Program-made: the position numbers and the translations under genes | Assembly (NCBI RefSeq): GCF_000315625.1 | Contig: NW_005434669.1 | Span: 775,138-839,137, forward strand | Source of the DNA: Guillardia theta CCMP2712 | Lineage: Eukaryota > Protista > Cryptophyta | Direction: 5' to 3' | Length of the DNA stretch: 64,000 nt | The notes under the pieces: generated by a model | The model's database searches: none | What the model was told of the DNA's origin: nothing | What the model saw: the letters and a program-made list of their open reading frames with translations, nothing else | Shown here: in pieces, positions 1-64,000 of the stretch | How positions within the stretch are numbered: the first letter of the stretch is position 1 | How the letters are laid out: every line of letters begins with the position of its first letter

Positions 1-769
1 AGTGGTGCTCATGCGATGAAGACAATGACGCAAAGAACAAGATCAATGTGCGATGGAAGGGCACGGGACGAGTGAAGGAGGAACTAGAGCGATGGCGAGA
101 CTAGTTGAGGCAAGTAATTCTTTTGTATGCACAATGGGGGTGAGAGAAGGCAAAGTACCGGTGTCAAGATTTTCGTCAACAGAGAAGGGGGGTAGCATTG
201 ATGAATGTGTATTTGTATTGGAGTTTCACTATAAGGAATGGAAAGCTTGCCTGCTCGCCCTAATTCTTCAGCTTTTCAAAGGCTATTTGTCTGGTGGGGT
301 ACTCTGTCTTCTACAAGGACTGGGTAGGGTGGGAGGTGGGGGCATAAAGGAAATTATCATTTTTAAAATCGAGGTGGGGTCCATGGGGCGGTATGTAGAT
401 GAGGGTAGGGTAGTGGGGGTCCCGTTTCGCCCATTCGTTGGTTACCGGTGGTTCGGAGTTGAAAGCCGGCTAGGGGACGGGGGTGGAGCAGAGGGGGGTG
501 CAATACTGTTAAGGGAGCTATTCAGAAAAGGGGGTCCTTAGATACGAGTCGATGGGGTGTAAAACTAAATTTGGTCCCCTAGCCTAGAGTGGCTACGAAG
601 CGATGTATGTTTTAAGGCCTGACGACATAATTTGATCTCTTTAAAATGCTCGGATCGCAATCTCTAGCCGCAACAGTCGCGATCCTAATAGAAGATGACA
701 GTCTCTCTCATCACCTGAGTCCGTGGACATCAGCTGTCATGATCTGGCACGCATTCGGCATGGCCGTAG

Positions 770-2075
770 CAATTGGCCCGCCGGGGGCCGGCCCGGGACA
801 CCGTGACAGGCCGCAAGTTGAACTTCCGCCTTCAGTTCCGATCGCCGAAGTTCCCGGAGTCCGGGCCCGGGCCGGGGACTTCAACTTCCGAGTTCGCCGC
901 CGGCGCGGCGGGCCGGGTCCGAGCCCGACCCGGTGCCGGACTCCCAGGCTCGCCCGGCCGACCGTCGGACGGTCGGCACCGTCCGGTCTCAGACTGGGCC
1001 GGCGGCCGGGCAGTGGCGGCCGGGGCCCCCGGCAGCCGAGCTCGGAGTACCCGGCCGTACGGTAGTACCCGGCCGGTACGCCGCCGAGTACCGGGTACGC
1101 CGATAGCCGGCCCGGTTGAACTCCTTTACTCAAAGGTAACGTAGTAAACTGTTCAGTACGAGGACACTACTCAGTGACTACCGGGCCGTAGTACAGTGAG
1201 TAAACCCTAACTGTGACGTGACTTAAACCGTGGCCGCGGCCTAACTTGAGGGCCGGCGGCGGCCCGGCCGCCCGGCGGCCCGGGGGCCGCCATACTAAGT
1301 TGAACCCGGGATCGGACCGGCCGCCGAAGCCCAGTACGGTAGGTTCGGAGCTTTCCAACTACGGCCACTGATGTTATCCGACGCACTGTACTACCGTACG
1401 GTAGGCCGGGAAGACTCAGTCGGGAAACTTCCGAAAGGTCTCTGCGACTTTGACCACAGCGGCCTGACTCAGTGAGGGAAGGGAAGGTGGTGCCACGGTG
1501 CGCAAAGCCTTCAGAGCCATCGCCAAGGGGTCCCCCTGAGAAACTCCCGTGGTGGCCGAAAAAGCCCGAGTCTCTCCGAGCGCCTGATCATCACGGTTTC
1601 AGAAATACCTTACCGGCCTTTACTCAAAGTTAAGTTAAAGATCAGTACGAGGACAATCAGGAGAGTCGAGGAGGCTTGACCCTGACACTGTCGCACAGGC
1701 CAAACGGCGAGAAGAGAAAAGACAGCGAGAACCCAAACTTAACTGATACCTTCACTTAACGGCGCGCAGGACAAGTCCCCCGCGCGGCCATGCCCCGGCC
1801 TGGTCACACGGTGCTCAAAGTTGAGTTGAAGTTAAGTTAAAGATCAGTACGAGGACAATCACTGAGCTCCTGATTGTACGGTCCGACCGTACCGTGATTT
1901 TTCACTTACCGGGCCGAAGTCGGACCGTCGGACTCTGTGACGGTCAAGCCCGGTTTGACCCCCCCGGCCCGGCGGGCGGTGGCACTGTGACGGCGGTCAG
2001 ACGGCGTGCCGGGCTCCGACATGACTGCTGAGTGACTAGTTTGCTCCACTTATGGCTGAGTGCGCGACCGTGAGA
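770..2075. repeat. GC-rich palindrome island 1 with three copies of the 42-bp motif
   Basis: Dense CCGG/GGCC/ACSGT/CTSAG/GTSAC words and no credible ORF. Motif copies at 1125-1166, 1619-1660 and 1814-1860. Confidence 0.8.
1619..1660 (+). repeat. Consensus-like copy of dispersed 42-bp motif TTTACTCAAAGTTAAGTTAAAGATCAGTACGAGGACAATCAG
   Basis: Related copies at 1125, 1814, 12434(-), 12740(-, partial), 12932 (degenerate), 41613(-), 59350, 59448, 60002, 60100, 60650 and 60743. Confidence 0.9.
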
Positions 2076-2375
2076 CTCAAGATAGAGGGCTAGTGAAGGG
2101 GAGACGGGCAAGACAAGGAAACCACCTCTTTTCGGCTCAAATGAAAGATACACCTTTGTCATCAAACATCTGAAAATGCATCTTCTCGAGGCATAAGCGA
2201 CACTAGCCCTGCTCCCGTGAGCAGGTCTCCCCTACTGACTCTCTCGTCCTGATCTTATAGAGGCTCACGACGAGAATCACATCCCGCTCGCCACGCCCAC
2301 ACGTTGATCTCCTCTCCCTCATCTTTGCGATCCCATTCTTGTCACTCAGATTCGCCGAGAATACCTGATACACTC

Positions 2376-2924
2376 ATGACCGAAGACAGCTCTGCAACTG
2401 TTCAGCTCTTCCCCCGTCGCAAGCTTGGCGACTCCGACATCCCCCAGCGAGGTCGTGCTCCTCTCACCATAGACCTCCCCGTCATCCAGTCTCTCTTCAG
2501 CATCCCGCAGGTCGAGGCCTGCAAGGTGCTCGGGGTCTCCTTGACGGCGATGAAGCAGCTTTGCCGGAAGCTGGGGGTCAGCCGCTGGCCCTACACCCGT
2601 CCTTGCACCACCGGACGCCGCCGACATAGAGCGAGGAAGTCAAAGCCCGACACCCAGCCTGAGCAAGCCAAGCCCGTGTGCGAGGAAGCGGTGGCAGACT
2701 GCCAAGGGAAGCAGGAGCTCGAGTCTGCCAGCTCAACGTCACCTGGCTCGTTGTCGGAGGACGACAGTGCTGTAGAGGACGCGGAGGCGTCAGGGGGTTC
2801 TGTAGTCGAGCCGACAGCAGCAGAGGAGGAGGTAACAGAAGGGAGCTGGATGCCGAACACGGGGTGGATCGACTGGTACATGGAGTGTGGAGACGAGGAA
2901 GACGTGTCTCAGAGGCTAATATGA
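2376..2924 (+). CDS. RWP-RK domain transcription factor, copy 1 (intronless)
   Basis: IQSLFSIPQVEACKVLGVSLTAMKQLCRKLGVSRWPY is an RWP-RK signature. First in-frame ATG at 2376, acidic C-terminus, TATA-like CTTATAGAG near 2253. Confidence 0.88.
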   Translation: MTEDSSATVQLFPRRKLGDSDIPQRGRAPLTIDLPVIQSLFSIPQVEACKVLGVSLTAMKQLCRKLGVSRWPYTRPCTTGRRRHRARKSKPDTQPEQAKPVCEEAVADCQGKQELESASSTSPGSLSEDDSAVEDAEASGGSVVEPTAAEEEVTEGSWMPNTGWIDWYMECGDEEDVSQRLI

Positions 2925-3534
2925 TTGGATTCTACGGAAAGTATTCCAGATTACGTCCAATGTAGCGGTTTGTTTTTTATTCCTTTTATTCCTTTTGGTT
3001 TTAGTAGAAATTCTTCCTGAAGTGTCTGTTGAGCTCAAATCAAGGCTCTTCATGAACTCTGCAGTTGCGTTAGCGAATTGCATCGCAATTTCCCGTTTTG
3101 CTAGTCTGCGATCGTCTTCAAACACTTTGACAGCGGAGGCTCATCAGGAACTAAGGTCTCGTTACTCAAAGGCGGTGTGAGGTCGGAGCGTTTGTTCCGA
3201 GACGAAGTTGACCCTTTTAACTGTAACAGTTCACGCCGGGGGCTAATGACCCATTGTTTCCGAACAAATGTCTTTTCAATCTCTATACTCTACATGGATA
3301 TCAGACGATGTGTTTTTTTGAAGAGGTCCCGCCCCAGAAACAGTTTCGAAGTTGCACGGCCCCCCCCCCAAATTGAATCGATGTATGTTTCCTATAAGCC
3401 ATGGATTACCACACAAAAGGGAGGCCGAAGAAACCCAACGATTCATATCTTAGGCAGGGAATAGGAGGAGAGGTCACCACCAACCCTTAAAATTAAAACC
3501 TTAGTTTAGCCCTCCCCGTTCTCTCCAACCAAGA

Positions 3535-4122
3535 ATGCCCCATCCGATCCTCCCATCCACTGTTCAGCTCTTCCCCCGTCGCAAGCTTGGCGACTCCGAC
3601 ATCCCCCAGCGAGGTCGTGCTCCTCTCACCATAGACCTCCCCGTCATCCAGTCTCTCTTCAGCATCCCGCAGGTCGAGGCCTGCAAGGTGCTCGGAGTCT
3701 CCTTGACGGCGATGAAGCAGCTTTGCCGGAAGCTGGGGGTCAGCCGCTGGCCCTACACCCGTCCTTGCACCACCGGACGCCGCCGACATAGAGCGAGGAA
3801 GTCAAAGCCCGACACCCAGCCTGAGCAAGCCAAGCCCGTGTGCGAGGAAGCGGTGGCAGACTGCCAAGGGAAGCAGGAGCTCGAGTCTGCCAGCTCAACG
3901 TCACCTGGCTCGTTGTCGGAGGACGACAGTGCTGTAGAGGACGCGGAGGCGTCAGGATCCGAGCTAGGAGAGCTTTGTGCCCAGGGGGAGGAGGGGTCTG
4001 TAGTCGAGCCGACAGCAGCAGAGGAGGAGGTAACAGAAGGGAGCTGGATGCCGAACACGGGGTGGATCGACTGGTACATGGAGTGTGGAGACGAGGAAGA
4101 CGTGTCTCAGAGGCTATGCTGA
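3535..4122 (+). CDS. RWP-RK domain transcription factor, copy 2 (near-identical duplicate with different N- and C-termini)
   Basis: 3559-4116 is almost identical to 2397-2918 apart from a 36-bp in-frame indel and about 2 substitutions. Confidence 0.75.
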   Translation: MPHPILPSTVQLFPRRKLGDSDIPQRGRAPLTIDLPVIQSLFSIPQVEACKVLGVSLTAMKQLCRKLGVSRWPYTRPCTTGRRRHRARKSKPDTQPEQAKPVCEEAVADCQGKQELESASSTSPGSLSEDDSAVEDAEASGSELGELCAQGEEGSVVEPTAAEEEVTEGSWMPNTGWIDWYMECGDEEDVSQRLC

Positions 4123-4483
4123 GTGCGATGAACGATGAACCAGGCGATACGGAAGTGTTCCTATGTTCTTTTATTTTCAGTATTAGTAGTTGCATCGAGC
4201 AAGTTCCTTGATGACTTGAAAGTTTTGATTTTGTTAACTTGTGTAGGGATTTGTGGGCTGGGTGTTCTCTACATTAATCTTGAGAGTATAGTTTTGTAAA
4301 TATCACATAATCTTTGACTGCACAATGACTTCATTGGCACGCCTTCGTCTGCATTCACTCGATTTCTTCGTGGTTTTCACTCATTCTGGTTTTCACCACT
4401 AATTCATAAGTTTGACTGAAAAATCGACGCAGAAGAAGGAATCAATGATTCAAACAATTGGGGGATTGAGTTGGATTCACTTA

Positions 4484-5795
4484 TCAGGTATTTCTGCTCT
4501 GCAACCAATGCACAAACGTCTGATGCGAGTTTTCCATGTCTCGTAGAAATTCACGAGTTTGATTCTAAATTTACCGTGAGCAAAGGCGAGTGTCTGGAGA
4601 ATTTGAAAGGTTCATACCTCATCCAAGACTTCCGTGGCTCTCATTGCGCTGAGAATCTGTATACAGAAGTCATCTCGGGAAACGATTACACTCTACACAA
4701 GATGCTCACCTGCAACCAAGACTTGACTTTCATTTTGGGCTCGAAATCAGCCCTGAAAGTATCGTGACGCTCATTTGCAGTCGCATATCACTTGCGATTA
4801 CGGTAGTTGGGCAATCTTGTTCAATGCGTTGACAACGTCGGCAGTAAGAGGATGAACCTAGGAAAGGATTGAGTTGAAGCTTGAAAACTTCATGTGTATT
4901 AGTCACTTGATCCACCGCTGTCATCCCGAGACGCAGAGAATCCATGAGCTGTCGAGACGGAAGATCAGCGACTTCGAGCAGCTGTAGAGCCTAAGAGCTC
5001 ACCGTGATAAAACCTTGAACTGCTTCTGCCACAAAGAGTGCAATCTTGCTCGAGTCTTCACCGCCGCCGGCTGAGCACGTGGCAGGAACCCCTGAACCTC
5101 GTTCAGGAAGTGGGTCGGCATGCGGCAGGGTTGGCCCTCACCTGTTGCGAATCTGTTTGCAGCTCGTGCGGCTTTGAGCTGGTATCTTGCAAGGGCATGA
5201 CAACATTGAAGGCTCATCCTCTCACCTTACCTTGACATGAACGTGGGGATCGCCATTGCGGGATTCTGTGAACCAAGCTTCTCAGAGGTGATCGGGTGGG
5301 AGCCAGAGAAAAAGTCTTTAAGCATAGACACAAGTCAACCTGCATGTCGCTGGGGAGGCACTCTTTGAGTGTAGAGAATCGAGGAAGGAGTTTCTGACAT
5401 TCCTACATTCCAGATCACGGATGGAGATAATGGTCATCTAGCAAAGACGTCTCTAACCTTCTCATACACATCTGGTGCTATGGTGCCTCGGATGTACTGT
5501 GTTTCAAGTTTTTCCATGGTTCTAATGATAGCGTAATAGTCCGCGAAGGATTCCATTTCTTGCCTAACAAGGATTAGATTGTCTAACCCAGAAGGACATC
5601 GACAAGCACCTGTTTGAGTCATCTTCTACTTGTAGCTGTTTCTCTAGCTCTTTCTTGATGCTTGGACTTGCTTTGCTTGCAAGCATTCTCGAAGAATCAT
5701 TCTGCAAAGTTATGTAAAACCATCAAATATCTGATGGTAAAAGAATTGAATCTGCATCTCACTTGAGCATGGGCGCCAACATTGTTTTGAGCCAT
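4484..5795 (-). CDS. VPS28: ESCRT-I subunit Vps28 (about 11-12 short exons)
   Basis: Spliced exons give ESFADYYAIIRTMEKLETQYIRGTIAPDVYEKECQKLLPRF, AANRFATGVPAT, LMDSLRLGMTAVDQVHPL and DFEPKMKVKSW. Introns are GT-AG, about 50 nt. Confidence 0.88.
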
Positions 5796-6217
5796 CTACC
5801 ACAAATTCATAAGCTTGCATTAGACACGAGTTTGCATACTCGAGCATTAGTAACACTATACGAAGGAGGAGGTGCACGATATGCTGCCATGCTTCTTGAT
5901 TTCCAAGTTCTACAGCGCGCGATTGGAAGATTTCATGTGTGCGAAATTTTCCTGGAATTCAGTCTTATCAAGAACACATCCTTTCAAGATAGGCAACATA
6001 ACAGCACTTCCACCCTTTCTCACTCCAACTTTGATTTGAGATTATCCTCTCCTCTTTTCTGAACTCCCTCCCTCCTGTCCCATTCTCTCCGCTTCCCATC
6101 ATCGCTGCTCCCGCTTCGCTACAGCTGCTGCCATGGGCATTTGTAGCATGTTACAAATGCCCGTCGGACAACTTGAAACTTTCTCCAACAATTTGAAAAC
6201 TATGGAAGATATTCGAC

Positions 6218-6240
6218 CGGGCCCAGTAAAGGGCCGGGCC
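6218..6240. promoter_or_regulatory. Site-II-like GGGCC(C) elements in the VPS28/RPS14 divergent promoter
   Basis: CGGGCCCAGTAAAGGGCCGGGCC. TGGGCY-type elements are typical of plant ribosomal-protein promoters; function here is inferred. Confidence 0.3.
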
Positions 6241-6791
6241 TTCGCCAGTGATGCCCTTGTCAGTTATCAGCAAGGTTATGAGTCCTCATAGCTGGGTGGC
6301 CCTCCTCCCCCAACAGTCCCTTAAAAAAAACCGAGAACGTGCGTGCGCCGCAAGCCAGCAAGAGGTGATGGCGGATGGAGATGGAGAAGGAGGAGGAGAG
6401 GAGGAGGAGATGATGCGACGATCTGATGTTCATGATCTGATGAGCTGAGATTTCATCGTGAACATTGCTGTGATGTGGCTCGGAGACGTTTTCCATATGA
6501 TCAGAACACAGAGGAGGAAGGACGTGGGGTGGATGTGGGGGAGAGGGAATGCGAAGATCGGGCAACTAATTGCTGCACGTCTTGATGTGGACATGATTGA
6601 ATCTAATGCTACTTGTGCGTGAAGCATGAAGATGAGAATTATGTGCTTTATATGTTTTGCTGCAGAGCAATGATGTGTTTTTGTATTACAGCGTATTTGA
6701 TTGTGGAGTTGACCTTGTCTGATATTCTTGTTGAAGTTCGTGTTCGCTTTTGTCTGCCTTGAAGTCTGACGATTATTGCAGCAACTGAACA

Positions 6792-7241
6792 ATGCCCCCC
6801 AAAGCTGAGAAGAAGGAGGAAGCCGCCGTGTCCCTCGGACCTCAGAAGAACGACGGAGAGCAGGTCTTCGCCGTCGCTCACATCTTCGCTTCCTTCAACG
6901 ACACTTTCGTTCACGTTACTGATTTGACCGGACGTGAAACTCTCGTCCGTGTCACTGGAGGCATGAAGGTTAAGGCGGATCGTGACGAGTCCTCCCCGTA
7001 CGCTGCTATGCTTGCCGCCCAGGATGTTGCCACCCGATGCAAAGAGCTCGGCATCACTGCCTTGCACATCAAGATCCGCGCTACCGGTGGAGTCAAGACC
7101 AAGACTCCTGGACCAGGAGCCCAGGCTGCTCTCCGCTCCCTTGCCCGTTCCGGCATGAAGATCGGGCGCATTGAGGACGTTACTCCCGTCCCCACCGATT
7201 GCACCCGAAGGAAGGGTGGTCGCCGTGGTCGCCGTTTGTAA
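6792..7241 (+). CDS. RPS14: 40S ribosomal protein S14 (uS11)
   Basis: [23 protein letters not shown]...[20 protein letters not shown]...[11 protein letters not shown]. Confidence 0.98.
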
Positions 7242-7449
7242 GAGAGGAGCGCTCCTCTCGGTCTCGGCTGCGGGATCAGTACTTGTTCAGTCGCGCACGA
7301 CGGCAGCTCAACAAGAAATTCATGTTGTTTTTCTCCTTCCCTGATGCTCCCTGGCGTGCTATCCGTCCTCTTTATTCTCTAGTAAACGGATTTGGCTGCA
7401 ATTTCATTGCTGATTCTGGGGACCCCAACCTTACAAGCTTGTAGACAAA

Positions 7450-8830
7450 CTCGTTGTCACTTCCGTTGCACTATTCCACGACTGTGTGAGATTGGTCAAC
7501 TAACAAAGATACGAATAGACCTGATAGACAGTCCATGCCATCATTACCTGTGCATCTCTTGATTGGACCTGTAAATTGTCGGTACGCTCCCATGAAATGG
7601 ATTCATGATTCACCTTCTTTGTGATTATCTTCGCAACATCTCTTTCTAAATTTCCATCTTTGTACAGTATGGCAATTTTTTGCATTAAAGATGTCACCTG
7701 CCATTCAGTTTGAGTCAAGAAAAAAATTCTCGCTAAAACCTCGGCATCTGTCGGCTTCGAAGGAGACGATTTCTAACCATATCAGCGTCAGATACAACCT
7801 CAGCGGGCATCAATTGATTTACCTTTGTTGATGCGGACAGTGAAGATCGTTTTGATTCAGGAGCACGATGATCGGATCGACTGGTTTCAGCTTCAAACTT
7901 TTTCTTTGGCAGATTTTGAGGCTTTTCAGTGAATGTGGGCGATGTTTACCTGCTTCTGGAGCTTGACAAGGGTGAATCTTATGAGCAAGTCATTCGCAAG
8001 CAGTGGCGCCATCAGTTTGGCAGTGAACTGACCCGTCCTGACCACGTCTGTATGATGGTGTTGCTGGCTCTGTGAAGGCAACTGTCAGCTTAAGATATGC
8101 AGGGCAACGAGGGAGGACCGTAACATTCTTTTCGCTTGCTGCGAGAGGTTCCTGTAAGATCTGCATTGCAGCAGCAGGAGCTCAACCAGTCAGTCCCCGT
8201 GGAGAACTGCTGTCGCATCGTTCACCTGTCGTGTCGAGGGGCGCAGTGTTGCCGCTGCTGTAAGGGTTATCACAACTCAATAACAAGCATGAGGTATGGC
8301 AAACCCGAGATGTCGCAGGCCAGAGGAGCCGTTCGCTGACCAACCCAGTAAGAGAGGACATGGGGAACTGAGCCTTACATGATCCTCGATGGTGACTTGT
8401 TGCACATTGTCATTGACACTTTCAGATTGAGAGCAGGCGTCACGGCAAAGATTTTGAAAAAGGAACAATCTCACCCACAGCAGCCTAGCATGTTTGATCG
8501 TGTCTCCTTCTCCCATTCTATCAGGCTATTTTGAATCCACTCAAGCATCATCAGACGAGACTGATTGGAACATGATCCAGTTGGCGACACGACCCCTTTT
8601 TCGGGGTATTAACTGAGTTCGTCCATTCCTGTAAACATACAGCAATTCATCAGCAGGGTAACTTGTAAATGATCCGCTCGGAACACACGATCGGACTTTA
8701 CTCCTGACAAAGATTTTGAACGGTCCATCTGTTCACTCTGCGTGAGATTCCTTTTCCTGACTTGCGTCCGACTTGCACTGCGGACAGTATTTCCCTATTT
8801 CTGTCTGCTTTCTTTCTTGTCTGATCCGAT
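7450..8830 (-). CDS. Hypothetical multi-exon protein (boundaries uncertain)
   Basis: Several minus-strand GT donors and AG acceptors with short coding-like segments (e.g. LMQKIAILYKDGNLERDVAKIITKK). No recognised domain. Confidence 0.35.
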
Positions 8831-9019
8831 CCTTCTCCCGGCGCGGCTGTGCGGCTTAATACCGTAACTGCTTGAGTCTCTATACTATGATACCAAGTAG
8901 CGGCTGAGCGGCACCGCGGCAGTGACTTATGATCCGCCGCATCAACTTCAGCGCCGCCGAGCCCCTGGAAGCGCTGCGCAGCTGTGGCTACTTCTGTACT
9001 CTTCGCCCTTTTCTCCTTA

Positions 9020-9215
9020 CAACGGTCCCCCGGACTCACCCGTCAAACTTTGAAAAGAAAAGCACGTAAAAGAGTCTTCAGTCAGCGTGACTCACTCAGT
9101 CACTCGGGCCTGACTGAGGGCCCGGGCCCGGCGGGGGCCCCGGATTATCCAGGCCGGGTCCGAGCGGCCCCGAACGGACCGTGTCAACCCGGGCCGGTGA
9201 CCCGACACGTCAGAT
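9020..9215. repeat. Small GC-rich palindrome island 2
   Basis: TCAGTCAGCGTGACTCACTCAGTCACTCGGGCCTGACTGAGGGCCCGGGCCCGG uses the same word vocabulary as the other islands. Confidence 0.65.
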
Positions 9216-9817
9216 TCTGATCACCAACCTTTACCACCCACCCTCGACAACTTGGGAAGGGGGTACTGGACGCATGAAGGGATCTTGACCCTGAAATGGT
9301 GGTTGCAGTCGTCTAGAGGCTGAAGAAGGAGAGCAGGAGGAGGGCAAGGGTAGTCGACGAGAGAGAGGATGGCAACGATGCTTCGGCTGAGGTTTGACCG
9401 TTGGTAGAGGGACATGTGTTGTGCGCATGTGGAGGGACAAGGAGGGTGGGCGAAAGAGGGGTTGACGAAGAAAAACAGAAGATAGGAATGGAACATTAGA
9501 TGGTCTTGGGTTTTACTCGTTCATAGATTTAAGATGAGAAACAGAATGGTTCGGTGGTAAATGATGTGATGGATGTTGAAGGAGTTTGCAAGGGATGTTT
9601 GGCTTAGCTGCTGTTATTCGAATCTCAGTCTTGGAGTTCCGCTTGCTGTTGTCTGCACTTTGCATGGTATTGCTGATGGGCGAGTGTACTATGACGAGGA
9701 TCATGTTTGTCTTGCCGACCCTTACCATAGCAGAAACGTTCACAGTGAATGATTTTGAAGCTGCTATCATGCGTTTTTGTTTCATTGACGCCATCGTTGT
9801 CATCAGCGTTTTGCAAG

Positions 9818-10515
9818 ATGATTCGACGCATCATCACCGCTGTTCTGGTGTTCATGTTCTTGATGGCGGGCGCCAACAAGGTCTCGCCGCACATCAATGC
9901 AGAGATGCACAACCACCTCTCAAAGGCGTTTCCCCCCATGGGAAAGGTGCGCCGTCCTGCTGTTTGCTCGTGTGATGGCTCATGGATTGATTGCTGTTGC
10001 ACGCGTTAGATGTGGAGCGGTCTCCTTCGAGACTTCCTCGCTTCCTTGAAGCAGGAGCAATACCATGATCTCATCGAGAAGAATCTTCTGGACGATGGTT
10101 CCGGCAGTTACAAAATGTTCATGACCAACCTTGGGTACATGTGGTTTCTCATTGATTTATCGTTTCTTATTTTCTCCTCGTTAGATACGTCGAAGTAGTG
10201 TGCGCTGTGCTGTTGATGACCCCGCTTAGTCCCCTGCCCTCGCTGATCCTCTTTCTCATCATGATCGCTGCAACCTATACGCATCATGTGATGAAGGAAC
10301 CGGTCACTATGCTTTTGCGAGCAAGCAAACGATACTAATCCTTCAACGTGTTGCATCGACAGATAGTGGTAACTGTCGGACTGATGGTCCTGTTTGTCGT
10401 GCGCGCATTGCTGCCAGGTGACTTCGTTCAAAAGGGTGTTCGTCTGTTGTTTGATTACACATTTTCAGTACCGAAGTCTGCCGGCAAAAAAGTTGTCAAG
10501 CCGAAGAAATCGTAG
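9818..10515 (+). CDS. DoxX-like / TMEM35-type small membrane protein (5 exons)
   Basis: Spliced product MIRRIITAVLVFMFLMAGANKVSP...LGYVEVVCAVLLM...LILFLIMIAATYTHHVMKEPIVVTVGLMVLFVVRALL...KPKKS. About four hydrophobic segments and a C-terminal KxKxx ER-retrieval-like end. Confidence 0.7.
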
Positions 10516-10938
10516 ATGACTTTGTGTGTTTTGAGCATCACTTGAATCAAAGAGATCTTAAATAGATTGCAATGTTAATCAGTAAAATGAATCTTGAGCT
10601 GCAACGGCCATATCGCCCAGCAACGTTTGAACACGTTTTGGGCAAATTCGCTTGGAAATGAAAAGTTTCTCTTCTATTCCGTTGTTGTGGTATTCCTTGT
10701 CAATCAGCTTTGGTTTTCTGGGAGAGCCAATCGTTTTGTTTTAGCCACCATGGCATTCTATTTAATCGATGTGATACAATTTGCATTTCACTTGCGCTGA
10801 TCGCAAGTGATGTGATGATGCTCTTCTGATGGGCTTCGACTAGTTCATACGATCCATCTCTGTCTGTCACTGTCTGTTCAACAAGAACTCTGACCAAACT
10901 TGTGCGTGACCTATCTAGCAGCAATTGCTTCCGGGAGA

Positions 10939-11930
10939 CTAGAGGACCGAAGGATCGTCCATCATGGCAGCAAAGTAAGCCGGGATGAGCAATACTGCTG
11001 CTGTCCAGCAAGCAGTCTCCACGCCTTGAAGCTTAAGGGAGAATTTCAGCAACTGCGTTGAGAGCACTCCCACTGGAAAGTCTCCATACTGTGCAAGGTC
11101 ATACAGGGCAAGCTGGAACACAAAGCTGAAAATGTGCAGAACAACGAACAACGCCTTTTGTTGAAACAGACCAGCCGCACCAACGACGATGCCGTAAAGT
11201 CCTAACAGCATTGTGAAGACTCCGTCTGCTAACACAAGGTCTCTTCTGCTGACGAAGAAAGGCGCCGCAGTCGTGACGGGGACCGATGCTTCTCTCATCA
11301 ACACGGCAATCGCCATCTCGCTGCATCCTTTCAACAGCACCAGGAAGCTGTAAAATACAACGAGCCCTCTCAGCACGGCGTTACTGAAGGCTTCGGTAGG
11401 CTCTTTCTTGAAATCCTGTTTGTAGAAGTGAAGGGTCAGACAGAACTGCCCACTGAGCAGCGCTGTGCCATTGGCTATCATATACAGCATGCACATCATT
11501 TCAAACTTGACAACTGACGGGTTTGAGGAGTATAATTTGGCCTCGAATGCCCAAGTTCCAAACATCATGGCAGCTAATGTAAAGATTCCAAAAACTCCTT
11601 GTAAAGACAACACAAAGATGGTAAAACCTTTGCTCTTGACGTTCAACAACACAGCGGTAATTCCGAGGGTAAGTCCTCCGAGTCCCATGCATAGCATGCA
11701 CAATCCCGATATGAGGAGGACGACTGGCGGATACACAACACCGCTTCCTTTGTAGTTCGACAGATTGTCGTGGCTGGAATATAGATTCGCATATTCGACA
11801 CCCAAAAGAACTAGCATGAAAGAGAAAAGAACAAGAAATGCCGATATTGCTGACGCTTGAAATGATATGTTTCCATGATTTCCTCTTGTGGGCTCTTCTT
11901 GTTTTTCAGAAGATTCTTGAACGGGCATTG
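10939..11930 (-). CDS. Multi-pass membrane protein of unknown family
   Basis: Long ORF (10939-12123) with about 8 hydrophobic segments. The likely start is near MPVQESSEKQEEP, and there may be one small in-frame intron near 11020-11070. Confidence 0.7.
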
Positions 11931-12404
11931 CAGAAAGCATGACAGTTGCCAAGAACAATGTAAAATCGTTTGTCCTGCCATTTACAGTCATCTTCCTCGC
12001 AACAAGATTGGGATAGGAGCAGAACGTGAAGTGCTTGATGAAACAGGTAGTTGCGAGATGACCTCTCAGTCTACCTGAGTCTAAGTTGTGACTTAGTGAT
12101 GATGAGTACTGCATGCAGCACACTAGATAGCCCTTGCAAGAAAGCTATCAGTATGGCAGGCTGTTACTAGTTCGTGGAACTGAGCCAACTCGGATCGACT
12201 AGAGTTGATGACACTGTACTTGTCACTGGCATGCAGCTACTAGGCTACTAAAGTTCTCTCATTGAATAAAGTTCACCGCTTGCCAAGTTTTCTCAGTCTC
12301 ATGCTCTGACCGTGTTCTACTCGTTTTCAAGTTTCAATTTCGCCTGCATGGCATGTAATATTTTTCGGCTTCGACCAAGTTTTCAAGTTCCGGGAAATAC
12401 GCCT

Positions 12405-12990
12405 CCCTCCGAGGCTCCCGGTGAGTCTCCGCCTGTCCTCGTACTGTTTTTTCACTTAACGGAAGTTTGAGCGCCTTCAAAAGCGCCACTGCCGGTAGTC
12501 ACGGTACCGTACGGTCAGTACTGACCTGGGGCGCCGCCGCGCGGCCGGGCCGCCGGCCGTACCGGCCCCCCCCGGCCGATCCGGTGACCGCGGGCCGGGC
12601 CCGCCGCCGCCGGGCCGCCGCCCGCCCGGCCGCGCGACTCTCAATGGGCCCCGCCGCCCGCCGGGGGCGGACTCCGAGAGTCCCCGATCACCGGGTCCGT
12701 CGCCGGGAGCCACAGGCTCAGTGAGGCCCCGGCTCACGGTTAACTTAACAGGCTTTGAGTAAAGTTCCAAAGTCCGGTCAGGACATAACTAGGCTCTTCT
12801 TTACGCTAGGCTAGTTTGGAGTAAAACCCCGGCGGGCCGGGGGCCCAGCCTGGCCCGCGGCTGAGGGCCTGGCCTCACTGATCGCCGTACTGAGTCCAGT
12901 TGAGTAAAACCTCACGGTTAACCGGGCACTCTTTACTCAAGATTAGTTAAGTCAAAATTAGTACCGAAAGAGGAGACCGATGAGCACGTT
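12405..12990. repeat. GC-rich palindrome island 3, bounded by outward-facing motif copies
   Basis: Motif on the minus strand at 12434-12471, a partial minus copy at 12740-12763 and a degenerate plus copy at 12932-12976. Confidence 0.8.
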
Positions 12991-14717
12991 GCGGTACTAA
13001 GTAGCAGGGGTGTTTGCGCCTTCAGCTTCCCAGTGACTCTCTGTCGCAAGGGCGTTGATGCAATTTGTCTACCTTTTACAGCTTCGTAAAAAAAATGAAG
13101 ACTCCCTTCTTCAGGGTGTACTGGCAAAAGGAACATTCCAGGCAGGGTGGGGAAAAAAACATTTTACTGCCCGCCCCAGAAGGCAGGCTACGGGGAACTA
13201 CTCGGGGTTGCCTGGTCGAATCTGTGACGAATTAACGACCCAACCTCTAGTGCTTCTGGTGGGTCATCAACACTAGCGGAGATGGTGGGGGTGATTCCTC
13301 GTACAATCTCATGGTACCACTGGTTGTACGCCGACTACCTTGCGGGATTTGTTAGTGGTGAGAAGGGGTGGAGGCCGGGGAAGTGTGTGCTAAGGGGAGA
13401 GGTAGGAGGTATTCCCCTTTTTATTGAGGACAACATATGAGATTCTCACGGTATGGTGGACAGAGCTTGAACCATGCCCAGAAGGTCATGGAGACACCCC
13501 TACCCCCCTATAAACAAAAAGGGGGTGATGGCTGGACGGTGGGGGTAGTTCTAAGGGTCTACATGTAAAGGGTCCCCGGGACGATGCCGCTCCTTCTTGG
13601 GAGATAGGGTGGAGATGTTAAAGGGGGGGTGGTAAGGAATTCGACTACCATGTAGGGGTATTGGCACTGAATTGCAGTAGTCTTGGTGGGGTGGTGGAGA
13701 ATTACACAGAGAATCCATGTTGGACTCTATTGGAGGGGGAATGGAAACAAAACTGTATGGAGATGTCTTTTTTTCTTTTTTGCTCTCCCCACTCTCAAGC
13801 ATGGTAGGGGATCCTATGCTGGTAGCACTTTGAATAGGAAGAGGTCATAGGACCAGCACCCCCAAAACGCACACTCTACTACCCTACTGGATGTTTTCCA
13901 CCCCATTACAAATACACCCCCACCCCTCATTTCGTACCTTTGTGGGGCTGCCTCATTGACTGTACCCAACCCCTCTCTTCAGAAAATGATTACCCCCACC
14001 CCCTCATTTCCCATCAATTCGGAGATGCATCTGATGCCTACCCCATCATACATCTTTTGTAGCACCGGTTATTTTCCTTTGAGAGTACAAACTCCTTGGG
14101 CTGTTAGAACCCCCCACCCCCTCGTTTGTGAAACTCGAGAACCCCACCGTTTCCTATTGTACCCCCTTTCGCACACAGGAGACCACCGGATCTGAGCGTA
14201 GGCATCACCCAACCAACTTCACGACGAGATCTACCCCCACCCCCTCTTTCAACTGCAATTACCTACTTCTTCTCCAGGTTCTTTTGCAAGGATGAGCACC
14301 CCACCCACCCTTTGTTCTACACTACTACGCACCACCGTACCTATCATTGACAGTACCCCTTCAAAAACTAACATCGATATACTACCACCACTGATTTACC
14401 GATGATGAAGCTCTCACAAGATCAGACCACGGTAAACAGACAATTTTCTTAAGTACGTCCATAAGTGACAATCAGCATGTCTTTCACATGCTTATTCTTT
14501 TTGCCCCGCAAAAAGCAAGTACCGTACCCTTTGATCACAAACAAGTACCCTACCCACACACAAGCTTAACCCTGAAGGAACCCACCACCCACTCAATCCC
14601 AATACCGAATGACCCTACCCCTTCAAAGACCCCCTTCTGTTCCTCGGGTTGGCCCCCTCAAGACGTCTCCCCATCCCCCTTTCACCCTCAATCCGCGTCG
14701 CACCCTCACCACACGCC

Positions 14718-15980
14718 ATGCTTCGCAAGGTTGTCCTCGCTGGTCTCGCCGCCACTGCAGTTGATGCCTTCACTGCCCCCTCTGGCTTCTTTGGCAACCG
14801 TCAGGCCCCTGCTGCGAAGATCAACTCCGTGAAGCCTGTTTCCGCCAGGACTCAGCGTGTGAACGGTGCGGCCTCCCTCAGGGCTGCCGAGGCTACCAAG
14901 AGCAAGCTCCCTGCCTCCGTCAAGCCCGGCGTTGTCACTGGCCAGGCTCTCGTTGACCTTTTGAACTATGCCAAGGAGAACAACTTTGCTATTCCGGGAG
15001 TGAACATTGTTGGAACTAACTCCATCAACGCTTGCATGGAGGCCGCTGCTAAGTATGGCGGTCCCATCATGGTTACCTTCTCCAAGGGTGGAGGACAGTT
15101 CATTGCTGGAAAGTCTCTTCCTAACAAGAACGATGAGGCTTCCATTGCTGGATCTATCGCTGGAGCTCTTCACGTTCGTGCTGTCGCCAAGCAGTACGGA
15201 ATCCCAGTTGTCCTTCACACTGACCATTGCCAGAAGGCTTGGCTTCCATGGATTGATGGGCTCATGGCTGCCAACGAGGACTACTTCAAGACCCACGGAG
15301 AGCCCCTCTTCTCTTCTCACATGCTTGACCTTTCCGAGGAGCCCCTTGAGGAGAACGTCGCTATCTGCAAGAAGTACCTCGAGCGCATGGCCAAGTGCAA
15401 CGTCCTCCTCGAGATGGAGCTCGGAGTTACTGGTGGTGAGGAGGATGGTGTTGACAATTCTGGAGTCGACTCCTCCCGCCTCTACACCCAGCCTGAGGAG
15501 GTTTGGTACACCTACCAGGAGCTCTCCAAGGTTCAGAATGGACACTTCACCATAGCCGCCTCCTTTGGAAACGTGCACGGAGTTTATGCACCGGGAAATG
15601 TTGACCTCAAGCCAGTTATTCTTCACAACACTCAGAAATACATCAGCGAGAAGCTTGGTGGAAAGGACAAGAAGCCCGTTAACTTCGTCTTCCACGGAGG
15701 GTCCGGATCCTCCCTTGAGGATATCCGCTATGCTATCGAGGCTGGCGTTATCAAGATGAACATCGACACTGATACTCAGTGGGCATTCTGGGATGGAGTT
15801 CGTGGATACGAAGCCAAGTACCACGATTACCTTCAGGGACAGATCGGAAACCCTGAGGGCGCAACCAAGCCAAATAAGAAGTACTATGATCCCCGCATGA
15901 TGTTGCGCGCTGGAGAGGAGTCCATGGCCAAGAGATTGATGCAGGCCGCGCAGGATCTTAACTGTGTCAATGTTGTCTGA
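14718..15980 (+). CDS. FBA: Plastid-targeted fructose-1,6-bisphosphate aldolase, class II type A (intronless)
   Basis: Motifs HTDHC, SSHMLDLSEE, ELGVTGGEEDGV, FGNVHGVY, VFHGGSG and KMNIDTD. The N-terminus MLRKVVLAGLAATAVDA|FTAPS is a signal peptide followed by an F-initiated transit peptide. Confidence 0.96.
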   Translation: MLRKVVLAGLAATAVDAFTAPSGFFGNRQAPAAKINSVKPVSARTQRVNGAASLRAAEATKSKLPASVKPGVVTGQALVDLLNYAKENNFAIPGVNIVGTNSINACMEAAAKYGGPIMVTFSKGGGQFIAGKSLPNKNDEASIAGSIAGALHVRAVAKQYGIPVVLHTDHCQKAWLPWIDGLMAANEDYFKTHGEPLFSSHMLDLSEEPLEENVAICKKYLERMAKCNVLLEMELGVTGGEEDGVDNSGVDSSRLYTQPEEVWYTYQELSKVQNGHFTIAASFGNVHGVYAPGNVDLKPVILHNTQKYISEKLGGKDKKPVNFVFHGGSGSSLEDIRYAIEAGVIKMNIDTDTQWAFWDGVRGYEAKYHDYLQGQIGNPEGATKPNKKYYDPRMMLRAGEESMAKRLMQAAQDLNCVNVV

Positions 15981-16153
15981 ATATTTGTGAAATGAAACTG
16001 AGGGTAGTGATAAAACGAAAGACAAATTTGTTGTTGTCACTTTCATTCTCACGTTCAATATTCAGTACTTTATTCATTGTTCTGCCATCCAAAAATTCAT
16101 GCCTGTTCAGTATCCAGGTATCACTGCACCCCGTTGAACCTGAACAAGCTATG

Positions 16154-16435
16154 TCAATGCACTCGAACAGTTATGTGTTGGAAGACCTGCTGGGAATACT
16201 CTCGCCACCATTCAGCATGTGCACGGAAGTGTTCACCGACGTCGGATTCGCAGTCATTGTCTCCATGCGGTTGAACTCCGTAGAGGCTCATCTGATCTTC
16301 GATCAATGCTTGACAAGCCTGCCGCCCGTCCACATTCATTGCGTTGCTGCAAACCGGTTGTGCTGGACAAAATTTCTTGTGAATCGCCTCATACCCAGAT
16401 TCAATGACACAATCAAATGTTATTTGCCGTTTCAT
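16154..16435 (-). CDS. Small hypothetical protein or gene fragment
   Basis: 93-aa ATG ORF with protein-like composition and no recognised domain. Confidence 0.25.
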   Translation of the reverse strand: MKRQITFDCVIESGYEAIHKKFCPAQPVCSNAMNVDGRQACQALIEDQMSLYGVQPHGDNDCESDVGEHFRAHAEWWREYSQQVFQHITVRVH

Positions 16436-17931
16436 CGGATGGACAACGGACTCAGAGATCTGGTCTCTCAGGCTTAGGCGCTCAGAAGCTGCCTAAAAAC
16501 CTTGTGATCGGAAATACCTAGAAAAAACGGTAAGTCTCTTTATCATCAACATTCTCATTGTTTCATTGATCAAATCTATCATGCCTGTGTTTTCTCCTTT
16601 TTATCAAGCTTTTCAATCTACTGTCCCTCGCTGTTAATCTACCCTTCTCGAAAGTCATAACTTGGTCTATAGATGTGTTAGAATCTTTTCTCTGCTTTTG
16701 TTAAAATTGGGGCGAGACAACAAAGATCTAGGCGGGGGTTGTCGAGCTATAATGTGTTTGATTGAAATCATGCATTCTTAGTCCTTGCTGTATTCCGTCA
16801 TGAGTGATCCTACCTCCGGTAGTTGTGCTTCAAACGTACATTAGCCAGTATCCTCACCTGCTTAGATCTGAGTCTGGGTTCTTCCGAATATTTGCCTCGT
16901 TTTCTCTGAACTATCCTGGGGGCGAATATTTGCCTTGTTATCTCTGGACTATCCTGGATCCTCGTTTGCTAGTGTACCTCCTTCCTACAGTTCTATTCTG
17001 TTCTACCCCGCCATTGTTTGTGGGTGGGCGGGAAGCCTCTCACTCACCGGACCCCCTCTACCCCTGTTTGCCTACAAGACCACCCTCTTTTTGACCCACA
17101 ATCCCAAAAATTCCTTACCACCGGTGTGAACATGTATGTCTGTACCTACCCTCCCATCTCCATTGTCTGTACCCTACCCTACATCATCAATGACTCCACA
17201 TTCCTGCAGGTAGACCTAATCAAATCACCTGATTGCATTTTGGTATTAGTGGCTGATCTATATTTTATATGACCTTGAGGGATATCTCTCCTACTGAGGG
17301 TGGCCGTGTTCAAACCCCTTAGGTCAAACTCTACCCCCACCCCACCATTGGACATAGTATCCCACAGTTACAACCCTGCCCCCTCCCCGTTTTGATGGAC
17401 CACCCTACTACCCCTCCTAACGAGTCCCTCGTTCTTACAACCCCCTTTCAGTTGCTTGAGGGTTGTATCAACAAACTGTCTACCCCCCTCAGTCCTATCA
17501 TGTACCCCCTTGTCTCTCCATCTAGGAGAGCGAAAGGGATCGATTCTGAGGGGTGGGGTGCTTGATCTGTCCTTTGGCAGGGGTAGTATGAAGTTGGACG
17601 AGGGTGGGTTGGGCCCACTGACATATTGGTACCACCACCACCCCTCTATTTCCAATAAAATCTCCACCACCCTCGATGGAACTAAAACTTAGTTTTAAAC
17701 TTGTGCGTGCGGCCCCCACGGGTGTGAACCACGGTGATGGTAGAACAGGTCAAAAGCTCATGAAGAAAGTTTGCTGGTAAAAGTTTGATTCTCAAAGTTG
17801 TAAATAAAAGGCTCAAAGTTGTAAAGTCTTGTGTTGGTTGCAGGCACAAGCTGGTTGTACATGCGCAAACGCTGTTAGTGTCGAAACATGGGTGGGTCGC
17901 AGAGGAAGAGGGCAGTGCAGAAGACCAATTC

Positions 17932-19167
17932 ATGCTTGCCATCGTGTCTCCAGAGCTGCCTGATGTTCTTATGCTGTTTTGTTTGCTACATTTGACCGTA
18001 CTGTACCCGATGTTTGTCGGATCCCTCGGCATCGAGGCATCTTGCACTGAGTCTTCTGCTCTTAGGCTCTAGACTTGAACAAAGACCGTGCAGTGTGCAG
18101 TGACCTTTGAGTGATTCAAGGTAACAGCATATCTCCTCTCACTCCTTGGATGTATCCTAAGTCGCGATAAGCAAACAAACTTGTGCAAAGATTCTCGATC
18201 CAAGCGGGGGAAATGCCTCTCAGAGCTAGGATGATCCTCTCAGAAATGCGAATGCCTAACAAATCAATCCTTTCATCTTGGATCAAAAGAGGAAACCCCC
18301 AGGTTGTTCAAGATAATGCTCTATGTCTGCTATTGTGGGTGCTGAAATATGTCGAAGGATCCAGAAGACCAAAAGCAAAGCATCCAGCTCGACCAGGTGA
18401 CCTCTTCCTCTAACGTCATGACCAGACCTGATGCCATCTCTTTTGTCTGCAGTCAGAAGCAAAATCAAAAGCTTTTGGAGGGCTTGCACCCACTACGATG
18501 GTGTGCAGATCCTTCGTGCAGCTCTGACCAGGTTTTGTGTTTGACGATTGGTGTGATTGACTTGTAGGTGCGTACTCGCCGAGCAGCCATGGAAGCGATG
18601 AGGAGAAGATCAGCAGAGAAGTACATCTCTCTCGGCAACTTCTAGTTTGACTGTGAAATTGGGAAGATCGTGGGAAGAAGCAGAAGAAAAAGTCAAGAGG
18701 CAGTTGCAAGTAGAAATGATTTGTTCAAGCAAAAACCTTTGAGAATCCATTTAGGCGATGGAAAGAGCAAGAGAACTTGAGTTCGAGAAGTTGAAGGAAA
18801 GGTTTGCACGTGCTTGATCCCCTCATGTCTTAACAATCGTCATGATTTCCCCCATGCTTTTAATGTAGGTTGCAAAAGGAAAAGCAAGGGGGAGATGATG
18901 GGGCCATCTCGGACGAACAAAAGTAACGCTTTCTTGATTTGTCATTCTCCTGTCTTTGATACTTGTGTGCATAACAGAAAGTCTGGAATCACTGAAGCGT
19001 ATGAAGCTGCGTCGGAGCACATTCGCGAGGAGAGTGCAAACGTGATTGCCAACGATGATTTGAACAGCTCTTTTCACACATTGAACAGGTCTCCAGGGAT
19101 AATTCGGCAATTCTATGGAGACATACAATCTCTGGCCGCCCAACGAACTTTGGAGGTGGTCTGTTGA
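17932..19167 (+). CDS. Hypothetical multi-exon protein
   Basis: Coding-like segments separated by plausible GT-AG introns. The last exon reads ...ITEAYEAASEHIREESANVIAND...LEVVC*. Confidence 0.3.
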
Positions 19168-19336
19168 ACTTGTGTATGCCCACTGTCACTCTGAAATTTT
19201 ATAGGCAATCATGAATCTTCGCTGAAAAGCATCCAAGATTCATCAGGAAAAGTATCGAATTGATTCAAATCTTTGATTTATTTACAAGAAAAAATAATAC
19301 TTCTTCGGTTCTGAAGAGATCAAATGCTTGGTTTGA

Positions 19337-19726
19337 TCATCCGCCGAACGATGGTGGATTGCTTTGATTCATCCATCTTTCAATCTTCATTTTGGTTTCT
19401 CTGTCACAAGTCTGCGTGTTCTTTCGTTCTATTGCGCCATGGAATGTGTCGTTCATGTACACTGTCTCCGTCTTGCGGCCTGGTTTCGAGTTGGCTGCCC
19501 TTGGCGTGTCAGCCCTTGTCTCGGCAAAAATCCCATTGAGAGGGGAGCTGACAGTCTCGACCAAGTTTTTTGCTGCATCCTCTACTTGAAACATCCAGTT
19601 CTGGAACGAGTGATTCACAACATACACCATCTGGTTCAAAGGATCATGTGCTGGTGGCGCAGGGGCTGTGCTATGATTCGCCCCCTTGCTTCGATTCGCG
19701 GACATGTTAGACGGCACCCGTGACAT
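19337..19726 (-). CDS. Hypothetical 129-aa protein (intronless)
   Basis: ATG-initiated ORF with natural composition and a pyrimidine-rich sense-strand upstream region. Confidence 0.55.
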   Translation of the reverse strand: MSRVPSNMSANRSKGANHSTAPAPPAHDPLNQMVYVVNHSFQNWMFQVEDAAKNLVETVSSPLNGIFAETRADTPRAANSKPGRKTETVYMNDTFHGAIERKNTQTCDRETKMKIERWMNQSNPPSFGG

Positions 19727-20739
19727 AGGAGAAAATCGTTTGAATGGTGTTGACGGGCGTAGAAAGGAAAATTCAGAAAGGCCCCTGCAGTACGAGAGAG
19801 GGCTGTATCAATATTATGATCACTGTTGCCTTCAGAACTATCTTGCAATCAACGATGAAAGCTGGCAATGCAGAAGAGCAATGCAGTACAGATAGGAGGA
19901 GAAGGGCAGGCAGGAGCAATGGATAGAGGAGTTGGTGAGTGGGAGTGGGAGCGAGGGAGGAACAGGTGGAGGTTGGATGAAGAGGTAGGAGGCAGTGTCG
20001 GTGTACAGGTGAAGGAGACCGACACCAGTAAAAGAGCACTTGTATCACAAGCCATCCCTAGGGGTAGGGGTATCTTTTTTGTGGGTGATCTACCCTAATT
20101 TTGATTGAGATTTGAGGGGGTACCTATCGTTATGGTGCATGGATTTAGTTCTCAAGGCAAGGTGGGGTATGCTTTACATGCTTTTTCTTTTTTCTGAAAA
20201 GGAAAAATCGATTAGTTGCAACACTACGGGGTAGGGTTATCAAGGGAGGGGTACAGCATATAATTTTGAGTTTTCCCTAATGCTCATATGCAGACTTGAC
20301 ACTATATATATGGTAGTAATATGAAAAGAGGTTAAAGTCTTGACCCCTATAACATTAATGACAAAGTTTTGACGGTATGGGGTAGGGTTCAAGAAAGAAA
20401 GGGGGTAGTCTGTCGTTGTCTTGTCACAGTGAAGAGTCAAAGATAATCCGGGAGGGGGGTGGGTGAATGTGACCCCTGGGGGGCCCTATGAACTTGAGTA
20501 CCCCTTTTTCCCCCAGACAATAGTAGGGTCCACAATGATTCTATTACTGCAAAGGTGACCCCCACCCCCTTCGGAGAACAAAATCTAATTTCGTACCGTA
20601 CAGGCTCGAGACCAGAGAGTACCCCATACTTCCCCTGTCCACTCCAATCATTCGCGACGGTAGGGTCCTTCTAGGCTTCACTTCCTGACTCTTTGCTTGT
20701 TTTTTCCCTTTTTTTCCTTTTGGTGATTTTTACATTTAT

Positions 20740-21100
20740 TGTTCCGAACTTGAAGCCTGAGGCCGAACTTGCTGTCGGACTCTGTGAAGTCACGGGCCGG
20801 TCCGACCGGGCCGGCCCGGCGGACTCGGGCCGAGGCCGCCGGGAACTGACCGAGTCCGATCCCTCGGACCGTCCGGGGGAGTCCGACCGATAAGGTCAAG
20901 GCGCCGGATGCACTGAGACCGTGGCAGTGAGCCGGCGGCGGAGCGCCCGGCCCCTGCTCAGTCTCGAGGGCTGGTCACCGGGTCCGGCGCCGGGCGATCC
21001 GGGGGGCCGGCCGCAGGAGCCCCGGCGACCGAGTCGGACCGTACTCCGGCCCGGCCCGGAACGCGCCGCCGGCTCCCGGCACCCAGGCCGAATTTCACGT
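20740..21100. repeat. GC-rich palindrome island 4
   Basis: Same vocabulary as the other islands. Shares the exact 14-mer GTCGGACTCTGTGA (20774-20787) with island 1 (1927-1940). Confidence 0.75.
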
Positions 21101-21360
21101 GCCAGCATGAGACAACAGAAGTCATGGCGGATAGACGGGAAGAAGAAACACGATAGGAATGAGGTCGAGAAGACGGGAGATTTCACTATATTTGTCATGC
21201 TAGAAGCCTTGAAAAGAGCTAGGCAAATGCATGGACGTAGAAGGAGAGGAGGGTTGAAAAGTAGATGTTGAAAAGTAGATGTTGAAATCGAAGATAGGAA
21301 TATACGACAGGATAACTCTTACGATTGTCGAGCTCAGTTGTTGGCTGCTATTGGGCGATC

Positions 21361-22691
21361 ATGAATAATTTTGATGCATATCATTTATCTTGACCTGCTT
21401 TGAATCGCTTGACAGGCTTTTGCCATATTCTGGGAATATCAAAGTTGAGTTGAGCGAAACTGTCTTGGAAATGGGGAAGGATTCAGAAAAATCGTCGAAA
21501 AAGCGAAAGAGATCGGCCGAAGATGATTCCGCTGTGAAAGATAGTGAAGGTCTAACATGAATTGCTTATTTTGGATCATGAATGACATGGTTGCTCTGTA
21601 GAATGTAAGACACTGAATGACAGTCGTCCTGAAACCAAGAAGATAACCAAGGCAATGAAAAAGATAGGAGAGTCCGTTGGATTGACGTTCAGCGGACAAG
21701 ACAAGCTTGAAGTTGAATTTGAATCTCTCTGGGAAAATTTTCCAAAGCCAAAACGAATAAAGAAACTCCCCGACGCGCAGAAAGAAAAAGCTGTATGTGA
21801 CAGCGATTTCATTTATGATTTTGCTGACTTTGGTGTAACGCAGATGTCAAGGATATTCTCTATTTGCACCAGATCGTCAGAATTATCGTCGAAGCTCCTT
21901 CACAGGTATGCTTTGAAATATGCCGGTATGAGTCTGAACAGACGCACAAGGTTCGGGGACAAACATTGTGTTGGCGGAGTGGCAGGATTGGGTATAGACA
22001 TGCCCGACGAGCTTGTTGTCAGGGTAGAGAAGAAGGCGGACAGAATTCTTGACAACGAGGAACTGTGAGTTTTTTGTGTACGACATCATGGATACGAGCT
22101 CCATACTGACACTCCTGATTGTCAGGTGGAAACGAACTTTAGGTGCAAGCCGTCGCTGTGTGCATGCATCTCTCAAACACTTGAGCGATGCATTGCGTGA
22201 GGAAGATCAGTCAGACACCGCAGATGCTGATGCTGCATGGACCGAGGCATCTCAGGCAGATGTTGAGGCAAACGAGGAGGACAAGACAGAAGACGAAAGA
22301 GACGAGAATGCTGCTTTGAGAGCAGAGCGGGGAGGCAAAGCAGAATCTAGCACGAGCGGCTTCATGGAGTGGTACATGTCAAAGTTTACAGACTCGTTTG
22401 CAGAGGAGTTAGATTCCATTCGTTCGAAGGTGAAGGACGAAGTTGCAAGGTGCTGTGCTGGAATTGACCGATAAGCTCAGGAGGAGCTCGACGCAAACGG
22501 TGTCAGCCTGCTGGTGGATGCGATCAAGTCAGGAGTTGATGTCATTCCCAAGGTTGAGAGGTGATGGTCGGTGTTGGCGTCCGACCAGCGCTCACTGATG
22601 TCTATGAAGGTACCTTTGCATGCCAAGTGATAGGGCAAAACAAGACTCCTCCTCCTCCAAGTCGACGAAGAAGATCAAGAAATCCAAGTGA
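21361..22691 (+). CDS. Multi-exon protein with C-terminal Rsa3-like (ribosome assembly) domain
   Basis: The spliced C-terminus FMEWYMSKFTDSFAEELDSIRSKEELDANGVSLLVDAIKSGVDVI resembles the Rsa3 pattern (F..Y.....F..DLD.LR...F....L..L..AL..G). Start codon is uncertain. Confidence 0.6.
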
Positions 22692-22781
22692 GATGAATTT
22701 TGCGATGGCAATGCCAATAAAGAGATAGCCATGCCCCGCGATTATGACAGGATTCATGTCATGAGAATATGATTTCTTCCT

Positions 22782-24119
22782 TCACGCAATTCTCCGTATT
22801 CTCTATTTCTTCTCTTTTTTTCTCGTCTTCAAGTGTGTAAAACCGCAATGCAAAGTCTTTGTGGCCCCTCAACTGTTTCAGCAAGAGATCTCACATTGTT
22901 GTTATACCATATCACTGCACCTTAGCTCGTCTTGTGTAATGTGCGTTTGCCATCAGAAGTTCCACCTGCACAAAAAGGAGAGCAGTGAGAAATGTTTTGA
23001 AGAAGATAGTCACTACCAATTCGGTCTGATTGTTCTGTTTCGCCATCTTGATCGCGTCGCTTCCATCCTCGTTGACTACCTCATACGAAGATCCGTACTC
23101 AAGGAGTTTCTTCACCACCTGTGTCTTGTTGTGACCCCTTCAGCATCAGGAGGATCAGCAAACTTGCCCTCCCCTGTCCTCGAGAGGTTGCCAGGAGGAG
23201 AGCAGAATTGCCATCCTTGTCTCGAATAGTATCATTCGCTCCATTCTCTAACAGCACGTCGACCTGCCAGGCACGATGAGGGTCGCTCCTGCTGACGTGG
23301 TCGATCTACCGAGCACTCCCTTCCCAACATAGCAGCATGATGGAGAGGGGTCTTCCCATGCGCATCCTGACTGTCAATGTCGGCGTCGTTCAGGATCAGA
23401 TGTTCCACCATGCTGTATCTGTCTCAGCATTCAGCTCGAGCCTTCGGTGGCACAGGACACAGAGACTCGTCTTTGATGGCTGCGAGATGCAGAGCCGTCC
23501 GATTTCGCACATCCCTCTGATCTACATCAACCTGCTTGCATTACAGCAGCGTCATATTGTAACTGGATCCTTACCCCGTACTGCAGGAGCAGATCGACGA
23601 TTGTTGCCTGCCCGGAAAGAGCGGCATGATGGAGCGGGATTCCTGAAGCGATCGAGATGAGAAGAGTCTCTGACTAGACAGAGAGATGAAAATGTTCCAC
23701 CCGAGCTGATAGAACCCTCGGCCTGTCCTCACCGTCAGTCCACGGTGATCAGGTGCAAGAGTCAACCAGTCCGCACGGATCGTACGCACTCTCGAGAAGG
23801 AAGGTAATGTCGTGTAGGTGCCCCTTGGAACAGGCCTGAGAGTCTTGTCAGACAATGTTTGCTTCCTTCCTCCTGCTTTTCCTCGCTCACATACCTTACA
23901 TAGCCTCCTGATCGCTTCTTCGTCCTCAGTGAGCGGTAGACCCCCCCACTCCTCCCGATCTGCCCCCGTGCTGTCCTCCCCAGACACAGCGCCTCTGCTC
24001 TTGGTGAGCATGTCCAGATCTTCGACCCGGGTCTCCTCCTCCAGCCCCCCTCGCAGCTTCATCGTCCTCCCCTTCTCCCCTTCAACCCACATCGCAATCG
24101 CCAGGATCGCTACCAGCAT
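22782..24119 (-). CDS. Ankyrin-repeat protein with N-terminal signal peptide and LRGG motif (multi-exon)
   Basis: ADIDSQDAHGKTPLHHAAMLG, DGNSALLLATSRG and VKKLLEYGSSYEVVNEDGSDAIKMA. N-terminus MLVAILAIAMWVEG...MKLRGG. Confidence 0.75.
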
Positions 24120-24233
24120 AGTTGAGCCGGGGCTCAACTAAAATGTAACGGACACAATAACGGAAGATACCCTCCTCCCCGCACTGAGCCCAGAATAGCG
24201 ATCAATGCAGAACTTCACGTGCGGTAGATGAGA

Positions 24234-27200
24234 ATGGGGAAGCGGAAGGCTGGGGGGGGAGGAGCAGGAGAAGATGAAGCGGGAGGAGGAGCGGGAGCGA
24301 GAGCAGGAGCAGAACTCGCTGCCATAAGTGCGAGCCCGGGAACGAAGGAGAGCACTCCCAAGTCAAAACCGTCTTCGAGCTCGCTGTCGTCAAAGAGAAG
24401 GCGCAAGAGTGGAGGACAAACAGCGAATGTAAGCGGCATGATGCGATTCTTGTTGCGACGAAGTTCTTGTCATGACTTCTCTCTCCCAACCTGCATGCTG
24501 TATCTCAGTACCGATCTGATCTTCACTTGTTGACAGGAGGGGTCGGAAAAGAAAATCAAGCTGAGAGCAGTTGTCCCCAAAGTCGTTCCATGGATCGACT
24601 GGGACGAATGGTTGAATGTAGCAGAGAATGTCTTCTCAGACGACAAGGAACGTGCTCGAGTTGCGGTTGAGAGGATACGGACATGGCAGAGCAGGGGAAA
24701 GGTGGGAGGGGGAGCCGCAGAGATGCAGAGGGAGCGATGATGAGATGATGCAGGTCCCACACTCAGCTGAGGCTACAGCAGCTCTGGTGGAGATCAACTG
24801 CAGCAGCGACCAACACAGTGTCTACGAACTTCGTCTGATGTGAGGGGAGGGGTGGGGGGGATGAAGGGGTGGGGGATGATTCAGGATGGACCAGGTACTC
24901 GATGAGTATCATACGGTTCGTCAACGGTATCGTCGACTCTGTTCAGCAAAGGAAGTTTGCTTCTCCCATCTCCGACCTTGCTGAACATGCGGCCGTACCG
25001 CGAATCCTTGTGGATGTGAGAAGCTTGTTCCCTGCTCCTCTTCGGACTCACCTGGCCTCAGATTCGACATGCTGCCTCGCATAACAACCTTCCCACGCTT
25101 CCAGTTCTCCGCGTCGCGACTGAGAGTGCTCTGGTATGCGACCTGATCTGTTGGGGTGATTGAAGTGACCTGATGCAACGCCAGGCTTGGCTCAGGCATC
25201 ACTACTGGGACCCACAGGCTGCGGTGCTTTCGCGGCTTGAGTTGTTGTGGCGAGATGGTGACGTTGGTGCTGTCAGACATTGAAGAACGCGAAAGACTTC
25301 CTTGAGCCGTGCATCAGGTTGATTCTGTTGCAGCTGTTGTCTGCATGGACTTGGGTGACCCGTTTGCTGTCGTTACCAACAGAGACTATGTTGGGGTCAG
25401 AAGTCGACTCATTGCGGTAGCGAGCAAGAAGGTTACAGACAAGACAGACAAGACAAAGCTTGAAACCAAGAAGCGAGAGTTAGAGGTGAAGGACAAGGTT
25501 AAATGCGAGAGAGTGGACGGTCACACGTTGCTGCAGGAGAAGTCACTCGAGCTGCTCCGTCTCATCTTGCAGTCTACTCCCATCACCGACATTCACAACT
25601 CCTTGATCCTGCATGTGGGGTTCGTACTTCCCTCTCCCTTCCTCTGACCCTCAGCAGATTTTCAAGACCTCCATCCTCATTCTGCAGGAGACTCTTGCTG
25701 ACGTCATCGACGCAAAGAGAACTCCGACGAAGAAGGTGCAAGGAATCGCCCCGCTCCCCGCACGCATCGTTTTCTTCGTATCAAAGACATCATCGTAGAA
25801 ATTACGCATGGAGGGTGGTTAGAAGATAGATCAGAATGATGTTGAAACTAAGAAGAAGATAGATCAGAATGATGTTGAAACTAAGAAGAAGGTAGAGAAA
25901 CACGAGGAGGAGCAAGAGGAGGAGCAAGGGGAGGAGCAGGCGTGAAGGGAGGAGGAGCATGGGGAGGAGGAGGAGGAGGAGGATGTAAAATGTTAAAGGG
26001 GGCAGTGAAACGAATGGCAGAATGAGTGAATAACTCCGTAGAAACAGGTTTAACAGTATATTGACATGACGAGATGGCAACGTTACTCCTCCTAGATATG
26101 GATGGTTGTTCTCACTACTAAACATGTTAGCAGGACTTTGACCGCATCACTCATTATGTTTTCGATATCTGGAAAGTTGCACTACAGGAATTCACAGGTC
26201 CCATCCTCTTTCTTCCCTTTCCCCACCTTCCCGTCCTCCTCCTGCGCATTCCTGCATTCACTGCTCACAATCTTGAAACGTTGGTATCAGATCAGTACCC
26301 TCAATTTCGGGGAATGTTCAACAGCGCCTTGCTGGACGCCCTTTCTTTGCTCTCCATCTTTGAGAAAGGTACGAGCAAGACATGGTTAGAGATGGTGATG
26401 AAGGGATGCACATAGACAAGAATGAGAGAAGGGCTGGGAGCAGACAGGGAAGAAGACGAGGAGAACGGGAAGGAGTAGCAGGAGGACGACGAGGTGGTGG
26501 TAGTGATGGTGCAGGAAGCGGAGGAAGAGGAGCAAGAGGAGAAAGAGAAGAAAGAAGGAGACACTTTATGGGCTGACGGAGAGTTTGCAGCAGAGGCAGG
26601 AGGCTCCCCCATGAAGGATCTGCTACCGCTCAAGACGGCGGAGGAAACCAGCACCTTCGGGCTTATCTTGGTCGAATGGATCTCGTCGGTCAACACGGAT
26701 GACAAGGGCAGCAACTGGAAGGACGATGATGAGGTCAAGAGGATTGTTCGATGCTGCGTTGATTCTCCTAGCGCCTGGTCGTTGAGCATGTAAGACCCTC
26801 CATGTTGTCCCTCTCTTCTTCTTCCTGGTGGTTTTTTCTCCCTCCGCTCCCATGTATCAGCTTGGAGGGGTTGACTCCTTCTCTTCTCCTGCTGGTCAGT
26901 CTGGAGAAGATTTCTGCAAGCTCAAAGGGGAGGGAAGTCGCAAGAGCTCTCGGTGAGCTGCGCCCCGGCCCATTGCGCACTCGCTGACCTCCCGCCCCTC
27001 CTGTCAGAATACCTGCGCGGGTTTCAGAGCTTCTTTGACGAGAAACCGTCAATATCGTCTGCAACTTCGGAGCTCGGGATGGAGGAAGTTTGCAAGGATC
27101 TCTCTATGTGGGAGGAGAGATCGCAGCGAAGGCATGCCCCGTCCATGAGAGGTTGGAGCGTCGTTGAAGATTGGCTGCCATGCCCTATCGGGACGGTACT

Positions 27201-27545
27201 TCCTCTTCCTCCCCTTCGCTCAGATTGCTCCTTCTTTCCAGGCCTTTCCGTTTCTCCTCTCTCTCACCTCCTCGTTTTCCTCCTCTAATCCTGGACACAT
27301 TTGTGAAGGTGTTCGGCAAGCAAGTCTCGTTGAGGCTTGGGGAGGAGGATTGCAAGGAGGAGCAGACTGAAACTGTTCTTGATACTGCGCTACCTCCGTT
27401 CCCTCGAGCTCATGAGCAGGCGATCACGTCACCAAGGGAAGAAGCGGAGGGAGGGAGGACAGAGCGTGCGTGCTCCCCTGTGGACAAGGGAGCTTGTGCT
27501 GTGTCAGACCTGATAGGTGAAGTTGGAGATGAGGAAGGGAAGTGA
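24234..27545 (+). CDS. LAS1: Las1 pre-rRNA ITS2 endoribonuclease (HEPN), multi-exon
   Basis: VVPWIDWDEW, ERIRTWQSRGKVPHSAEATAALVE, LRLMYSMSIIRFVNGIVD and ILVDIRHAASHNNLP (HEPN RxxxxH), then WLRHHYWDPQ. Confidence 0.88.
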
Positions 27546-27841
27546 CTGATGAGTCTGACATGGCAGATGAAACCTGGATCCACAAGACGTCCTCGATGAT
27601 CAAACTCCTCGTGTGAGGGCAGGAGATGCTTTCGACCACGTGATGGTGATGGCCATGATGAAGACGATGATGACGACGACTTCTAAGACAATGCCAATGA
27701 TGCCAATGATGCCGATGCCGATGATGAAATGATGATGATGATGATGATGATGGAGCAGCTAGCACAGCATCATCAAAGTCAAGTATAGGGGCCCAGAGGC
27801 ATGAATCAATCTTTCAGTTGTCAGCCTTGTTTTCCTACCCT

Positions 27842-28858
27842 CTAGTTCTGCAGCAGGAGCGAGGTCACCTCCGTCACGTCCTCTGTCTTCTCCCACAGCT
27901 TCTTCGCATCCTCCTCACTGTAGAATTTGAGCGAAGAGTAGTCCTCTAGCGTGTTGCCAATCACTACCGGCGGCCCCGCTATCATGAAAGCTGGGCCGAT
28001 GTACTTGTCGCCAGGGGCATCGAAGGCCGCACGAAGGAGGGATAGGACGCCCCTCCTCGGAGTCATTCCCAGACCAAGTCTGTTTCCTCTTACCACCATG
28101 CTCCTGAACAGATCGTCGCCGGTCGCGCGCTCCTGCAGCTCAGTCACTGTCCATCCGGGGTGGGCGGCAGTGGCTGTGACTCCGATCCTCCTGGCCTTGC
28201 GGTTCAGCTCATGCGCGAAGAGCAAGTTCGCCCTCTTGGAGGATGCGTACGCTCTGAACGCATCGTACGGTCGCTTCTCATAGTTGAGATCGTCGATGTC
28301 CAGCCCGGGGAACGAATGCACACTGCTACTGTGCATTACGACCCGCCCGACTCCTTTAGCCAGTAGCGGAAGAAGCTGGAGGGTGAGGATGAAGTGTCCG
28401 AAATGGTTGACAGCAATCTGCCCCTCCCATCCTTTGGAGTTTCGAGTCTCCACAATGGCCATAACCCCAGCATTGTTCAGGAGGTAGTCGATCCTGTTGT
28501 ACTTCTCGCTCACCCGCTTCACAAATGCATCGATGCTGTCAGGCTCCATCAGATCGAGGATCTCCACCACCACCTTTCCCTTCACACGACCAGAGGCTTT
28601 CATCTCTTTCAGCGCCTGCTCTCCCTTCTGCTTGGATCGGCAGCCCATGATCACATTGTACCCCTTCTCTCCCAGGATTGTAGCTGCTGCCAGACCCAGT
28701 CCCGCGCTGGCTCCAGTGATGACGACAACCTTGTCCTTGCCATCTCCAATCTTGTCTTCGTTCCAGGACAGGGGACCGTCTCCTCCTTCTGCCCATATAA
28801 TCCACAACCTCACAGCCACTGCCACTAGCGCTCCACCGATCACCAGCCCCCACCGCAT
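27842..28858 (-). CDS. Short-chain dehydrogenase/reductase, retinol-dehydrogenase-like, with N-terminal membrane anchor (intronless)
   Basis: VVITGASAGLG, LLNNAGVM, VNHFGHF, YASSK and AHPGW. Confidence 0.92.
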   Translation of the reverse strand: MRWGLVIGGALVAVAVRLWIIWAEGGDGPLSWNEDKIGDGKDKVVVITGASAGLGLAAATILGEKGYNVIMGCRSKQKGEQALKEMKASGRVKGKVVVEILDLMEPDSIDAFVKRVSEKYNRIDYLLNNAGVMAIVETRNSKGWEGQIAVNHFGHFILTLQLLPLLAKGVGRVVMHSSSVHSFPGLDIDDLNYEKRPYDAFRAYASSKRANLLFAHELNRKARRIGVTATAAHPGWTVTELQERATGDDLFRSMVVRGNRLGLGMTPRRGVLSLLRAAFDAPGDKYIGPAFMIAGPPVVIGNTLEDYSSLKFYSEEDAKKLWEKTEDVTEVTSLLLQN

Positions 28859-29256
28859 TGTTCCGCGCGGTAGGACGATGAGGAATGAGGGGTGGTGAAC
28901 CCCCACGGAGAAAGGAAAGCAAAGGGGTGGTGGTGGTTGGTCCAGGAGCCGGGGAGTCTGGTAGTTACAATTCCGTTACAATCCTAATTTCACTCAGTTC
29001 TGAAGTAGATAATTTGAAGTGCTGTCCTCACAAAAGACTCTTCTAGAAACGTGAGGCGAACTTGTATTTATAATGTATTTCACATCCAATTATCGTGGGG
29101 GTGCCAACATTGTCACAGGAGACACATTTTCTTCAAATTCATTGTCTAAGTTTGAAATTATATGATGTAAATATCAAATTTCGACCACACCAGCTGCACT
29201 CATGAAACAAATCTTGGGTGCTGATTTTGCCGGCTAAATGAATCGACGATGGAACA

Positions 29257-32200
29257 TGGACTGGAGCGCCGTGGAACAGCATGGAAGGGAAGGGAAAGGA
29301 ACGAGAGGGGATACACAGAACATCGCTGAAACAATGATGAGCATCAGTAAGGAAGATCTGAACCCCGCCGCTCTCTGCTGAGACAGTATCCTCTAAAGTC
29401 TCTTGGTCCACATGACCGTCAGGTTGGACAAGTCTGAACCAAGAGACTTCATCCTGATATCGTCGGATAGCTCCGATGACGAGAAACCCGCCCTCAACTT
29501 CTTACTGTATGGACTGTCAAGGAGTGAGCAGGATGCCTATTGCGAGGGCAGCTCCTCTTCCAATCTCGAGGTCCTGGGTCTCCCCGAGCCTGCCAGCCAC
29601 GACATGCTTACGACTGCACGGACGGCCTCTCTTTCAGAAGTCAGATGCGGACGCATCGCAATCTCAGATGAGTTCGATGAGAGCGGATCAGCAGCTGCTC
29701 ATGACCGTTCGCACCCTCCCCGACACGCTCCCACGGAAGCAGAAGAGGAGGAGTACCACTTCATTCAAGTGAAGCCAAGCAACAACAGCCAACGCCCGAG
29801 GACGCAGCAGGTGCGGAAGTCTAGCAGACCGAAGAAGCGGTCAGTGAGATATGCAGCGAGGGAGGAGAGCGCCGAGCCGGGCGCGGGAGGCGGAGTTGCC
29901 GCTGGCAAGAAGGAGCAGAAGAAGACAGAGGAAGCGAAATCTGCCCAGAGTCCCTCCAAGGGGCTCGCAGCCTCCCAGCTCGATCCGCCCACCTGCTCCT
30001 TCTGCAAGAAACCCTTCAAGAAGGGAGCAGGGCCGGAAGGGGGGGGGAGACTGCTGGGGCCGATCGGAGTGAAGATGGACGTGTATGTTCATGAGTATTG
30101 CGCGTTGTTCTCTCCGCAGGTTTACTTCAACCGGGAGATCACCCCTGATACAGACGTGCTGCGCAACCAGGATCTTGATGGTGAGTGAGTGCTGATGGAG
30201 AGCAATGCCTGTTGCTGCTGGCTGATCGGTTGTTCGTGCCTGGTTGTATCCCTTGAGGGTTGTGTACTACACCCCGCACACCCCTCCTTTTCCGCCATCC
30301 CAGTCTTCCCCTTGCCGTGTTCGAGCAGGTTATGACACGCCGAGCAGAGAAGTCGATTCGCTCAGAGCTCCGGAGGTCCAACGGGTTGAGATGTGCCCTC
30401 TGCAACCTATCTGGAGCCTCCATCGGCTGCTACATATGCTCGCAGAAATCTTATCACTTTCCCTGTGCGCAGGTGTTTATTCTTGCTCCGCTCCCCTTCC
30501 CCGCTCTCTTCCTTCCTTCTCTAGATCGTCTTGCTCCCTCGTCCTTCGTTTCCTTGTCGTCATCCTTCTCCTCTCCTTGCCCTTGACATCGTTTCTTATA
30601 GCGGGCTGGGCTGGTCGAGTGGCATTGGTGGGAGAATCATGGCGAGAGGATCGTGCACTGCCCTGCTCATCGAGATCCTCTTTGCGAGGTCTAGACTCCT
30701 GCTCTTCCCTTCTGCTCCACCTCCACCTCCAGCTCCTCTTGCTCTCTTTGTTTGTTCATCCTTCTCGTTGCTCTTCTTTCACCTCTTGCCGGTCCTCTCC
30801 TCGTTCTCATTCTGCTCTATCCTTGTCCTCTCCTCTTGACGTGTTCTGGTCTGCCTCAGGTGTGGTGGTCGGGCGACGACTCGTTCCCCGAGCAAGGATG
30901 GTTTCCTTGCGCGGTGGTCGACGGGCCAATCGAGGGGCATCTGACTGTCCTCTACTCCACCCCCCCTTGGGGCGAGGAGAGACTCAATATGCGTGCAGTC
31001 AGGATAAGATTTCCTGTGAGGAGGAGGGAATGAAGAGAGGAGGGGGAGGAAGGAGGAGGTGTTAAGAGTGTGAAAGGGAGGGAGCGGGGAGAAGGGATCC
31101 TTGTTAAGGAGTCTGCAGAAATTCTGATTCCTCGATTTTGTTTAGGAGAGTCCTCCTGTTGGCTGTACAAGATGGCAAGCGTTCGCGGATTTGTTTGGCG
31201 AAGAAGGGTGAGAAGAAGAGATAGGAGAGGGGGGGGAGAATGGCATGCTGCAACGTTGAGGAGAGTCCTCACGGGGAGGGCAGAGGCTGAGGATGGAGCA
31301 GGAAAGAGACGAGATTTGGGGAAGGAGAGGTCAAAGGAAAGAGGGTAGAGAGGGGACACGGAGGGTCAAGACAGAATCTTTCCAGTGACCGGGGAGGCAG
31401 GAAATACGATGCGGACAAGAACACCATGGAGAGCAAGCTGAACGACCTCTTGCCGTTGGCAATCGGGTCAAGGCTGGGGAGGAGGAATGCCAAGAGGAGC
31501 AGGACAAGAGAAGACATCTGCTTCAGAGAGTACTGCGCCTGCGAGAACGAGACCCCCAAGAGCCTGGCTAGGAAGTTTGCGGTGGACCTCAAGGAGTTGA
31601 TGGAGCTGAACGTCTCGCGATTCCCCGAGCTCGTCCCGAGCTCTCGTTTCAGGAAGAATACCATCGTCCTTATCCCCACGAGCCCCGCCATGTCGGCGCC
31701 GCTCAGCGGGGAGCTGATGGTCCAGGAGTACTTTGTGGAGGAGGATGAGACTCCGAGGTCGATCGCCAAGAGGCTCAAGGTCGACGTGAACATCGTCCTC
31801 GACTTCAACAGGAGCTTGTACCCCAGGATCACTCCCAACTTCAAGCTGCCGCGCAACTCCGTCCTCCGTGTTCCCGCCCTCTACTCCAACGATCCTCCGT
31901 CCTCCCCCCCCTCGATGGCTAGTCGCTTCTCCAAGGGTGCTGGGGGAGTGCGGTCGCACACAAGTGCCCTGCTTCACATCCTATCCAAGGATTGTTTGTA
32001 CCAGGTTAGAGAGGAGAGGATGCGTCTTTTGAACCCTCTCCTTCTCTTCCACTCCCCTCCTTCTCTCTCGCCTTGGTGCATTGTTTTCATGCATTTCGTC
32101 TCCCCCTTTTCCCGTCTCTTTCTAGTTCCCCATACTTTTTCTGATCCTGATCCTCATTCTGATCCTCGTCCTCGTCCTCATCCTCGTCCTTGTTCATGTT

Positions 32201-35190
32201 GATGTACTTTCCTCTTTCTCAGATTGCCAGCAAGCTCGGGTCGGACGAGTTTCTCTTTCGCTTCCTCCTGAGCTCCAAGCAAGTTTCAAGGGTCTTTGAT
32301 GAGATGCCATGGTGCGTGTGGAGGGATGGCAAGGGGAGAGAGCGGAGAGGGGAGGTTGTTAGTATTGAAGAAGATGTCACCTGATACATTTACGTTACTT
32401 GAGGTCGTTGAGCTGGTTCTGAGTCGAGCTATGATGAGTGAATTTATTGACCAGCATCTTGACTGTGATGACTGCAGCATTTGGAGGCATATCTTCCGGT
32501 GTAAGTTCGGCACTGAGATGGAAGATCAGATTGAGGTTGGAGTGTGTTTCAATTGTGATCATTGTTTTCATCTGCCGCGTCTTTGTCTTCTTTCTCGTCT
32601 TGATCTTCGTCATTATGATTCTATCATCGTCACTGTTCTCATCAATACCACTACTACCTCCATATTCGTTTTCATCATTAAGAGTATCACAAACATGATC
32701 TCCAACCTTGTCATCTTCATCATTTTGCTGCCGTTTACCTCATTTGTTTTCATTTCTTGCTGGTGTATTGACGTCGTTGTGGTACCTTACTAAACGCTTC
32801 TCTGCTCAGTCAGGGGATGGTTTCAAATCGACAGTATCAGCTACAAGTAACGCTGGTAGACTAGAAGAGAAATTGTTCTCTTTCAGCTCACTTGTTTCCG
32901 GCAGAAAGCGCAAACTGCTCGGACGCTTGTTCGGCGAGGTAGGATGATTGAAGTGCTTCTGCTCCTGTCACCAGCTGTGTCTCTCTTCTTCCTCCCGCCC
33001 TCAGCCTCCTCTTCTCTTTCTTTTCCTCACATCGTTCTCTGTCTTCCCTTCGCTGCATGGACCCGATGGATCTGATTTGTGTCTTTCTTCTCTGCAGAAC
33101 AAATGAGCTCGCAGAAGAAGAAGACAACGGAGGTGACGATCGTACACGATTTTCTATCTCTTTCCTGTATTCTGTATGCTGTATCCTCTATCTCTTTATC
33201 TGTCTCTGTCTCTGTCTCTGTCTCTGTCTCTATCTTTAAATTTTTCCGTCTCTCTACCTGTGTGTTTCTTTCCCCCTGCTGATGCTCCTCACGCGCTCGC
33301 AGATGATTCTGCAGCATCTAGCAACGACGACAACGTGATGATGAGTATGGCCACTTGATTTCCCGCACGTGTCAAGTTTTCTCACTGCCAAGTCAGTCGC
33401 CTCGACAGCAAACCTGATGCAGCTGTTCGACTCCTGGTTCAAGGACGACACGCTCTTCGAGCTGAGGAAACGACTTCTGCTGTCTCCTCGGCAGGAGAGT
33501 GACTCTGAGCGCAGGCTGGGCAAGGGGAAACGCTTCCAGGGAATTATCGACTCCAATGGGACTATCTTCAATATCTCCTCCTCCTTCTCCTCCTCTTGCT
33601 CCTCCGAGCATACCCAGATGTTCAGAGATGCGATGGAGTGGTACCGGCACTGCCAGGTAGTCAACTGTACTATTTTGCTCCCCTTCCACCCCTTCTCCTC
33701 CACGCTCTTGCTCCCCTTCCTGATCTTCTCTTCCACCTGATCTCCTCTTTATCATCTCTTCCACCTGATCTCTTCATCATCCCCGTTTCACTGTTGTGAT
33801 GCTTCTCCCCGCCCCTCCCTCCCTCCTGCTTCAACCTTGTGACTGGGCTACAGCAACTGACGAAGCAGAAGACACCGAGGGGGGTGAGGGGGAGAAAGGT
33901 CCATGTCATGTGTCGAGCTAAGTCTTTTGGCAGGAGGTGAATCTGAAGCAGTACATCTTCTTCAAGAACCAGAGCTTGGCAGACTGCGAGAAGTTGTTTC
34001 AGCAGCACCCTGTAGAGCAATGCATGCAGCTGATAGCAGAAAGAACGGGCGGGGAGGCTGCAGAGGAGATAGAGGAAGGCAAAGACGAAGGAGATGGAGG
34101 AGGAGGAGGAGGAGGAGGAGGAGGAGGAGGAAGAAGAGAGAGAGTAAGGGATGTGTCGGGGGTGCAGCAGCCATGTGCTTCCCTGCCGCAGACAGCAGCA
34201 AGCATACCCACCACGGATTACAAACAAGCGTACAAGTATTACAAGGAGATGAGCCTGTGGCATATCGCCGACCCGTACAAGGCGGGAGGAAGGAGGGGAA
34301 AGGAGGGAGGAAGGGAGGGAGAGACTCTAACAGGAGCCTCACTTTCTTCTTCCTATGAAAAGTTCAAGATGAAACTGCAGCATTCTTGTTGTGGTACCAT
34401 CCTCTCGAGAGATCGGCGAGAAGTCAACAAGCCTGTGTCTGAAGACTGCACGTGCATTGCAGGTGATAACATCTCCACCGTTGTCTCCTTCTTTCTTTCG
34501 TTTCTTCTTCTCTCCTCCTTTCTCTTTGTGTTTTGGCCTTGTCCCTCACCACATTACTGCTGATGGTATTCACCTCATCTCTTACACTTGTCATTTCAGG
34601 GCTTCTCAACGAGATTGGCTTCCGTCGCGGAGCTCATCTCTGGTTTATCAAATCCCGTCAGATGAATCCAGGAGCGACGAACGAGCGGTCGTCCTTCGTA
34701 GTGGGTGAGGAGTAATATCGGAGGAAGCTGCTTCTCGCTGTTGCCATTTGTTCGTATGCGTTCTCTTGACTCACCGGGATCAGGAGTTGTCACCGAGCAA
34801 AGAAGTCCAGGTCGAATCTTCTTGGGTTGCGAGCTGCAGGGCTGCGGCTTAGGTAAGTTCTCACTTCCTTAACAACCCTAGTTCGCCCCCTCCTCCCTCC
34901 TGCTCTCGTCTCCTTGTCTCCTCGTTTCGTCGCCTCCTCTCCTTGTCTTCTCCTTTCTTCTTCCCTTCTTCCCTCCCTTTTACATCCTCGACAGGTTTCG
35001 CATACCAGGGGAGCTCGGGGGACATATTCATGACAGGCAGAGAGAACAAGACCTACGGTAAGCGCTGGAACTCCGGTTCTTCCTCTTCGTCGTCATGCCT
35101 TTGCCCTTGTCATTCTTGTTCTCGCTCACCTTTTCTTCCTCCTCTCGTTCCTGTTCCTGTTCCTGTTCCTGTTCCTGTTCCTGTTCCTCA

Positions 35191-35238
<48 letters not shown>

Positions 35239-36746
35239 TCCTGTTCCTGTTCCTCCTTCTCTTCCTCTTGCCTTCTTGTTCGTCTCGTTGCCCTTCCAAC
35301 TCGTTCCATCCCGTTGTTCTTCCTCCTCCCATTTCTCATCAGCCCGGGCAGGCGTCAAGTTCATGGCTGGAGACAGCGTGGGTGTCTTGCTCGACTGCGA
35401 TCAGAAGAGACTTTCCTTTATAGTGGAAGGGGTGAGTGTGGACGAGGAGGGGGAGAGGAGAGATGGTAGCGGATGATGGGGATGGTACAGCCAAGGTTGG
35501 GATGAGAGGCAGGAGTGGTAGAAAGAATGGTAGAACGAAGAGAAGGAGAAGGAAGAGGTGGGAGAGGAAGAATATGAGGAAGAGGAGGAAGAGAAGGAGG
35601 AAGAGGAGGTGGAAGAGGAGGAAGAGGGAGAGGAATATGAGGAAGAGGAGGAAGAGAAGGAGGAAGAGGAGGTGGAAGAGGAGAGGGAGAGGAAGAGGAA
35701 GAGGAAGAGATCTGTGCTTTTCTTATATGGCGTGGCAGGTGCCTCAAGGGATCGCCTTTGATGACTTACCCGAGGGCTCGAGCTTCTGGCCAGCTGTAAG
35801 AGATGAGAAAGGACGAGGCGAGAGGAGGCAGGGGAGAGTGGATGAGGAGGAGAAAGAAGGGAGTTGGGAGGAGAGAAGGGGAGTAGGATGAGGTGATGGG
35901 AGATGTGAAGGAGGAGGAGGAGGAGGAGGAGGAGGAGGTTAAGGAGTGATCTGCAGGTGGGTCTGCATACAGAAGGAGTGATCATATCGATTGAGCACAA
36001 GAGCGCGGCAGCTTTCCTGGAGAAGAGGAGGAAGGAGCTGGAGGAGCTGGTGGTGGGGAGGAGAATAAAAAAACAGGTGAGATAATGTTGAAGACAAAGT
36101 GGGATGTTCGCAGAAAGTGGTGCAAGTAGAGGCTTTAGGGGAGAGGAGGAGGACGTGCCGGTGTGTGTGTGGGGGGGGAGGGTAAGAGAGGGGAATGAAG
36201 ACATAGGTGATCTGTTTTAACTGACACTTTCCAAGTTCCCCGACGGCGTTTGGCGGAATGGAAAGGTGAGCAACGAATGGCTGCAATCAAGGGAGAGGGG
36301 AAGCAAAGAGAGGAAGGGATTTTGGAAGATCGTGGACAAAGAGAAGGGAATGGGGAGGAAAGGGATGAGTGGAGGGAGGGTAAAGAGGGATCGAGGATGA
36401 GGAGGGGGGGGAGGAGAAGGTTGCAGCTAGAATGCGATCAGGGGATTGACACCAGCTTGCAGATCAAGGAAAAGTTGAGTGAAGAGACCTTCATGGTAAA
36501 ATCACACTGACATCTTTTGATTCCGTTTTCTGTTCCTCTTCTTCGAGCTCTTTCTCTTCGTCGCGATTTTCCTCAGCCTGTCCCTGCCTGTCTTTTGCTC
36601 TCCCGCTCTTTCCCCTCCATCAACTCTCCTTCCCCTTCACTCCTCTATCTTACCTGTCGCAGGTTCGCTTTGACGGCGGGCAGGACCTGCAAGTTCGCTG
36701 TGGGGTGGAGGACGGGGTGGAACTTCTGGCCGACGAGGCCCAGTGA
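29257..36746 (+). CDS. Large multi-exon protein: extended PHD finger, Tudor-like segment, 2 LysM-like repeats and SPRY/B30.2 domain (possibly two genes)
   Basis: ePHD: VHEYCALFSPQVY...CALCNLSGASIGCYICSQKSYHFPCA. LysM-like: ETPKSLARKFAVDLKELMELN and ETPRSIAKRLKVDVNIVLDFN. SPRY: FMAGDSVGVLLDCDQKRLSFIVEGVPQGIAF...FWPAV. Confidence 0.65.
35147..35252. repeat. Intronic hexamer microsatellite (CCTGTT/CCTGCT)n
   Basis: Read directly from the sequence. Confidence 0.9.
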
Positions 36747-37093
36747 CGTAGGAGCGATGACGAAGCAGGGGAAGGATAACTTGCCAGAAGGGACTGGATA
36801 GTGGAGACGACGGAAATAGGTGGAGGAGGGAGCAGGAGGAACAGATGGAGTAGGAAGTGAAGGAGGAGCAGGAGGGGCAATTTTGGGGGGGGGGGGGGGG
36901 GGGGCAGGGGGAGCCGGGAGGACTGAACAGCCGCTTCACTCGCATGCGCTATGTACAGTTAATAGTTCCTACAAGGAAAACTAAATAATAAAACCCAGAG
37001 ACCGACTCGTGAGCCTTAAGATGGGCGGAGAGAGAAGGCAGAGGGAGGAGGAGGAGGAGGGCAGGGGAGGAGACGAGGGGAGGAGGGGAGAGG

Positions 37094-39500
37094 TTACTGT
37101 GCCGCAGCTTCCTGCGCGTCAAGCGCCTGGTGCAGCCAAGTAAGAGAGCCGGAGGAGGCGATCAAAAGTTGAAGGAAGAAACGTGAGGAGGACGAGGAAG
37201 AGGGCATACGAAGGAGAGCAAGGGGCAGCGAGCGATGGGGAGAGAAGAGAGGACGAGAGAAAGCAGGGAAGCAGACAAGGGAAGTCGGAGGGGGAGGAGA
37301 CCTTGAAATATGACTGCTTCTTTCCTCTCCTCCTGATGTCAGTGGTGACGCAGTGGAAAGAGCCTCCGAACTCGAAGACGTTGCGGAAGGGGACGGGGAT
37401 CGTGTCGAAACCCTGCGAGGAGAGTTAAAGCAGGTGAGGGAAGGAGCAAGGGAGAGCTGGAGCAAGAGACGCAGAAGAAAGGCCGAGGAGAGATGGAGAG
37501 GGAAGGGGAACAGAAGAATCAGGAAGAAGAAGAGAGAGGAGGATAGAAGAGGGAGAGGGAGGGGAAGGGAGAGGGAGAAGCTGATGAGATCCTCACGTAG
37601 TCGTTGAAGAGGTTCATCATCTCCTTCTCCGTCTCCTCACAAAAGATGACTTTCTCGCTGAGGGACAGGACGTTCATGCACAGCCAAGGGGAGCACTGGG
37701 ACAGAGCGGGCATCTCCATGGTGTTGGGTTGAGCTGCTGTTATGAGCTTCCAGTCGTTCTCCTGCTCAGCAAAATCACACCTTCCTCCTCGTCCCCGATC
37801 CCTCACTTGTACTCTTCATCCCCTCCCCTTCATCCCCCTCCGCCTCTCTTGTTTGCGTGATCTTGTTCCCTGCTGCCCACTTCCTTCACCCCTCTCGGGC
37901 CTCCTTCTACCTTCTCCCGTTCAATTCTCTCCTCTCTCTACGTATCCACCCTCTCTCCGAGCGATCTCATCCTCTCATCCTCATTCTCACCTCGAAGATC
38001 CTCCTCTCAAACGGCTCCATGGGCCGAGCAGGGTTCTCGAGCGCCAGGTAAGGGCGGAGGGGGACGAACGTTGCATCGCAGTGGAAGGGGCAGAGGTCGT
38101 CGGGGAAATGCAGCATGTGCGCGCGCATGCCCCTTGAAGCGCAATGCCTCCTCAGCCACTCAAACCCAAACTCGTTGGTGGTGAATCCCATGTGAACGAA
38201 GATGTCCTTTCCGAACCTCATGATGTCCGCTGCGTCAAAGATCGGCTCCTCCTCCGACGTCAGGTATATGTAGTTGCGCACGAGCTCCTTGTTCTTGGCC
38301 GAGTAGTCTGTCGGGTAGTCTGAGCGGTAGAGGTTGTCCGCCATGAGCGGCTTTGGGGCGCAGGTCCAGAGCATGCAAGGATCTCTCTTCATGTAGTCCT
38401 TGAGAATGCCGCGGTAGCTGCAGGGGAAGCTTCAGAAAGAAGGAGGAAGAGGGACAGAGCGAGGAGGCGAGACGGAGGGGAGAGGGAGAAAGGAGGAAAC
38501 ATCAGCTTACGGGCGATACTCAAAGAAGCGCGACCGCCATGACATGGTAGCTTCGATCACTTCATTTCCTGTCACACAAAAATCAGTTCTCCCCTTTCCT
38601 TCTTCGCTGTCCAGTTTCTCCCTTCCTCCCTTGATAATCTGACCCTGTTCTAACGCTCACCAAGTGTTAGGAGAAGGTCGCGAGGGCATGCGGAGGTGTT
38701 CATTCGCGGGACCTCCCAGTCAGGCGTCTTAACGGGGACGTTGAAGTCGACGACATCAGGTCGGCGGACAACAACTCCCTCTCCCTGCCCATCACCCTTG
38801 TCAGTCTCGAAACATCCACGATTGTTGCAAGAAGAAGAGGAGCTACAAGGGACAAGGCATGTGAGGAGGAGGAGGAGGAGGTGGAGGAGGTGAAGGAGGT
38901 GGAGGAGGTGAAGGAGGAGGAGGAGGAGGTGGTGGTGGTGGTGGTGGTGGGCTAAATGACCTCGAGCAGCTCTACGAAGTAGTTCAACTGATCGTTTGCC
39001 ATCTTGATCGACTGTTCTGTCCTGTATCCTACCGAGCTGCATGTCAGGTCTAGATTAGTCACAGACCCCCCTCCTGCTACCTGTGCCCTCAAGCATGTGG
39101 ATCTTCCCAGAGTCCTTCACTTTCATCTGCGCAACTCACTTCAGCAAGGACCAGCCGGATGTTGTTTCTCGCTGCACCTCAAACGCCGGCTCTTTGGGAG
39201 GGATCACAGCCTTGTCTGCGATCCCAACGATGATCTCTTCCAAGGTGTCCCACTCATTCCATGAGTTGACCAGACCCTTCTGCGAGCACTGGTGAGACAT
39301 GGAGAAATTCGGAGGTGCAGGACACAACAAGAAAACGAGGTGAAGGGAGAGACGGTAAGAGAACATAACGCAGATCAAGGATTCAAGCATAGCACGGCAT
39401 AGGCGCTATTCACCTCATTTCCGAGGGACTTTCGAAAAGCAGAGACAGGAGCTGTCGTCTTGGTCTTCTTTGGTGCGTGTGGGTGATCGTTCTCGCTCAT
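37094..39500 (-). CDS. GATM: Glycine amidinotransferase-like (L-arginine amidinotransferase), multi-exon
   Basis: VNSWNEWDTLEEIIVG, SACPRDLLL, FDAADIMRFGKDIFV, PFHCDATFVPLRP, WLCMNVLSL and GGSFHCVTTDIRRRG. The Asp-His-Cys catalytic motifs are present. Confidence 0.88.
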
Positions 39501-41612
39501 GATGCCAGCCTGCACGAAGAGGGTTAGCAAAGGATCACTTCATTTCGATGGAACGTTGCGAATATTGTGAGCATTGTGAGTTTCATGCTACATTCACACC
39601 GAATTGCGAGCTGCTAAAAAGTTTCTAGCAAGATAATGGGTGATCCTGTTTACGGGGCGAAATATTCATTACGCAACAATGATGATGACAACAACGGAAC
39701 GGGATTGTGCCACTGGCTCCACAAAATCAAATCAAAATCTTGGGGGAGAACTGTTTCTACATATGAAAAGAGTGCATGTCGCAATGACAGTCCGTACGAA
39801 TCTCCTACAAACAAATAGTGATCCAAGGCACATGCAAGCAAATGAAACAGTCAAAACATCCTGAATAGGTTGCATTGACACATTCCGGTCACATCCGAGC
39901 ATTGGGAGATGTGATGAAAAGGCAGGAATCCAGTGGATGAGGACTGGGGGGTCCCGGGGAACGCGCAAGGAAGCTGCGATGGGATTCGAGGCGCAGCTCA
40001 CGCATTTTCATCAGTGTCAGCGCAGCGTGAGTGGTAGTTGGTACCACCATGGGGGTTGTCATGCATGGGGTAGGTCTATTCTATCCCGGGGGTAGGTAGG
40101 TTGACGGTATAGTACGGGTACTCCATTGTATAATGTGAACTTGACTTTGGGAAGAGCGTCGGGTCATCGACTCACCCACCTCGGTGATACCGGATACCTG
40201 ACCAGACCTTGGGTCCCTTCTACCAGGTAGGGGTGGTGTATACTACCAGGGGATGTTAAAAATACGATTCGGGACCAGATCACACATAGTGGGTAGGGGT
40301 GATATTTTCGATGAGGTGGGGTCATTTTCGAAGGTGGGTGGTTAGTGCATCCTAGTCCACTCTAAGGAAAGGAAGTACCCTACCCTATCTCAGGCCTCGC
40401 CTCCGATAGGGTCAATTTTAGTACCCACCCCGTGACAAAGACGCACATTTCCACCGGTCAATGCTACCGTGTACCCACCCCCAAAATTATTCAATCCCGG
40501 GTCAACACCACATTCAGGAGGTACATGGAATAGTAAATGAGGGGGTAGTGTAAAACCTCCTACCATCATTATTGGACCCCGATGGGTACCACCCCACATG
40601 TTAACAACCATAATAATCTTCCACCCCCCAAATTTTTCACCCACCCACCTCTGCTCTACTTCCCCCACATCGTTGCTCATATTTTTTGGGGGGAGGATCC
40701 CCGGACGAGCACCCCTCAAGCACCACCCCCTGCAAATTAGATGACCCGGTTTTTCTCCATCTTAATACCCACCTTTCTCTCTCGGCCGTTGATCAATGAT
40801 ACCACCCCACCTATCTTTCAAGATCTGTATATCTTGAGCCCTCGGCCCATCACAACTACCCACCCCTTCTGGCAAGATTCTTCTACACTACCCCTATCTC
40901 CCCATGTACCCCCAAAAATCAGAACCCCCTTGTGATCCGAGTTTTCATCCCGTCATTGGCCGACTTACCAGCTAAACATCTACCCTACCCAAGTACCCTA
41001 CCCTATTTCAACCGGAGGTGATGACTTAAACAGGTGTGGGGGAATCCTGGACCCACCCATGAACTGCAAAATTGTTCATTCGAGGTACCCACCTTGAGCA
41101 AAGTATGTCAATCATCACCCTACCCATGAATGTACCATCAAAGTCCTCTCTTTTCCCTACACCCCTACCCTCGCTCCCTATTCTCAGCCTCCCTTCCCTG
41201 CCTCCCTCTGCCTCCCTTTCCTCCCCTCCCCTCCCCTCCCCTCCCCCTCAGATTTCGACCTTCACGCTTTCCCCCAGTCTCTACATCCTTCGCCCTGGTC
41301 CTCTTTCCCCATGTTTCATTCACCACCCCTCCCACAAAACCATCCACCCTTCTCTCTACATCCTTCCCAAGGACCCCTCCCTCATATTGATTGTTATCCA
41401 CCCACCCTTGAGAAGCATGACCTGTCGGTCAACTTACCGAGACATAGAGAACCACCCTACCCTATCTGACCCCCCTTCGAACGCCGCCACTGTCAACAAG
41501 TCCCTCAGGGGTGGTCCGGTAAAAGTCATTGTTGATCTGTATATGGTTTTTGTACCTGATCCAAGTCTGGTACCCAAATATCTACATCTTCCCAATCAAA
41601 ACAGTACCACGG

Positions 41613-41700
41613 CTGATTATCCTCGTACTAAATCTTTACCTAACTTTGAGTAAACACTGCAGCGGCAAAGGATCGGGCCCGGTGGGCCGGGTGCAGTAGC
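41613..41700 (-). repeat. 42-bp motif copy (minus strand, 41613-41654) with a minimal palindrome island
   Basis: Reverse complement reads TTTACTCAAAGTTAGGTAAAGATTTAGTACGAGGATAATCAG, followed on the plus strand by GGGCCCGGTGGGCCGGG. Confidence 0.85.
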
Positions 41701-41783
41701 TCCGACAAAACTGCAAATACTGAAAAACTGCTGGTCCATGAGGTATATGACGAGTTCGAGTGGTCGCAAAGGCCGATCCATGG

Positions 41784-44297
41784 ATGGCGGGCCGGGTGTT
41801 GATGGTGGCGCTGGTAGCGCTGACGGCAGGGCAGGGACAAGAGACATGGCTGCATCATGACAGAGCGGATCATCCTGCTCCTCCCTTCTGCCAGCCTCTC
41901 CTTCACGCTGAGTGTTCTCTCCGCTCGGAAGAGGCTCCAGCCCTGCCGTGCCTGCGGGTGGTGGGAGGTAGAGGGAAGTTGAAGCAAATGTCGAAGGGGG
42001 CAAAAGTGAGGAGGCAGAAGAAGAAGAAACAAACTCGGAAACAAAAGAGAGAGGATGAAAGAAAGAAGAGAAAGGAGGAGTTTTCTATGGAGCCAGTGAG
42101 GATCGGCGGAGGGCTCGTTCATCCAACGCGCCTTGGAGGAGTTACGAAGGAAGACGTGAAGGAGACCCTGCAGCAGAAGAAACAGCCTCTCAGCAGGATC
42201 AAATCGAGGCTAAAGTTGAAGCAGCCGACCAAGAAAGCCATGGCGGGGGAGATAGGGCACTATCCGCGGAAAGCAAATTTCATGCCGAAGCGTGACAGGA
42301 GGAAACTGAGAAAGTTGCAAGCCTTGCAAGCACTCAAGCAAAGGAAGGACTCCATCGCGGGGCAGAAAAGGCAAGCAAGTCAGGTTGCCGGGAGGAATGA
42401 GGAGGAGGAGGAGGAGGAGGAGTCTTCAGAGTCAAAGGCAGACGGGTCTGAGCAGGCTGTGGCATCGGACGAGAGTTTGTATGAGGGGGACTTTGAAACT
42501 CTTGAGGAGGAGAAAAAGCACAGGGAGATGCTTGCTCGCAGATCGCTTCTTTCCGTGCAAGGCAAGGAGGACAGGCTGCAGAGCTTTGTGTCTCAGCAAT
42601 CAGGTTACCCGCACGGCAAGAAAGGCTTGCATAGGAACCTTACGCCCGAGAACTTGGCTGAAGCTGGTTTCCGGTACCTGCCAGACTGCGCGGGATCTGA
42701 TCAGACAGTTTTTGAGCAGACGGGAGAGCTGTTCAAGGACTGGCAGAAAGATGATGTGCCGATGCAGATCAGCGTTGGTTTGCTCGAGAACATGTACTGG
42801 TCAAAACGATTCTCTTCAACCTCGAGCGAGGTAGCGAGACAGATCGAGTTTACGTACAGAGTGCTGGGGAACACAGAGGAGGCAGAGAGATGGCATCGAA
42901 TCTCACTAGAGGAGGCTCAAGCGAAGCAGGAAGAAGCTGGAGCAGAAGCTCTTTCAAGACCGGAGAGAGCCCTCGCAATCGCCGATGACGTCATCCGTGA
43001 CGCCTTAGCCGAGGATGAGATGGACAAGGTCTTGAAGGAGAACGCTTTGACTTGGAAGCAGCGCGCACAGCAGCTCACGCAGCTTCCGAAACGGGGAAAG
43101 TTTGAGTGGGAGAAGTACATGGAGGGGGATGCTTCCAACGCCATCCCGATGGTCACAAACGAGCATACGGAGGGAAGGGAGAGGAAAGCGAGGCCGATCG
43201 ACCCCCAGGAGTCGATGATGCTCAAGGTAATGAAGGAGGACATTTCTCTATCTGTGAATTTCCGCGAGGAGACGGTGCTGCTCAACAACCTCTCCTTCCC
43301 CCTGCCTACCTCTGCCCCGTGCAAGTTCGACGACTTGGAGGTGGAGGGAGATAGGTTAAATGGTGTGAACTTCTCTCAATCGGGCATGCGAGTTGTCAGG
43401 GTCGATGTCTCTGCACACCCCATCGTCCGCTGGGCCACTAATCTCCTCACGGGAGCCGATAAGCGCAAGAGGAGCAGCTGGAGCCTGCGGGTGGTGAAGA
43501 ACAAGGGAAGGATCGTTGTGGGCTTTCTTGGGAGCAGCCTGCAGTCCTCCTACAACCTTGAGCTGAACTCTGCCGTGAACGGATTCCTGCTCGACAGCAA
43601 CGGGAAGGCGGTGCGAACGTCAGAGGACATCTTGCGCCCTGACAGGCTGGGAGAGAGGCAGATGAATGTGCTCGAGCTTGCAAAGCTCCATCGCAAACTG
43701 GTCACAGGAGAGTGCAGGAGGAACGCGACCGTGATCTCCGTGCGAGAGCCTCCTTCCTCCTCCCCTGATGCCAAGTCGCATCTGGACCTCTCTTTCGGCC
43801 AGGACTCCATCATCGTCCTTACCATCGACCGCCGGAGGCAGCGAGCAAGGATCGACGTTTACAAGTCCCAGCTGCTGGACCATGTGGGAGGGTTGGGACG
43901 TGTGTCCACGGGACGACTCGAGTCGGTCGTCTCCTTCAGGATCCAGGGGGTAGCCAACGACTCTGTGCCGTTCGTGGTCTTGGAGGAGTACGGGGATACT
44001 GTTGACCTGATGACGAGGAGGACCTTCAAGAAGGAGCTTATGCGCATGATCGACCCCTTCTACGTGGGCGGGAGGAAGAGGAGGAAGAGGAGGAGGCTTC
44101 CTCCGGTGGACCGAGAGGACCTGTACGTGGAGCGGGTGAAGGATGCGATAAAGGAAGAGCGGGCTAGAGGTAAGGCTGCAGGCTTGCTCAAACTCTCGCT
44201 GATGTTCTGCTCCGCAGAGAAAGAAAGGATCAGGCAGATCTTGAGGGAGGACGAGAGCAACGAGCCGGGCGACTATCAGTCAGCGTCCTCGGACTGA
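41784..44297 (+). CDS. Intronless 837-aa protein: signal peptide, basic and acidic tracts, degenerate BIR-like domain, SPRY-like C-terminal region
   Basis: Uninterrupted ORF. Signal MAGRVLMVALVALTAG; BIR-like RLQSF...YPH...LTPENLAEAGFRY...DQT...W...DD; SPRY-like SWSLRVVKNKGRIVVGF...SFGQDSIIVLTID. Confidence 0.8.
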   Translation: MAGRVLMVALVALTAGQGQETWLHHDRADHPAPPFCQPLLHAECSLRSEEAPALPCLRVVGGRGKLKQMSKGAKVRRQKKKKQTRKQKREDERKKRKEEFSMEPVRIGGGLVHPTRLGGVTKEDVKETLQQKKQPLSRIKSRLKLKQPTKKAMAGEIGHYPRKANFMPKRDRRKLRKLQALQALKQRKDSIAGQKRQASQVAGRNEEEEEEEESSESKADGSEQAVASDESLYEGDFETLEEEKKHREMLARRSLLSVQGKEDRLQSFVSQQSGYPHGKKGLHRNLTPENLAEAGFRYLPDCAGSDQTVFEQTGELFKDWQKDDVPMQISVGLLENMYWSKRFSSTSSEVARQIEFTYRVLGNTEEAERWHRISLEEAQAKQEEAGAEALSRPERALAIADDVIRDALAEDEMDKVLKENALTWKQRAQQLTQLPKRGKFEWEKYMEGDASNAIPMVTNEHTEGRERKARPIDPQESMMLKVMKEDISLSVNFREETVLLNNLSFPLPTSAPCKFDDLEVEGDRLNGVNFSQSGMRVVRVDVSAHPIVRWATNLLTGADKRKRSSWSLRVVKNKGRIVVGFLGSSLQSSYNLELNSAVNGFLLDSNGKAVRTSEDILRPDRLGERQMNVLELAKLHRKLVTGECRRNATVISVREPPSSSPDAKSHLDLSFGQDSIIVLTIDRRRQRARIDVYKSQLLDHVGGLGRVSTGRLESVVSFRIQGVANDSVPFVVLEEYGDTVDLMTRRTFKKELMRMIDPFYVGGRKRRKRRRLPPVDREDLYVERVKDAIKEERARGKAAGLLKLSLMFCSAEKERIRQILREDESNEPGDYQSASSD

Positions 44298-44474
44298 TAC
44301 GACCGGTGGGCTGCAGTCCGAACAATCTCAGTCACAATCCCCAGCTGGTAGGCTCGGAGGTGCCTCCTAACAAGACCCAGTGTTCCTGGCTGTTTGACAT
44401 GGAGTTGCCTTTCACGGCTCAAGGCCTCAGTTCGATTTTATTCCAACCAGCCTTGAGGGGAACCATGAAAGGTG

Positions 44475-47269
44475 TCAAGTGAAGACTGGTTGCTGCCAGC
44501 TCAGACCCATCGCTGGTTCGAGTTGTAATGGAACGACTTCTTGCGAATCACGTTCTGACAAAGGAACGTCAGGTCTTGCTCCGTCTCCCCACACACAGTC
44601 ATACATCTTTGCCTTCCTTTTCCCTTCCTTCCCTCCTCCCTTACTCTCAACCTCCCCCCATCGTCCTCTTGTATCTCTGCAGACCTGCCTCTCTCCCCAT
44701 CTCTCCCCTTCGCGTGTCAAGCTCTCCTCTCACCGGGTTGTAGTACGCGGGGCCCGGTGCCACGGTCCTCGCCTTGATGTCCACCTCTCTCTCTGTGCTA
44801 GAGACAAACGCCTGTAGCAGCTGAGTGAGCGAGGAGGAGGAGGAGGAGGAGGATGAGGAGGCGGTGGTGGTGGTGGTGGTGGTGCCTGAGGAGGAGGCGG
44901 TTGATGTGGAGGAGGTAGAGAGACAAGGGCGGAGAGACAGAAGGAAGACTAGGGAAGAGAATAGGAAGGAAGAAGGAAGAGGAGGGAAGAGGAGGAGGGA
45001 AGATAGGAGGGAGAAGGCACAATGGATGAGGAGACGGAGGAGACGGAGAGGAGGGGGAGGAGGAGGAGTAGTCTTACCGACATCGTCGCCTCCACTTTTT
45101 GTGATTGATCCTTGAGCACCTGCCGGGAAAGTGAGGAGAGGAAGCGAGAAGAGCAGCAGGGAAGACAAGAGGCAAGAAACGAGGAAGCAAGGCAAGGTAG
45201 AAACAATAGAAGAAAGCTCGAAAAGAAGGCATACGGAGCTGAGGACAAGGAAAGAAGGGAAACCGGGAAGGAAGAAGAGGAGGGCTGGTAAGAGGAGGAC
45301 GGCAGGTGGATCGTGAAAGGAAAGAGGCGGGGAGAAGGTGGGGAGGATGGGATATACCTCGTAAGCACCCGGACCAGGTGTTGCTTTGTATTTCTCTGCT
45401 GGTTGAGCGAACCTGTGGGAGGAGGATTAAGAGGTGGAGGGAGAGAGAGGAGAGGGAGTGGAGGAGAGGAGGGAAAGAGGAGGAGTGAGCAGATAGAAAA
45501 AACAGATGAAAAAGGGGAGCAGGTAGGAAGAGAATATGGCAAAATGGAAGCAGGATCACGACGAAGAAACGATTGCATTGGAGTAGGCTGAAGAGTTGGA
45601 GAATGAGTTACCGGTCTTGTTTCGATGGGACAAATGTCGCCGAATGTCGGAGCTAGCGCATGAAACTTGTTACTGCCTTCCTCTTCCCTCCTCTCCTCCA
45701 GTAACCATCACCTCTCTCCCCCCTCCTCCGAGCATCACCTTCTGCAACGAGTATTCTTCGGCGGCCCGAGGGTTGTAGTATCCTGGTCCTGGCTGTTTTG
45801 CAGAAGCTGTCACGGGGATAACAAAAGATAAGGGAAGAAAGATAGAGACATCATGAAGCTGCGCAGCATGATAAGGGGGAGGGGAGAAGGAGACGCAGGG
45901 ACGGTCGCGAAGGCTCAAGGCGAGCAGAAGAGAGAGAAAGAGAGCAAACGATATGAGGGAGGCGAAGAATGAGATGAGAATGTAGATAACGAGGAAAACG
46001 ATAGATGGGAGAGGAAGAGGAGGAGGAGGAGGAGGAGGAGGAAGAGGAGGAGGAGGAGGAGGAGGAGGAAGAGGAGGAGGAGGAGGAGGAGGAGGAGGAA
46101 GAGGAGGAGGAGGAGGAGGATCACCATCATCTCCGGTTTCAGTTGGTTGGGCTTGATATCCACATGAATGCCGAGCGATGGCCCGAGGGAAGGATGCGGT
46201 TTGAGAGCGTCAAGAGGATTGTCCTGAGATGAAGTGAGAGGAGGGAGAGAGACGGTAAGGAAGTAAGGGAAGGGGGGAGAGGCTGGAAAGACGTGCGAGG
46301 AAGAAACAGATGAGGAGGAAGAAGAGCAGATTGCAGGGATGGATAGAGGAAGAGATGGGATGGAAGAAAGTGAGTCTGCGAAGCAGCAAATGGAGTTGGC
46401 GAAAGAGGAGGATAAACGAGGAGGAGGGAGCAGGAACGGACCCTGCTTGCCCGCATGTAGTCGAATTTCCTTCCAGTGCGACTTCGAAAGGCAGCACTAG
46501 GAACCTGAAGGCACGTGATGAGTAGAATGTGAGATTACGCAGGATGAGGAGCGAGATAGGAGGGAAGAGGATCGACAAAGAGGAGAAGGATAAAGAGATT
46601 GAAGAGGATATGGAGGGGGAAGGTGGGGGGTGCAAAGCAAAGAAGTAATGACGATGGCCGTACGAGGATGAAGAAGAGGAAAATCCCACATTCCCTCCCT
46701 CTCTCTCTCTCCCTCTCCCTCTCCCTCTCCCTCCCCCTCTCCTCACCTTCTTGTTCAGCTCGTTGAAGGCTCCAGTGATCCTTGCGATACTTTCGTAGTC
46801 ATACTCTACCGCCACGCGTCAAGACAATCTGGTAGGACGTTCAACTCACCTCCTGCTCCTTCCCCTGTCCCGTACGCCTGCAGACAAACATCGTGAGGCT
46901 TTCACGCTCTCCTCACCCTTCCCCTCCTCCGTGTTGCCTTCGCCTCCCCACCTTCCTCTTACTTCCCTTTTCTCTTACTTCGCACTGCTCGCCTCCTCCC
47001 TCACCTTCTTGAGCTCGTGGAATCTCTCTGTGCCCGAACTAAAGGGAACTTTCTTCCCAGCATACCGCGGGCTTGTGAGATCGACGCTGGCCTGAGAGAG
47101 AAAATTTAGACCATCAGGTGCACCAGACGAAGGTCAAGGACAGCGCGAAAAATGAAGGAAGAGGAAGGCGAGGATGGCGAGGAGGAGGAGGAGGAGGAGA
47201 AAGAGGAGGAGGAGGAGGAGGAGGAGGAGGAGGAGGAGGAGAAAGAAGAGGAGGAGGTGGTGGAGGAGG

Positions 47270-47320
<51 letters not shown>

Positions 47321-47321
47321 A

Positions 47322-47364
<43 letters not shown>

Positions 47365-49200
47365 AAGGAGCAATGCTTGAGCGGATTGAGGGCATGAATG
47401 AGCGGAGGGAATTGTCTTCCAGCCCTCCCCAACTCACCTCGTACTGCCCTGGGCCGGGCCCGGTCGTGTTGTTGGACCTGCAAGGAGTAAGAGAAGTGAG
47501 AGGAGGGGGAATAATTACCTTCTGCCCTTCACGTAGTCGGGGGACACGATGGGCTGGCAGAAAGCGCGGGAGGCGCCAAAATTGAAGTCCTTCCGTGAAT
47601 GGACGGCCTGTTGTCGTTTAATCAACGATAGGACGGACGAAGAGAGAGAAAGAAGAAGAGGACGGAGGGAGAGATGAGCGGTCTTCAGTGTGTTCATGGA
47701 GGGGAGAAGAGGAAGAGGAGGTGGCAAGGATCCAGAACTGGGAAGCGCATGAGGAGCAGGAGGGAGTGATGCGGAGGCTCGGAAGGAGGAGAGGACAAAA
47801 AAGAATCATCTGCGTCCTCGTTTCTCACCAGAAACCCTCGAACGGGGTCATAAGACCCTGGACATGGCGCCGTGGCGCGGCGAGGACGCGAGAATCGTTG
47901 CGACTTGCTCACCATGCCTGTCACAAGCTGAATATCACCCTCGCGTCTACCTTCCCCTTCCATCATTTCACCCTGCACCATCCTTCCTCCCCCCACCCTC
48001 CTCCTCCTCTCCCAAGCATGATTATCGTCGTAATCATCATTCCCTCACCTGTGTAGCCCTTCACCGACTGAGAGGGATTCGTCTGATTGGTCTGCAGAGA
48101 CGCGCAATGGTGTCATCAAAACCCTTCGGAGATCATTCCTCCAGATGAACCGAACCTGCACCCCCAACTTCTACTCCCCTCGTCGTCCTCCTCCCTCTCA
48201 TTGTATCTATCCTCTCCCCCCCTCCTCNNNNNNNNNNNNNNNNNNNNNNNNNNNNNNNNNNNNNNNNNNNNNNNNNNNNNNNNNNNNNNNNNNNNNNNNN
48301 NNNNNNNNNNNNNNNNNNNNNNNNNNNTCTACTTCTTCTTTGTCTTCATGCAGTTGCTGTATTACTTGCTCCCTCGTCCTCTCCCATGTCTGCTTCGTCT
48401 GTGTTGCTGCTGCACCACCTGTTTGCTTATCCCTTGGTTAAATGCACTGAACACTACTTTATCCAGCTGATCATAAACTCTATAGTGTGACGTTTCGTTC
48501 TTCTTCTTCCCTCTCCTCTCTCTTCCCAGCCTGTGGTTCTTGCATCTTGCTCGTCACGCCACATTCGCCCCTACGCAACACAATGACTCTTAACCTTCCC
48601 GCGCCCCTCCCCCCGCTCCTCTCTCCTCGCCCTCTTATCCCGGCCCCCGCTATGTGGGAGGTGAGTGAATCGCTACTAAACACGACAGAGATTCTCTAGC
48701 TCCTGCGCGTTGTCACCTTTGGTTTGTAGTACTGCCCTGGTCCTGGCAGCTCGTTCTCCGAGTAGGAGAAGCGATGGGTCCTGGTCCAGAAAGCATCTTT
48801 CTCCTTCCCGCCGTCATGCAGGATCTGCGAGGGGACAGGGTCATGGCAGGATGTTCAATCGCTCCTCCTTACTGTTTCAAACTTGGACGGGATGGAGGCA
48901 ACCGATCTCTGCCTTGCTAACGAAGGGTCCATGAAAGCTGCTCGATGTCGCGTCTAGGTGTGCAAGAGCAGAGGCTGGGTCTGGACTCTTATCCAACGAG
49001 TGCGAGGAAACGACTAGCCATGCTGGGAGAAAGCTTCCGCTGCCGCCTGCTGTGTCAACTATAGAGCCCGCAGTATCTACTCGCTAACACCCAAACTTGA
49101 CGTTGGACCATAGACCCGTCAGCTCTTCCTGCAAGCGACAGTCAAGCAGTCCTCTGCTCTCAGCGCTGTGATGCTTGGTTGAAGCTGCATCGATCCCCGA
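44475..49200 (-). CDS. SHIPPO/sperm-tail PG-rich repeat (ODF3-like) flagellar protein, many small exons; 5' end uncertain
   Basis: Repeated PGPGQYY, PCPGSYDP, PGPGQYE, PGPGYYNP, PGPGAYE and PGPAYYNP units in separate exons. Confidence 0.75.
46014..46119. repeat. Intronic (GAG/GAA)n microsatellite
   Basis: Read directly from the sequence. Confidence 0.9.
47178..47364. repeat. Intronic (GAG)n followed by (GAGGAC)n microsatellite
   Basis: Read directly from the sequence. Confidence 0.9.
48228..48327. other. Assembly gap (100 N)
   Basis: Run of N inside a pyrimidine-rich intron. Confidence 1.
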
Positions 49201-50036
49201 TCATCTCCTCCTCCTCATCTCGCTCGCTCGCTCCGCCGGCTGGCCTGCTCCCTCCTGCGACTGCATCGCCCTAACCGTTTAAAGGTACTCTGAGGCGGAC
49301 CAAGATTCTTCGGCCAAATTTAAAACAATAATAAATTTGCGGCATTTCCCTATGGCTCATTTCTATGTACCGCACAAACAAATATAAATATATATTAAAT
49401 GGTAATCTTTGAGTACTGATTGTCATATATAGCTGAATCTATTAGCTATATGTGTGAATTTTCTATATACAGTCAAAATACTCTGTACTATATAATAACT
49501 ATTTTTAGAAAGAATCCTGGAGAGCCTTTTTCGCCTCCTCCTGTAGCTCGACGATTGTGGGGGCGGAGCAAACCTGAACCACCGTCTCTTCCTCCCCCTC
49601 CTCCCGCTTCCTGTCTCCCTCCCTGCCTCCTCCTCCTGCTCCTTATCCTGCTACCGCCTCCTCCTCCTGATCCTGTTCCTGTCTCCTCCATTCCTCCTAC
49701 TCCTGCCTCCTCCTGCCCCCCCCCTCCACTGCCCTTACCCCTCCTCCTCCTCCTGCTTCTCCATTTTCTTCTCCTCCTGCTCCTTCTCCTTCACCACTGG
49801 CTCAGTGGTTTACAGCCTTCCTTTCCTTCTCCTCACAGAGGCTCTTCTCCTCATCCTTGGGGAACCGCATGCTATCTACACTCTCACTTTAAGCCTGCTC
49901 CTTTCACCCTAGTTTCTACAAACTGCACTCTGGATACGTGTTCAGACTGAAAGAGGGGCATTCTCCCAAGTTCTTTTCTTCTTCTTACCTCAGAAGCTCA
50001 TCTGTATCGAGTCGCTAACCTCCTTTGCTCTTGCGA

Positions 50037-50522
50037 ATGAGCACCCGCTTTCTACACGCCATGGCAAACCACCCAGTAGGAATGGAGGAGGAGTCGACCT
50101 TGCTCTCGAGCATCCGGCACCGCAGAGGCTGGAATCTCGAGCCCATCTCAGTGCATGACGAGGAAGGGCTGGAAGAGCGAGCATGCGATATGGAGCTGGA
50201 GGACGAGTGCAGTCATCGCGCAGTCGAGTGGGAGGATGGCATGCACAACAGCTCGGGGTACGAGTTCACTCCTAGCACCATCAACTCCGCAAGGGCCCCC
50301 GACCCCCAAGAGGCATGTATCAACGAGGAGGAAGAGGACGCATTTTGCTGCGAGCGCCTCGTAAAGAGGAGGAGGACGGAGTGCTCAGTGCAGATGGGAG
50401 ATGAGGGGGTCGTTGATGAGACCTGGGCTGCCATGCGAAATGCATGGCGCTTGCAGGGGATTTCTGCTTGCTCGCAGTTGAATTCGGCAGGTGATAAACA
50501 GCAGTTCAGCGCGCCATCTTAA
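50037..50522 (+). CDS. Hypothetical acidic protein (intronless)
   Basis: ATG ORF of about 161 aa with coding-like codon usage and a KRRR NLS-like motif. Confidence 0.55.
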   Translation: MSTRFLHAMANHPVGMEEESTLLSSIRHRRGWNLEPISVHDEEGLEERACDMELEDECSHRAVEWEDGMHNSSGYEFTPSTINSARAPDPQEACINEEEEDAFCCERLVKRRRTECSVQMGDEGVVDETWAAMRNAWRLQGISACSQLNSAGDKQQFSAPS

Positions 50523-51004
50523 CACTTGAAGTGTACATTTGTATTGGTTTGTAAATCGTGTTGTGAGAATCTTCTTGTACCTCTCTTCTCGTCGTCGTCG
50601 GCATCATGATCATCATGGCTGTCGTCTTTATCATTGTCACCAACAGCAGCAACAGCGTCTCCTGCTACTGCTACGATCGTCTTCGCTTACACGTCATCAT
50701 CATGGATTGCCAAACAACTGAACTCGGGCATTAGCCATTCCGACACAACCTCTCCTCTGCCACTTTTTCTCCAGCTGCTGTCTCCTGCTACTGTTCAACA
50801 TCCAATGAAAATTCACGATCGTACACAGCCAGCTAGACGGCGCTTTTTCGTGTAAGAGAACATTTATTGCATTAGCCTCCTGGCTCCCTCCCTTCCAAAG
50901 ATCGTCTTGGCCTTGTCTCAGTCTCCACATCCTTTCACCTTCCATCGTCGCCGTCTTCCTCTCCTTCAGTTTGCCTCCTGCCGACGCACTCGTGACTGCC
51001 ATGT

Positions 51005-54000
51005 CTACACGCGCCACATGACACTGACCTCCATCTTCACTTCCGCCTTCACGTTGACCGGTTTCTGCGCATTCCTGGCCGCTGTGAGATCCGATCGCTC
51101 GTAGATCTGTGAAGGTTTGTCATGCTGACGTGTATCAGTCTCCTGCAGCTCACCTGGATGTACGCTTCCGAGATGGAGACAACCTGAGAGGTCGATCAGG
51201 GCAGATCGGCCATGGGGGAGCAAAGAAGCGTGGGGGGAGTCGAGGAGGGAAGAGAGAGGGAAAGGAGAGGAGACGCGTTTGCTCCTGACCTGCGGGAGAA
51301 TCTCTTGGATGTGTAGGTCATCCATGAGAAACCACTGATCTTGGGCCTTGTTGAGACACTGAGGCGCAGAATGTGTCAGAGAGGATGAAGGGTTTGCAGG
51401 AGGAGCGTGAAAATGGTTGGATTTAAGTTGCGAGATCATGGGGGATGCAGAGACAGGGGACAAGATGGAGGTAGTAAGGAAATAGTTACCTGGGTCCTGA
51501 AAACTCCTTCTTTCATAGCGATACCTTTGTCGTGAACCTGCCGCAGCGTCAGCATGCCTTCTTTGTGCCTTACTGCTGCCTGGAGCCCTCCGAGACTTTT
51601 CTCACCTCGTTTGTCCCAGTTGCCTTAGTCACAAGCCCCTCATGGCAGATGTTGGCGACCTGCAAGCGAGGGAATGACTTTTGACAGGGATTTGAACGGA
51701 ACTCGATGGAAGAAGGCAAGAGCGGGAGCGGGAGCGGGAGCGGGAGCGGGAGCGGGAGCGGGAGCGGGAGCGGGAGCGGGAGCGGGAGCGGGAGCGGGAG
51801 CGGGAGCGGGAGCGGGAGCGGGAGCGGGAGCGGGAGCGGGAGCGGGAGCGGGAGCGGGAGCGGGAGCGGGAGCGGGAGCGGGAGGATACCAAGTCGTATC
51901 TTGTAACTACATTTTGGCCCTCGGGAATATCAATGAATTCTGAGATGGTGTGAGGAGACGAGGAAGGGAAAGAAAAGCACGCCAGCAGTTCACCTCGCAG
52001 ATCAAGATTCTTGATGGGGAAGGAAACAATGGTGGGGTTCTTCTCCATCTTTCACAGGGATCGAGTTACTTGCGGCGGAACAGGCAGAGAGAAGAGGAAA
52101 ACAAGACTGGCTGAGAGGGACATCAACCAAGATTCTTGGTTCCTCACCTCGAACTGAGTGTTCATGTTGAATCTCTTGATGTTCAGGATGAGATAGCGGG
52201 GAAGCTCCAACAATCGGAAACGCTTCAAGACTCCTCGAACGTTCTGGCCAAGAGGTCAGACAAGCACTGACCCCACAGCTCTCAGCCTCATCACCTGCTC
52301 GTAGACGCCGTCGAACTTGTGGAGGATCGTCAGCAAGGGGACCTGCGAGTCAGCACGTCACGGCCATGGAAGGAGCAGCGAGGGCTGGAGGAGCAGCAAA
52401 CCTGCGGGATGATGTTCTTGTCCCTCTCATCAGCGTACAAGGGGGTAGGGGGGAGGTCGAGAGTCAGCTGCAGGAAAGGAGCTAGTGGGCACATTTTTGT
52501 CATGCGGAAGGGAGGGAGGAGAGTTTAGAGCATCACTTGTCTGAACGTCCCATGGCTCGTCGTCGTCCATGTCATCCTGCACTCAGAGATCAGCTTAGCG
52601 CGGGAGGCCTGTAGATCGGCACATCACCATGACCATCCTCTCGTTCTCATCTGCCTTCTTGATCTTGGCCTTCTTCGACTCCACTCGGACCTTGGGGGAA
52701 ACGGGCGGGGAATGAGAATACGGCTCCTCGCCTCTACCTCTTGAAACCTCACCAGTCCTTGGAACACTTTGTGAATAACTGAACTGTTCCTCTTGTTCGA
52801 TCCTCCCAGCCCCCGGTGCAAGCTGTCATCAATCAAAGTGACTCTCCAAGAATTCTGATAACATTTCCTCCTGGGCAACCTGTTGAGAAACCAGTTCAAG
52901 AACTCCGCAGGGTCAGAGTGGACATCGCTGGAGCCAATCGTTATCATCCCCCTCCCTCCTGTACTCTCAGACCTTCGGTACTTCCTGTTGCTCTCCACAG
53001 AAATCGCCTGGAACAGCTCGTGCGGGGATACCTGTATCACGAGCTCAGATCGGTCATGACAACCCGAGCTGTCAGTCACAGACCTGTCCCTTGAAGGCAG
53101 AAGGGTTCCACATCTTTCTAAGCAGCTCGCCGAACCTCTGAACAAGCGGGCTCTTGAAGTGCTTGTAGTTCTACCACATGCTCAGTCCCACCCAGTGAGT
53201 TCCTATGAGGGCGCACCTCGGGCAGGAGAAAGAAGTTTCGCAGCTCAGTCACGCAGCTGAGAGCTTGGATGATGACGTTCAAGTAAGCCTAACAGGAGTG
53301 TAACACACCATGACGGTTACAGGTGTCAGATTCATCAACCGTGTTCTTGAGATTGTTCAACCCAACAGTCCCCGGGATGAACTCCGTACCATCTGCGAGA
53401 GAAGTTAACACGACGCACTCCTCTCCCCCGGCCAGCGAGTCTCAAAATACTCGAAAGTGAAAGTCAAGAGGAGAAAGGCTAAGAGTCTTTCTCTCGACCA
53501 TGAAAGCTGATTCATCTCATGCAAGCAAACTTACCGATTCCTCTCGAGTACTTGACGTCAATGTCCAGACTCTTCACCTGCACGAGAGGTGTCAGCGGAC
53601 AAGAAGGTTCAGCTACAAGAGGAAGGAACACACATGTTCAGATGTGTATGTCGGGTTCAAGTTGTGCTTGATGTCCGCCAGGGACGAGTCCAGCACTTCG
53701 TAGTTGTCCGGAATGCAATACACTCTTCCTGATTCCAGCTTCATGAAAACATGGTGATTGTGCTCTAGCGAGTGGAAGTAGACTGGAGACCCTCGGGCTC
53801 GTCCTTGGAAGTACTTCCCGCACACAAGGCACACGTAGACGTTCAAGTGGGAGTTGGAGATAGAGCAAACTTTCTCAAAGTCGAAGTCAAGAATGTGACG
53901 GTTGATGCTGTCGAGATACGGACAGAAACGTTGGGGCGGTTGTGGTCGCCTTGGGGCGATCCCGATAGCCTCCTTGTTGTCATCATCGCCAAGAACCTCA

Positions 54001-54289
54001 TCCAAACGATTCTCATCGAAATCATCCACATCGTAGTCATCCCCGGCCCTGGATAGAGAGCCAAGAACGGATAATCAAACATAGAAGCATGCAGCAAGGC
54101 AGTGCGGGTGGCAAGAAGGCAAGGCAGGCAGGCAGGCAAAAGGGAGGAAGATCAAGAAAGGGGGCGGCACCTTTCCAACTTCACCTTGACCTTCTCCTCA
54201 TCGCCATCTCGGTCGTCAGGCTCTTCTCGCTTGATCCCCACTGATGCAATGATCTCCTCCTTGCTCTTGTCTCCATCAACCCCCGGCAT
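51005..54289 (-). CDS. USP39: U4/U6.U5 tri-snRNP protein Sad1/USP39 (zf-UBP plus inactive USP domain), multi-exon
   Basis: CPYLDSINRHILDFDFEKVCSISNSHLNVYVCLVCGKYFQGR...VYCIPDNYEV, PGTVGLNNLKNT, VSPHELFQAI, EKNPTIVSFPIKNLDL and DDLHIQEILPQ. Confidence 0.93.
51721..51883. repeat. Perfect (AGCGGG)27 microsatellite in a USP39 intron
   Basis: Read directly from the sequence. Confidence 0.95.
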
Positions 54290-54869
54290 CTTCCACTGTG
54301 TCAAAACATGAAAATTCCCTGGACTATCTCAGGTATGTAGCAACTACTCTTGTGATTTTCATTCAACCTCAGCATACATCTACCTGACTGCCGTGCTTCC
54401 ACTTCAACAACAACCCATCAAGCAAGGTCTGTAAATGATCGCCTTCTATTTTGCTCTATATGTACATGCTGAGGCTCAGGTTTCATGGACCCCTGCCTTT
54501 GCGATGAGCTCTTCTATGATAGACTTAGCACACTTTATGTTTCGGTAGGGCTCTCAACATTTCTTCTTATTGGTATGCACCAGTTTTCATGCCAGTGCAA
54601 TGTCATCTGACTTCTCTTGACCTCGGCACACTACAATCATAATTTTCATCCATTTCTCGTTCGTCTTTTGCTTCTTGCCCGCCATTTGTTCGTGTTTAGG
54701 GCCTTCCGTTCCAGTCCCCATTACTGCCCCTTCTTTATCCTGCAACGTTCCCCTCCCTTCCTGGCGCGTTCTTATCTCCTACCTCTCACACCCCTCTCTC
54801 CCTCCTCTATCCCCTCCTAGCATTCCCATTGCGCGGCTGCAGATCATTCCTTTCATTAGCCTCGTCCCC

Positions 54870-55790
54870 GCTCACACGCGGCGCCGGACCGTAGGCCGCC
54901 TGGTACGGTACTGTAGGCCGCAGGCCCGTTGGCCGGCCGGCACTGCCGGGCCCTCCGAGGCCGACAGGCAGGGCAGTGAGCGGCCCTTGAAGCCTTGGCT
55001 TGAAGGCCGGCGGCCAGCCTGAGGCCCGGACGCCACTGCCGATAATCTCACAGTGACCATACAGTGCCCGCCCCCCGCGGCCGCGGCGGGGGCCCGCCCG
55101 GCGGGCCGCCCGGCCGACCCGGTGACAGTGTACTACCGTAGTGACGGCTCAGTCGCCGCCGAGGCTCCGGCCGCCGACCGTCCCGCCGCGGCGGCCGGAC
55201 TCCGGGACCCGGTCGCTCCAGCCGACCGTCCCGGAGTCCGAGTCCCGTACGGTCCCATTGACGGCCGGGCCCGGACCGTGTACGGTCACAGGCTCACGGT
55301 CCGGCGTGCCCGCCGGGCCGGGCCCGGCCGCCGCCCGGCGGCCGGCCGGCGGGGGCCGAGTGTAACTTGCTAGTCACTTGAAAACCGTCTGGCAACTAGT
55401 TGAAGACGACCGTCCCGCACGGGTGACCCGTGCGGCCGGGCATCGCACGGTACCGGTCACCCGTGCGAGGACTCGGGTCGGCTGAGTCACTGAGTGCACA
55501 TCCGCGTCCGATCGCCGGGAGTCGGGGGCCGCCCGGCCGCCGCGTGATGGAGTCGGCACGGAGGACTAGTGCTCGGTATAATCCGAATCGAGTCCCCGTC
55601 TCATTGATATGGCACGGTTGTTTGTCACGTTCAAGTTTTTTTTAATCGGATACGTGCCGCATGGGCAAGGGCTGGTACGGTACGGTGCCGTGAGATGCCA
55701 CAACTGATGACAGTCACTAGTAGTGATTGCTGACCAGACACTGTGTGGCGCTGACTGCCTGCTGGTGACCCGAGTCGTCGTTGCCGCCCG
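54870..55790. repeat. GC-rich palindrome island 6 (no intact 42-bp motif seen)
   Basis: Same palindromic vocabulary (CCGTACGG, CGGTACCG, GAGTCACTGAG, ACTAGT). Confidence 0.75.
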
Positions 55791-56451
55791 GGCAAGCCTT
55801 CAGTTGTTACTTTTCGGATGTTACCGAGGGGCGACCCTTTTTGACCTTTTCGTAATACTTCCGAGCTTCAATCGGAGGTCACGTTACCACCACCGTGATA
55901 ACGGGCCGCCCGGCCCCGTAGGGTTCAGCGAAGGGTGGGGTGGTTTTACTTCATCAAGGGTCGACGGGTGCAGGTGGTGGTACGCGTGCCAGGGGCAAGG
56001 GGGTTGTAAAAGGAAGAAGTCGGGGATACAATCATTCGTGCGGGTGAAAAAAAAACGATCACGTAGCAACCTCTGACAGTCAATGACTTTAGATCTCTAG
56101 ATGCAACGGTTCACACTTGCACGTCGGATCTGACTTTGCTCCTGTATGGCGGACCAACCCGCCTCAGTAACCTGACTGAAATTACTGACACTGTTACTGA
56201 CAGGTGAAAATACACAAGTGACAGCTGCATGACGCGATGGCATGATGAAAAAGCAGATGATGGATTCAAGAGGATGAAGTCCTGGCAACGGATCTTCCGC
56301 GTGGAGAAGTGGGGAAAACACCATAGTCTCCTGGAGAACAATAAATTGTGACTTTGCTCTGCTTTCAAACTGTTTTGCTTTGTCACTTTGCTTTGCTTCA
56401 CAGAGTCATGCAAAATAGTTTCGAATTAAGGTTTAAGACAAATTCATTAAA

Positions 56452-57087
56452 TCAATTCCAAATAAAAGGTGCTTCATCTACCTGAGTCAGACCAAATGGT
56501 AAGAACTGGTCTTCCTCTTCCAAATAATAATCTTGAAGGGATGATTCGAATGAGTCCCCGTTGATTACTAGATGTGGTTCGTCGACATTGGCCTGTTCAT
56601 CGTCTTCCGCAAACGGCTGTCTGGTGTTGTCATACCACAGATCACACGACGACTGATTGACAACCTCGCATATATCATCGAAAGTGATATCAACTGAGAG
56701 ATCAGTTGAGCCGCTTTGATGATCATCAGGGGAGCCACACGATAAACTCTCAACGTCCGTTGGCTCGGAAGAGGAGGAAACAGTAGAGGAGAGCCTGGGA
56801 GGCTGAATGGACTGCCTCTTTCTCTTGGGGCCTGGATTAGGTGTCTTGAAGGGCCATCTAGCAATGCCGAGCTTTCTGCATGCTCGTTTGATAGCTGTAG
56901 GACAGATGCCAAGTTCTTGAGACACCGCAACCAGAGGCCTGTCGAAGAAACTTTCCAAAAGTTCTCGAGTGAGCAACACGGGCTCGTCTTGAAGCGAGTC
57001 GTAGAGCTGAGTTTCTTGGGCACGCTTCTTTCGTGGACAGACCATGGCAACTGAGCGACGGTATGTTTTCAAGTTGGATGCTTGCAT
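56452..57087 (-). CDS. RWP-RK domain transcription factor (intronless)
   Basis: LTRELLESFFDRPLVAVSQELGICPTAIKRACRKLGIARWPF. TATA-like CTATATAG at about 57286-57293. Confidence 0.88.
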   Translation of the reverse strand: MQASNLKTYRRSVAMVCPRKKRAQETQLYDSLQDEPVLLTRELLESFFDRPLVAVSQELGICPTAIKRACRKLGIARWPFKTPNPGPKRKRQSIQPPRLSSTVSSSSEPTDVESLSCGSPDDHQSGSTDLSVDITFDDICEVVNQSSCDLWYDNTRQPFAEDDEQANVDEPHLVINGDSFESSLQDYYLEEEDQFLPFGLTQVDEAPFIWN

Positions 57088-57891
57088 CTTTCGGTGTGTT
57101 TCCTGGATAGTGGACGAGACGGATGGTGGTTGATAGATAAGAGAGAGAGAGAAAGAGAGAGCGGTAGGTGTATGAGAGCAAGTCGGAGATGGAATGAAGA
57201 GGAGGAAGTTCAAAGGAGAGGAAGAGCTGAAAGAGGAGAGTGGCAGGCGGGCAGGCGATTGTGGTGGACGGGGAGGATTGCAGGGCTATATAGACAGCGG
57301 GAGTTGCGCACGTCGTGCGGAGGAACACCTAGGAGGCCAATGTCGGTTTGGATATCGGTTTCCAGATTGCCGTGCTGACAGTTCGAACTTAAAAGTATTT
57401 TGAAAGAACTCTGGGGCCCCAAACTCCGAGCGCCGCTCGACTTGCATAAAAACAATTCATGAAAAAGAAGCGTTTCAAAATACTGATGGTCAGCATGATC
57501 GTCTTGAAACAACGTGTTCTGGCGCCTGGCAAAAACCCAGCGCTTCAAATAAACGTGCAGTTATGGATTGGTCATGAACGATCAGAAACCAGCCATGAGC
57601 TATGCGAAACCACGAGATTCCATATTCGAAATCACTTCTTTTGGATACGACCGACCCCTTCCCCCGGCCCAAATTTGTCACACCCCAACACGCTCCACCT
57701 CCCTCACTCCCCGTGCGCCATCCTTAGTACTGACATCCGTCCTCCGCCCCAAACCCCGCCCCTGGACTCTTCTCTTTATATTTGAACAGTTTGCATCAAT
57801 AGTCCACAAGCACTCCTGCTCCTCCAACACAACTGCTAAGGTCGACTCCTCCGAACCGCACAAGCTTTCTTCTTGCTCCTATCTTCTGAAC

Positions 57892-58377
57892 ATGAACACT
57901 CAAGGCCGTCGACGAGTCGCTATGGTATGCCCTAGAAAGCAAACGTCTGAAAATGATGAGCCTGTTATGCTCACTCGAGAGCTCCTACAATCTTATTTCG
58001 ATCGTTCCCTTTCTCAAGTTTCTGCTGAGATTGGAATTTGCCCCACTGCCATTAAGCGAGCTTGCCGGAAGCTTGGAATTGCAAAATGGCCTTACAAAAC
58101 CCCGAATCCTGGTCCTAAGAAGAGAAAGACGAGTGATGCATCCGATCATCAAGCAGAATGTCCATCAACCTGGGATCAGTGCATATGCACACAGCAAAGC
58201 ATGCAGGCATTTCCCAGCCTCCCGCTAGCAAAGGACCCTTTCGAAGAAGAGCGAAATCTATGCTTCGAACAGATCAGAACAACAACTTCATGTTACTATG
58301 AAGACCTGGACCTGGAGCAGTGCTTGCTGATGGAAACAGACATTGCTTTTCACTGGAATGATACAGAATTTTTTTGA
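57892..58377 (+). CDS. RWP-RK domain transcription factor (intronless), divergent paralog of 56452-57087
   Basis: LTRELLQSYFDRSLSQVSAEIGICPTAIKRACRKLGIAKWPY. Shares VAMVCPRK and KTPNPGPK with its neighbour. Confidence 0.88.
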   Translation: MNTQGRRRVAMVCPRKQTSENDEPVMLTRELLQSYFDRSLSQVSAEIGICPTAIKRACRKLGIAKWPYKTPNPGPKKRKTSDASDHQAECPSTWDQCICTQQSMQAFPSLPLAKDPFEEERNLCFEQIRTTTSCYYEDLDLEQCLLMETDIAFHWNDTEFF

Positions 58378-58893
58378 ATTTGTTTAAGATTATGTGAAAT
58401 AAATCATATGAATTGTTATCGAGTTCACCGTAAAAAGGCCTCTCAAATACACGAGAGCGCATTCCTTGTAGGTTCTGCTCTAGAGTGGCAATAGGCAGAA
58501 GTGCGTCACGTTGTAGATTGAATCTGACAGGGACACAGCGGCTGAGGCACGGTGAGTCCGCCGCAAATCAGTGATCTAGCTTTCCGAGGCCCATCTCAGT
58601 CATCATGGCATCGGACATCTCAGCGGCGTCGTGTCCTTTGTGGCCTTCGTGTCCTTCGTGGCCATCATTCCAAGTTCTGGTGCTGGATGGTTCCGGTACG
58701 CGTCTCCCCGGCTCAGTCACCGTCGGCCGCCCGGCAGGCCCGGCGGCTGAGTGGGCGGGCCGCCCGGCTGAGTCGCCGACTTGCGGCCCGCCCGCGCCTC
58801 GGAGTGGGCCGGGTGCCAGTGCCCGGCCCAGTGCCAGTGCTTCAGTCCGATCAGGCGGCCCGGGGCCCCGGGGCCGCCGGGGTGACCGTCACG

Positions 58894-60838
58894 GCGGGAA
58901 CTTTCCGGCTGAGTACCACGGGTGACGCCCCTCAGCCGCGGGGAGTCCGGCTCGGGCCGCGGGCACTGTCAGCGGCACCGTGGCACCGTACCGTCCGCCC
59001 GGCCCAGCGGCCCCGGCGGACTCGCGGGGCACTGCACGGCCCGGCCTGGCGTCCGACCGTCAGGACCATTCTGCCAGCCTGGGGTCACTCGGACGGCAGT
59101 GAGCCTCCCCGGTGGCATACCTGACTCGGGCACTGTCCGATCATCGCGGCGATCGGCGGTCGGCGGCGGCGGTCCGATCAGCGGCTCCGAGGCTCGCGGG
59201 CTGACCGACTCACGGTACTTCACCGTGACGGTACTAATGACTGCCGCAACAGCCGTCCGATCGGGCCGGCCGCAGATCGGACGGAGATTCCGAACTTTCC
59301 GAGTTCGGACACTGCGGTCACCAAGTACGGTCACCGGCCGGGCGGTGGCCTCAAAGTTAAGTTAAAAATGAGTACCGTCGAGGACAATCAGCTCAGTTTT
59401 AGCTAGCCTGCCCTGCCCTCCGGCAGTGTAGCTGAGAGTCCCCTCAGTTACTCAAAGATAAGTTACTTGAAAATCAGTACGAGGACAGCTGAGAGTAGCC
59501 TAGTACGGTCAGGAGTACCGTCAGCCGGTAATGAAAAGAATAGTCAAGCGGGAACTTTCCGGCTGAGTACCACGGCCCTCAGCCGCGGGGAGTCCGGCTC
59601 GGGCCGCGGGCACTAGCGGCACCGTCACGGTGGCACCGTACCCGGTCCGCCCGGCCCAGCGGCCCCGGCGGACTCGCGGGGCACTGCACGGCCCGGCCTG
59701 GCGTCCGACCGTCAGGACCATTCTGCCAGCCTGGGGTCACTCGGACGGCAGTGAGCCTCCCCGGTGGCATACCTGACTCGGGCACTGTCCGATCATCGCG
59801 GCGATCGGCGGTCGGCGGCGGCGGTCCGATCAGCGGCTCCGAGGCTCGCGGGCTGACCGACTCACGGTACTTCACCGTGACGGTACTAATGACTGCCGCA
59901 ACAGCCGTCCGATCGGGCCGGCCGCAGATCGGACGGAGATTCCGAACTTTCCGAGTTCGGACACTGCGGTCACCAAGTACGGTCACCGGCCGGGCGGTGG
60001 CCTCAAAGTTAAGTTAAAAATGAGTACCGTCGAGGACAATCAGCTCAGTTTTAGCTAGCCTGCCCTGCCCTCCGGCAGTGTAGCTGAGAGTCCCCTCAGT
60101 TACTCAAAGATAAGTTAAAAATCAGTACGAGGACAGCTGAGAGTAGCCTAGTACGGTCAGGAGTACCGTCAGCCGGTAATGAAAAGAATAGTCAAGCGGG
60201 AACTTTCCGGCTGAGTACCACGGCCCTCAGCCGCGGGGAGTCCGGCTCGGGCCGCGGGCACTAGCGGCACCGTCACGGTGGCACCGTACCGTCCGCCCGG
60301 CCCAGCGGCCCCGGCGGACTCGCGGGGCACTGCACGGCCCGGCCTGGCGTCCGACCGTCAGGACCATTCTGCCAGCCTGGGGTCACTCGGACGGCAGTGA
60401 GCCTCCCCGGTGGCATACCTGACTCGGGGTGACTGTCCGATCATCGCGGCGGTCGGCGGTCGGCGGCGGCGGTCCGATCAGCGGCTCCGAGGCTCGCGGG
60501 CTGACCGACTCACGGTACTTCACCGTGACGGTACTAATGACTGCCGCAACAGCCGTCCGATCGGGCCGGCCGCAGATCGGACGGAGATTCCGAACTTTCC
60601 GAGTTCGGACACTGCGGTCACCAAGTACGGTCACCGGCCGGGCGGTGGCCTCAAAGTTAAGTTAAAAATGAGTACCGTCGAGGACAATCAGCTCAGTTTT
60701 AGCTAGCCTGCCCTCCGGCAGTGTAGCTGAGAGTCCCCTCAGTTACTCAAAGATAAGTTAAAAATCAGTACGAGGACAGCTGAGAGTAGCCTAGTACGGT
60801 CAGGAGTACCGTCAGCCGGTAATGAAAAGAATAGTCAA
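58894..60838. repeat. Tandem array of three ~650-bp units (654, 648, 643 bp) within palindrome island 7 (about 58540-60838); two 42-bp motifs per unit
   Basis: Units start with GCGGGAACTTTCCGG at 58894, 59548 and 60196, and end with AATGAAAAGAATAGTCAA. Confidence 0.95.
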
Positions 60839-60892
60839 ACTGGCAGGCAATGCAACAATGAAAAGAATAGTCAAACTGGCATGCAATGCAAC
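60821..60892. repeat. 36-bp tandem duplication at the right junction of the array
   Basis: AATGAAAAGAATAGTCAAACTGGCA(G/T)GCAATGCAAC occurs twice. Confidence 0.9.
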
Positions 60893-61027
60893 AAGTATGC
60901 AATGTGACTGTCCTGCTCCGATGGGACGGCAGGGCAGGATGCTGATAAGAGAGCAATCGGAGGGTCTCAGACTGACTACAAAGACTGCGATGCCCGCCAA
61001 GTAGAGAACACATGGAAAATCTGTTTG

Positions 61028-61438
61028 TTATTGTGGTAGTTGACTGGGAAATCCAGTACAGTACTGTTGTTTCTTAGTAGCAAGTGAGAGGGTACCTGCC
61101 ACTTTTCCGGTAATGTTCTTGAATGCAGTTCTTTGCGGCGAGGTTAGATAGCACGGAACTCTTTCCCAGTGCACCGGGTAACGAAGAAGTTGTCTGGACT
61201 TGTTCTGTTTTTCAAGCTCTCTTGTTGTAGTACGCATATACATATCAAAAGAGTTCATATCGACTGATAGAGGGGAAATGGGAGAAGGAAGGCAGTGAGA
61301 TTTGTCGAGGAGGAATACGGTATGCCGTAGTAGCTTTTTGCGCACCACTGTTTCAACCTCAAACTTGTCGGAGACAGGACCTTTCATCAGGGGATCAAAT
61401 GCCCTCCAGCATCGCAAACGACTGTGCCATACCTGCAT
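61028..61438 (-). CDS. Hypothetical protein
   Basis: 136-aa ORF with plausible composition and no recognised domain. Confidence 0.3.
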   Translation of the reverse strand: MQVWHSRLRCWRAFDPLMKGPVSDKFEVETVVRKKLLRHTVFLLDKSHCLPSPISPLSVDMNSFDMYMRTTTRELEKQNKSRQLLRYPVHWERVPCYLTSPQRTAFKNITGKVAGTLSLATKKQQYCTGFPSQLPQ

Positions 61439-61611
61439 GGAAGGATCCCAAGTGCACGATTCCAGCGATATATCTCAACTCCATAGACCAACCCGACGGG
61501 AGAGTCGTAGTGAACGGTAACGAGAGAGATTGATGCAGGCTTTCCTGATGCAATGTCATTTCCTGTACAGTTGCCAAGGCTGAGAATCTCAGGAATCATC
61601 AAGAGGAGGAG

Positions 61612-62400
61612 ATGAGTGTCGCCGCCAAGATCTGTGTACGAATGACCAAGACCGACTCGCAGCAATTGCTTGAGAAGTACGAATACGGTCTACATCTAAT
61701 GGTAACCATGCATTCATGTGAAGAGAATTTCTTTGTACAGGGATACCTCAGTGGACCTCGTACTCATTTCCGGACAAGACACCAATCTGGGAAGAGAGAT
61801 CGAAGTTGTTTGAGGTCGACGACTGTAAGAGGTGAATCACTTGTTGCTAGTCCTTGTCTGTTGTTAGTCCTTTCGAGTGTGGTGAACGGCGATACCAGCG
61901 CAAGCCTTGTGGTTGCTCTCTTCACGAAGGAAGGGAAGGACCCAAAGGATAGATTCTTGGGAGAAGCGATCATCAGCTTGGACAAACTTGCTCAGTTCAA
62001 CCTCCCGGTGAAAGTGATTGTCCGTTGACAGTATCGCTCAAGCACACGGGCAGGTTCGCGACAAGTTTGTCTTGAAGCCTAGCGTCTTCTTGCCAGGCAT
62101 CGAAGTCTCAGGGACCGTGACACTGCAGGTCATGTATCATGTGCAACAATGGAGGCACAAGTTTAATCTGCAGTCTTTTCAGGCACAGTGGTTTCCGCAC
62201 GTGGAGGAGCAGAAGGTGGAGGCCAAGCCGATCACCGTCTCGGTTAAGAGTCGAGATATGCACCCTTTTCAAGAGGTCAGAGTCACGGCTGGCGAGACAT
62301 GACGCTGTGGTCTGAGTGGTTTTGATCCCAGAACACCCAGGACTCTTCAGAGTTCGTCAATTTGTTGGATTGTTGTAAACCATGATATCAGTACATTTCA
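61612..62400 (+). CDS. C2-domain-like protein (multi-exon)
   Basis: ASLVVALFTKEGKDPKDRFLGEAIISLDKL and VRDKFVLKPSVFLPGIEVSGTVTLQ. Confidence 0.6.
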
Positions 62401-62499
62401 TTTTCAAAACCATTCCTTGTCAGATGCGCATGGCTGTGACTGGCTCCTCAAAGCAAAGTTGCTGTTTCCCGTTTCCTCTGATGCAAACTGCGTTGTTTA

Positions 62500-63540
62500 T
62501 AAAGGACGTGAGGCAAATCTCATCTACTTCCCGAGCAGCAAAAGATGGCGTCAAGGGCGGCAGACGAACTCTAAAGATTCCATGTGAGCGTATGAGAGTA
62601 GATTGTTAGGGGTTGAGAGTAGAATGTTAGGGTTTGAGAGTAGATTGTTCTTACCTTCTTCTCCTCCACAGCTAGAAACCACAAGAGCCCCGCACATAGA
62701 GAACCGAACTCATTCATCAGCACCACAGCACTGAAACAGGTACAACACCTGTAGCTGAAATCGGCAACAGGCTGCTCCCGTTGGCCTTGTTAGACCACTT
62801 TACCTGGGTCCACTCGTTTCACCGGACAAGAACCATCTTTGCAAGAGGCAAATACCAGCAGAAAGATGCTCCCCGCCACGGGAACATCCGGTACATACTT
62901 GGAGCGCTGGAGGGCGAAGTTGTCCTTCACCTTTGAGGACAAGTTCATGACACAGGCCTTCCGTCCGACAGAGCTCACAGCTTGATGGATAGTGAGAAGC
63001 TTGATGACGTTGAGAACAACCTCTCCTAAGAACCGCTCCCTCGGATCCATCTTGGTCAGGTCGAAGACGGCTACAACAAGCTGAGCGCTGTTGGGTCAGG
63101 GTCAGGACAGCCGGGGGCTGAAGAGCAGACGTACGACAAGGGGCTTCGAACGTCGAGCTCAACTGTGGGAGAGTCGCGGGGGATGGTCCATTTGGACTTT
63201 CCTGCTCGAGATCCATCAATGTCGGCATGTTTGCTGTGCAGTTTCACCGTAAGAGATCTCCTCCTTGCCGTTGGGCCAGATGACTCTCTCTCGCACGCAG
63301 ACTTGGACTCCGATGTCCTTGGACATGTCAAGCTGTACAGGCATCCCGCTGCAGGACAACACTGAATGAGGGTCGTCAGCCCTTGGGGTCAACTTCCTCC
63401 ATGCGACATCGGGAGCGACCTTTCAGGATGACCTGCCCAGCTATGACCCCGGGGGTGTTGACGGGCTCGAACCCGTCCGCATAGGGCGGAGGAGGGAGGT
63501 TGTCTTGGAAGCAGGCAGGAGCGCGGGTCCATGACATCCT
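62500..63540 (-). CDS. C2-domain-like protein (multi-exon), paralog of 61612-62400
   Basis: LVVAVFDLTKMDPRERFLGEVVLNVIKL and VKDNFALQRSKYVPDVPVAGSIFLL. Both ends are approximate. Confidence 0.6.
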
Positions 63541-64000
63541 AGAGCATCAACTACATCATCTTCCTCCTCCTCTCCCGTCTCCCCTCCATCTCCAAACTTG
63601 AACTCAGGACGCTCGGCAAAGGGGGGGGGGCAGGGGGAGGTGTGCTGGAGAGGAAGCGCGCCAGAGGGTTAGCAGGAGAGTTTCGGTGCTGATGTTCAAA
63701 CTTACCATGCTGACATGTACTTCTCCTCCTCTCCTGCACTCCCATACTGCGGCAAGTTCATGACGGCCGGCTGTGTGTCTGTCATGCTGTGCCAGTAAAC
63801 CCCGTTCCTCGCTTCTGACCTTGGGGGTACGAGGGTACCATGACAGAAGATTTGTTAAGTCTCATCTTAGTAAACTTCCCATACCCCCGCCTCTCCCTCC
63901 ATTCGGAAAGTCCGGGCGTAATAGGTATCTCTCTAGCAAGTTTGATTTCCGTTAAAAGTTCATCCTTGTCAATCTCCTCGAATATTTTTTATAGTTTTTA

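What the first reader, a model, noticed from the sequence alone, without database searches (positions are those of the whole stretch)
1125..60778. Dispersed conserved ~42-bp motif found only at palindrome islands: candidate recognition or target signal
Seen: consensus TTTACTCAAAGTTAAGTTAAA(G/A)ATCAGTACGAGGACAATCAG. Copies lie at 1125-1166(+), 1619-1660(+), 1814-1860(+), 12434-12471(-), 12740-12763(-, partial), 12932-12976(+, degenerate), 41613-41654(-), 59350, 59448, 60002, 60100, 60650 and 60743(+). The motif is AT-rich inside GC-rich DNA and was never seen in genes. Its two ends (TACTCAAAG and AGTACGAGGA) are the best conserved parts, and the spacer between them varies more. Inference: it is a protein-binding signal, such as an RSS/att-like site, a transposon end or a chromatin/replication/recombination organiser, that localises the cut-and-repair activity. 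I do not recognise it as a described element.
Basis: partly seen in the sequence, partly recalled or inferred. Interest (0 to 1): 0.88.

Follow-up and report, generated by a model that had tools for sequence, protein, structure and literature searches.

The report
Tail end of a LINE retrotransposon
The repeated 42-bp motif is the last stretch of a 4.35-kb LINE-type retrotransposon of the alga Guillardia theta, left behind about two thousand times as very short, cut-off copies that cluster at GC-rich palindrome islands; this is an ordinary kind of mobile element, not a new recombination signal.

Summary
Every listed copy is present, and a strict form of the motif occurs 760 times in the 87-Mb genome, against 2 for the control.

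The motif is not a free-standing signal. Read on the opposite strand, it is the 3' terminus (…CTTTGAGTAAA) of a 4352-bp non-LTR retrotransposon.
- **Element:** it has one 1348-aa ORF with a reverse transcriptase, followed by a CCHC knuckle and a restriction-like endonuclease. The closest structures are R2 proteins (Z 7.5-8.9).
- **Truncation gradient:** copy number falls steeply from the 3' end: 2155 (last 18 nt), 760, 260, 75, 12, and 2 at the 5' end.
- **Boundaries:** the 3' boundary is sharp and the 5' boundary varies. 14% of copies have 7-10-bp target-site duplications, against 0.7% in shuffles.
- **Tandem copies:** six of the thirteen window copies come from one ~650-bp segment duplicated three times.

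The link to the islands is real but not exclusive. 37 of 60 sampled copies lie within 100 bp of an island (20% expected), 12 of 60 have none within 1.4 kb, and two islands in the window have no copy. The islands are unique in sequence and not LINE-derived, so I infer a preference for, or better survival in, these sites.

The parts
1619..1794 (-). 5'-truncated LINE copy (element nt 4149-4352 with an internal deletion). The motif at 1619-1660 is its 3' terminus read on the + strand.
   Evidence: BLAST to the full copy L044:5497-9848, 86% identity over 204 columns; alignment with long copies
1402..1619 (-). Older, diverged fragment of the RT-coding region of a related LINE (element nt 2056-2221). 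It abuts the 3' end of the copy above.
   Evidence: BLAST, 75% identity over 218 columns, E 2e-33
1125..1166 (-). Short, diverged 3'-terminal LINE copy (both anchors intact, middle diverged) inside the island 705-1449.
1812..1862 (-). Short 3'-terminal LINE copy that lacks the last 4 nt and has a small internal duplication.
12423..12471 (+). Short, diverged 3'-terminal LINE copy at the left edge of island 12472-12740.
12740..12763 (+). Last ~24 nt of the LINE (…TTAACTTAAC…CTTTGAGTAAA) at the right edge of the same island.
12932..12976 (-). Degenerate short 3'-terminal LINE copy.
41613..41654 (+). Short 3'-terminal LINE copy (element nt 4311-4352, 88% identity) next to a weak GC-rich patch.
58894..60840 (.). 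Three tandem units of ~650 bp. Each unit is a unique GC-rich island plus two short LINE tails.
59350..59391 (-). LINE tail A, unit 1 (element nt 4311-4348).
59448..59487 (-). LINE tail B, unit 1 (element nt 4316-4351).
60002..60043 (-). LINE tail A, unit 2.
60100..60135 (-). LINE tail B, unit 2.
60650..60691 (-). LINE tail A, unit 3.
60743..60778 (-). LINE tail B, unit 3.
48228..48327 (.). Assembly gap (100 N). It is not part of the feature and lies 6.6 kb from the nearest copy.

Best explanation
The motif is the reverse complement of the last ~42 nt of the 3' UTR of a non-LTR (LINE) retrotransposon of Guillardia theta.

**The element.** It is 4352 bp long and has one 1348-aa ORF. The ORF holds an N-terminal region with no recognised DNA-binding domain, a reverse transcriptase, a CCHC knuckle and a restriction-like (PD-(D/E)XK) endonuclease.

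**Inferred mechanism (from the R2 paradigm).** The protein nicks chromosomal DNA. It uses the freed 3'-OH to start reverse transcription at the very 3' end of its own RNA (…CTTTGAGTAAA). Synthesis usually aborts after a few dozen nucleotides.

That is why the genome holds about 2000 copies of the tail with one fixed end and one ragged end, but only a handful of full elements. So the motif is conserved because it is where every insertion begins, and probably because the RT must recognise it. It is not conserved as a host signal.

**Link to the islands.** Insertions are not specific to a sequence: only a purine-purine bias follows the 3' end. They are, however, several-fold enriched and locally clustered at unique GC-rich, palindrome-dense intergenic islands. 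I infer that the element prefers these islands or survives better there. I do not think it makes them.
For: **Shown**
- The boundary on the TTTA side is sharp in 30 of 30 loci, while homology on the other side has variable length.
- Long copies are 98-100% identical. They extend to 4352 bp, have no terminal repeats, and carry an intact 1348-aa ORF on the strand opposite to the motif.
- Pfam RVT_1 scores 33.1 bits against a 29.6 cut-off, and all 9 aligned homologues hit RVT_1.
- CCHC and D…D…K motifs are conserved in the alignment.
- The C-terminal model best matches the knuckle and endonuclease region of R2 proteins: Foldseek top 4 hits, then VIA-align top 6 hits at Z 7.5-8.9, 140-178 residues aligned, rmsd ~4 A for five of the six and 8.1 A for 8gh6. 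Prp8 endonuclease-like domains and PD-(D/E)XK nucleases come next.
- Copy number falls with distance from the 3' end: 2155, 760, 260, 75, 12, 2. Controls give 0-12.
- Target-site duplications of >= 7 bp occur in 14% of copies, against 0.7% with shuffled flanks.
- The 3' flanks share only R-R.
- Island enrichment: 37 of 60 copies lie within 100 bp, against 20% expected, p = 3e-12. GC-rich bins are 2-4 times enriched within ~400 bp on both sides. 7 of 12 young long copies have an island in their 3' flank.
- At least 14 of 61 loci hold more than one copy within 3 kb.
- The islands are unique in the genome and not homologous to the LINE.

**Inferred**
- RT recognition of the 3' tail, and abortive TPRT as the cause of the extreme truncation.
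Against: - No experiment or RNA 3'-end mapping shows that the LINE RNA ends at GAGTAAA. The raw RNA reads were too few to show ends.
- The 3' UTR fold is no more stable than shuffles (z = -1.3).
- 86% of copies show no clear target-site duplication.
- The model of the endonuclease domain is of medium confidence (mean pLDDT 59.5), and the Foldseek E-values are only 0.009-0.05.
- The island enrichment was measured against random positions of one window. It was not measured against intergenic DNA only, so part of it could come from both features avoiding genes.
- I could not compare the element with Repbase or Dfam.
Confidence: 0.9

Rival explanations
1. The motif is a stand-alone protein-binding recombination signal (RSS/att-like) or the terminal inverted repeat of a DNA transposon or MITE. 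It would direct cutting and rejoining at the islands.
For: Some copies lie in inverted pairs a few tens to ~190 bp apart, for example 12423-12471(+) with 12932-12976(-) around an island. Tail-to-tail pairs occur in L012, L058 and L078.
Against: - The full element has no inverted or direct terminal repeat.
- Only one side of the motif is a boundary.
- The steep one-sided truncation gradient and the RT ORF on the opposite strand fit a LINE, not a TIR.
- In a list of 100 sites, nearby pairs are convergent, divergent and tandem in equal numbers, 3:3:3.
Confidence: 0.02
2. The short copies are tails of a SINE-like non-autonomous element, and the GC-rich island is its body.
For: Most copies are only 35-50 bp long. 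Many abut an island on the LINE's 5' side, and several 5' boundaries cluster near the stop codon at element nt 4178-4205.
Against: - Island sequences are unique in the genome: a 496-bp and a 721-bp island found only themselves or their local tandem copies.
- All-against-all BLAST of 30 loci found no shared body beyond the LINE itself.
- Islands flank copies on both sides.
Confidence: 0.03
3. The islands are made, or enlarged, by the element. Repeated abortive TPRT, template switching or RT-assisted repair of breaks would lay down short tails plus de novo palindromic DNA, so the tails mark the process that builds the islands.
For: - Copies cluster several to a site.
- Very short tail fragments (GAGTAAA words) are enriched in and near islands: 7 of 10 against 2.2 expected.
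- Truncation is extreme.
- Most copies lack target-site duplications.
- The islands match nothing else in the genome.
Against: - Two of the six larger islands in this window have no tail and no GAGTAAA word.
- 20% of copies have no island within 1.4 kb.
- Copies with clean target-site duplications sit next to islands like the others.
- No known RT activity makes hundreds of bp of odd palindromes.
Confidence: 0.05

Closest known systems
R2 non-LTR retrotransposons (R2Bm, R2Tg; PDB 8gh6, 9dou, 9nl2, 8iby)
   Same: Both have a single ORF with the order RT, then CCHC knuckle, then C-terminal restriction-like endonuclease. R2 proteins are the best structural match for the C-terminal 220 residues (Z 7.5-8.9) and the only PDB sequence hit for the RT (8gh6, E 0.03). 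Both show TPRT-type footprints and a 3' end that defines the element.
   Different: R2 inserts at one site in 28S rDNA through N-terminal zinc-finger and Myb domains. This element has no recognisable N-terminal DNA-binding domain and no conserved target sequence. It is dispersed about 2000 times. Sequence identity to R2 is only 10-12%.
Other endonuclease-bearing early-branching LINE clades (CRE, NeSL/Utopia, R4/Dong, Hero), as reviewed in PMC4640811
   Same: They share the domain architecture. They also tend to insert into repetitive or special DNA rather than at random.
   Different: Those clades target defined sequences: spliced-leader genes, U2 snRNA genes, rDNA or microsatellites. Here the preferred sites are unique sequences that share only composition and palindrome density. 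Clade assignment was not tested because no reference sequences were available for a tree.
Mammalian L1 'dead-on-arrival' 5'-truncated copies
   Same: Both show a fixed 3' end, a ragged 5' end, variable target-site duplications and far more truncated than full copies.
   Different: L1 uses an APE-type endonuclease and a poly(A) tail. Here the tail is a specific sequence without poly(A). Truncation is also far more extreme: most copies are under 60 bp, and the ratio of tails to full elements is roughly 1000 to 1.

Membership tests
Non-LTR (LINE) retrotransposon | Encodes a reverse transcriptase | tested here: met
   Pfam RVT_1 at 33.1 bits (cut-off 29.6), residues 592-735, with GDP and YADN boxes.
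Non-LTR (LINE) retrotransposon | No long terminal or terminal inverted repeats | tested here: met
   Self-BLAST of a 3.65-kb 5'-truncated copy (L043) gives only the identity hit. The ends of four near-full copies differ from each other.
Non-LTR (LINE) retrotransposon | Constant 3' end with variable 5' truncation | tested here: met
   Copy counts run 2155, 760, 260, 75, 12, 2 from the 3' end to the 5' end. The 3' boundary is sharp in 30 of 30 loci.
Non-LTR (LINE) retrotransposon | Target-site duplications of variable length | tested here: met
   7-10-bp duplications in 14% of 72 copies, against 0.7% with shuffled flanks. Most copies show none.
Restriction-like-endonuclease LINEs (R2 supergroup) | C-terminal CCHC motif followed by a PD-(D/E)XK nuclease | tested here: met
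   C-x2-C…H…C and D…D…K columns are conserved among 9 homologues. The predicted alpha-beta-beta-beta-alpha-beta core aligns best to R2 C-terminal domains at Z 7.5-8.9. The model is of medium confidence.
Restriction-like-endonuclease LINEs (R2 supergroup) | Single ORF without an APE endonuclease | tested here: met
   One 1348-aa ORF and no other Pfam domain at E <= 0.1.
Restriction-like-endonuclease LINEs (R2 supergroup) | Sequence-specific target site | tested here: not met
   The 72 3' flanks share only purine-purine at +1 and +2. Flanks are unrelated to each other.
R2 clade proper | N-terminal zinc-finger/Myb domains and insertion into 28S rDNA | tested here: not met
   No N-terminal domain was found. 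Copies are dispersed over at least 200 of the 669 contigs.
DNA transposon TIR / MITE | The same sequence inverted at both ends of a unit, with a fixed-length duplication | tested here: not met
   The other end of the element is unrelated. Orientations of neighbouring copies are mixed.
RSS / att-type recombination signal | Recognised and cut by a dedicated recombinase at the motif border | not testable with these tools
   No recombinase is linked to the motif. The LINE model accounts for its whole distribution.

The most novel reading that the evidence does not exclude
The element may choose its targets by DNA structure rather than by sequence. Its R2-like endonuclease belongs to a class reported to act on four-way branched DNA (PMC6895275). 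It would be drawn to cruciform- or hairpin-prone palindrome islands, or to breaks that arise there, and would insert there again and again with extremely abortive reverse transcription. The roughly 2000 tails would then be a genome-wide record of where such structures or breaks form.
Probability: 0.12. Interest if true: 0.6.

Novelty: new member of a known kind. Interest (0 to 1): 0.27.

Why it matters
This removes a supposed new 'recognition signal' from the list and replaces it with a concrete, testable annotation.

- **A young LINE family.** It is probably still active: copies are 98-100% identical and the ORF is intact. It can now be masked and dated in Guillardia theta.
- **Wrong gene models.** The family explains models such as GUITHDRAFT_110080, which is a fragment of its ORF.
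- **The islands stay unexplained.** They remain a separate, real and unexplained feature of this genome. The LINE tails are a useful marker for studying them, because they show that the islands are preferred or tolerated landing sites.

Tried and rejected
- **Rfam:** a scan of the whole element at E <= 1 found nothing.
- **RNA fold of the 3' UTR:** not better than shuffles, z = -1.3.
- **PDB by sequence:** phmmer gave only a weak R2Bm RT hit, E 0.03, so a structure prediction was needed for the nuclease.
- **LINE against the window:** BLAST with 7-nt words found no LINE-derived sequence inside the islands.
- **Islands against the genome:** no other copies were found, which rejects an island 'family'.
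- **Literature:** four searches found no description of this element or of the islands in Guillardia.
- **More loci:** The sample stayed at 60-72 copies.
- **Raw RNA reads:** run X22 gave too little depth (0-15x) to map transcript ends.
- **Not done:** a clade-level tree of the RT, for lack of reference sequences.
Full report
**1. The observation**

Both halves of the motif recur in the window far beyond chance. There were 9 and 3 matches at up to 3 mismatches, and none in 100 dinucleotide shuffles. The anchors CAGTACGAGGACA and TACTCAAAG gave 10 matches each, against 1.3 and 0.4 expected.

Reading the sequence confirms every listed site.

The window is G000:C5:775138-839137 of an 87.1-Mb, 669-contig assembly. 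A protein hit names the organism as Guillardia theta CCMP2712.

Genome-wide, the strict pattern CTCAAAG-N8-30-AGTACGAGGA occurs 760 times, against 2 for the reversed control.

The assembly gap at 48228-48327 is 100 N. It lies 6.6 kb from the nearest copy, so nothing here depends on it.

**2. Anatomy of the repeat**

I oriented 30 positionally sampled loci on the motif.
- The sequence before TTTACTC is unrelated in all 30.
- The sequence after …GAGGACA continues to be shared for variable lengths.

One fixed end and one ragged end is the signature of a retroelement tail read on the wrong strand.

Extending the longest copies gave a family that is 98-100% identical over 641 bp, then 2.1 kb, 3.6 kb and finally 4352 bp (L044:5497-9848). 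The element has no terminal repeats.

On the strand opposite to the motif, it carries one intact ORF of 1348 aa (L044:5637-9683). So the motif is the reverse complement of the last ~42 nt of a 165-nt 3' UTR that ends …CTTTGAGTAAA.

**3. What the ORF is**

- **Reverse transcriptase.** Pfam finds RVT_1 above its gathering score (33.1 against 29.6 bits). All nine aligned homologues hit it too.
- **C-terminal motifs.** Distant homologues from metagenomes (21-26% identity) share a C-x-C…H…C knuckle followed by D…D…K columns, as in a PD-(D/E)XK nuclease.
- **Fold.** An AlphaFold model of residues 1038-1311 has mean pLDDT 59.5, with 70-85 in the core. Its core runs alpha-beta-beta-beta-alpha-beta.
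- **Structural matches.** The top four Foldseek hits are R2 retrotransposon proteins (E 0.009-0.05). On realignment, the top six are R2 C-terminal domains at Z 7.5-8.9 (140-178 residues; rmsd ~4 A for five, 8.1 A for 8gh6). Prp8 endonuclease-like domains and small PD-(D/E)XK nucleases follow.
- **PDB by sequence.** The only hit is the R2Bm RT.

The element is therefore a LINE that bears a restriction-like endonuclease, of the R2 supergroup in the broad sense. No N-terminal zinc-finger or Myb domain was detected.

**4. Footprints of target-primed reverse transcription**

With up to 2 mismatches, 18-22-nt probes placed at increasing distance from the 3' end give these counts:

| Position of the probe | Copies |
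|---|---|
| Last 18 nt | 2155 |
| 35-nt motif (exact anchors) | 760 |
| 60-82 nt from the end | 260 |
| 330 nt from the end | 75 |
| 2 kb from the end | 12 |
| 5' end | 2 |

Controls gave 0-12.

In 79 mapped copies, most start at element nt 4303-4318, so they are only 35-50 bp long.

Target-site duplications of 7-10 bp flank 14% of 72 copies, against 0.7% when the flanks are shuffled between copies. Examples are L004, L010, L028 and L064.

After GAGTAAA, the next two bases are purines in about 80-88% of copies. Beyond that, nothing is conserved. The element is therefore not site-specific in sequence.

**5. Relation to the islands**

The islands are real. In 2.65 kb of island DNA, odd palindromes with arms of at least 5 occur 39 times, against 7.1 +/- 2.5 in shuffles. 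Even palindromes occur 22 times, against 6.6 +/- 2.3. A 3-kb control stretch shows no excess.

The islands are unique sequence. A 496-bp island found only its own two tandem neighbours, and a 721-bp island found only itself. They are not LINE-derived.

Copies are enriched at them:
- 27 of 60 overlap an island and 37 of 60 lie within 100 bp, against 20% for random positions in this window, which is itself rich in islands (p = 3e-12).
- GC-rich 50-bp bins are 2-4 times enriched out to ~400 bp on both sides.
- 7 of 12 young, long copies have an island in their 3' flank.
- Copies cluster. At least 14 of 61 loci have a second copy within 3 kb, where about 1.6 are expected. In a list of 100 sites, 18 are in pairs less than 300 bp apart.

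The link is not exclusive:
- 12 of 60 copies have no island within 1.4 kb.
- The islands at 20732-21188 and 54840-55560 have neither the motif nor the word GAGTAAA.

My reading is that the islands exist independently, and that the LINE lands or survives there preferentially.

One caveat applies. The background was not restricted to intergenic DNA, so part of the enrichment may reflect shared avoidance of genes.

**6. The window copies**

- **1619-1794:** a 176-bp truncated copy. A diverged RT-coding fragment of a related LINE abuts it at 1402-1619.
- **Short or degenerate tails:** 1125-1166, 1812-1862, 12423-12471, 12740-12763, 12932-12976 and 41613-41654.
- **59350-60778:** the six copies here are two tails per unit of a ~650-bp segment triplicated in tandem.

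**7. RNA evidence**

Contigs from runs of three separate studies cover most of the element. These runs are listed as 'RNA?', which is a guess.

They show seven joints that skip 48-63 nt, with CT..AC ends on the LINE sense strand. Read on the antisense strand, these are GT-AG introns.

One joined form, searched as a 30-mer with up to 3 mismatches, is absent from the genome. The joint is therefore made at the RNA level. The spliced antisense RNA has no ORF longer than 126 aa.

This is a side observation. It does not bear on what the motif is, and the raw RNA reads were too few to map ends.

**8. Comparison and verdict**

The element works like R2-type LINEs and shares their architecture. It fails the defining features of the R2 clade proper, namely the rDNA target and the N-terminal DNA-binding domains. 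It also fails the sequence-specificity typical of its supergroup.

I file it as a new member of a known kind, with two reservations. I could not consult Repbase or Dfam, and four literature searches found no description of it.

An earlier first-stage note on another part of this genome (s1-435498) proposed 'scars of extremely abortive TPRT' for fixed-end micro-insertions. My tests agree with that reading.

The motif itself is ordinary. What remains of interest is the roughly 1000-to-1 ratio of tails to full elements, and the preference for palindrome islands.

Noticed in passing
L044:6180-9300 (LINE ORF; full copy at G000:C22): Contigs from runs of three studies show seven 48-63-nt introns with GT-AG ends on the strand antisense to the LINE ORF. 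Six of the seven lengths are multiples of 3. The spliced antisense RNA has no long ORF, and one joined form is absent from the genome.
   Followed up: partly
window 20732-21188 and 54840-55560: GC-rich, palindrome-dense islands with CpG observed/expected of ~1.1 and no LINE tail. The 54840-55560 island matches nothing else in the genome. Their origin remains unexplained.
   Followed up: partly
L012:1499-1716, L058:1472-1751, L078:1415-1543 and L026: Pairs of LINE tails with their 3' ends facing each other across only 11-39 bp of spacer. This suggests repeated hits on both strands of one small target. Genome-wide, convergent, divergent and tandem pairs are about equally common.
   Followed up: partly
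window 1402-1619: A 75%-identical fragment of the RT-coding region of a related, older LINE lies directly against the 3' end of the younger copy at 1619-1794. This suggests nested insertion and more than one subfamily.
   Followed up: no
P0002 (GUITHDRAFT_110080): An annotated 'hypothetical protein' of G. theta is 100% identical to 42% of the queried part of the LINE ORF (residues 480-1348), so this gene model is a retrotransposon fragment. It also carries a precomputed Pfam hit, PF24536, which I did not examine.
   Followed up: no
L044:2545-3230 and 4440-5144: Two ~700-bp segments, 96% identical, lie upstream of a full-length LINE copy. They are another local duplication or repeat family.
   Followed up: no
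window 60821-60894: A 36-bp tandem repeat (2.1 copies, 97% matches) lies directly after the triplicated island/tail array.
   Followed up: no
the motif itself (TTAAGTTAA): The middle of the motif is itself an odd palindrome with a G/C centre. This is the same word type that fills the islands, and it may be coincidence.
   Followed up: no

Follow-up and report, generated by a model that had tools for sequence, protein, structure and literature searches.

How do near-identical tandem copies of a non-coding segment come to differ from one another mainly by short insertions and deletions rather than by substitutions? The question is raised by an array near the end of a 64,000-nucleotide stretch of Guillardia theta CCMP2712 DNA, which we refer to as the window. 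The initial annotation of this stretch proposed that the DNA is repeatedly cut through hairpin intermediates and rejoined, leaving additions that resemble P-nucleotides. The explanation that fits our results best, to which we give a probability of roughly 55%, is that the array records a genome-wide process of fold-back micro-insertion.

The array and the differences between its units

Positions 58896-60838 of the window consist of three head-to-tail units, delineated by an anchor search and a MAFFT alignment. Their pairwise identity in a self-BLAST comparison is 96-98%, gaps included, which identifies the array as a tandem duplication.

58896-59549, forward strand: unit 1, 654 bp (anchor search, alignment, self-BLAST against units 2 and 3)
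59550-60197, forward strand: unit 2, 648 bp (anchor search, alignment, self-BLAST)
60198-60838, forward strand: unit 3, 641 bp (anchor search, alignment, self-BLAST)

At the junction between units, ...AATAGTCAA is followed directly by GCGGGAAC..., without microhomology, and at the right end of the array, after unit 3, ...AATAGTCAA is followed by ACTGGC. The array has a G+C content of 61% and lies 0.5 kb downstream of an RWP-RK open reading frame (57568-58377; Pfam). No RNA family in Rfam matched the region 58000-61500. The repeat period lies above 500, for which reason TRF does not report the array.

With the exception of a LINE tail motif, the 648-bp unit occurs at a single locus in the 87.1-Mb assembly. 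Gene conversion from paralogues was considered as a source of the unit differences and rejected, because the unit has no copies elsewhere in the genome apart from that tail. The array probably arose when an intergenic segment of 648 bp, rich in G+C and in palindromes, was recently duplicated in tandem to three copies. Since the copies would have been identical at the start, the array can act as a passive recorder of a genome-wide mutational process.

The alignment of the three units contains seven indel events and one substitution, and it reproduces the whole list given in the initial annotation. The contigs cited below come from runs X1 (2021) and X2 (2011).

58922-58928, forward strand: +GTGACGC in unit 1 (alignment, X1 contig, palindrome scan)
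58968-58970, forward strand: +GTC in unit 1, put into the centre of CT/AG to give CTG-T-CAG (alignment)
59466-59469, forward strand: +CTTG in unit 1, within a LINE tail, giving AAGT-T-ACTT (alignment, LINE tails)
59626-59631, forward strand: CACGGT in unit 2, also in unit 3 at 60274-60279, missing from unit 1 (alignment)
59643-59644, forward strand: +CG in unit 2, giving ACC-C-GGT, a minimal C...G insert (alignment, X2 contig)
60429-60431, forward strand: C>GTG in unit 3; the minus strand reads ...ACAGT + CAC (alignment, X1 and X2 contigs)
60452, forward strand: A>G in unit 3, the sole substitution between units (alignment, X1 contig)
60702-60711, forward strand: slippage loss of one CCTGC after 60706 in unit 3, CCTGCCCTGCCCT becoming CCTGCCCT (alignment)

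The strongest case is CACGGT, either gained by units 2 and 3 or lost from unit 1, which yields CACCGT-C-ACGGTG, an odd palindrome with 6-nt arms. CTTG is a derived insertion in unit 1, because about 1300 dispersed LINE tails lack it; the remaining changes specific to unit 1 may be either gains or losses. Two inserts, GTGACGC and GTC, fall outside the rule of flank, C and reverse complement of the flank described below; in the former, GTGACG is matched in inverted orientation by CGTCAC at 58888-58893, 29 nt upstream. The C>GTG change of the array recurs independently in two LINE copies, CAC having been added after ...ACAGT in three independent events (the array change, L047:71 and L006:154).

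Most of these inserts had been described as creating palindromes centred on one G or C. The inverted-flank signature about a single base, mostly G/C, holds, whereas GT-G-AC and TT-G-AA have 2-nt arms and carry no statistical weight. The palindrome made by CTTG is better written as AAGT-T-ACTT than as TT-G-AA.

The differences between the units are real and do not stem from assembly error, a possibility that the initial annotation had itself raised: the copy-specific variants are carried by independent read sets. A 7102-nt contig of run X1 matches 58600-58958 without a difference and spans GTGACGC unchanged, so this insert is real. The GTG and G variants of unit 3 are present in a 554-nt contig of the same run, and the CG of unit 2 is present in a 614-nt contig of run X2. 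In the array, raw 38-nt reads from two runs of 2026 are free of indel discrepancies, and their depth is continuous over the copy-specific sites, resembling that of the unique flank. One X1 contig has CCTGC in the context of unit 3, as expected from bubble-popping when two of three copies are longer; it is no evidence of polymorphism.

Insertions beyond the array

Each unit of the array contains two pieces of a dispersed motif of about 40 nt, TTACTCAAAGTTAAGTTAAAAATCAGTACGAGGACA..., which has more than 1300 matches in the genome, with one sharp edge and a variably truncated other end. The motif was considered as a target or recognition signal and rejected, being the 3' tail of a LINE, on the minus strand. 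A full copy of the element encodes a 1348-aa open reading frame with an RVT_1 domain, which identifies it as a non-LTR retrotransposon. Copies range in length from 36 nt to 4.3 kb, most of them extremely truncated, and the intact 4.3-kb copies are 99-100% identical; the element is young and abundant. Its tails in the array are located as follows.

60100-60135, minus strand: LINE 3' tail of a 5'-truncated non-LTR retrotransposon (genomic matches, read pile-up starting at 60100)
About 59452-59491 and 60743-60778, minus strand: the same LINE 3' tail in the other units, repeated per unit
59348-59395, 60000-60047 and 60643-60690: second, degenerate LINE tail, one per unit

As an independent neutral test set, we collected the private changes in 39 LINE copy segments (27.9 kb aligned) from the assembly sequence. 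They comprise 54 insertions, 38 of which are at least 2 nt long, together with 10 deletions and 47 substitutions, and the bias of insertions over deletions is significant (p = 2e-8). The inserts measure 1-12 nt and have a G+C content of 68%, compared with 61% in their flanks. Insertions are unevenly distributed: L038 has eight insertions and no substitutions in 371 nt and L044 has five insertions against one substitution. Young long copies (L062, 3.6 kb) are clean. There is a weak trend for insertion-rich copies to have palindrome-rich flanks. Three independent insertions fall within 8 nt, at LINE reference positions 384-391. Some of the insertions in LINE copies could date from reverse transcription and not from a later time. 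Differences between LINE subfamilies, which are nearly all substitutions (36-38 mismatches and one gap in L051 and L058), arose in the master lineage under selection.

Non-LINE duplicates at the same loci have an ordinary spectrum, with 59 mismatches and 8 gaps, and the insertion process is therefore uneven between loci. The ratio of indels to substitutions in the array, 7:1, had been expected to exceed that of other duplicates. It does so for the non-LINE duplicates (Fisher p = 2e-5) but is not significantly above that of the decaying LINE copies (64:47, p = 0.14).

The nucleotide signature was studied in 43 insertions of at least 2 nt, comprising 38 from LINE copies and five from the array. 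For each spacer length, we scored the longest perfect inverted repeat that included inserted bases and compared it with three nulls: inserts of random sequence, inserts with their bases shuffled and the original inserts moved to other contexts. Enrichment is strongest at spacer 1 (z = 6.5), followed by spacer 3 (z = 4.6), and is weak at spacer 4 (z = 2.6); spacer 2 gives z = -0.5 and spacers 6-10 give z from -1.1 to 0.5. Even palindromes (spacer 0) are not enriched, with an observed sum of 58 against a null of 59.8 (z = -0.3), and are depleted relative to the shuffle null. The result for spacer 1 holds for the LINE events alone (p < 0.001), and p is 0.005-0.05 when the five array events are taken by themselves. 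Clear examples from LINE copies are catc-C-GATG, aac-C-GTT, atc-C-GAT, gta-C-TAC, CGT-G-acg, TCAT-g-atga, CGAA-g-ttcg and ctgAG-T-CTCag; those from the array are caccgt-C-ACGGTg, acc-C-Ggt and aagt-t-aCTT.

Read on the strand with the extended 3' end, 29 of the 43 insertions take the form of flank, one base X and the reverse complement of the flank, under a loose criterion (k >= 2). X is C in 18 of these 29 fitting events (p = 3e-4), and the commonest form is flank, an extra C and the reverse complement of the flank. Fourteen of the 43 inserts begin with C and end with G, against 4.9 expected (p = 2e-4), an excess that would arise if both 3' ends of a break first received C. Of the 16 single-nucleotide insertions, 10 are C. 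Exact tandem duplications account for only 7 of the 43 inserts, and no flanking base was lost in 40 of the events. The initial annotation had called for inverted-flank inserts to be sorted from slippage with shuffled controls, and that sorting comes out in favor of inverted copies with odd spacers. The inserts carry a non-random signature, fold-back or hairpin-like, about a single base that is mostly G or C.

A trace of the same kind is present in bulk sequence. We searched 231 kb, consisting of the 64-kb window and the non-LINE parts of loci L004-L063, for perfect inverted repeats and derived the expectation from a third-order Markov model. Inverted repeats with a 1-nt spacer reach 1.7-2.0 times the expectation with 5-nt arms and 2.0-2.8 times with 6-nt arms (z up to 17), and spacer 3 comes second to spacer 1 in this excess. 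When arms were required to contain at least two A/T, a filter that removes GC-rich low complexity, spacer 1 still stood at 1.45-1.65 times the expectation (z = 6.4 and 4.9), whereas spacers 0 and 2 fell to 0.9 (0.93-0.94 for spacer 0). The centre of the palindromes is C or G in 62-83%. Since 363 of 493 palindrome sequences are distinct, they do not represent one repeat family.

The LINE insertions elsewhere and the excess of odd palindromes in the 231 kb also mean that the signature is not confined to the DNA in which it was first seen. The process is genome-wide but heterogeneous between loci, and belongs to the genome, not to the array.

Candidate mechanisms

At a break or nick, the process inserts 1-12 nt while almost none of the flank is lost. 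A typical addition consists of one extra C on the strand with the extended 3' end, then a short reverse complement of the preceding bases, and the product is an odd palindrome centred on C/G. The geometry of the inserts suggests that the DNA end folds back, and we can envisage two routes. In one, a covalently closed hairpin with one extra nucleotide at its tip would later be nicked open on the other strand; in the other, turn-around synthesis would follow the addition of a single untemplated dC. Either route would lead to blunt end joining, and repeated rounds might build GC-rich palindrome islands of intergenic DNA. The genome encodes Ku (one match), a Pol X palm domain (one match) and family-A polymerases (at least five loci). 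A loop of 1 nt is sterically implausible for a simple intramolecular snap-back, and this counts against the fold-back explanation. The inserts GTGACGC and GTC likewise count against the fold-back rule.

A more specific version of this explanation is offered tentatively, as a possibility that we consider doubtful: a distinct end-processing pathway, which would attach one dC to a 3' end and after it a fold-back or hairpin copy of the flank, may act at recurrent intergenic breaks, generating micro-insertions about as often as substitutions in neutral DNA and, over time, writing GC-rich, G/C-centred palindrome islands de novo.

The best-surviving alternative, which we nevertheless judge unlikely, is a template switch during replication (quasi-palindrome mutation or 'hairpin extension'), in which the growing strand would for a moment take the complementary or nascent strand as its template and then go back, leaving a short inverted copy with no need for a double-strand break. 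Nearly all of our events are pure insertions that keep the flank, as a template switch would have it, and small palindromes are lengthened (CT/AG to CTGTCAG, CTG/AG to CTGAGTCTCAG and GTTA to AAGTTACTT). Short template switches of this class have been described in humans and yeast (PMC5453318; PMC13493898), although 'hairpin/pseudo-palindrome extension' is rare in yeast (PMC13493898). A prior inverted repeat was improved in E2 (+GTC), E7 and L042:344. However, in 13 events the centre was itself inserted, beginning with a C, and there was no earlier inverted repeat that could have provided pairing. Template switching also predicts substitutions and deletions, whereas we find a bias of 54:10 toward insertions, and insert ends do not in general show the match to the flank that a return to the template would need. 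Our insertions resemble quasi-palindrome mutations in that palindromes are made or lengthened and DNA is not lost. They differ in mostly lacking an initial inverted repeat, in being insertion-only, in having an untemplated centre and in being far more frequent than the quasi-palindrome mutations reported in yeast or human.

Canonical end joining by polymerase theta with snap-back templated insertions (TMEJ or SD-MMEJ) appears quite improbable as the source. The inserts are inverted copies of sequence adjacent to the junction, in 29 of 43 cases of the immediate flank, and the genome has the family-A polymerase loci mentioned above, none of which is identified as Pol theta. This enzyme switches between untemplated and snap-back synthesis, templated insertions in inverted orientation are on record, and in Drosophila snap-back favors 1-3 bp of pairing and a 6-nt loop (PMC11292364). 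In our set, by contrast, spacers 1 and 3 are enriched, and spacers 6-10 show no enrichment. Scars of TMEJ usually combine a deletion with microhomology, whereas 40 of the 43 events here are without base loss and insertions outnumber deletions by 54 to 10. The likeness to Pol theta insertions lies in short inverted copies of break-proximal sequence, at times after untemplated bases; the differences lie in a spacer of 1 (or 3) nt instead of loops of about 6 nt, in pure insertions instead of deletion plus insertion with microhomology and in a frequency that rivals that of substitutions.

Similarly low in probability is the mechanism to which the initial annotation pointed, namely that a hairpin-forming DDE transposase or RAG-like nuclease (hAT, Transib, MULE) repeatedly cuts the DNA and that hairpin opening leaves P-nucleotide-like additions. 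What survives of the hairpin interpretation is the fold-back or hairpin-like signature; the insertions are odd-centred and not P-nucleotide-like, even palindromes being at or below expectation, and the signature itself shows no sign of a transposase. In the chemistry of Hermes and other hAT elements, a hairpin with a 1-nt offset produces an odd palindrome centred on one base. Its rule that the centre is the complement of the next base holds for CACGGT, CG and two LINE events (L045:279 and L045:435) and fails in four others, where the centre C stands beside A, C or T (L057:579, L057:619, L010:88 and L006:154), that is, in about four of eight clear cases. The events, moreover, are spread over unrelated loci genome-wide.

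None of the insert sites examined has remnants of target-site duplications, direct repeats resembling them or terminal repeats, and transposon excision footprints were rejected as a source on the ground that no such repeats surround the inserts. The form of a hAT or MULE footprint (a target-site duplication plus centre) is taken by 0 of 43 inserts, which are 2-12 nt long and include seven direct duplications. MULE domains are present at at least six loci, with six matches of 29-31 bits, over the cut-off, that are not linked to insert sites. The genome has no match to the hAT dimerisation domain, for which the controls are equally silent, and a six-frame genome search for RAG1 (PF12940) found no match either in it or in the control genomes. 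A heptamer resembling a recombination signal, CACTGTC, occurs at the array C>GTG change and at L047:71; it was rejected as a signal because neither the places of cutting nor the bases gained agree with RAG or Transib chemistry. Like the P-nucleotides of V(D)J recombination by RAG and the footprints of Transib, hAT and MULE elements, the insertions add the reverse complement of the adjoining flank, lose little or none of that flank and need no prior homology. P-nucleotides are even, however, whereas the insertions described here are odd with an extra central base, mostly C, and they are scattered genome-wide without recombination signals, terminal repeats or target-site duplications.

A speculative and very unlikely alternative is that the inserts are scars of abortive LINE retrotransposition, in which the element's endonuclease would nick the DNA and its reverse transcriptase would attach untemplated nucleotides and copy the local DNA end in place of the RNA. 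The element is young and abundant and has two tails inside the array unit, and non-LTR reverse transcriptases do add untemplated bases and jump between templates; at the insertion sites, however, no endonuclease target motif was found, and the events are spread over both strands and many positions. Finally, an assembly or sequencing artefact in GC-rich repeated DNA is extremely unlikely: indel-dominated differences between near-identical repeats are typical of assembly error, but the 2011 and 2021 contigs and the 2026 raw reads carry the copy-specific variants without discrepancy, and inserts of 2-7 nt are unlike homopolymer errors.

Significance of the insertion process

The signature is a variant of known templated-insertion processes, unusual in how often it occurs, in its strict odd symmetry and in having C at the centre. 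Our literature search found nothing specific on the same phenomenon in this kind of organism. To our knowledge, small deletions outnumber gains in nearly all eukaryotes studied, and small insertions there are mostly slippage duplications. In the neutral DNA analysed here, a small sample drawn from a single LINE family, the array and about 231 kb, short GC-rich fold-back inserts are about five times as frequent as base losses and roughly as frequent as substitutions.

The array is of amplicon size and provides a handy recorder for measuring the insertion process directly. If the process of fold-back micro-insertion is confirmed genome-wide, it would constitute a new mutational signature, one whose precise nucleotide rule is open to biochemical testing. 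It would also provide a mechanism of origin for palindrome-rich intergenic islands, possibly including hairpin-forming regulatory or RNA elements, and would turn this organism into a natural system in which hairpin or fold-back intermediates of end joining can be studied. If the more tentative reading of a pathway that adds dC is true, the genome would contain a class of non-coding sequence made by repair and not by duplication or transposition.

A non-LTR retrotransposon and its truncated copies

The dispersed LINE whose truncated 3' tails lie inside each array unit is a young, abundant element. We found more than 1300 matches to it in the genome, the majority of them 5'-truncated and 36-200 nt long, and all copies have in common the terminus ...CTTTGAGTAAA (on the element's own strand), with no poly(A) at the 3' end.

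LINE element and its tails in the window
G000:C22:193199-197499 (L061:5600-9900), non-LTR retrotransposon, ~4.3 kb, whose ORF of 1348 aa is intact and contains RVT_1
Window 60100-60135, LINE tail
Window 59452-59491, LINE tail
Window 60743-60778, LINE tail

One truncated copy, in the sampled locus L054 (G000:C1:216092-219270), adjoins a long GGGAGCA/GGGAGCG microsatellite and carries deletions only.

Clustered and recurrent micro-insertions

Three independent LINE copies (L057, L044 and L042) carry different micro-insertions, CAAG, GTTCCGAA and TTCAA, no more than 8 nt apart at reference positions 384-391, and this site, at ...gccgtttccttgttcgcc..., looks like a local insertion hotspot. In the copy at L038 (G000:C87:221073-224261), 8 insertions and no private substitutions fall within ~60 nt (reference 204-257). 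One of these insertions, CCGATGATCGCG followed by gc, is almost identical to CCGATCATCGCGGC of the array unit (window 59141-59154), the sole difference being the central base of the palindrome. The product GTGACTG (minus strand ...CAGT + CAC) has arisen three times independently, namely in the array and in two further loci.

Sites of GTGACTG
Window 60429-60431
L047, LINE reference 71
L006, LINE reference 154

Edges of the array and neighboring sequences

The unique flank directly upstream of the array (window 58700-58895) is very GC-rich and dense in palindromes, such as GGCCCGGGGCCCCGGGGCC and GACCGTCACGG, and appears to be an island of the same kind as the repeated unit. At the other edge lies a short tandem repeat, whose first copy overlaps the array unit over the unit's final 18 nt (AATGAAAAGAATAGTCAA); the unit end has therefore been re-duplicated at a smaller scale.

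Other features of the window
60821-60894, tandem repeat of 36 bp, 2.1 copies, AATGAAAAGAATAGTCAAACTGGCAGGCAATGCAAC
2304-2924 (+), RWP-RK-domain ORF
56452-57213 (-), RWP-RK-domain ORF
57568-58377 (+), RWP-RK-domain ORF

Window 2397-2794 aligns to 3559-3956 without gaps along 398 nt, at 99.7% identity. Elsewhere in the genome, six near-identical MULE transposase-domain matches (including G000:C25:383473-383637, C367:7636-7800 and C11:495834-495998), all located in open frames 114-142 aa long, suggest a Mutator-like element family with recent activity.
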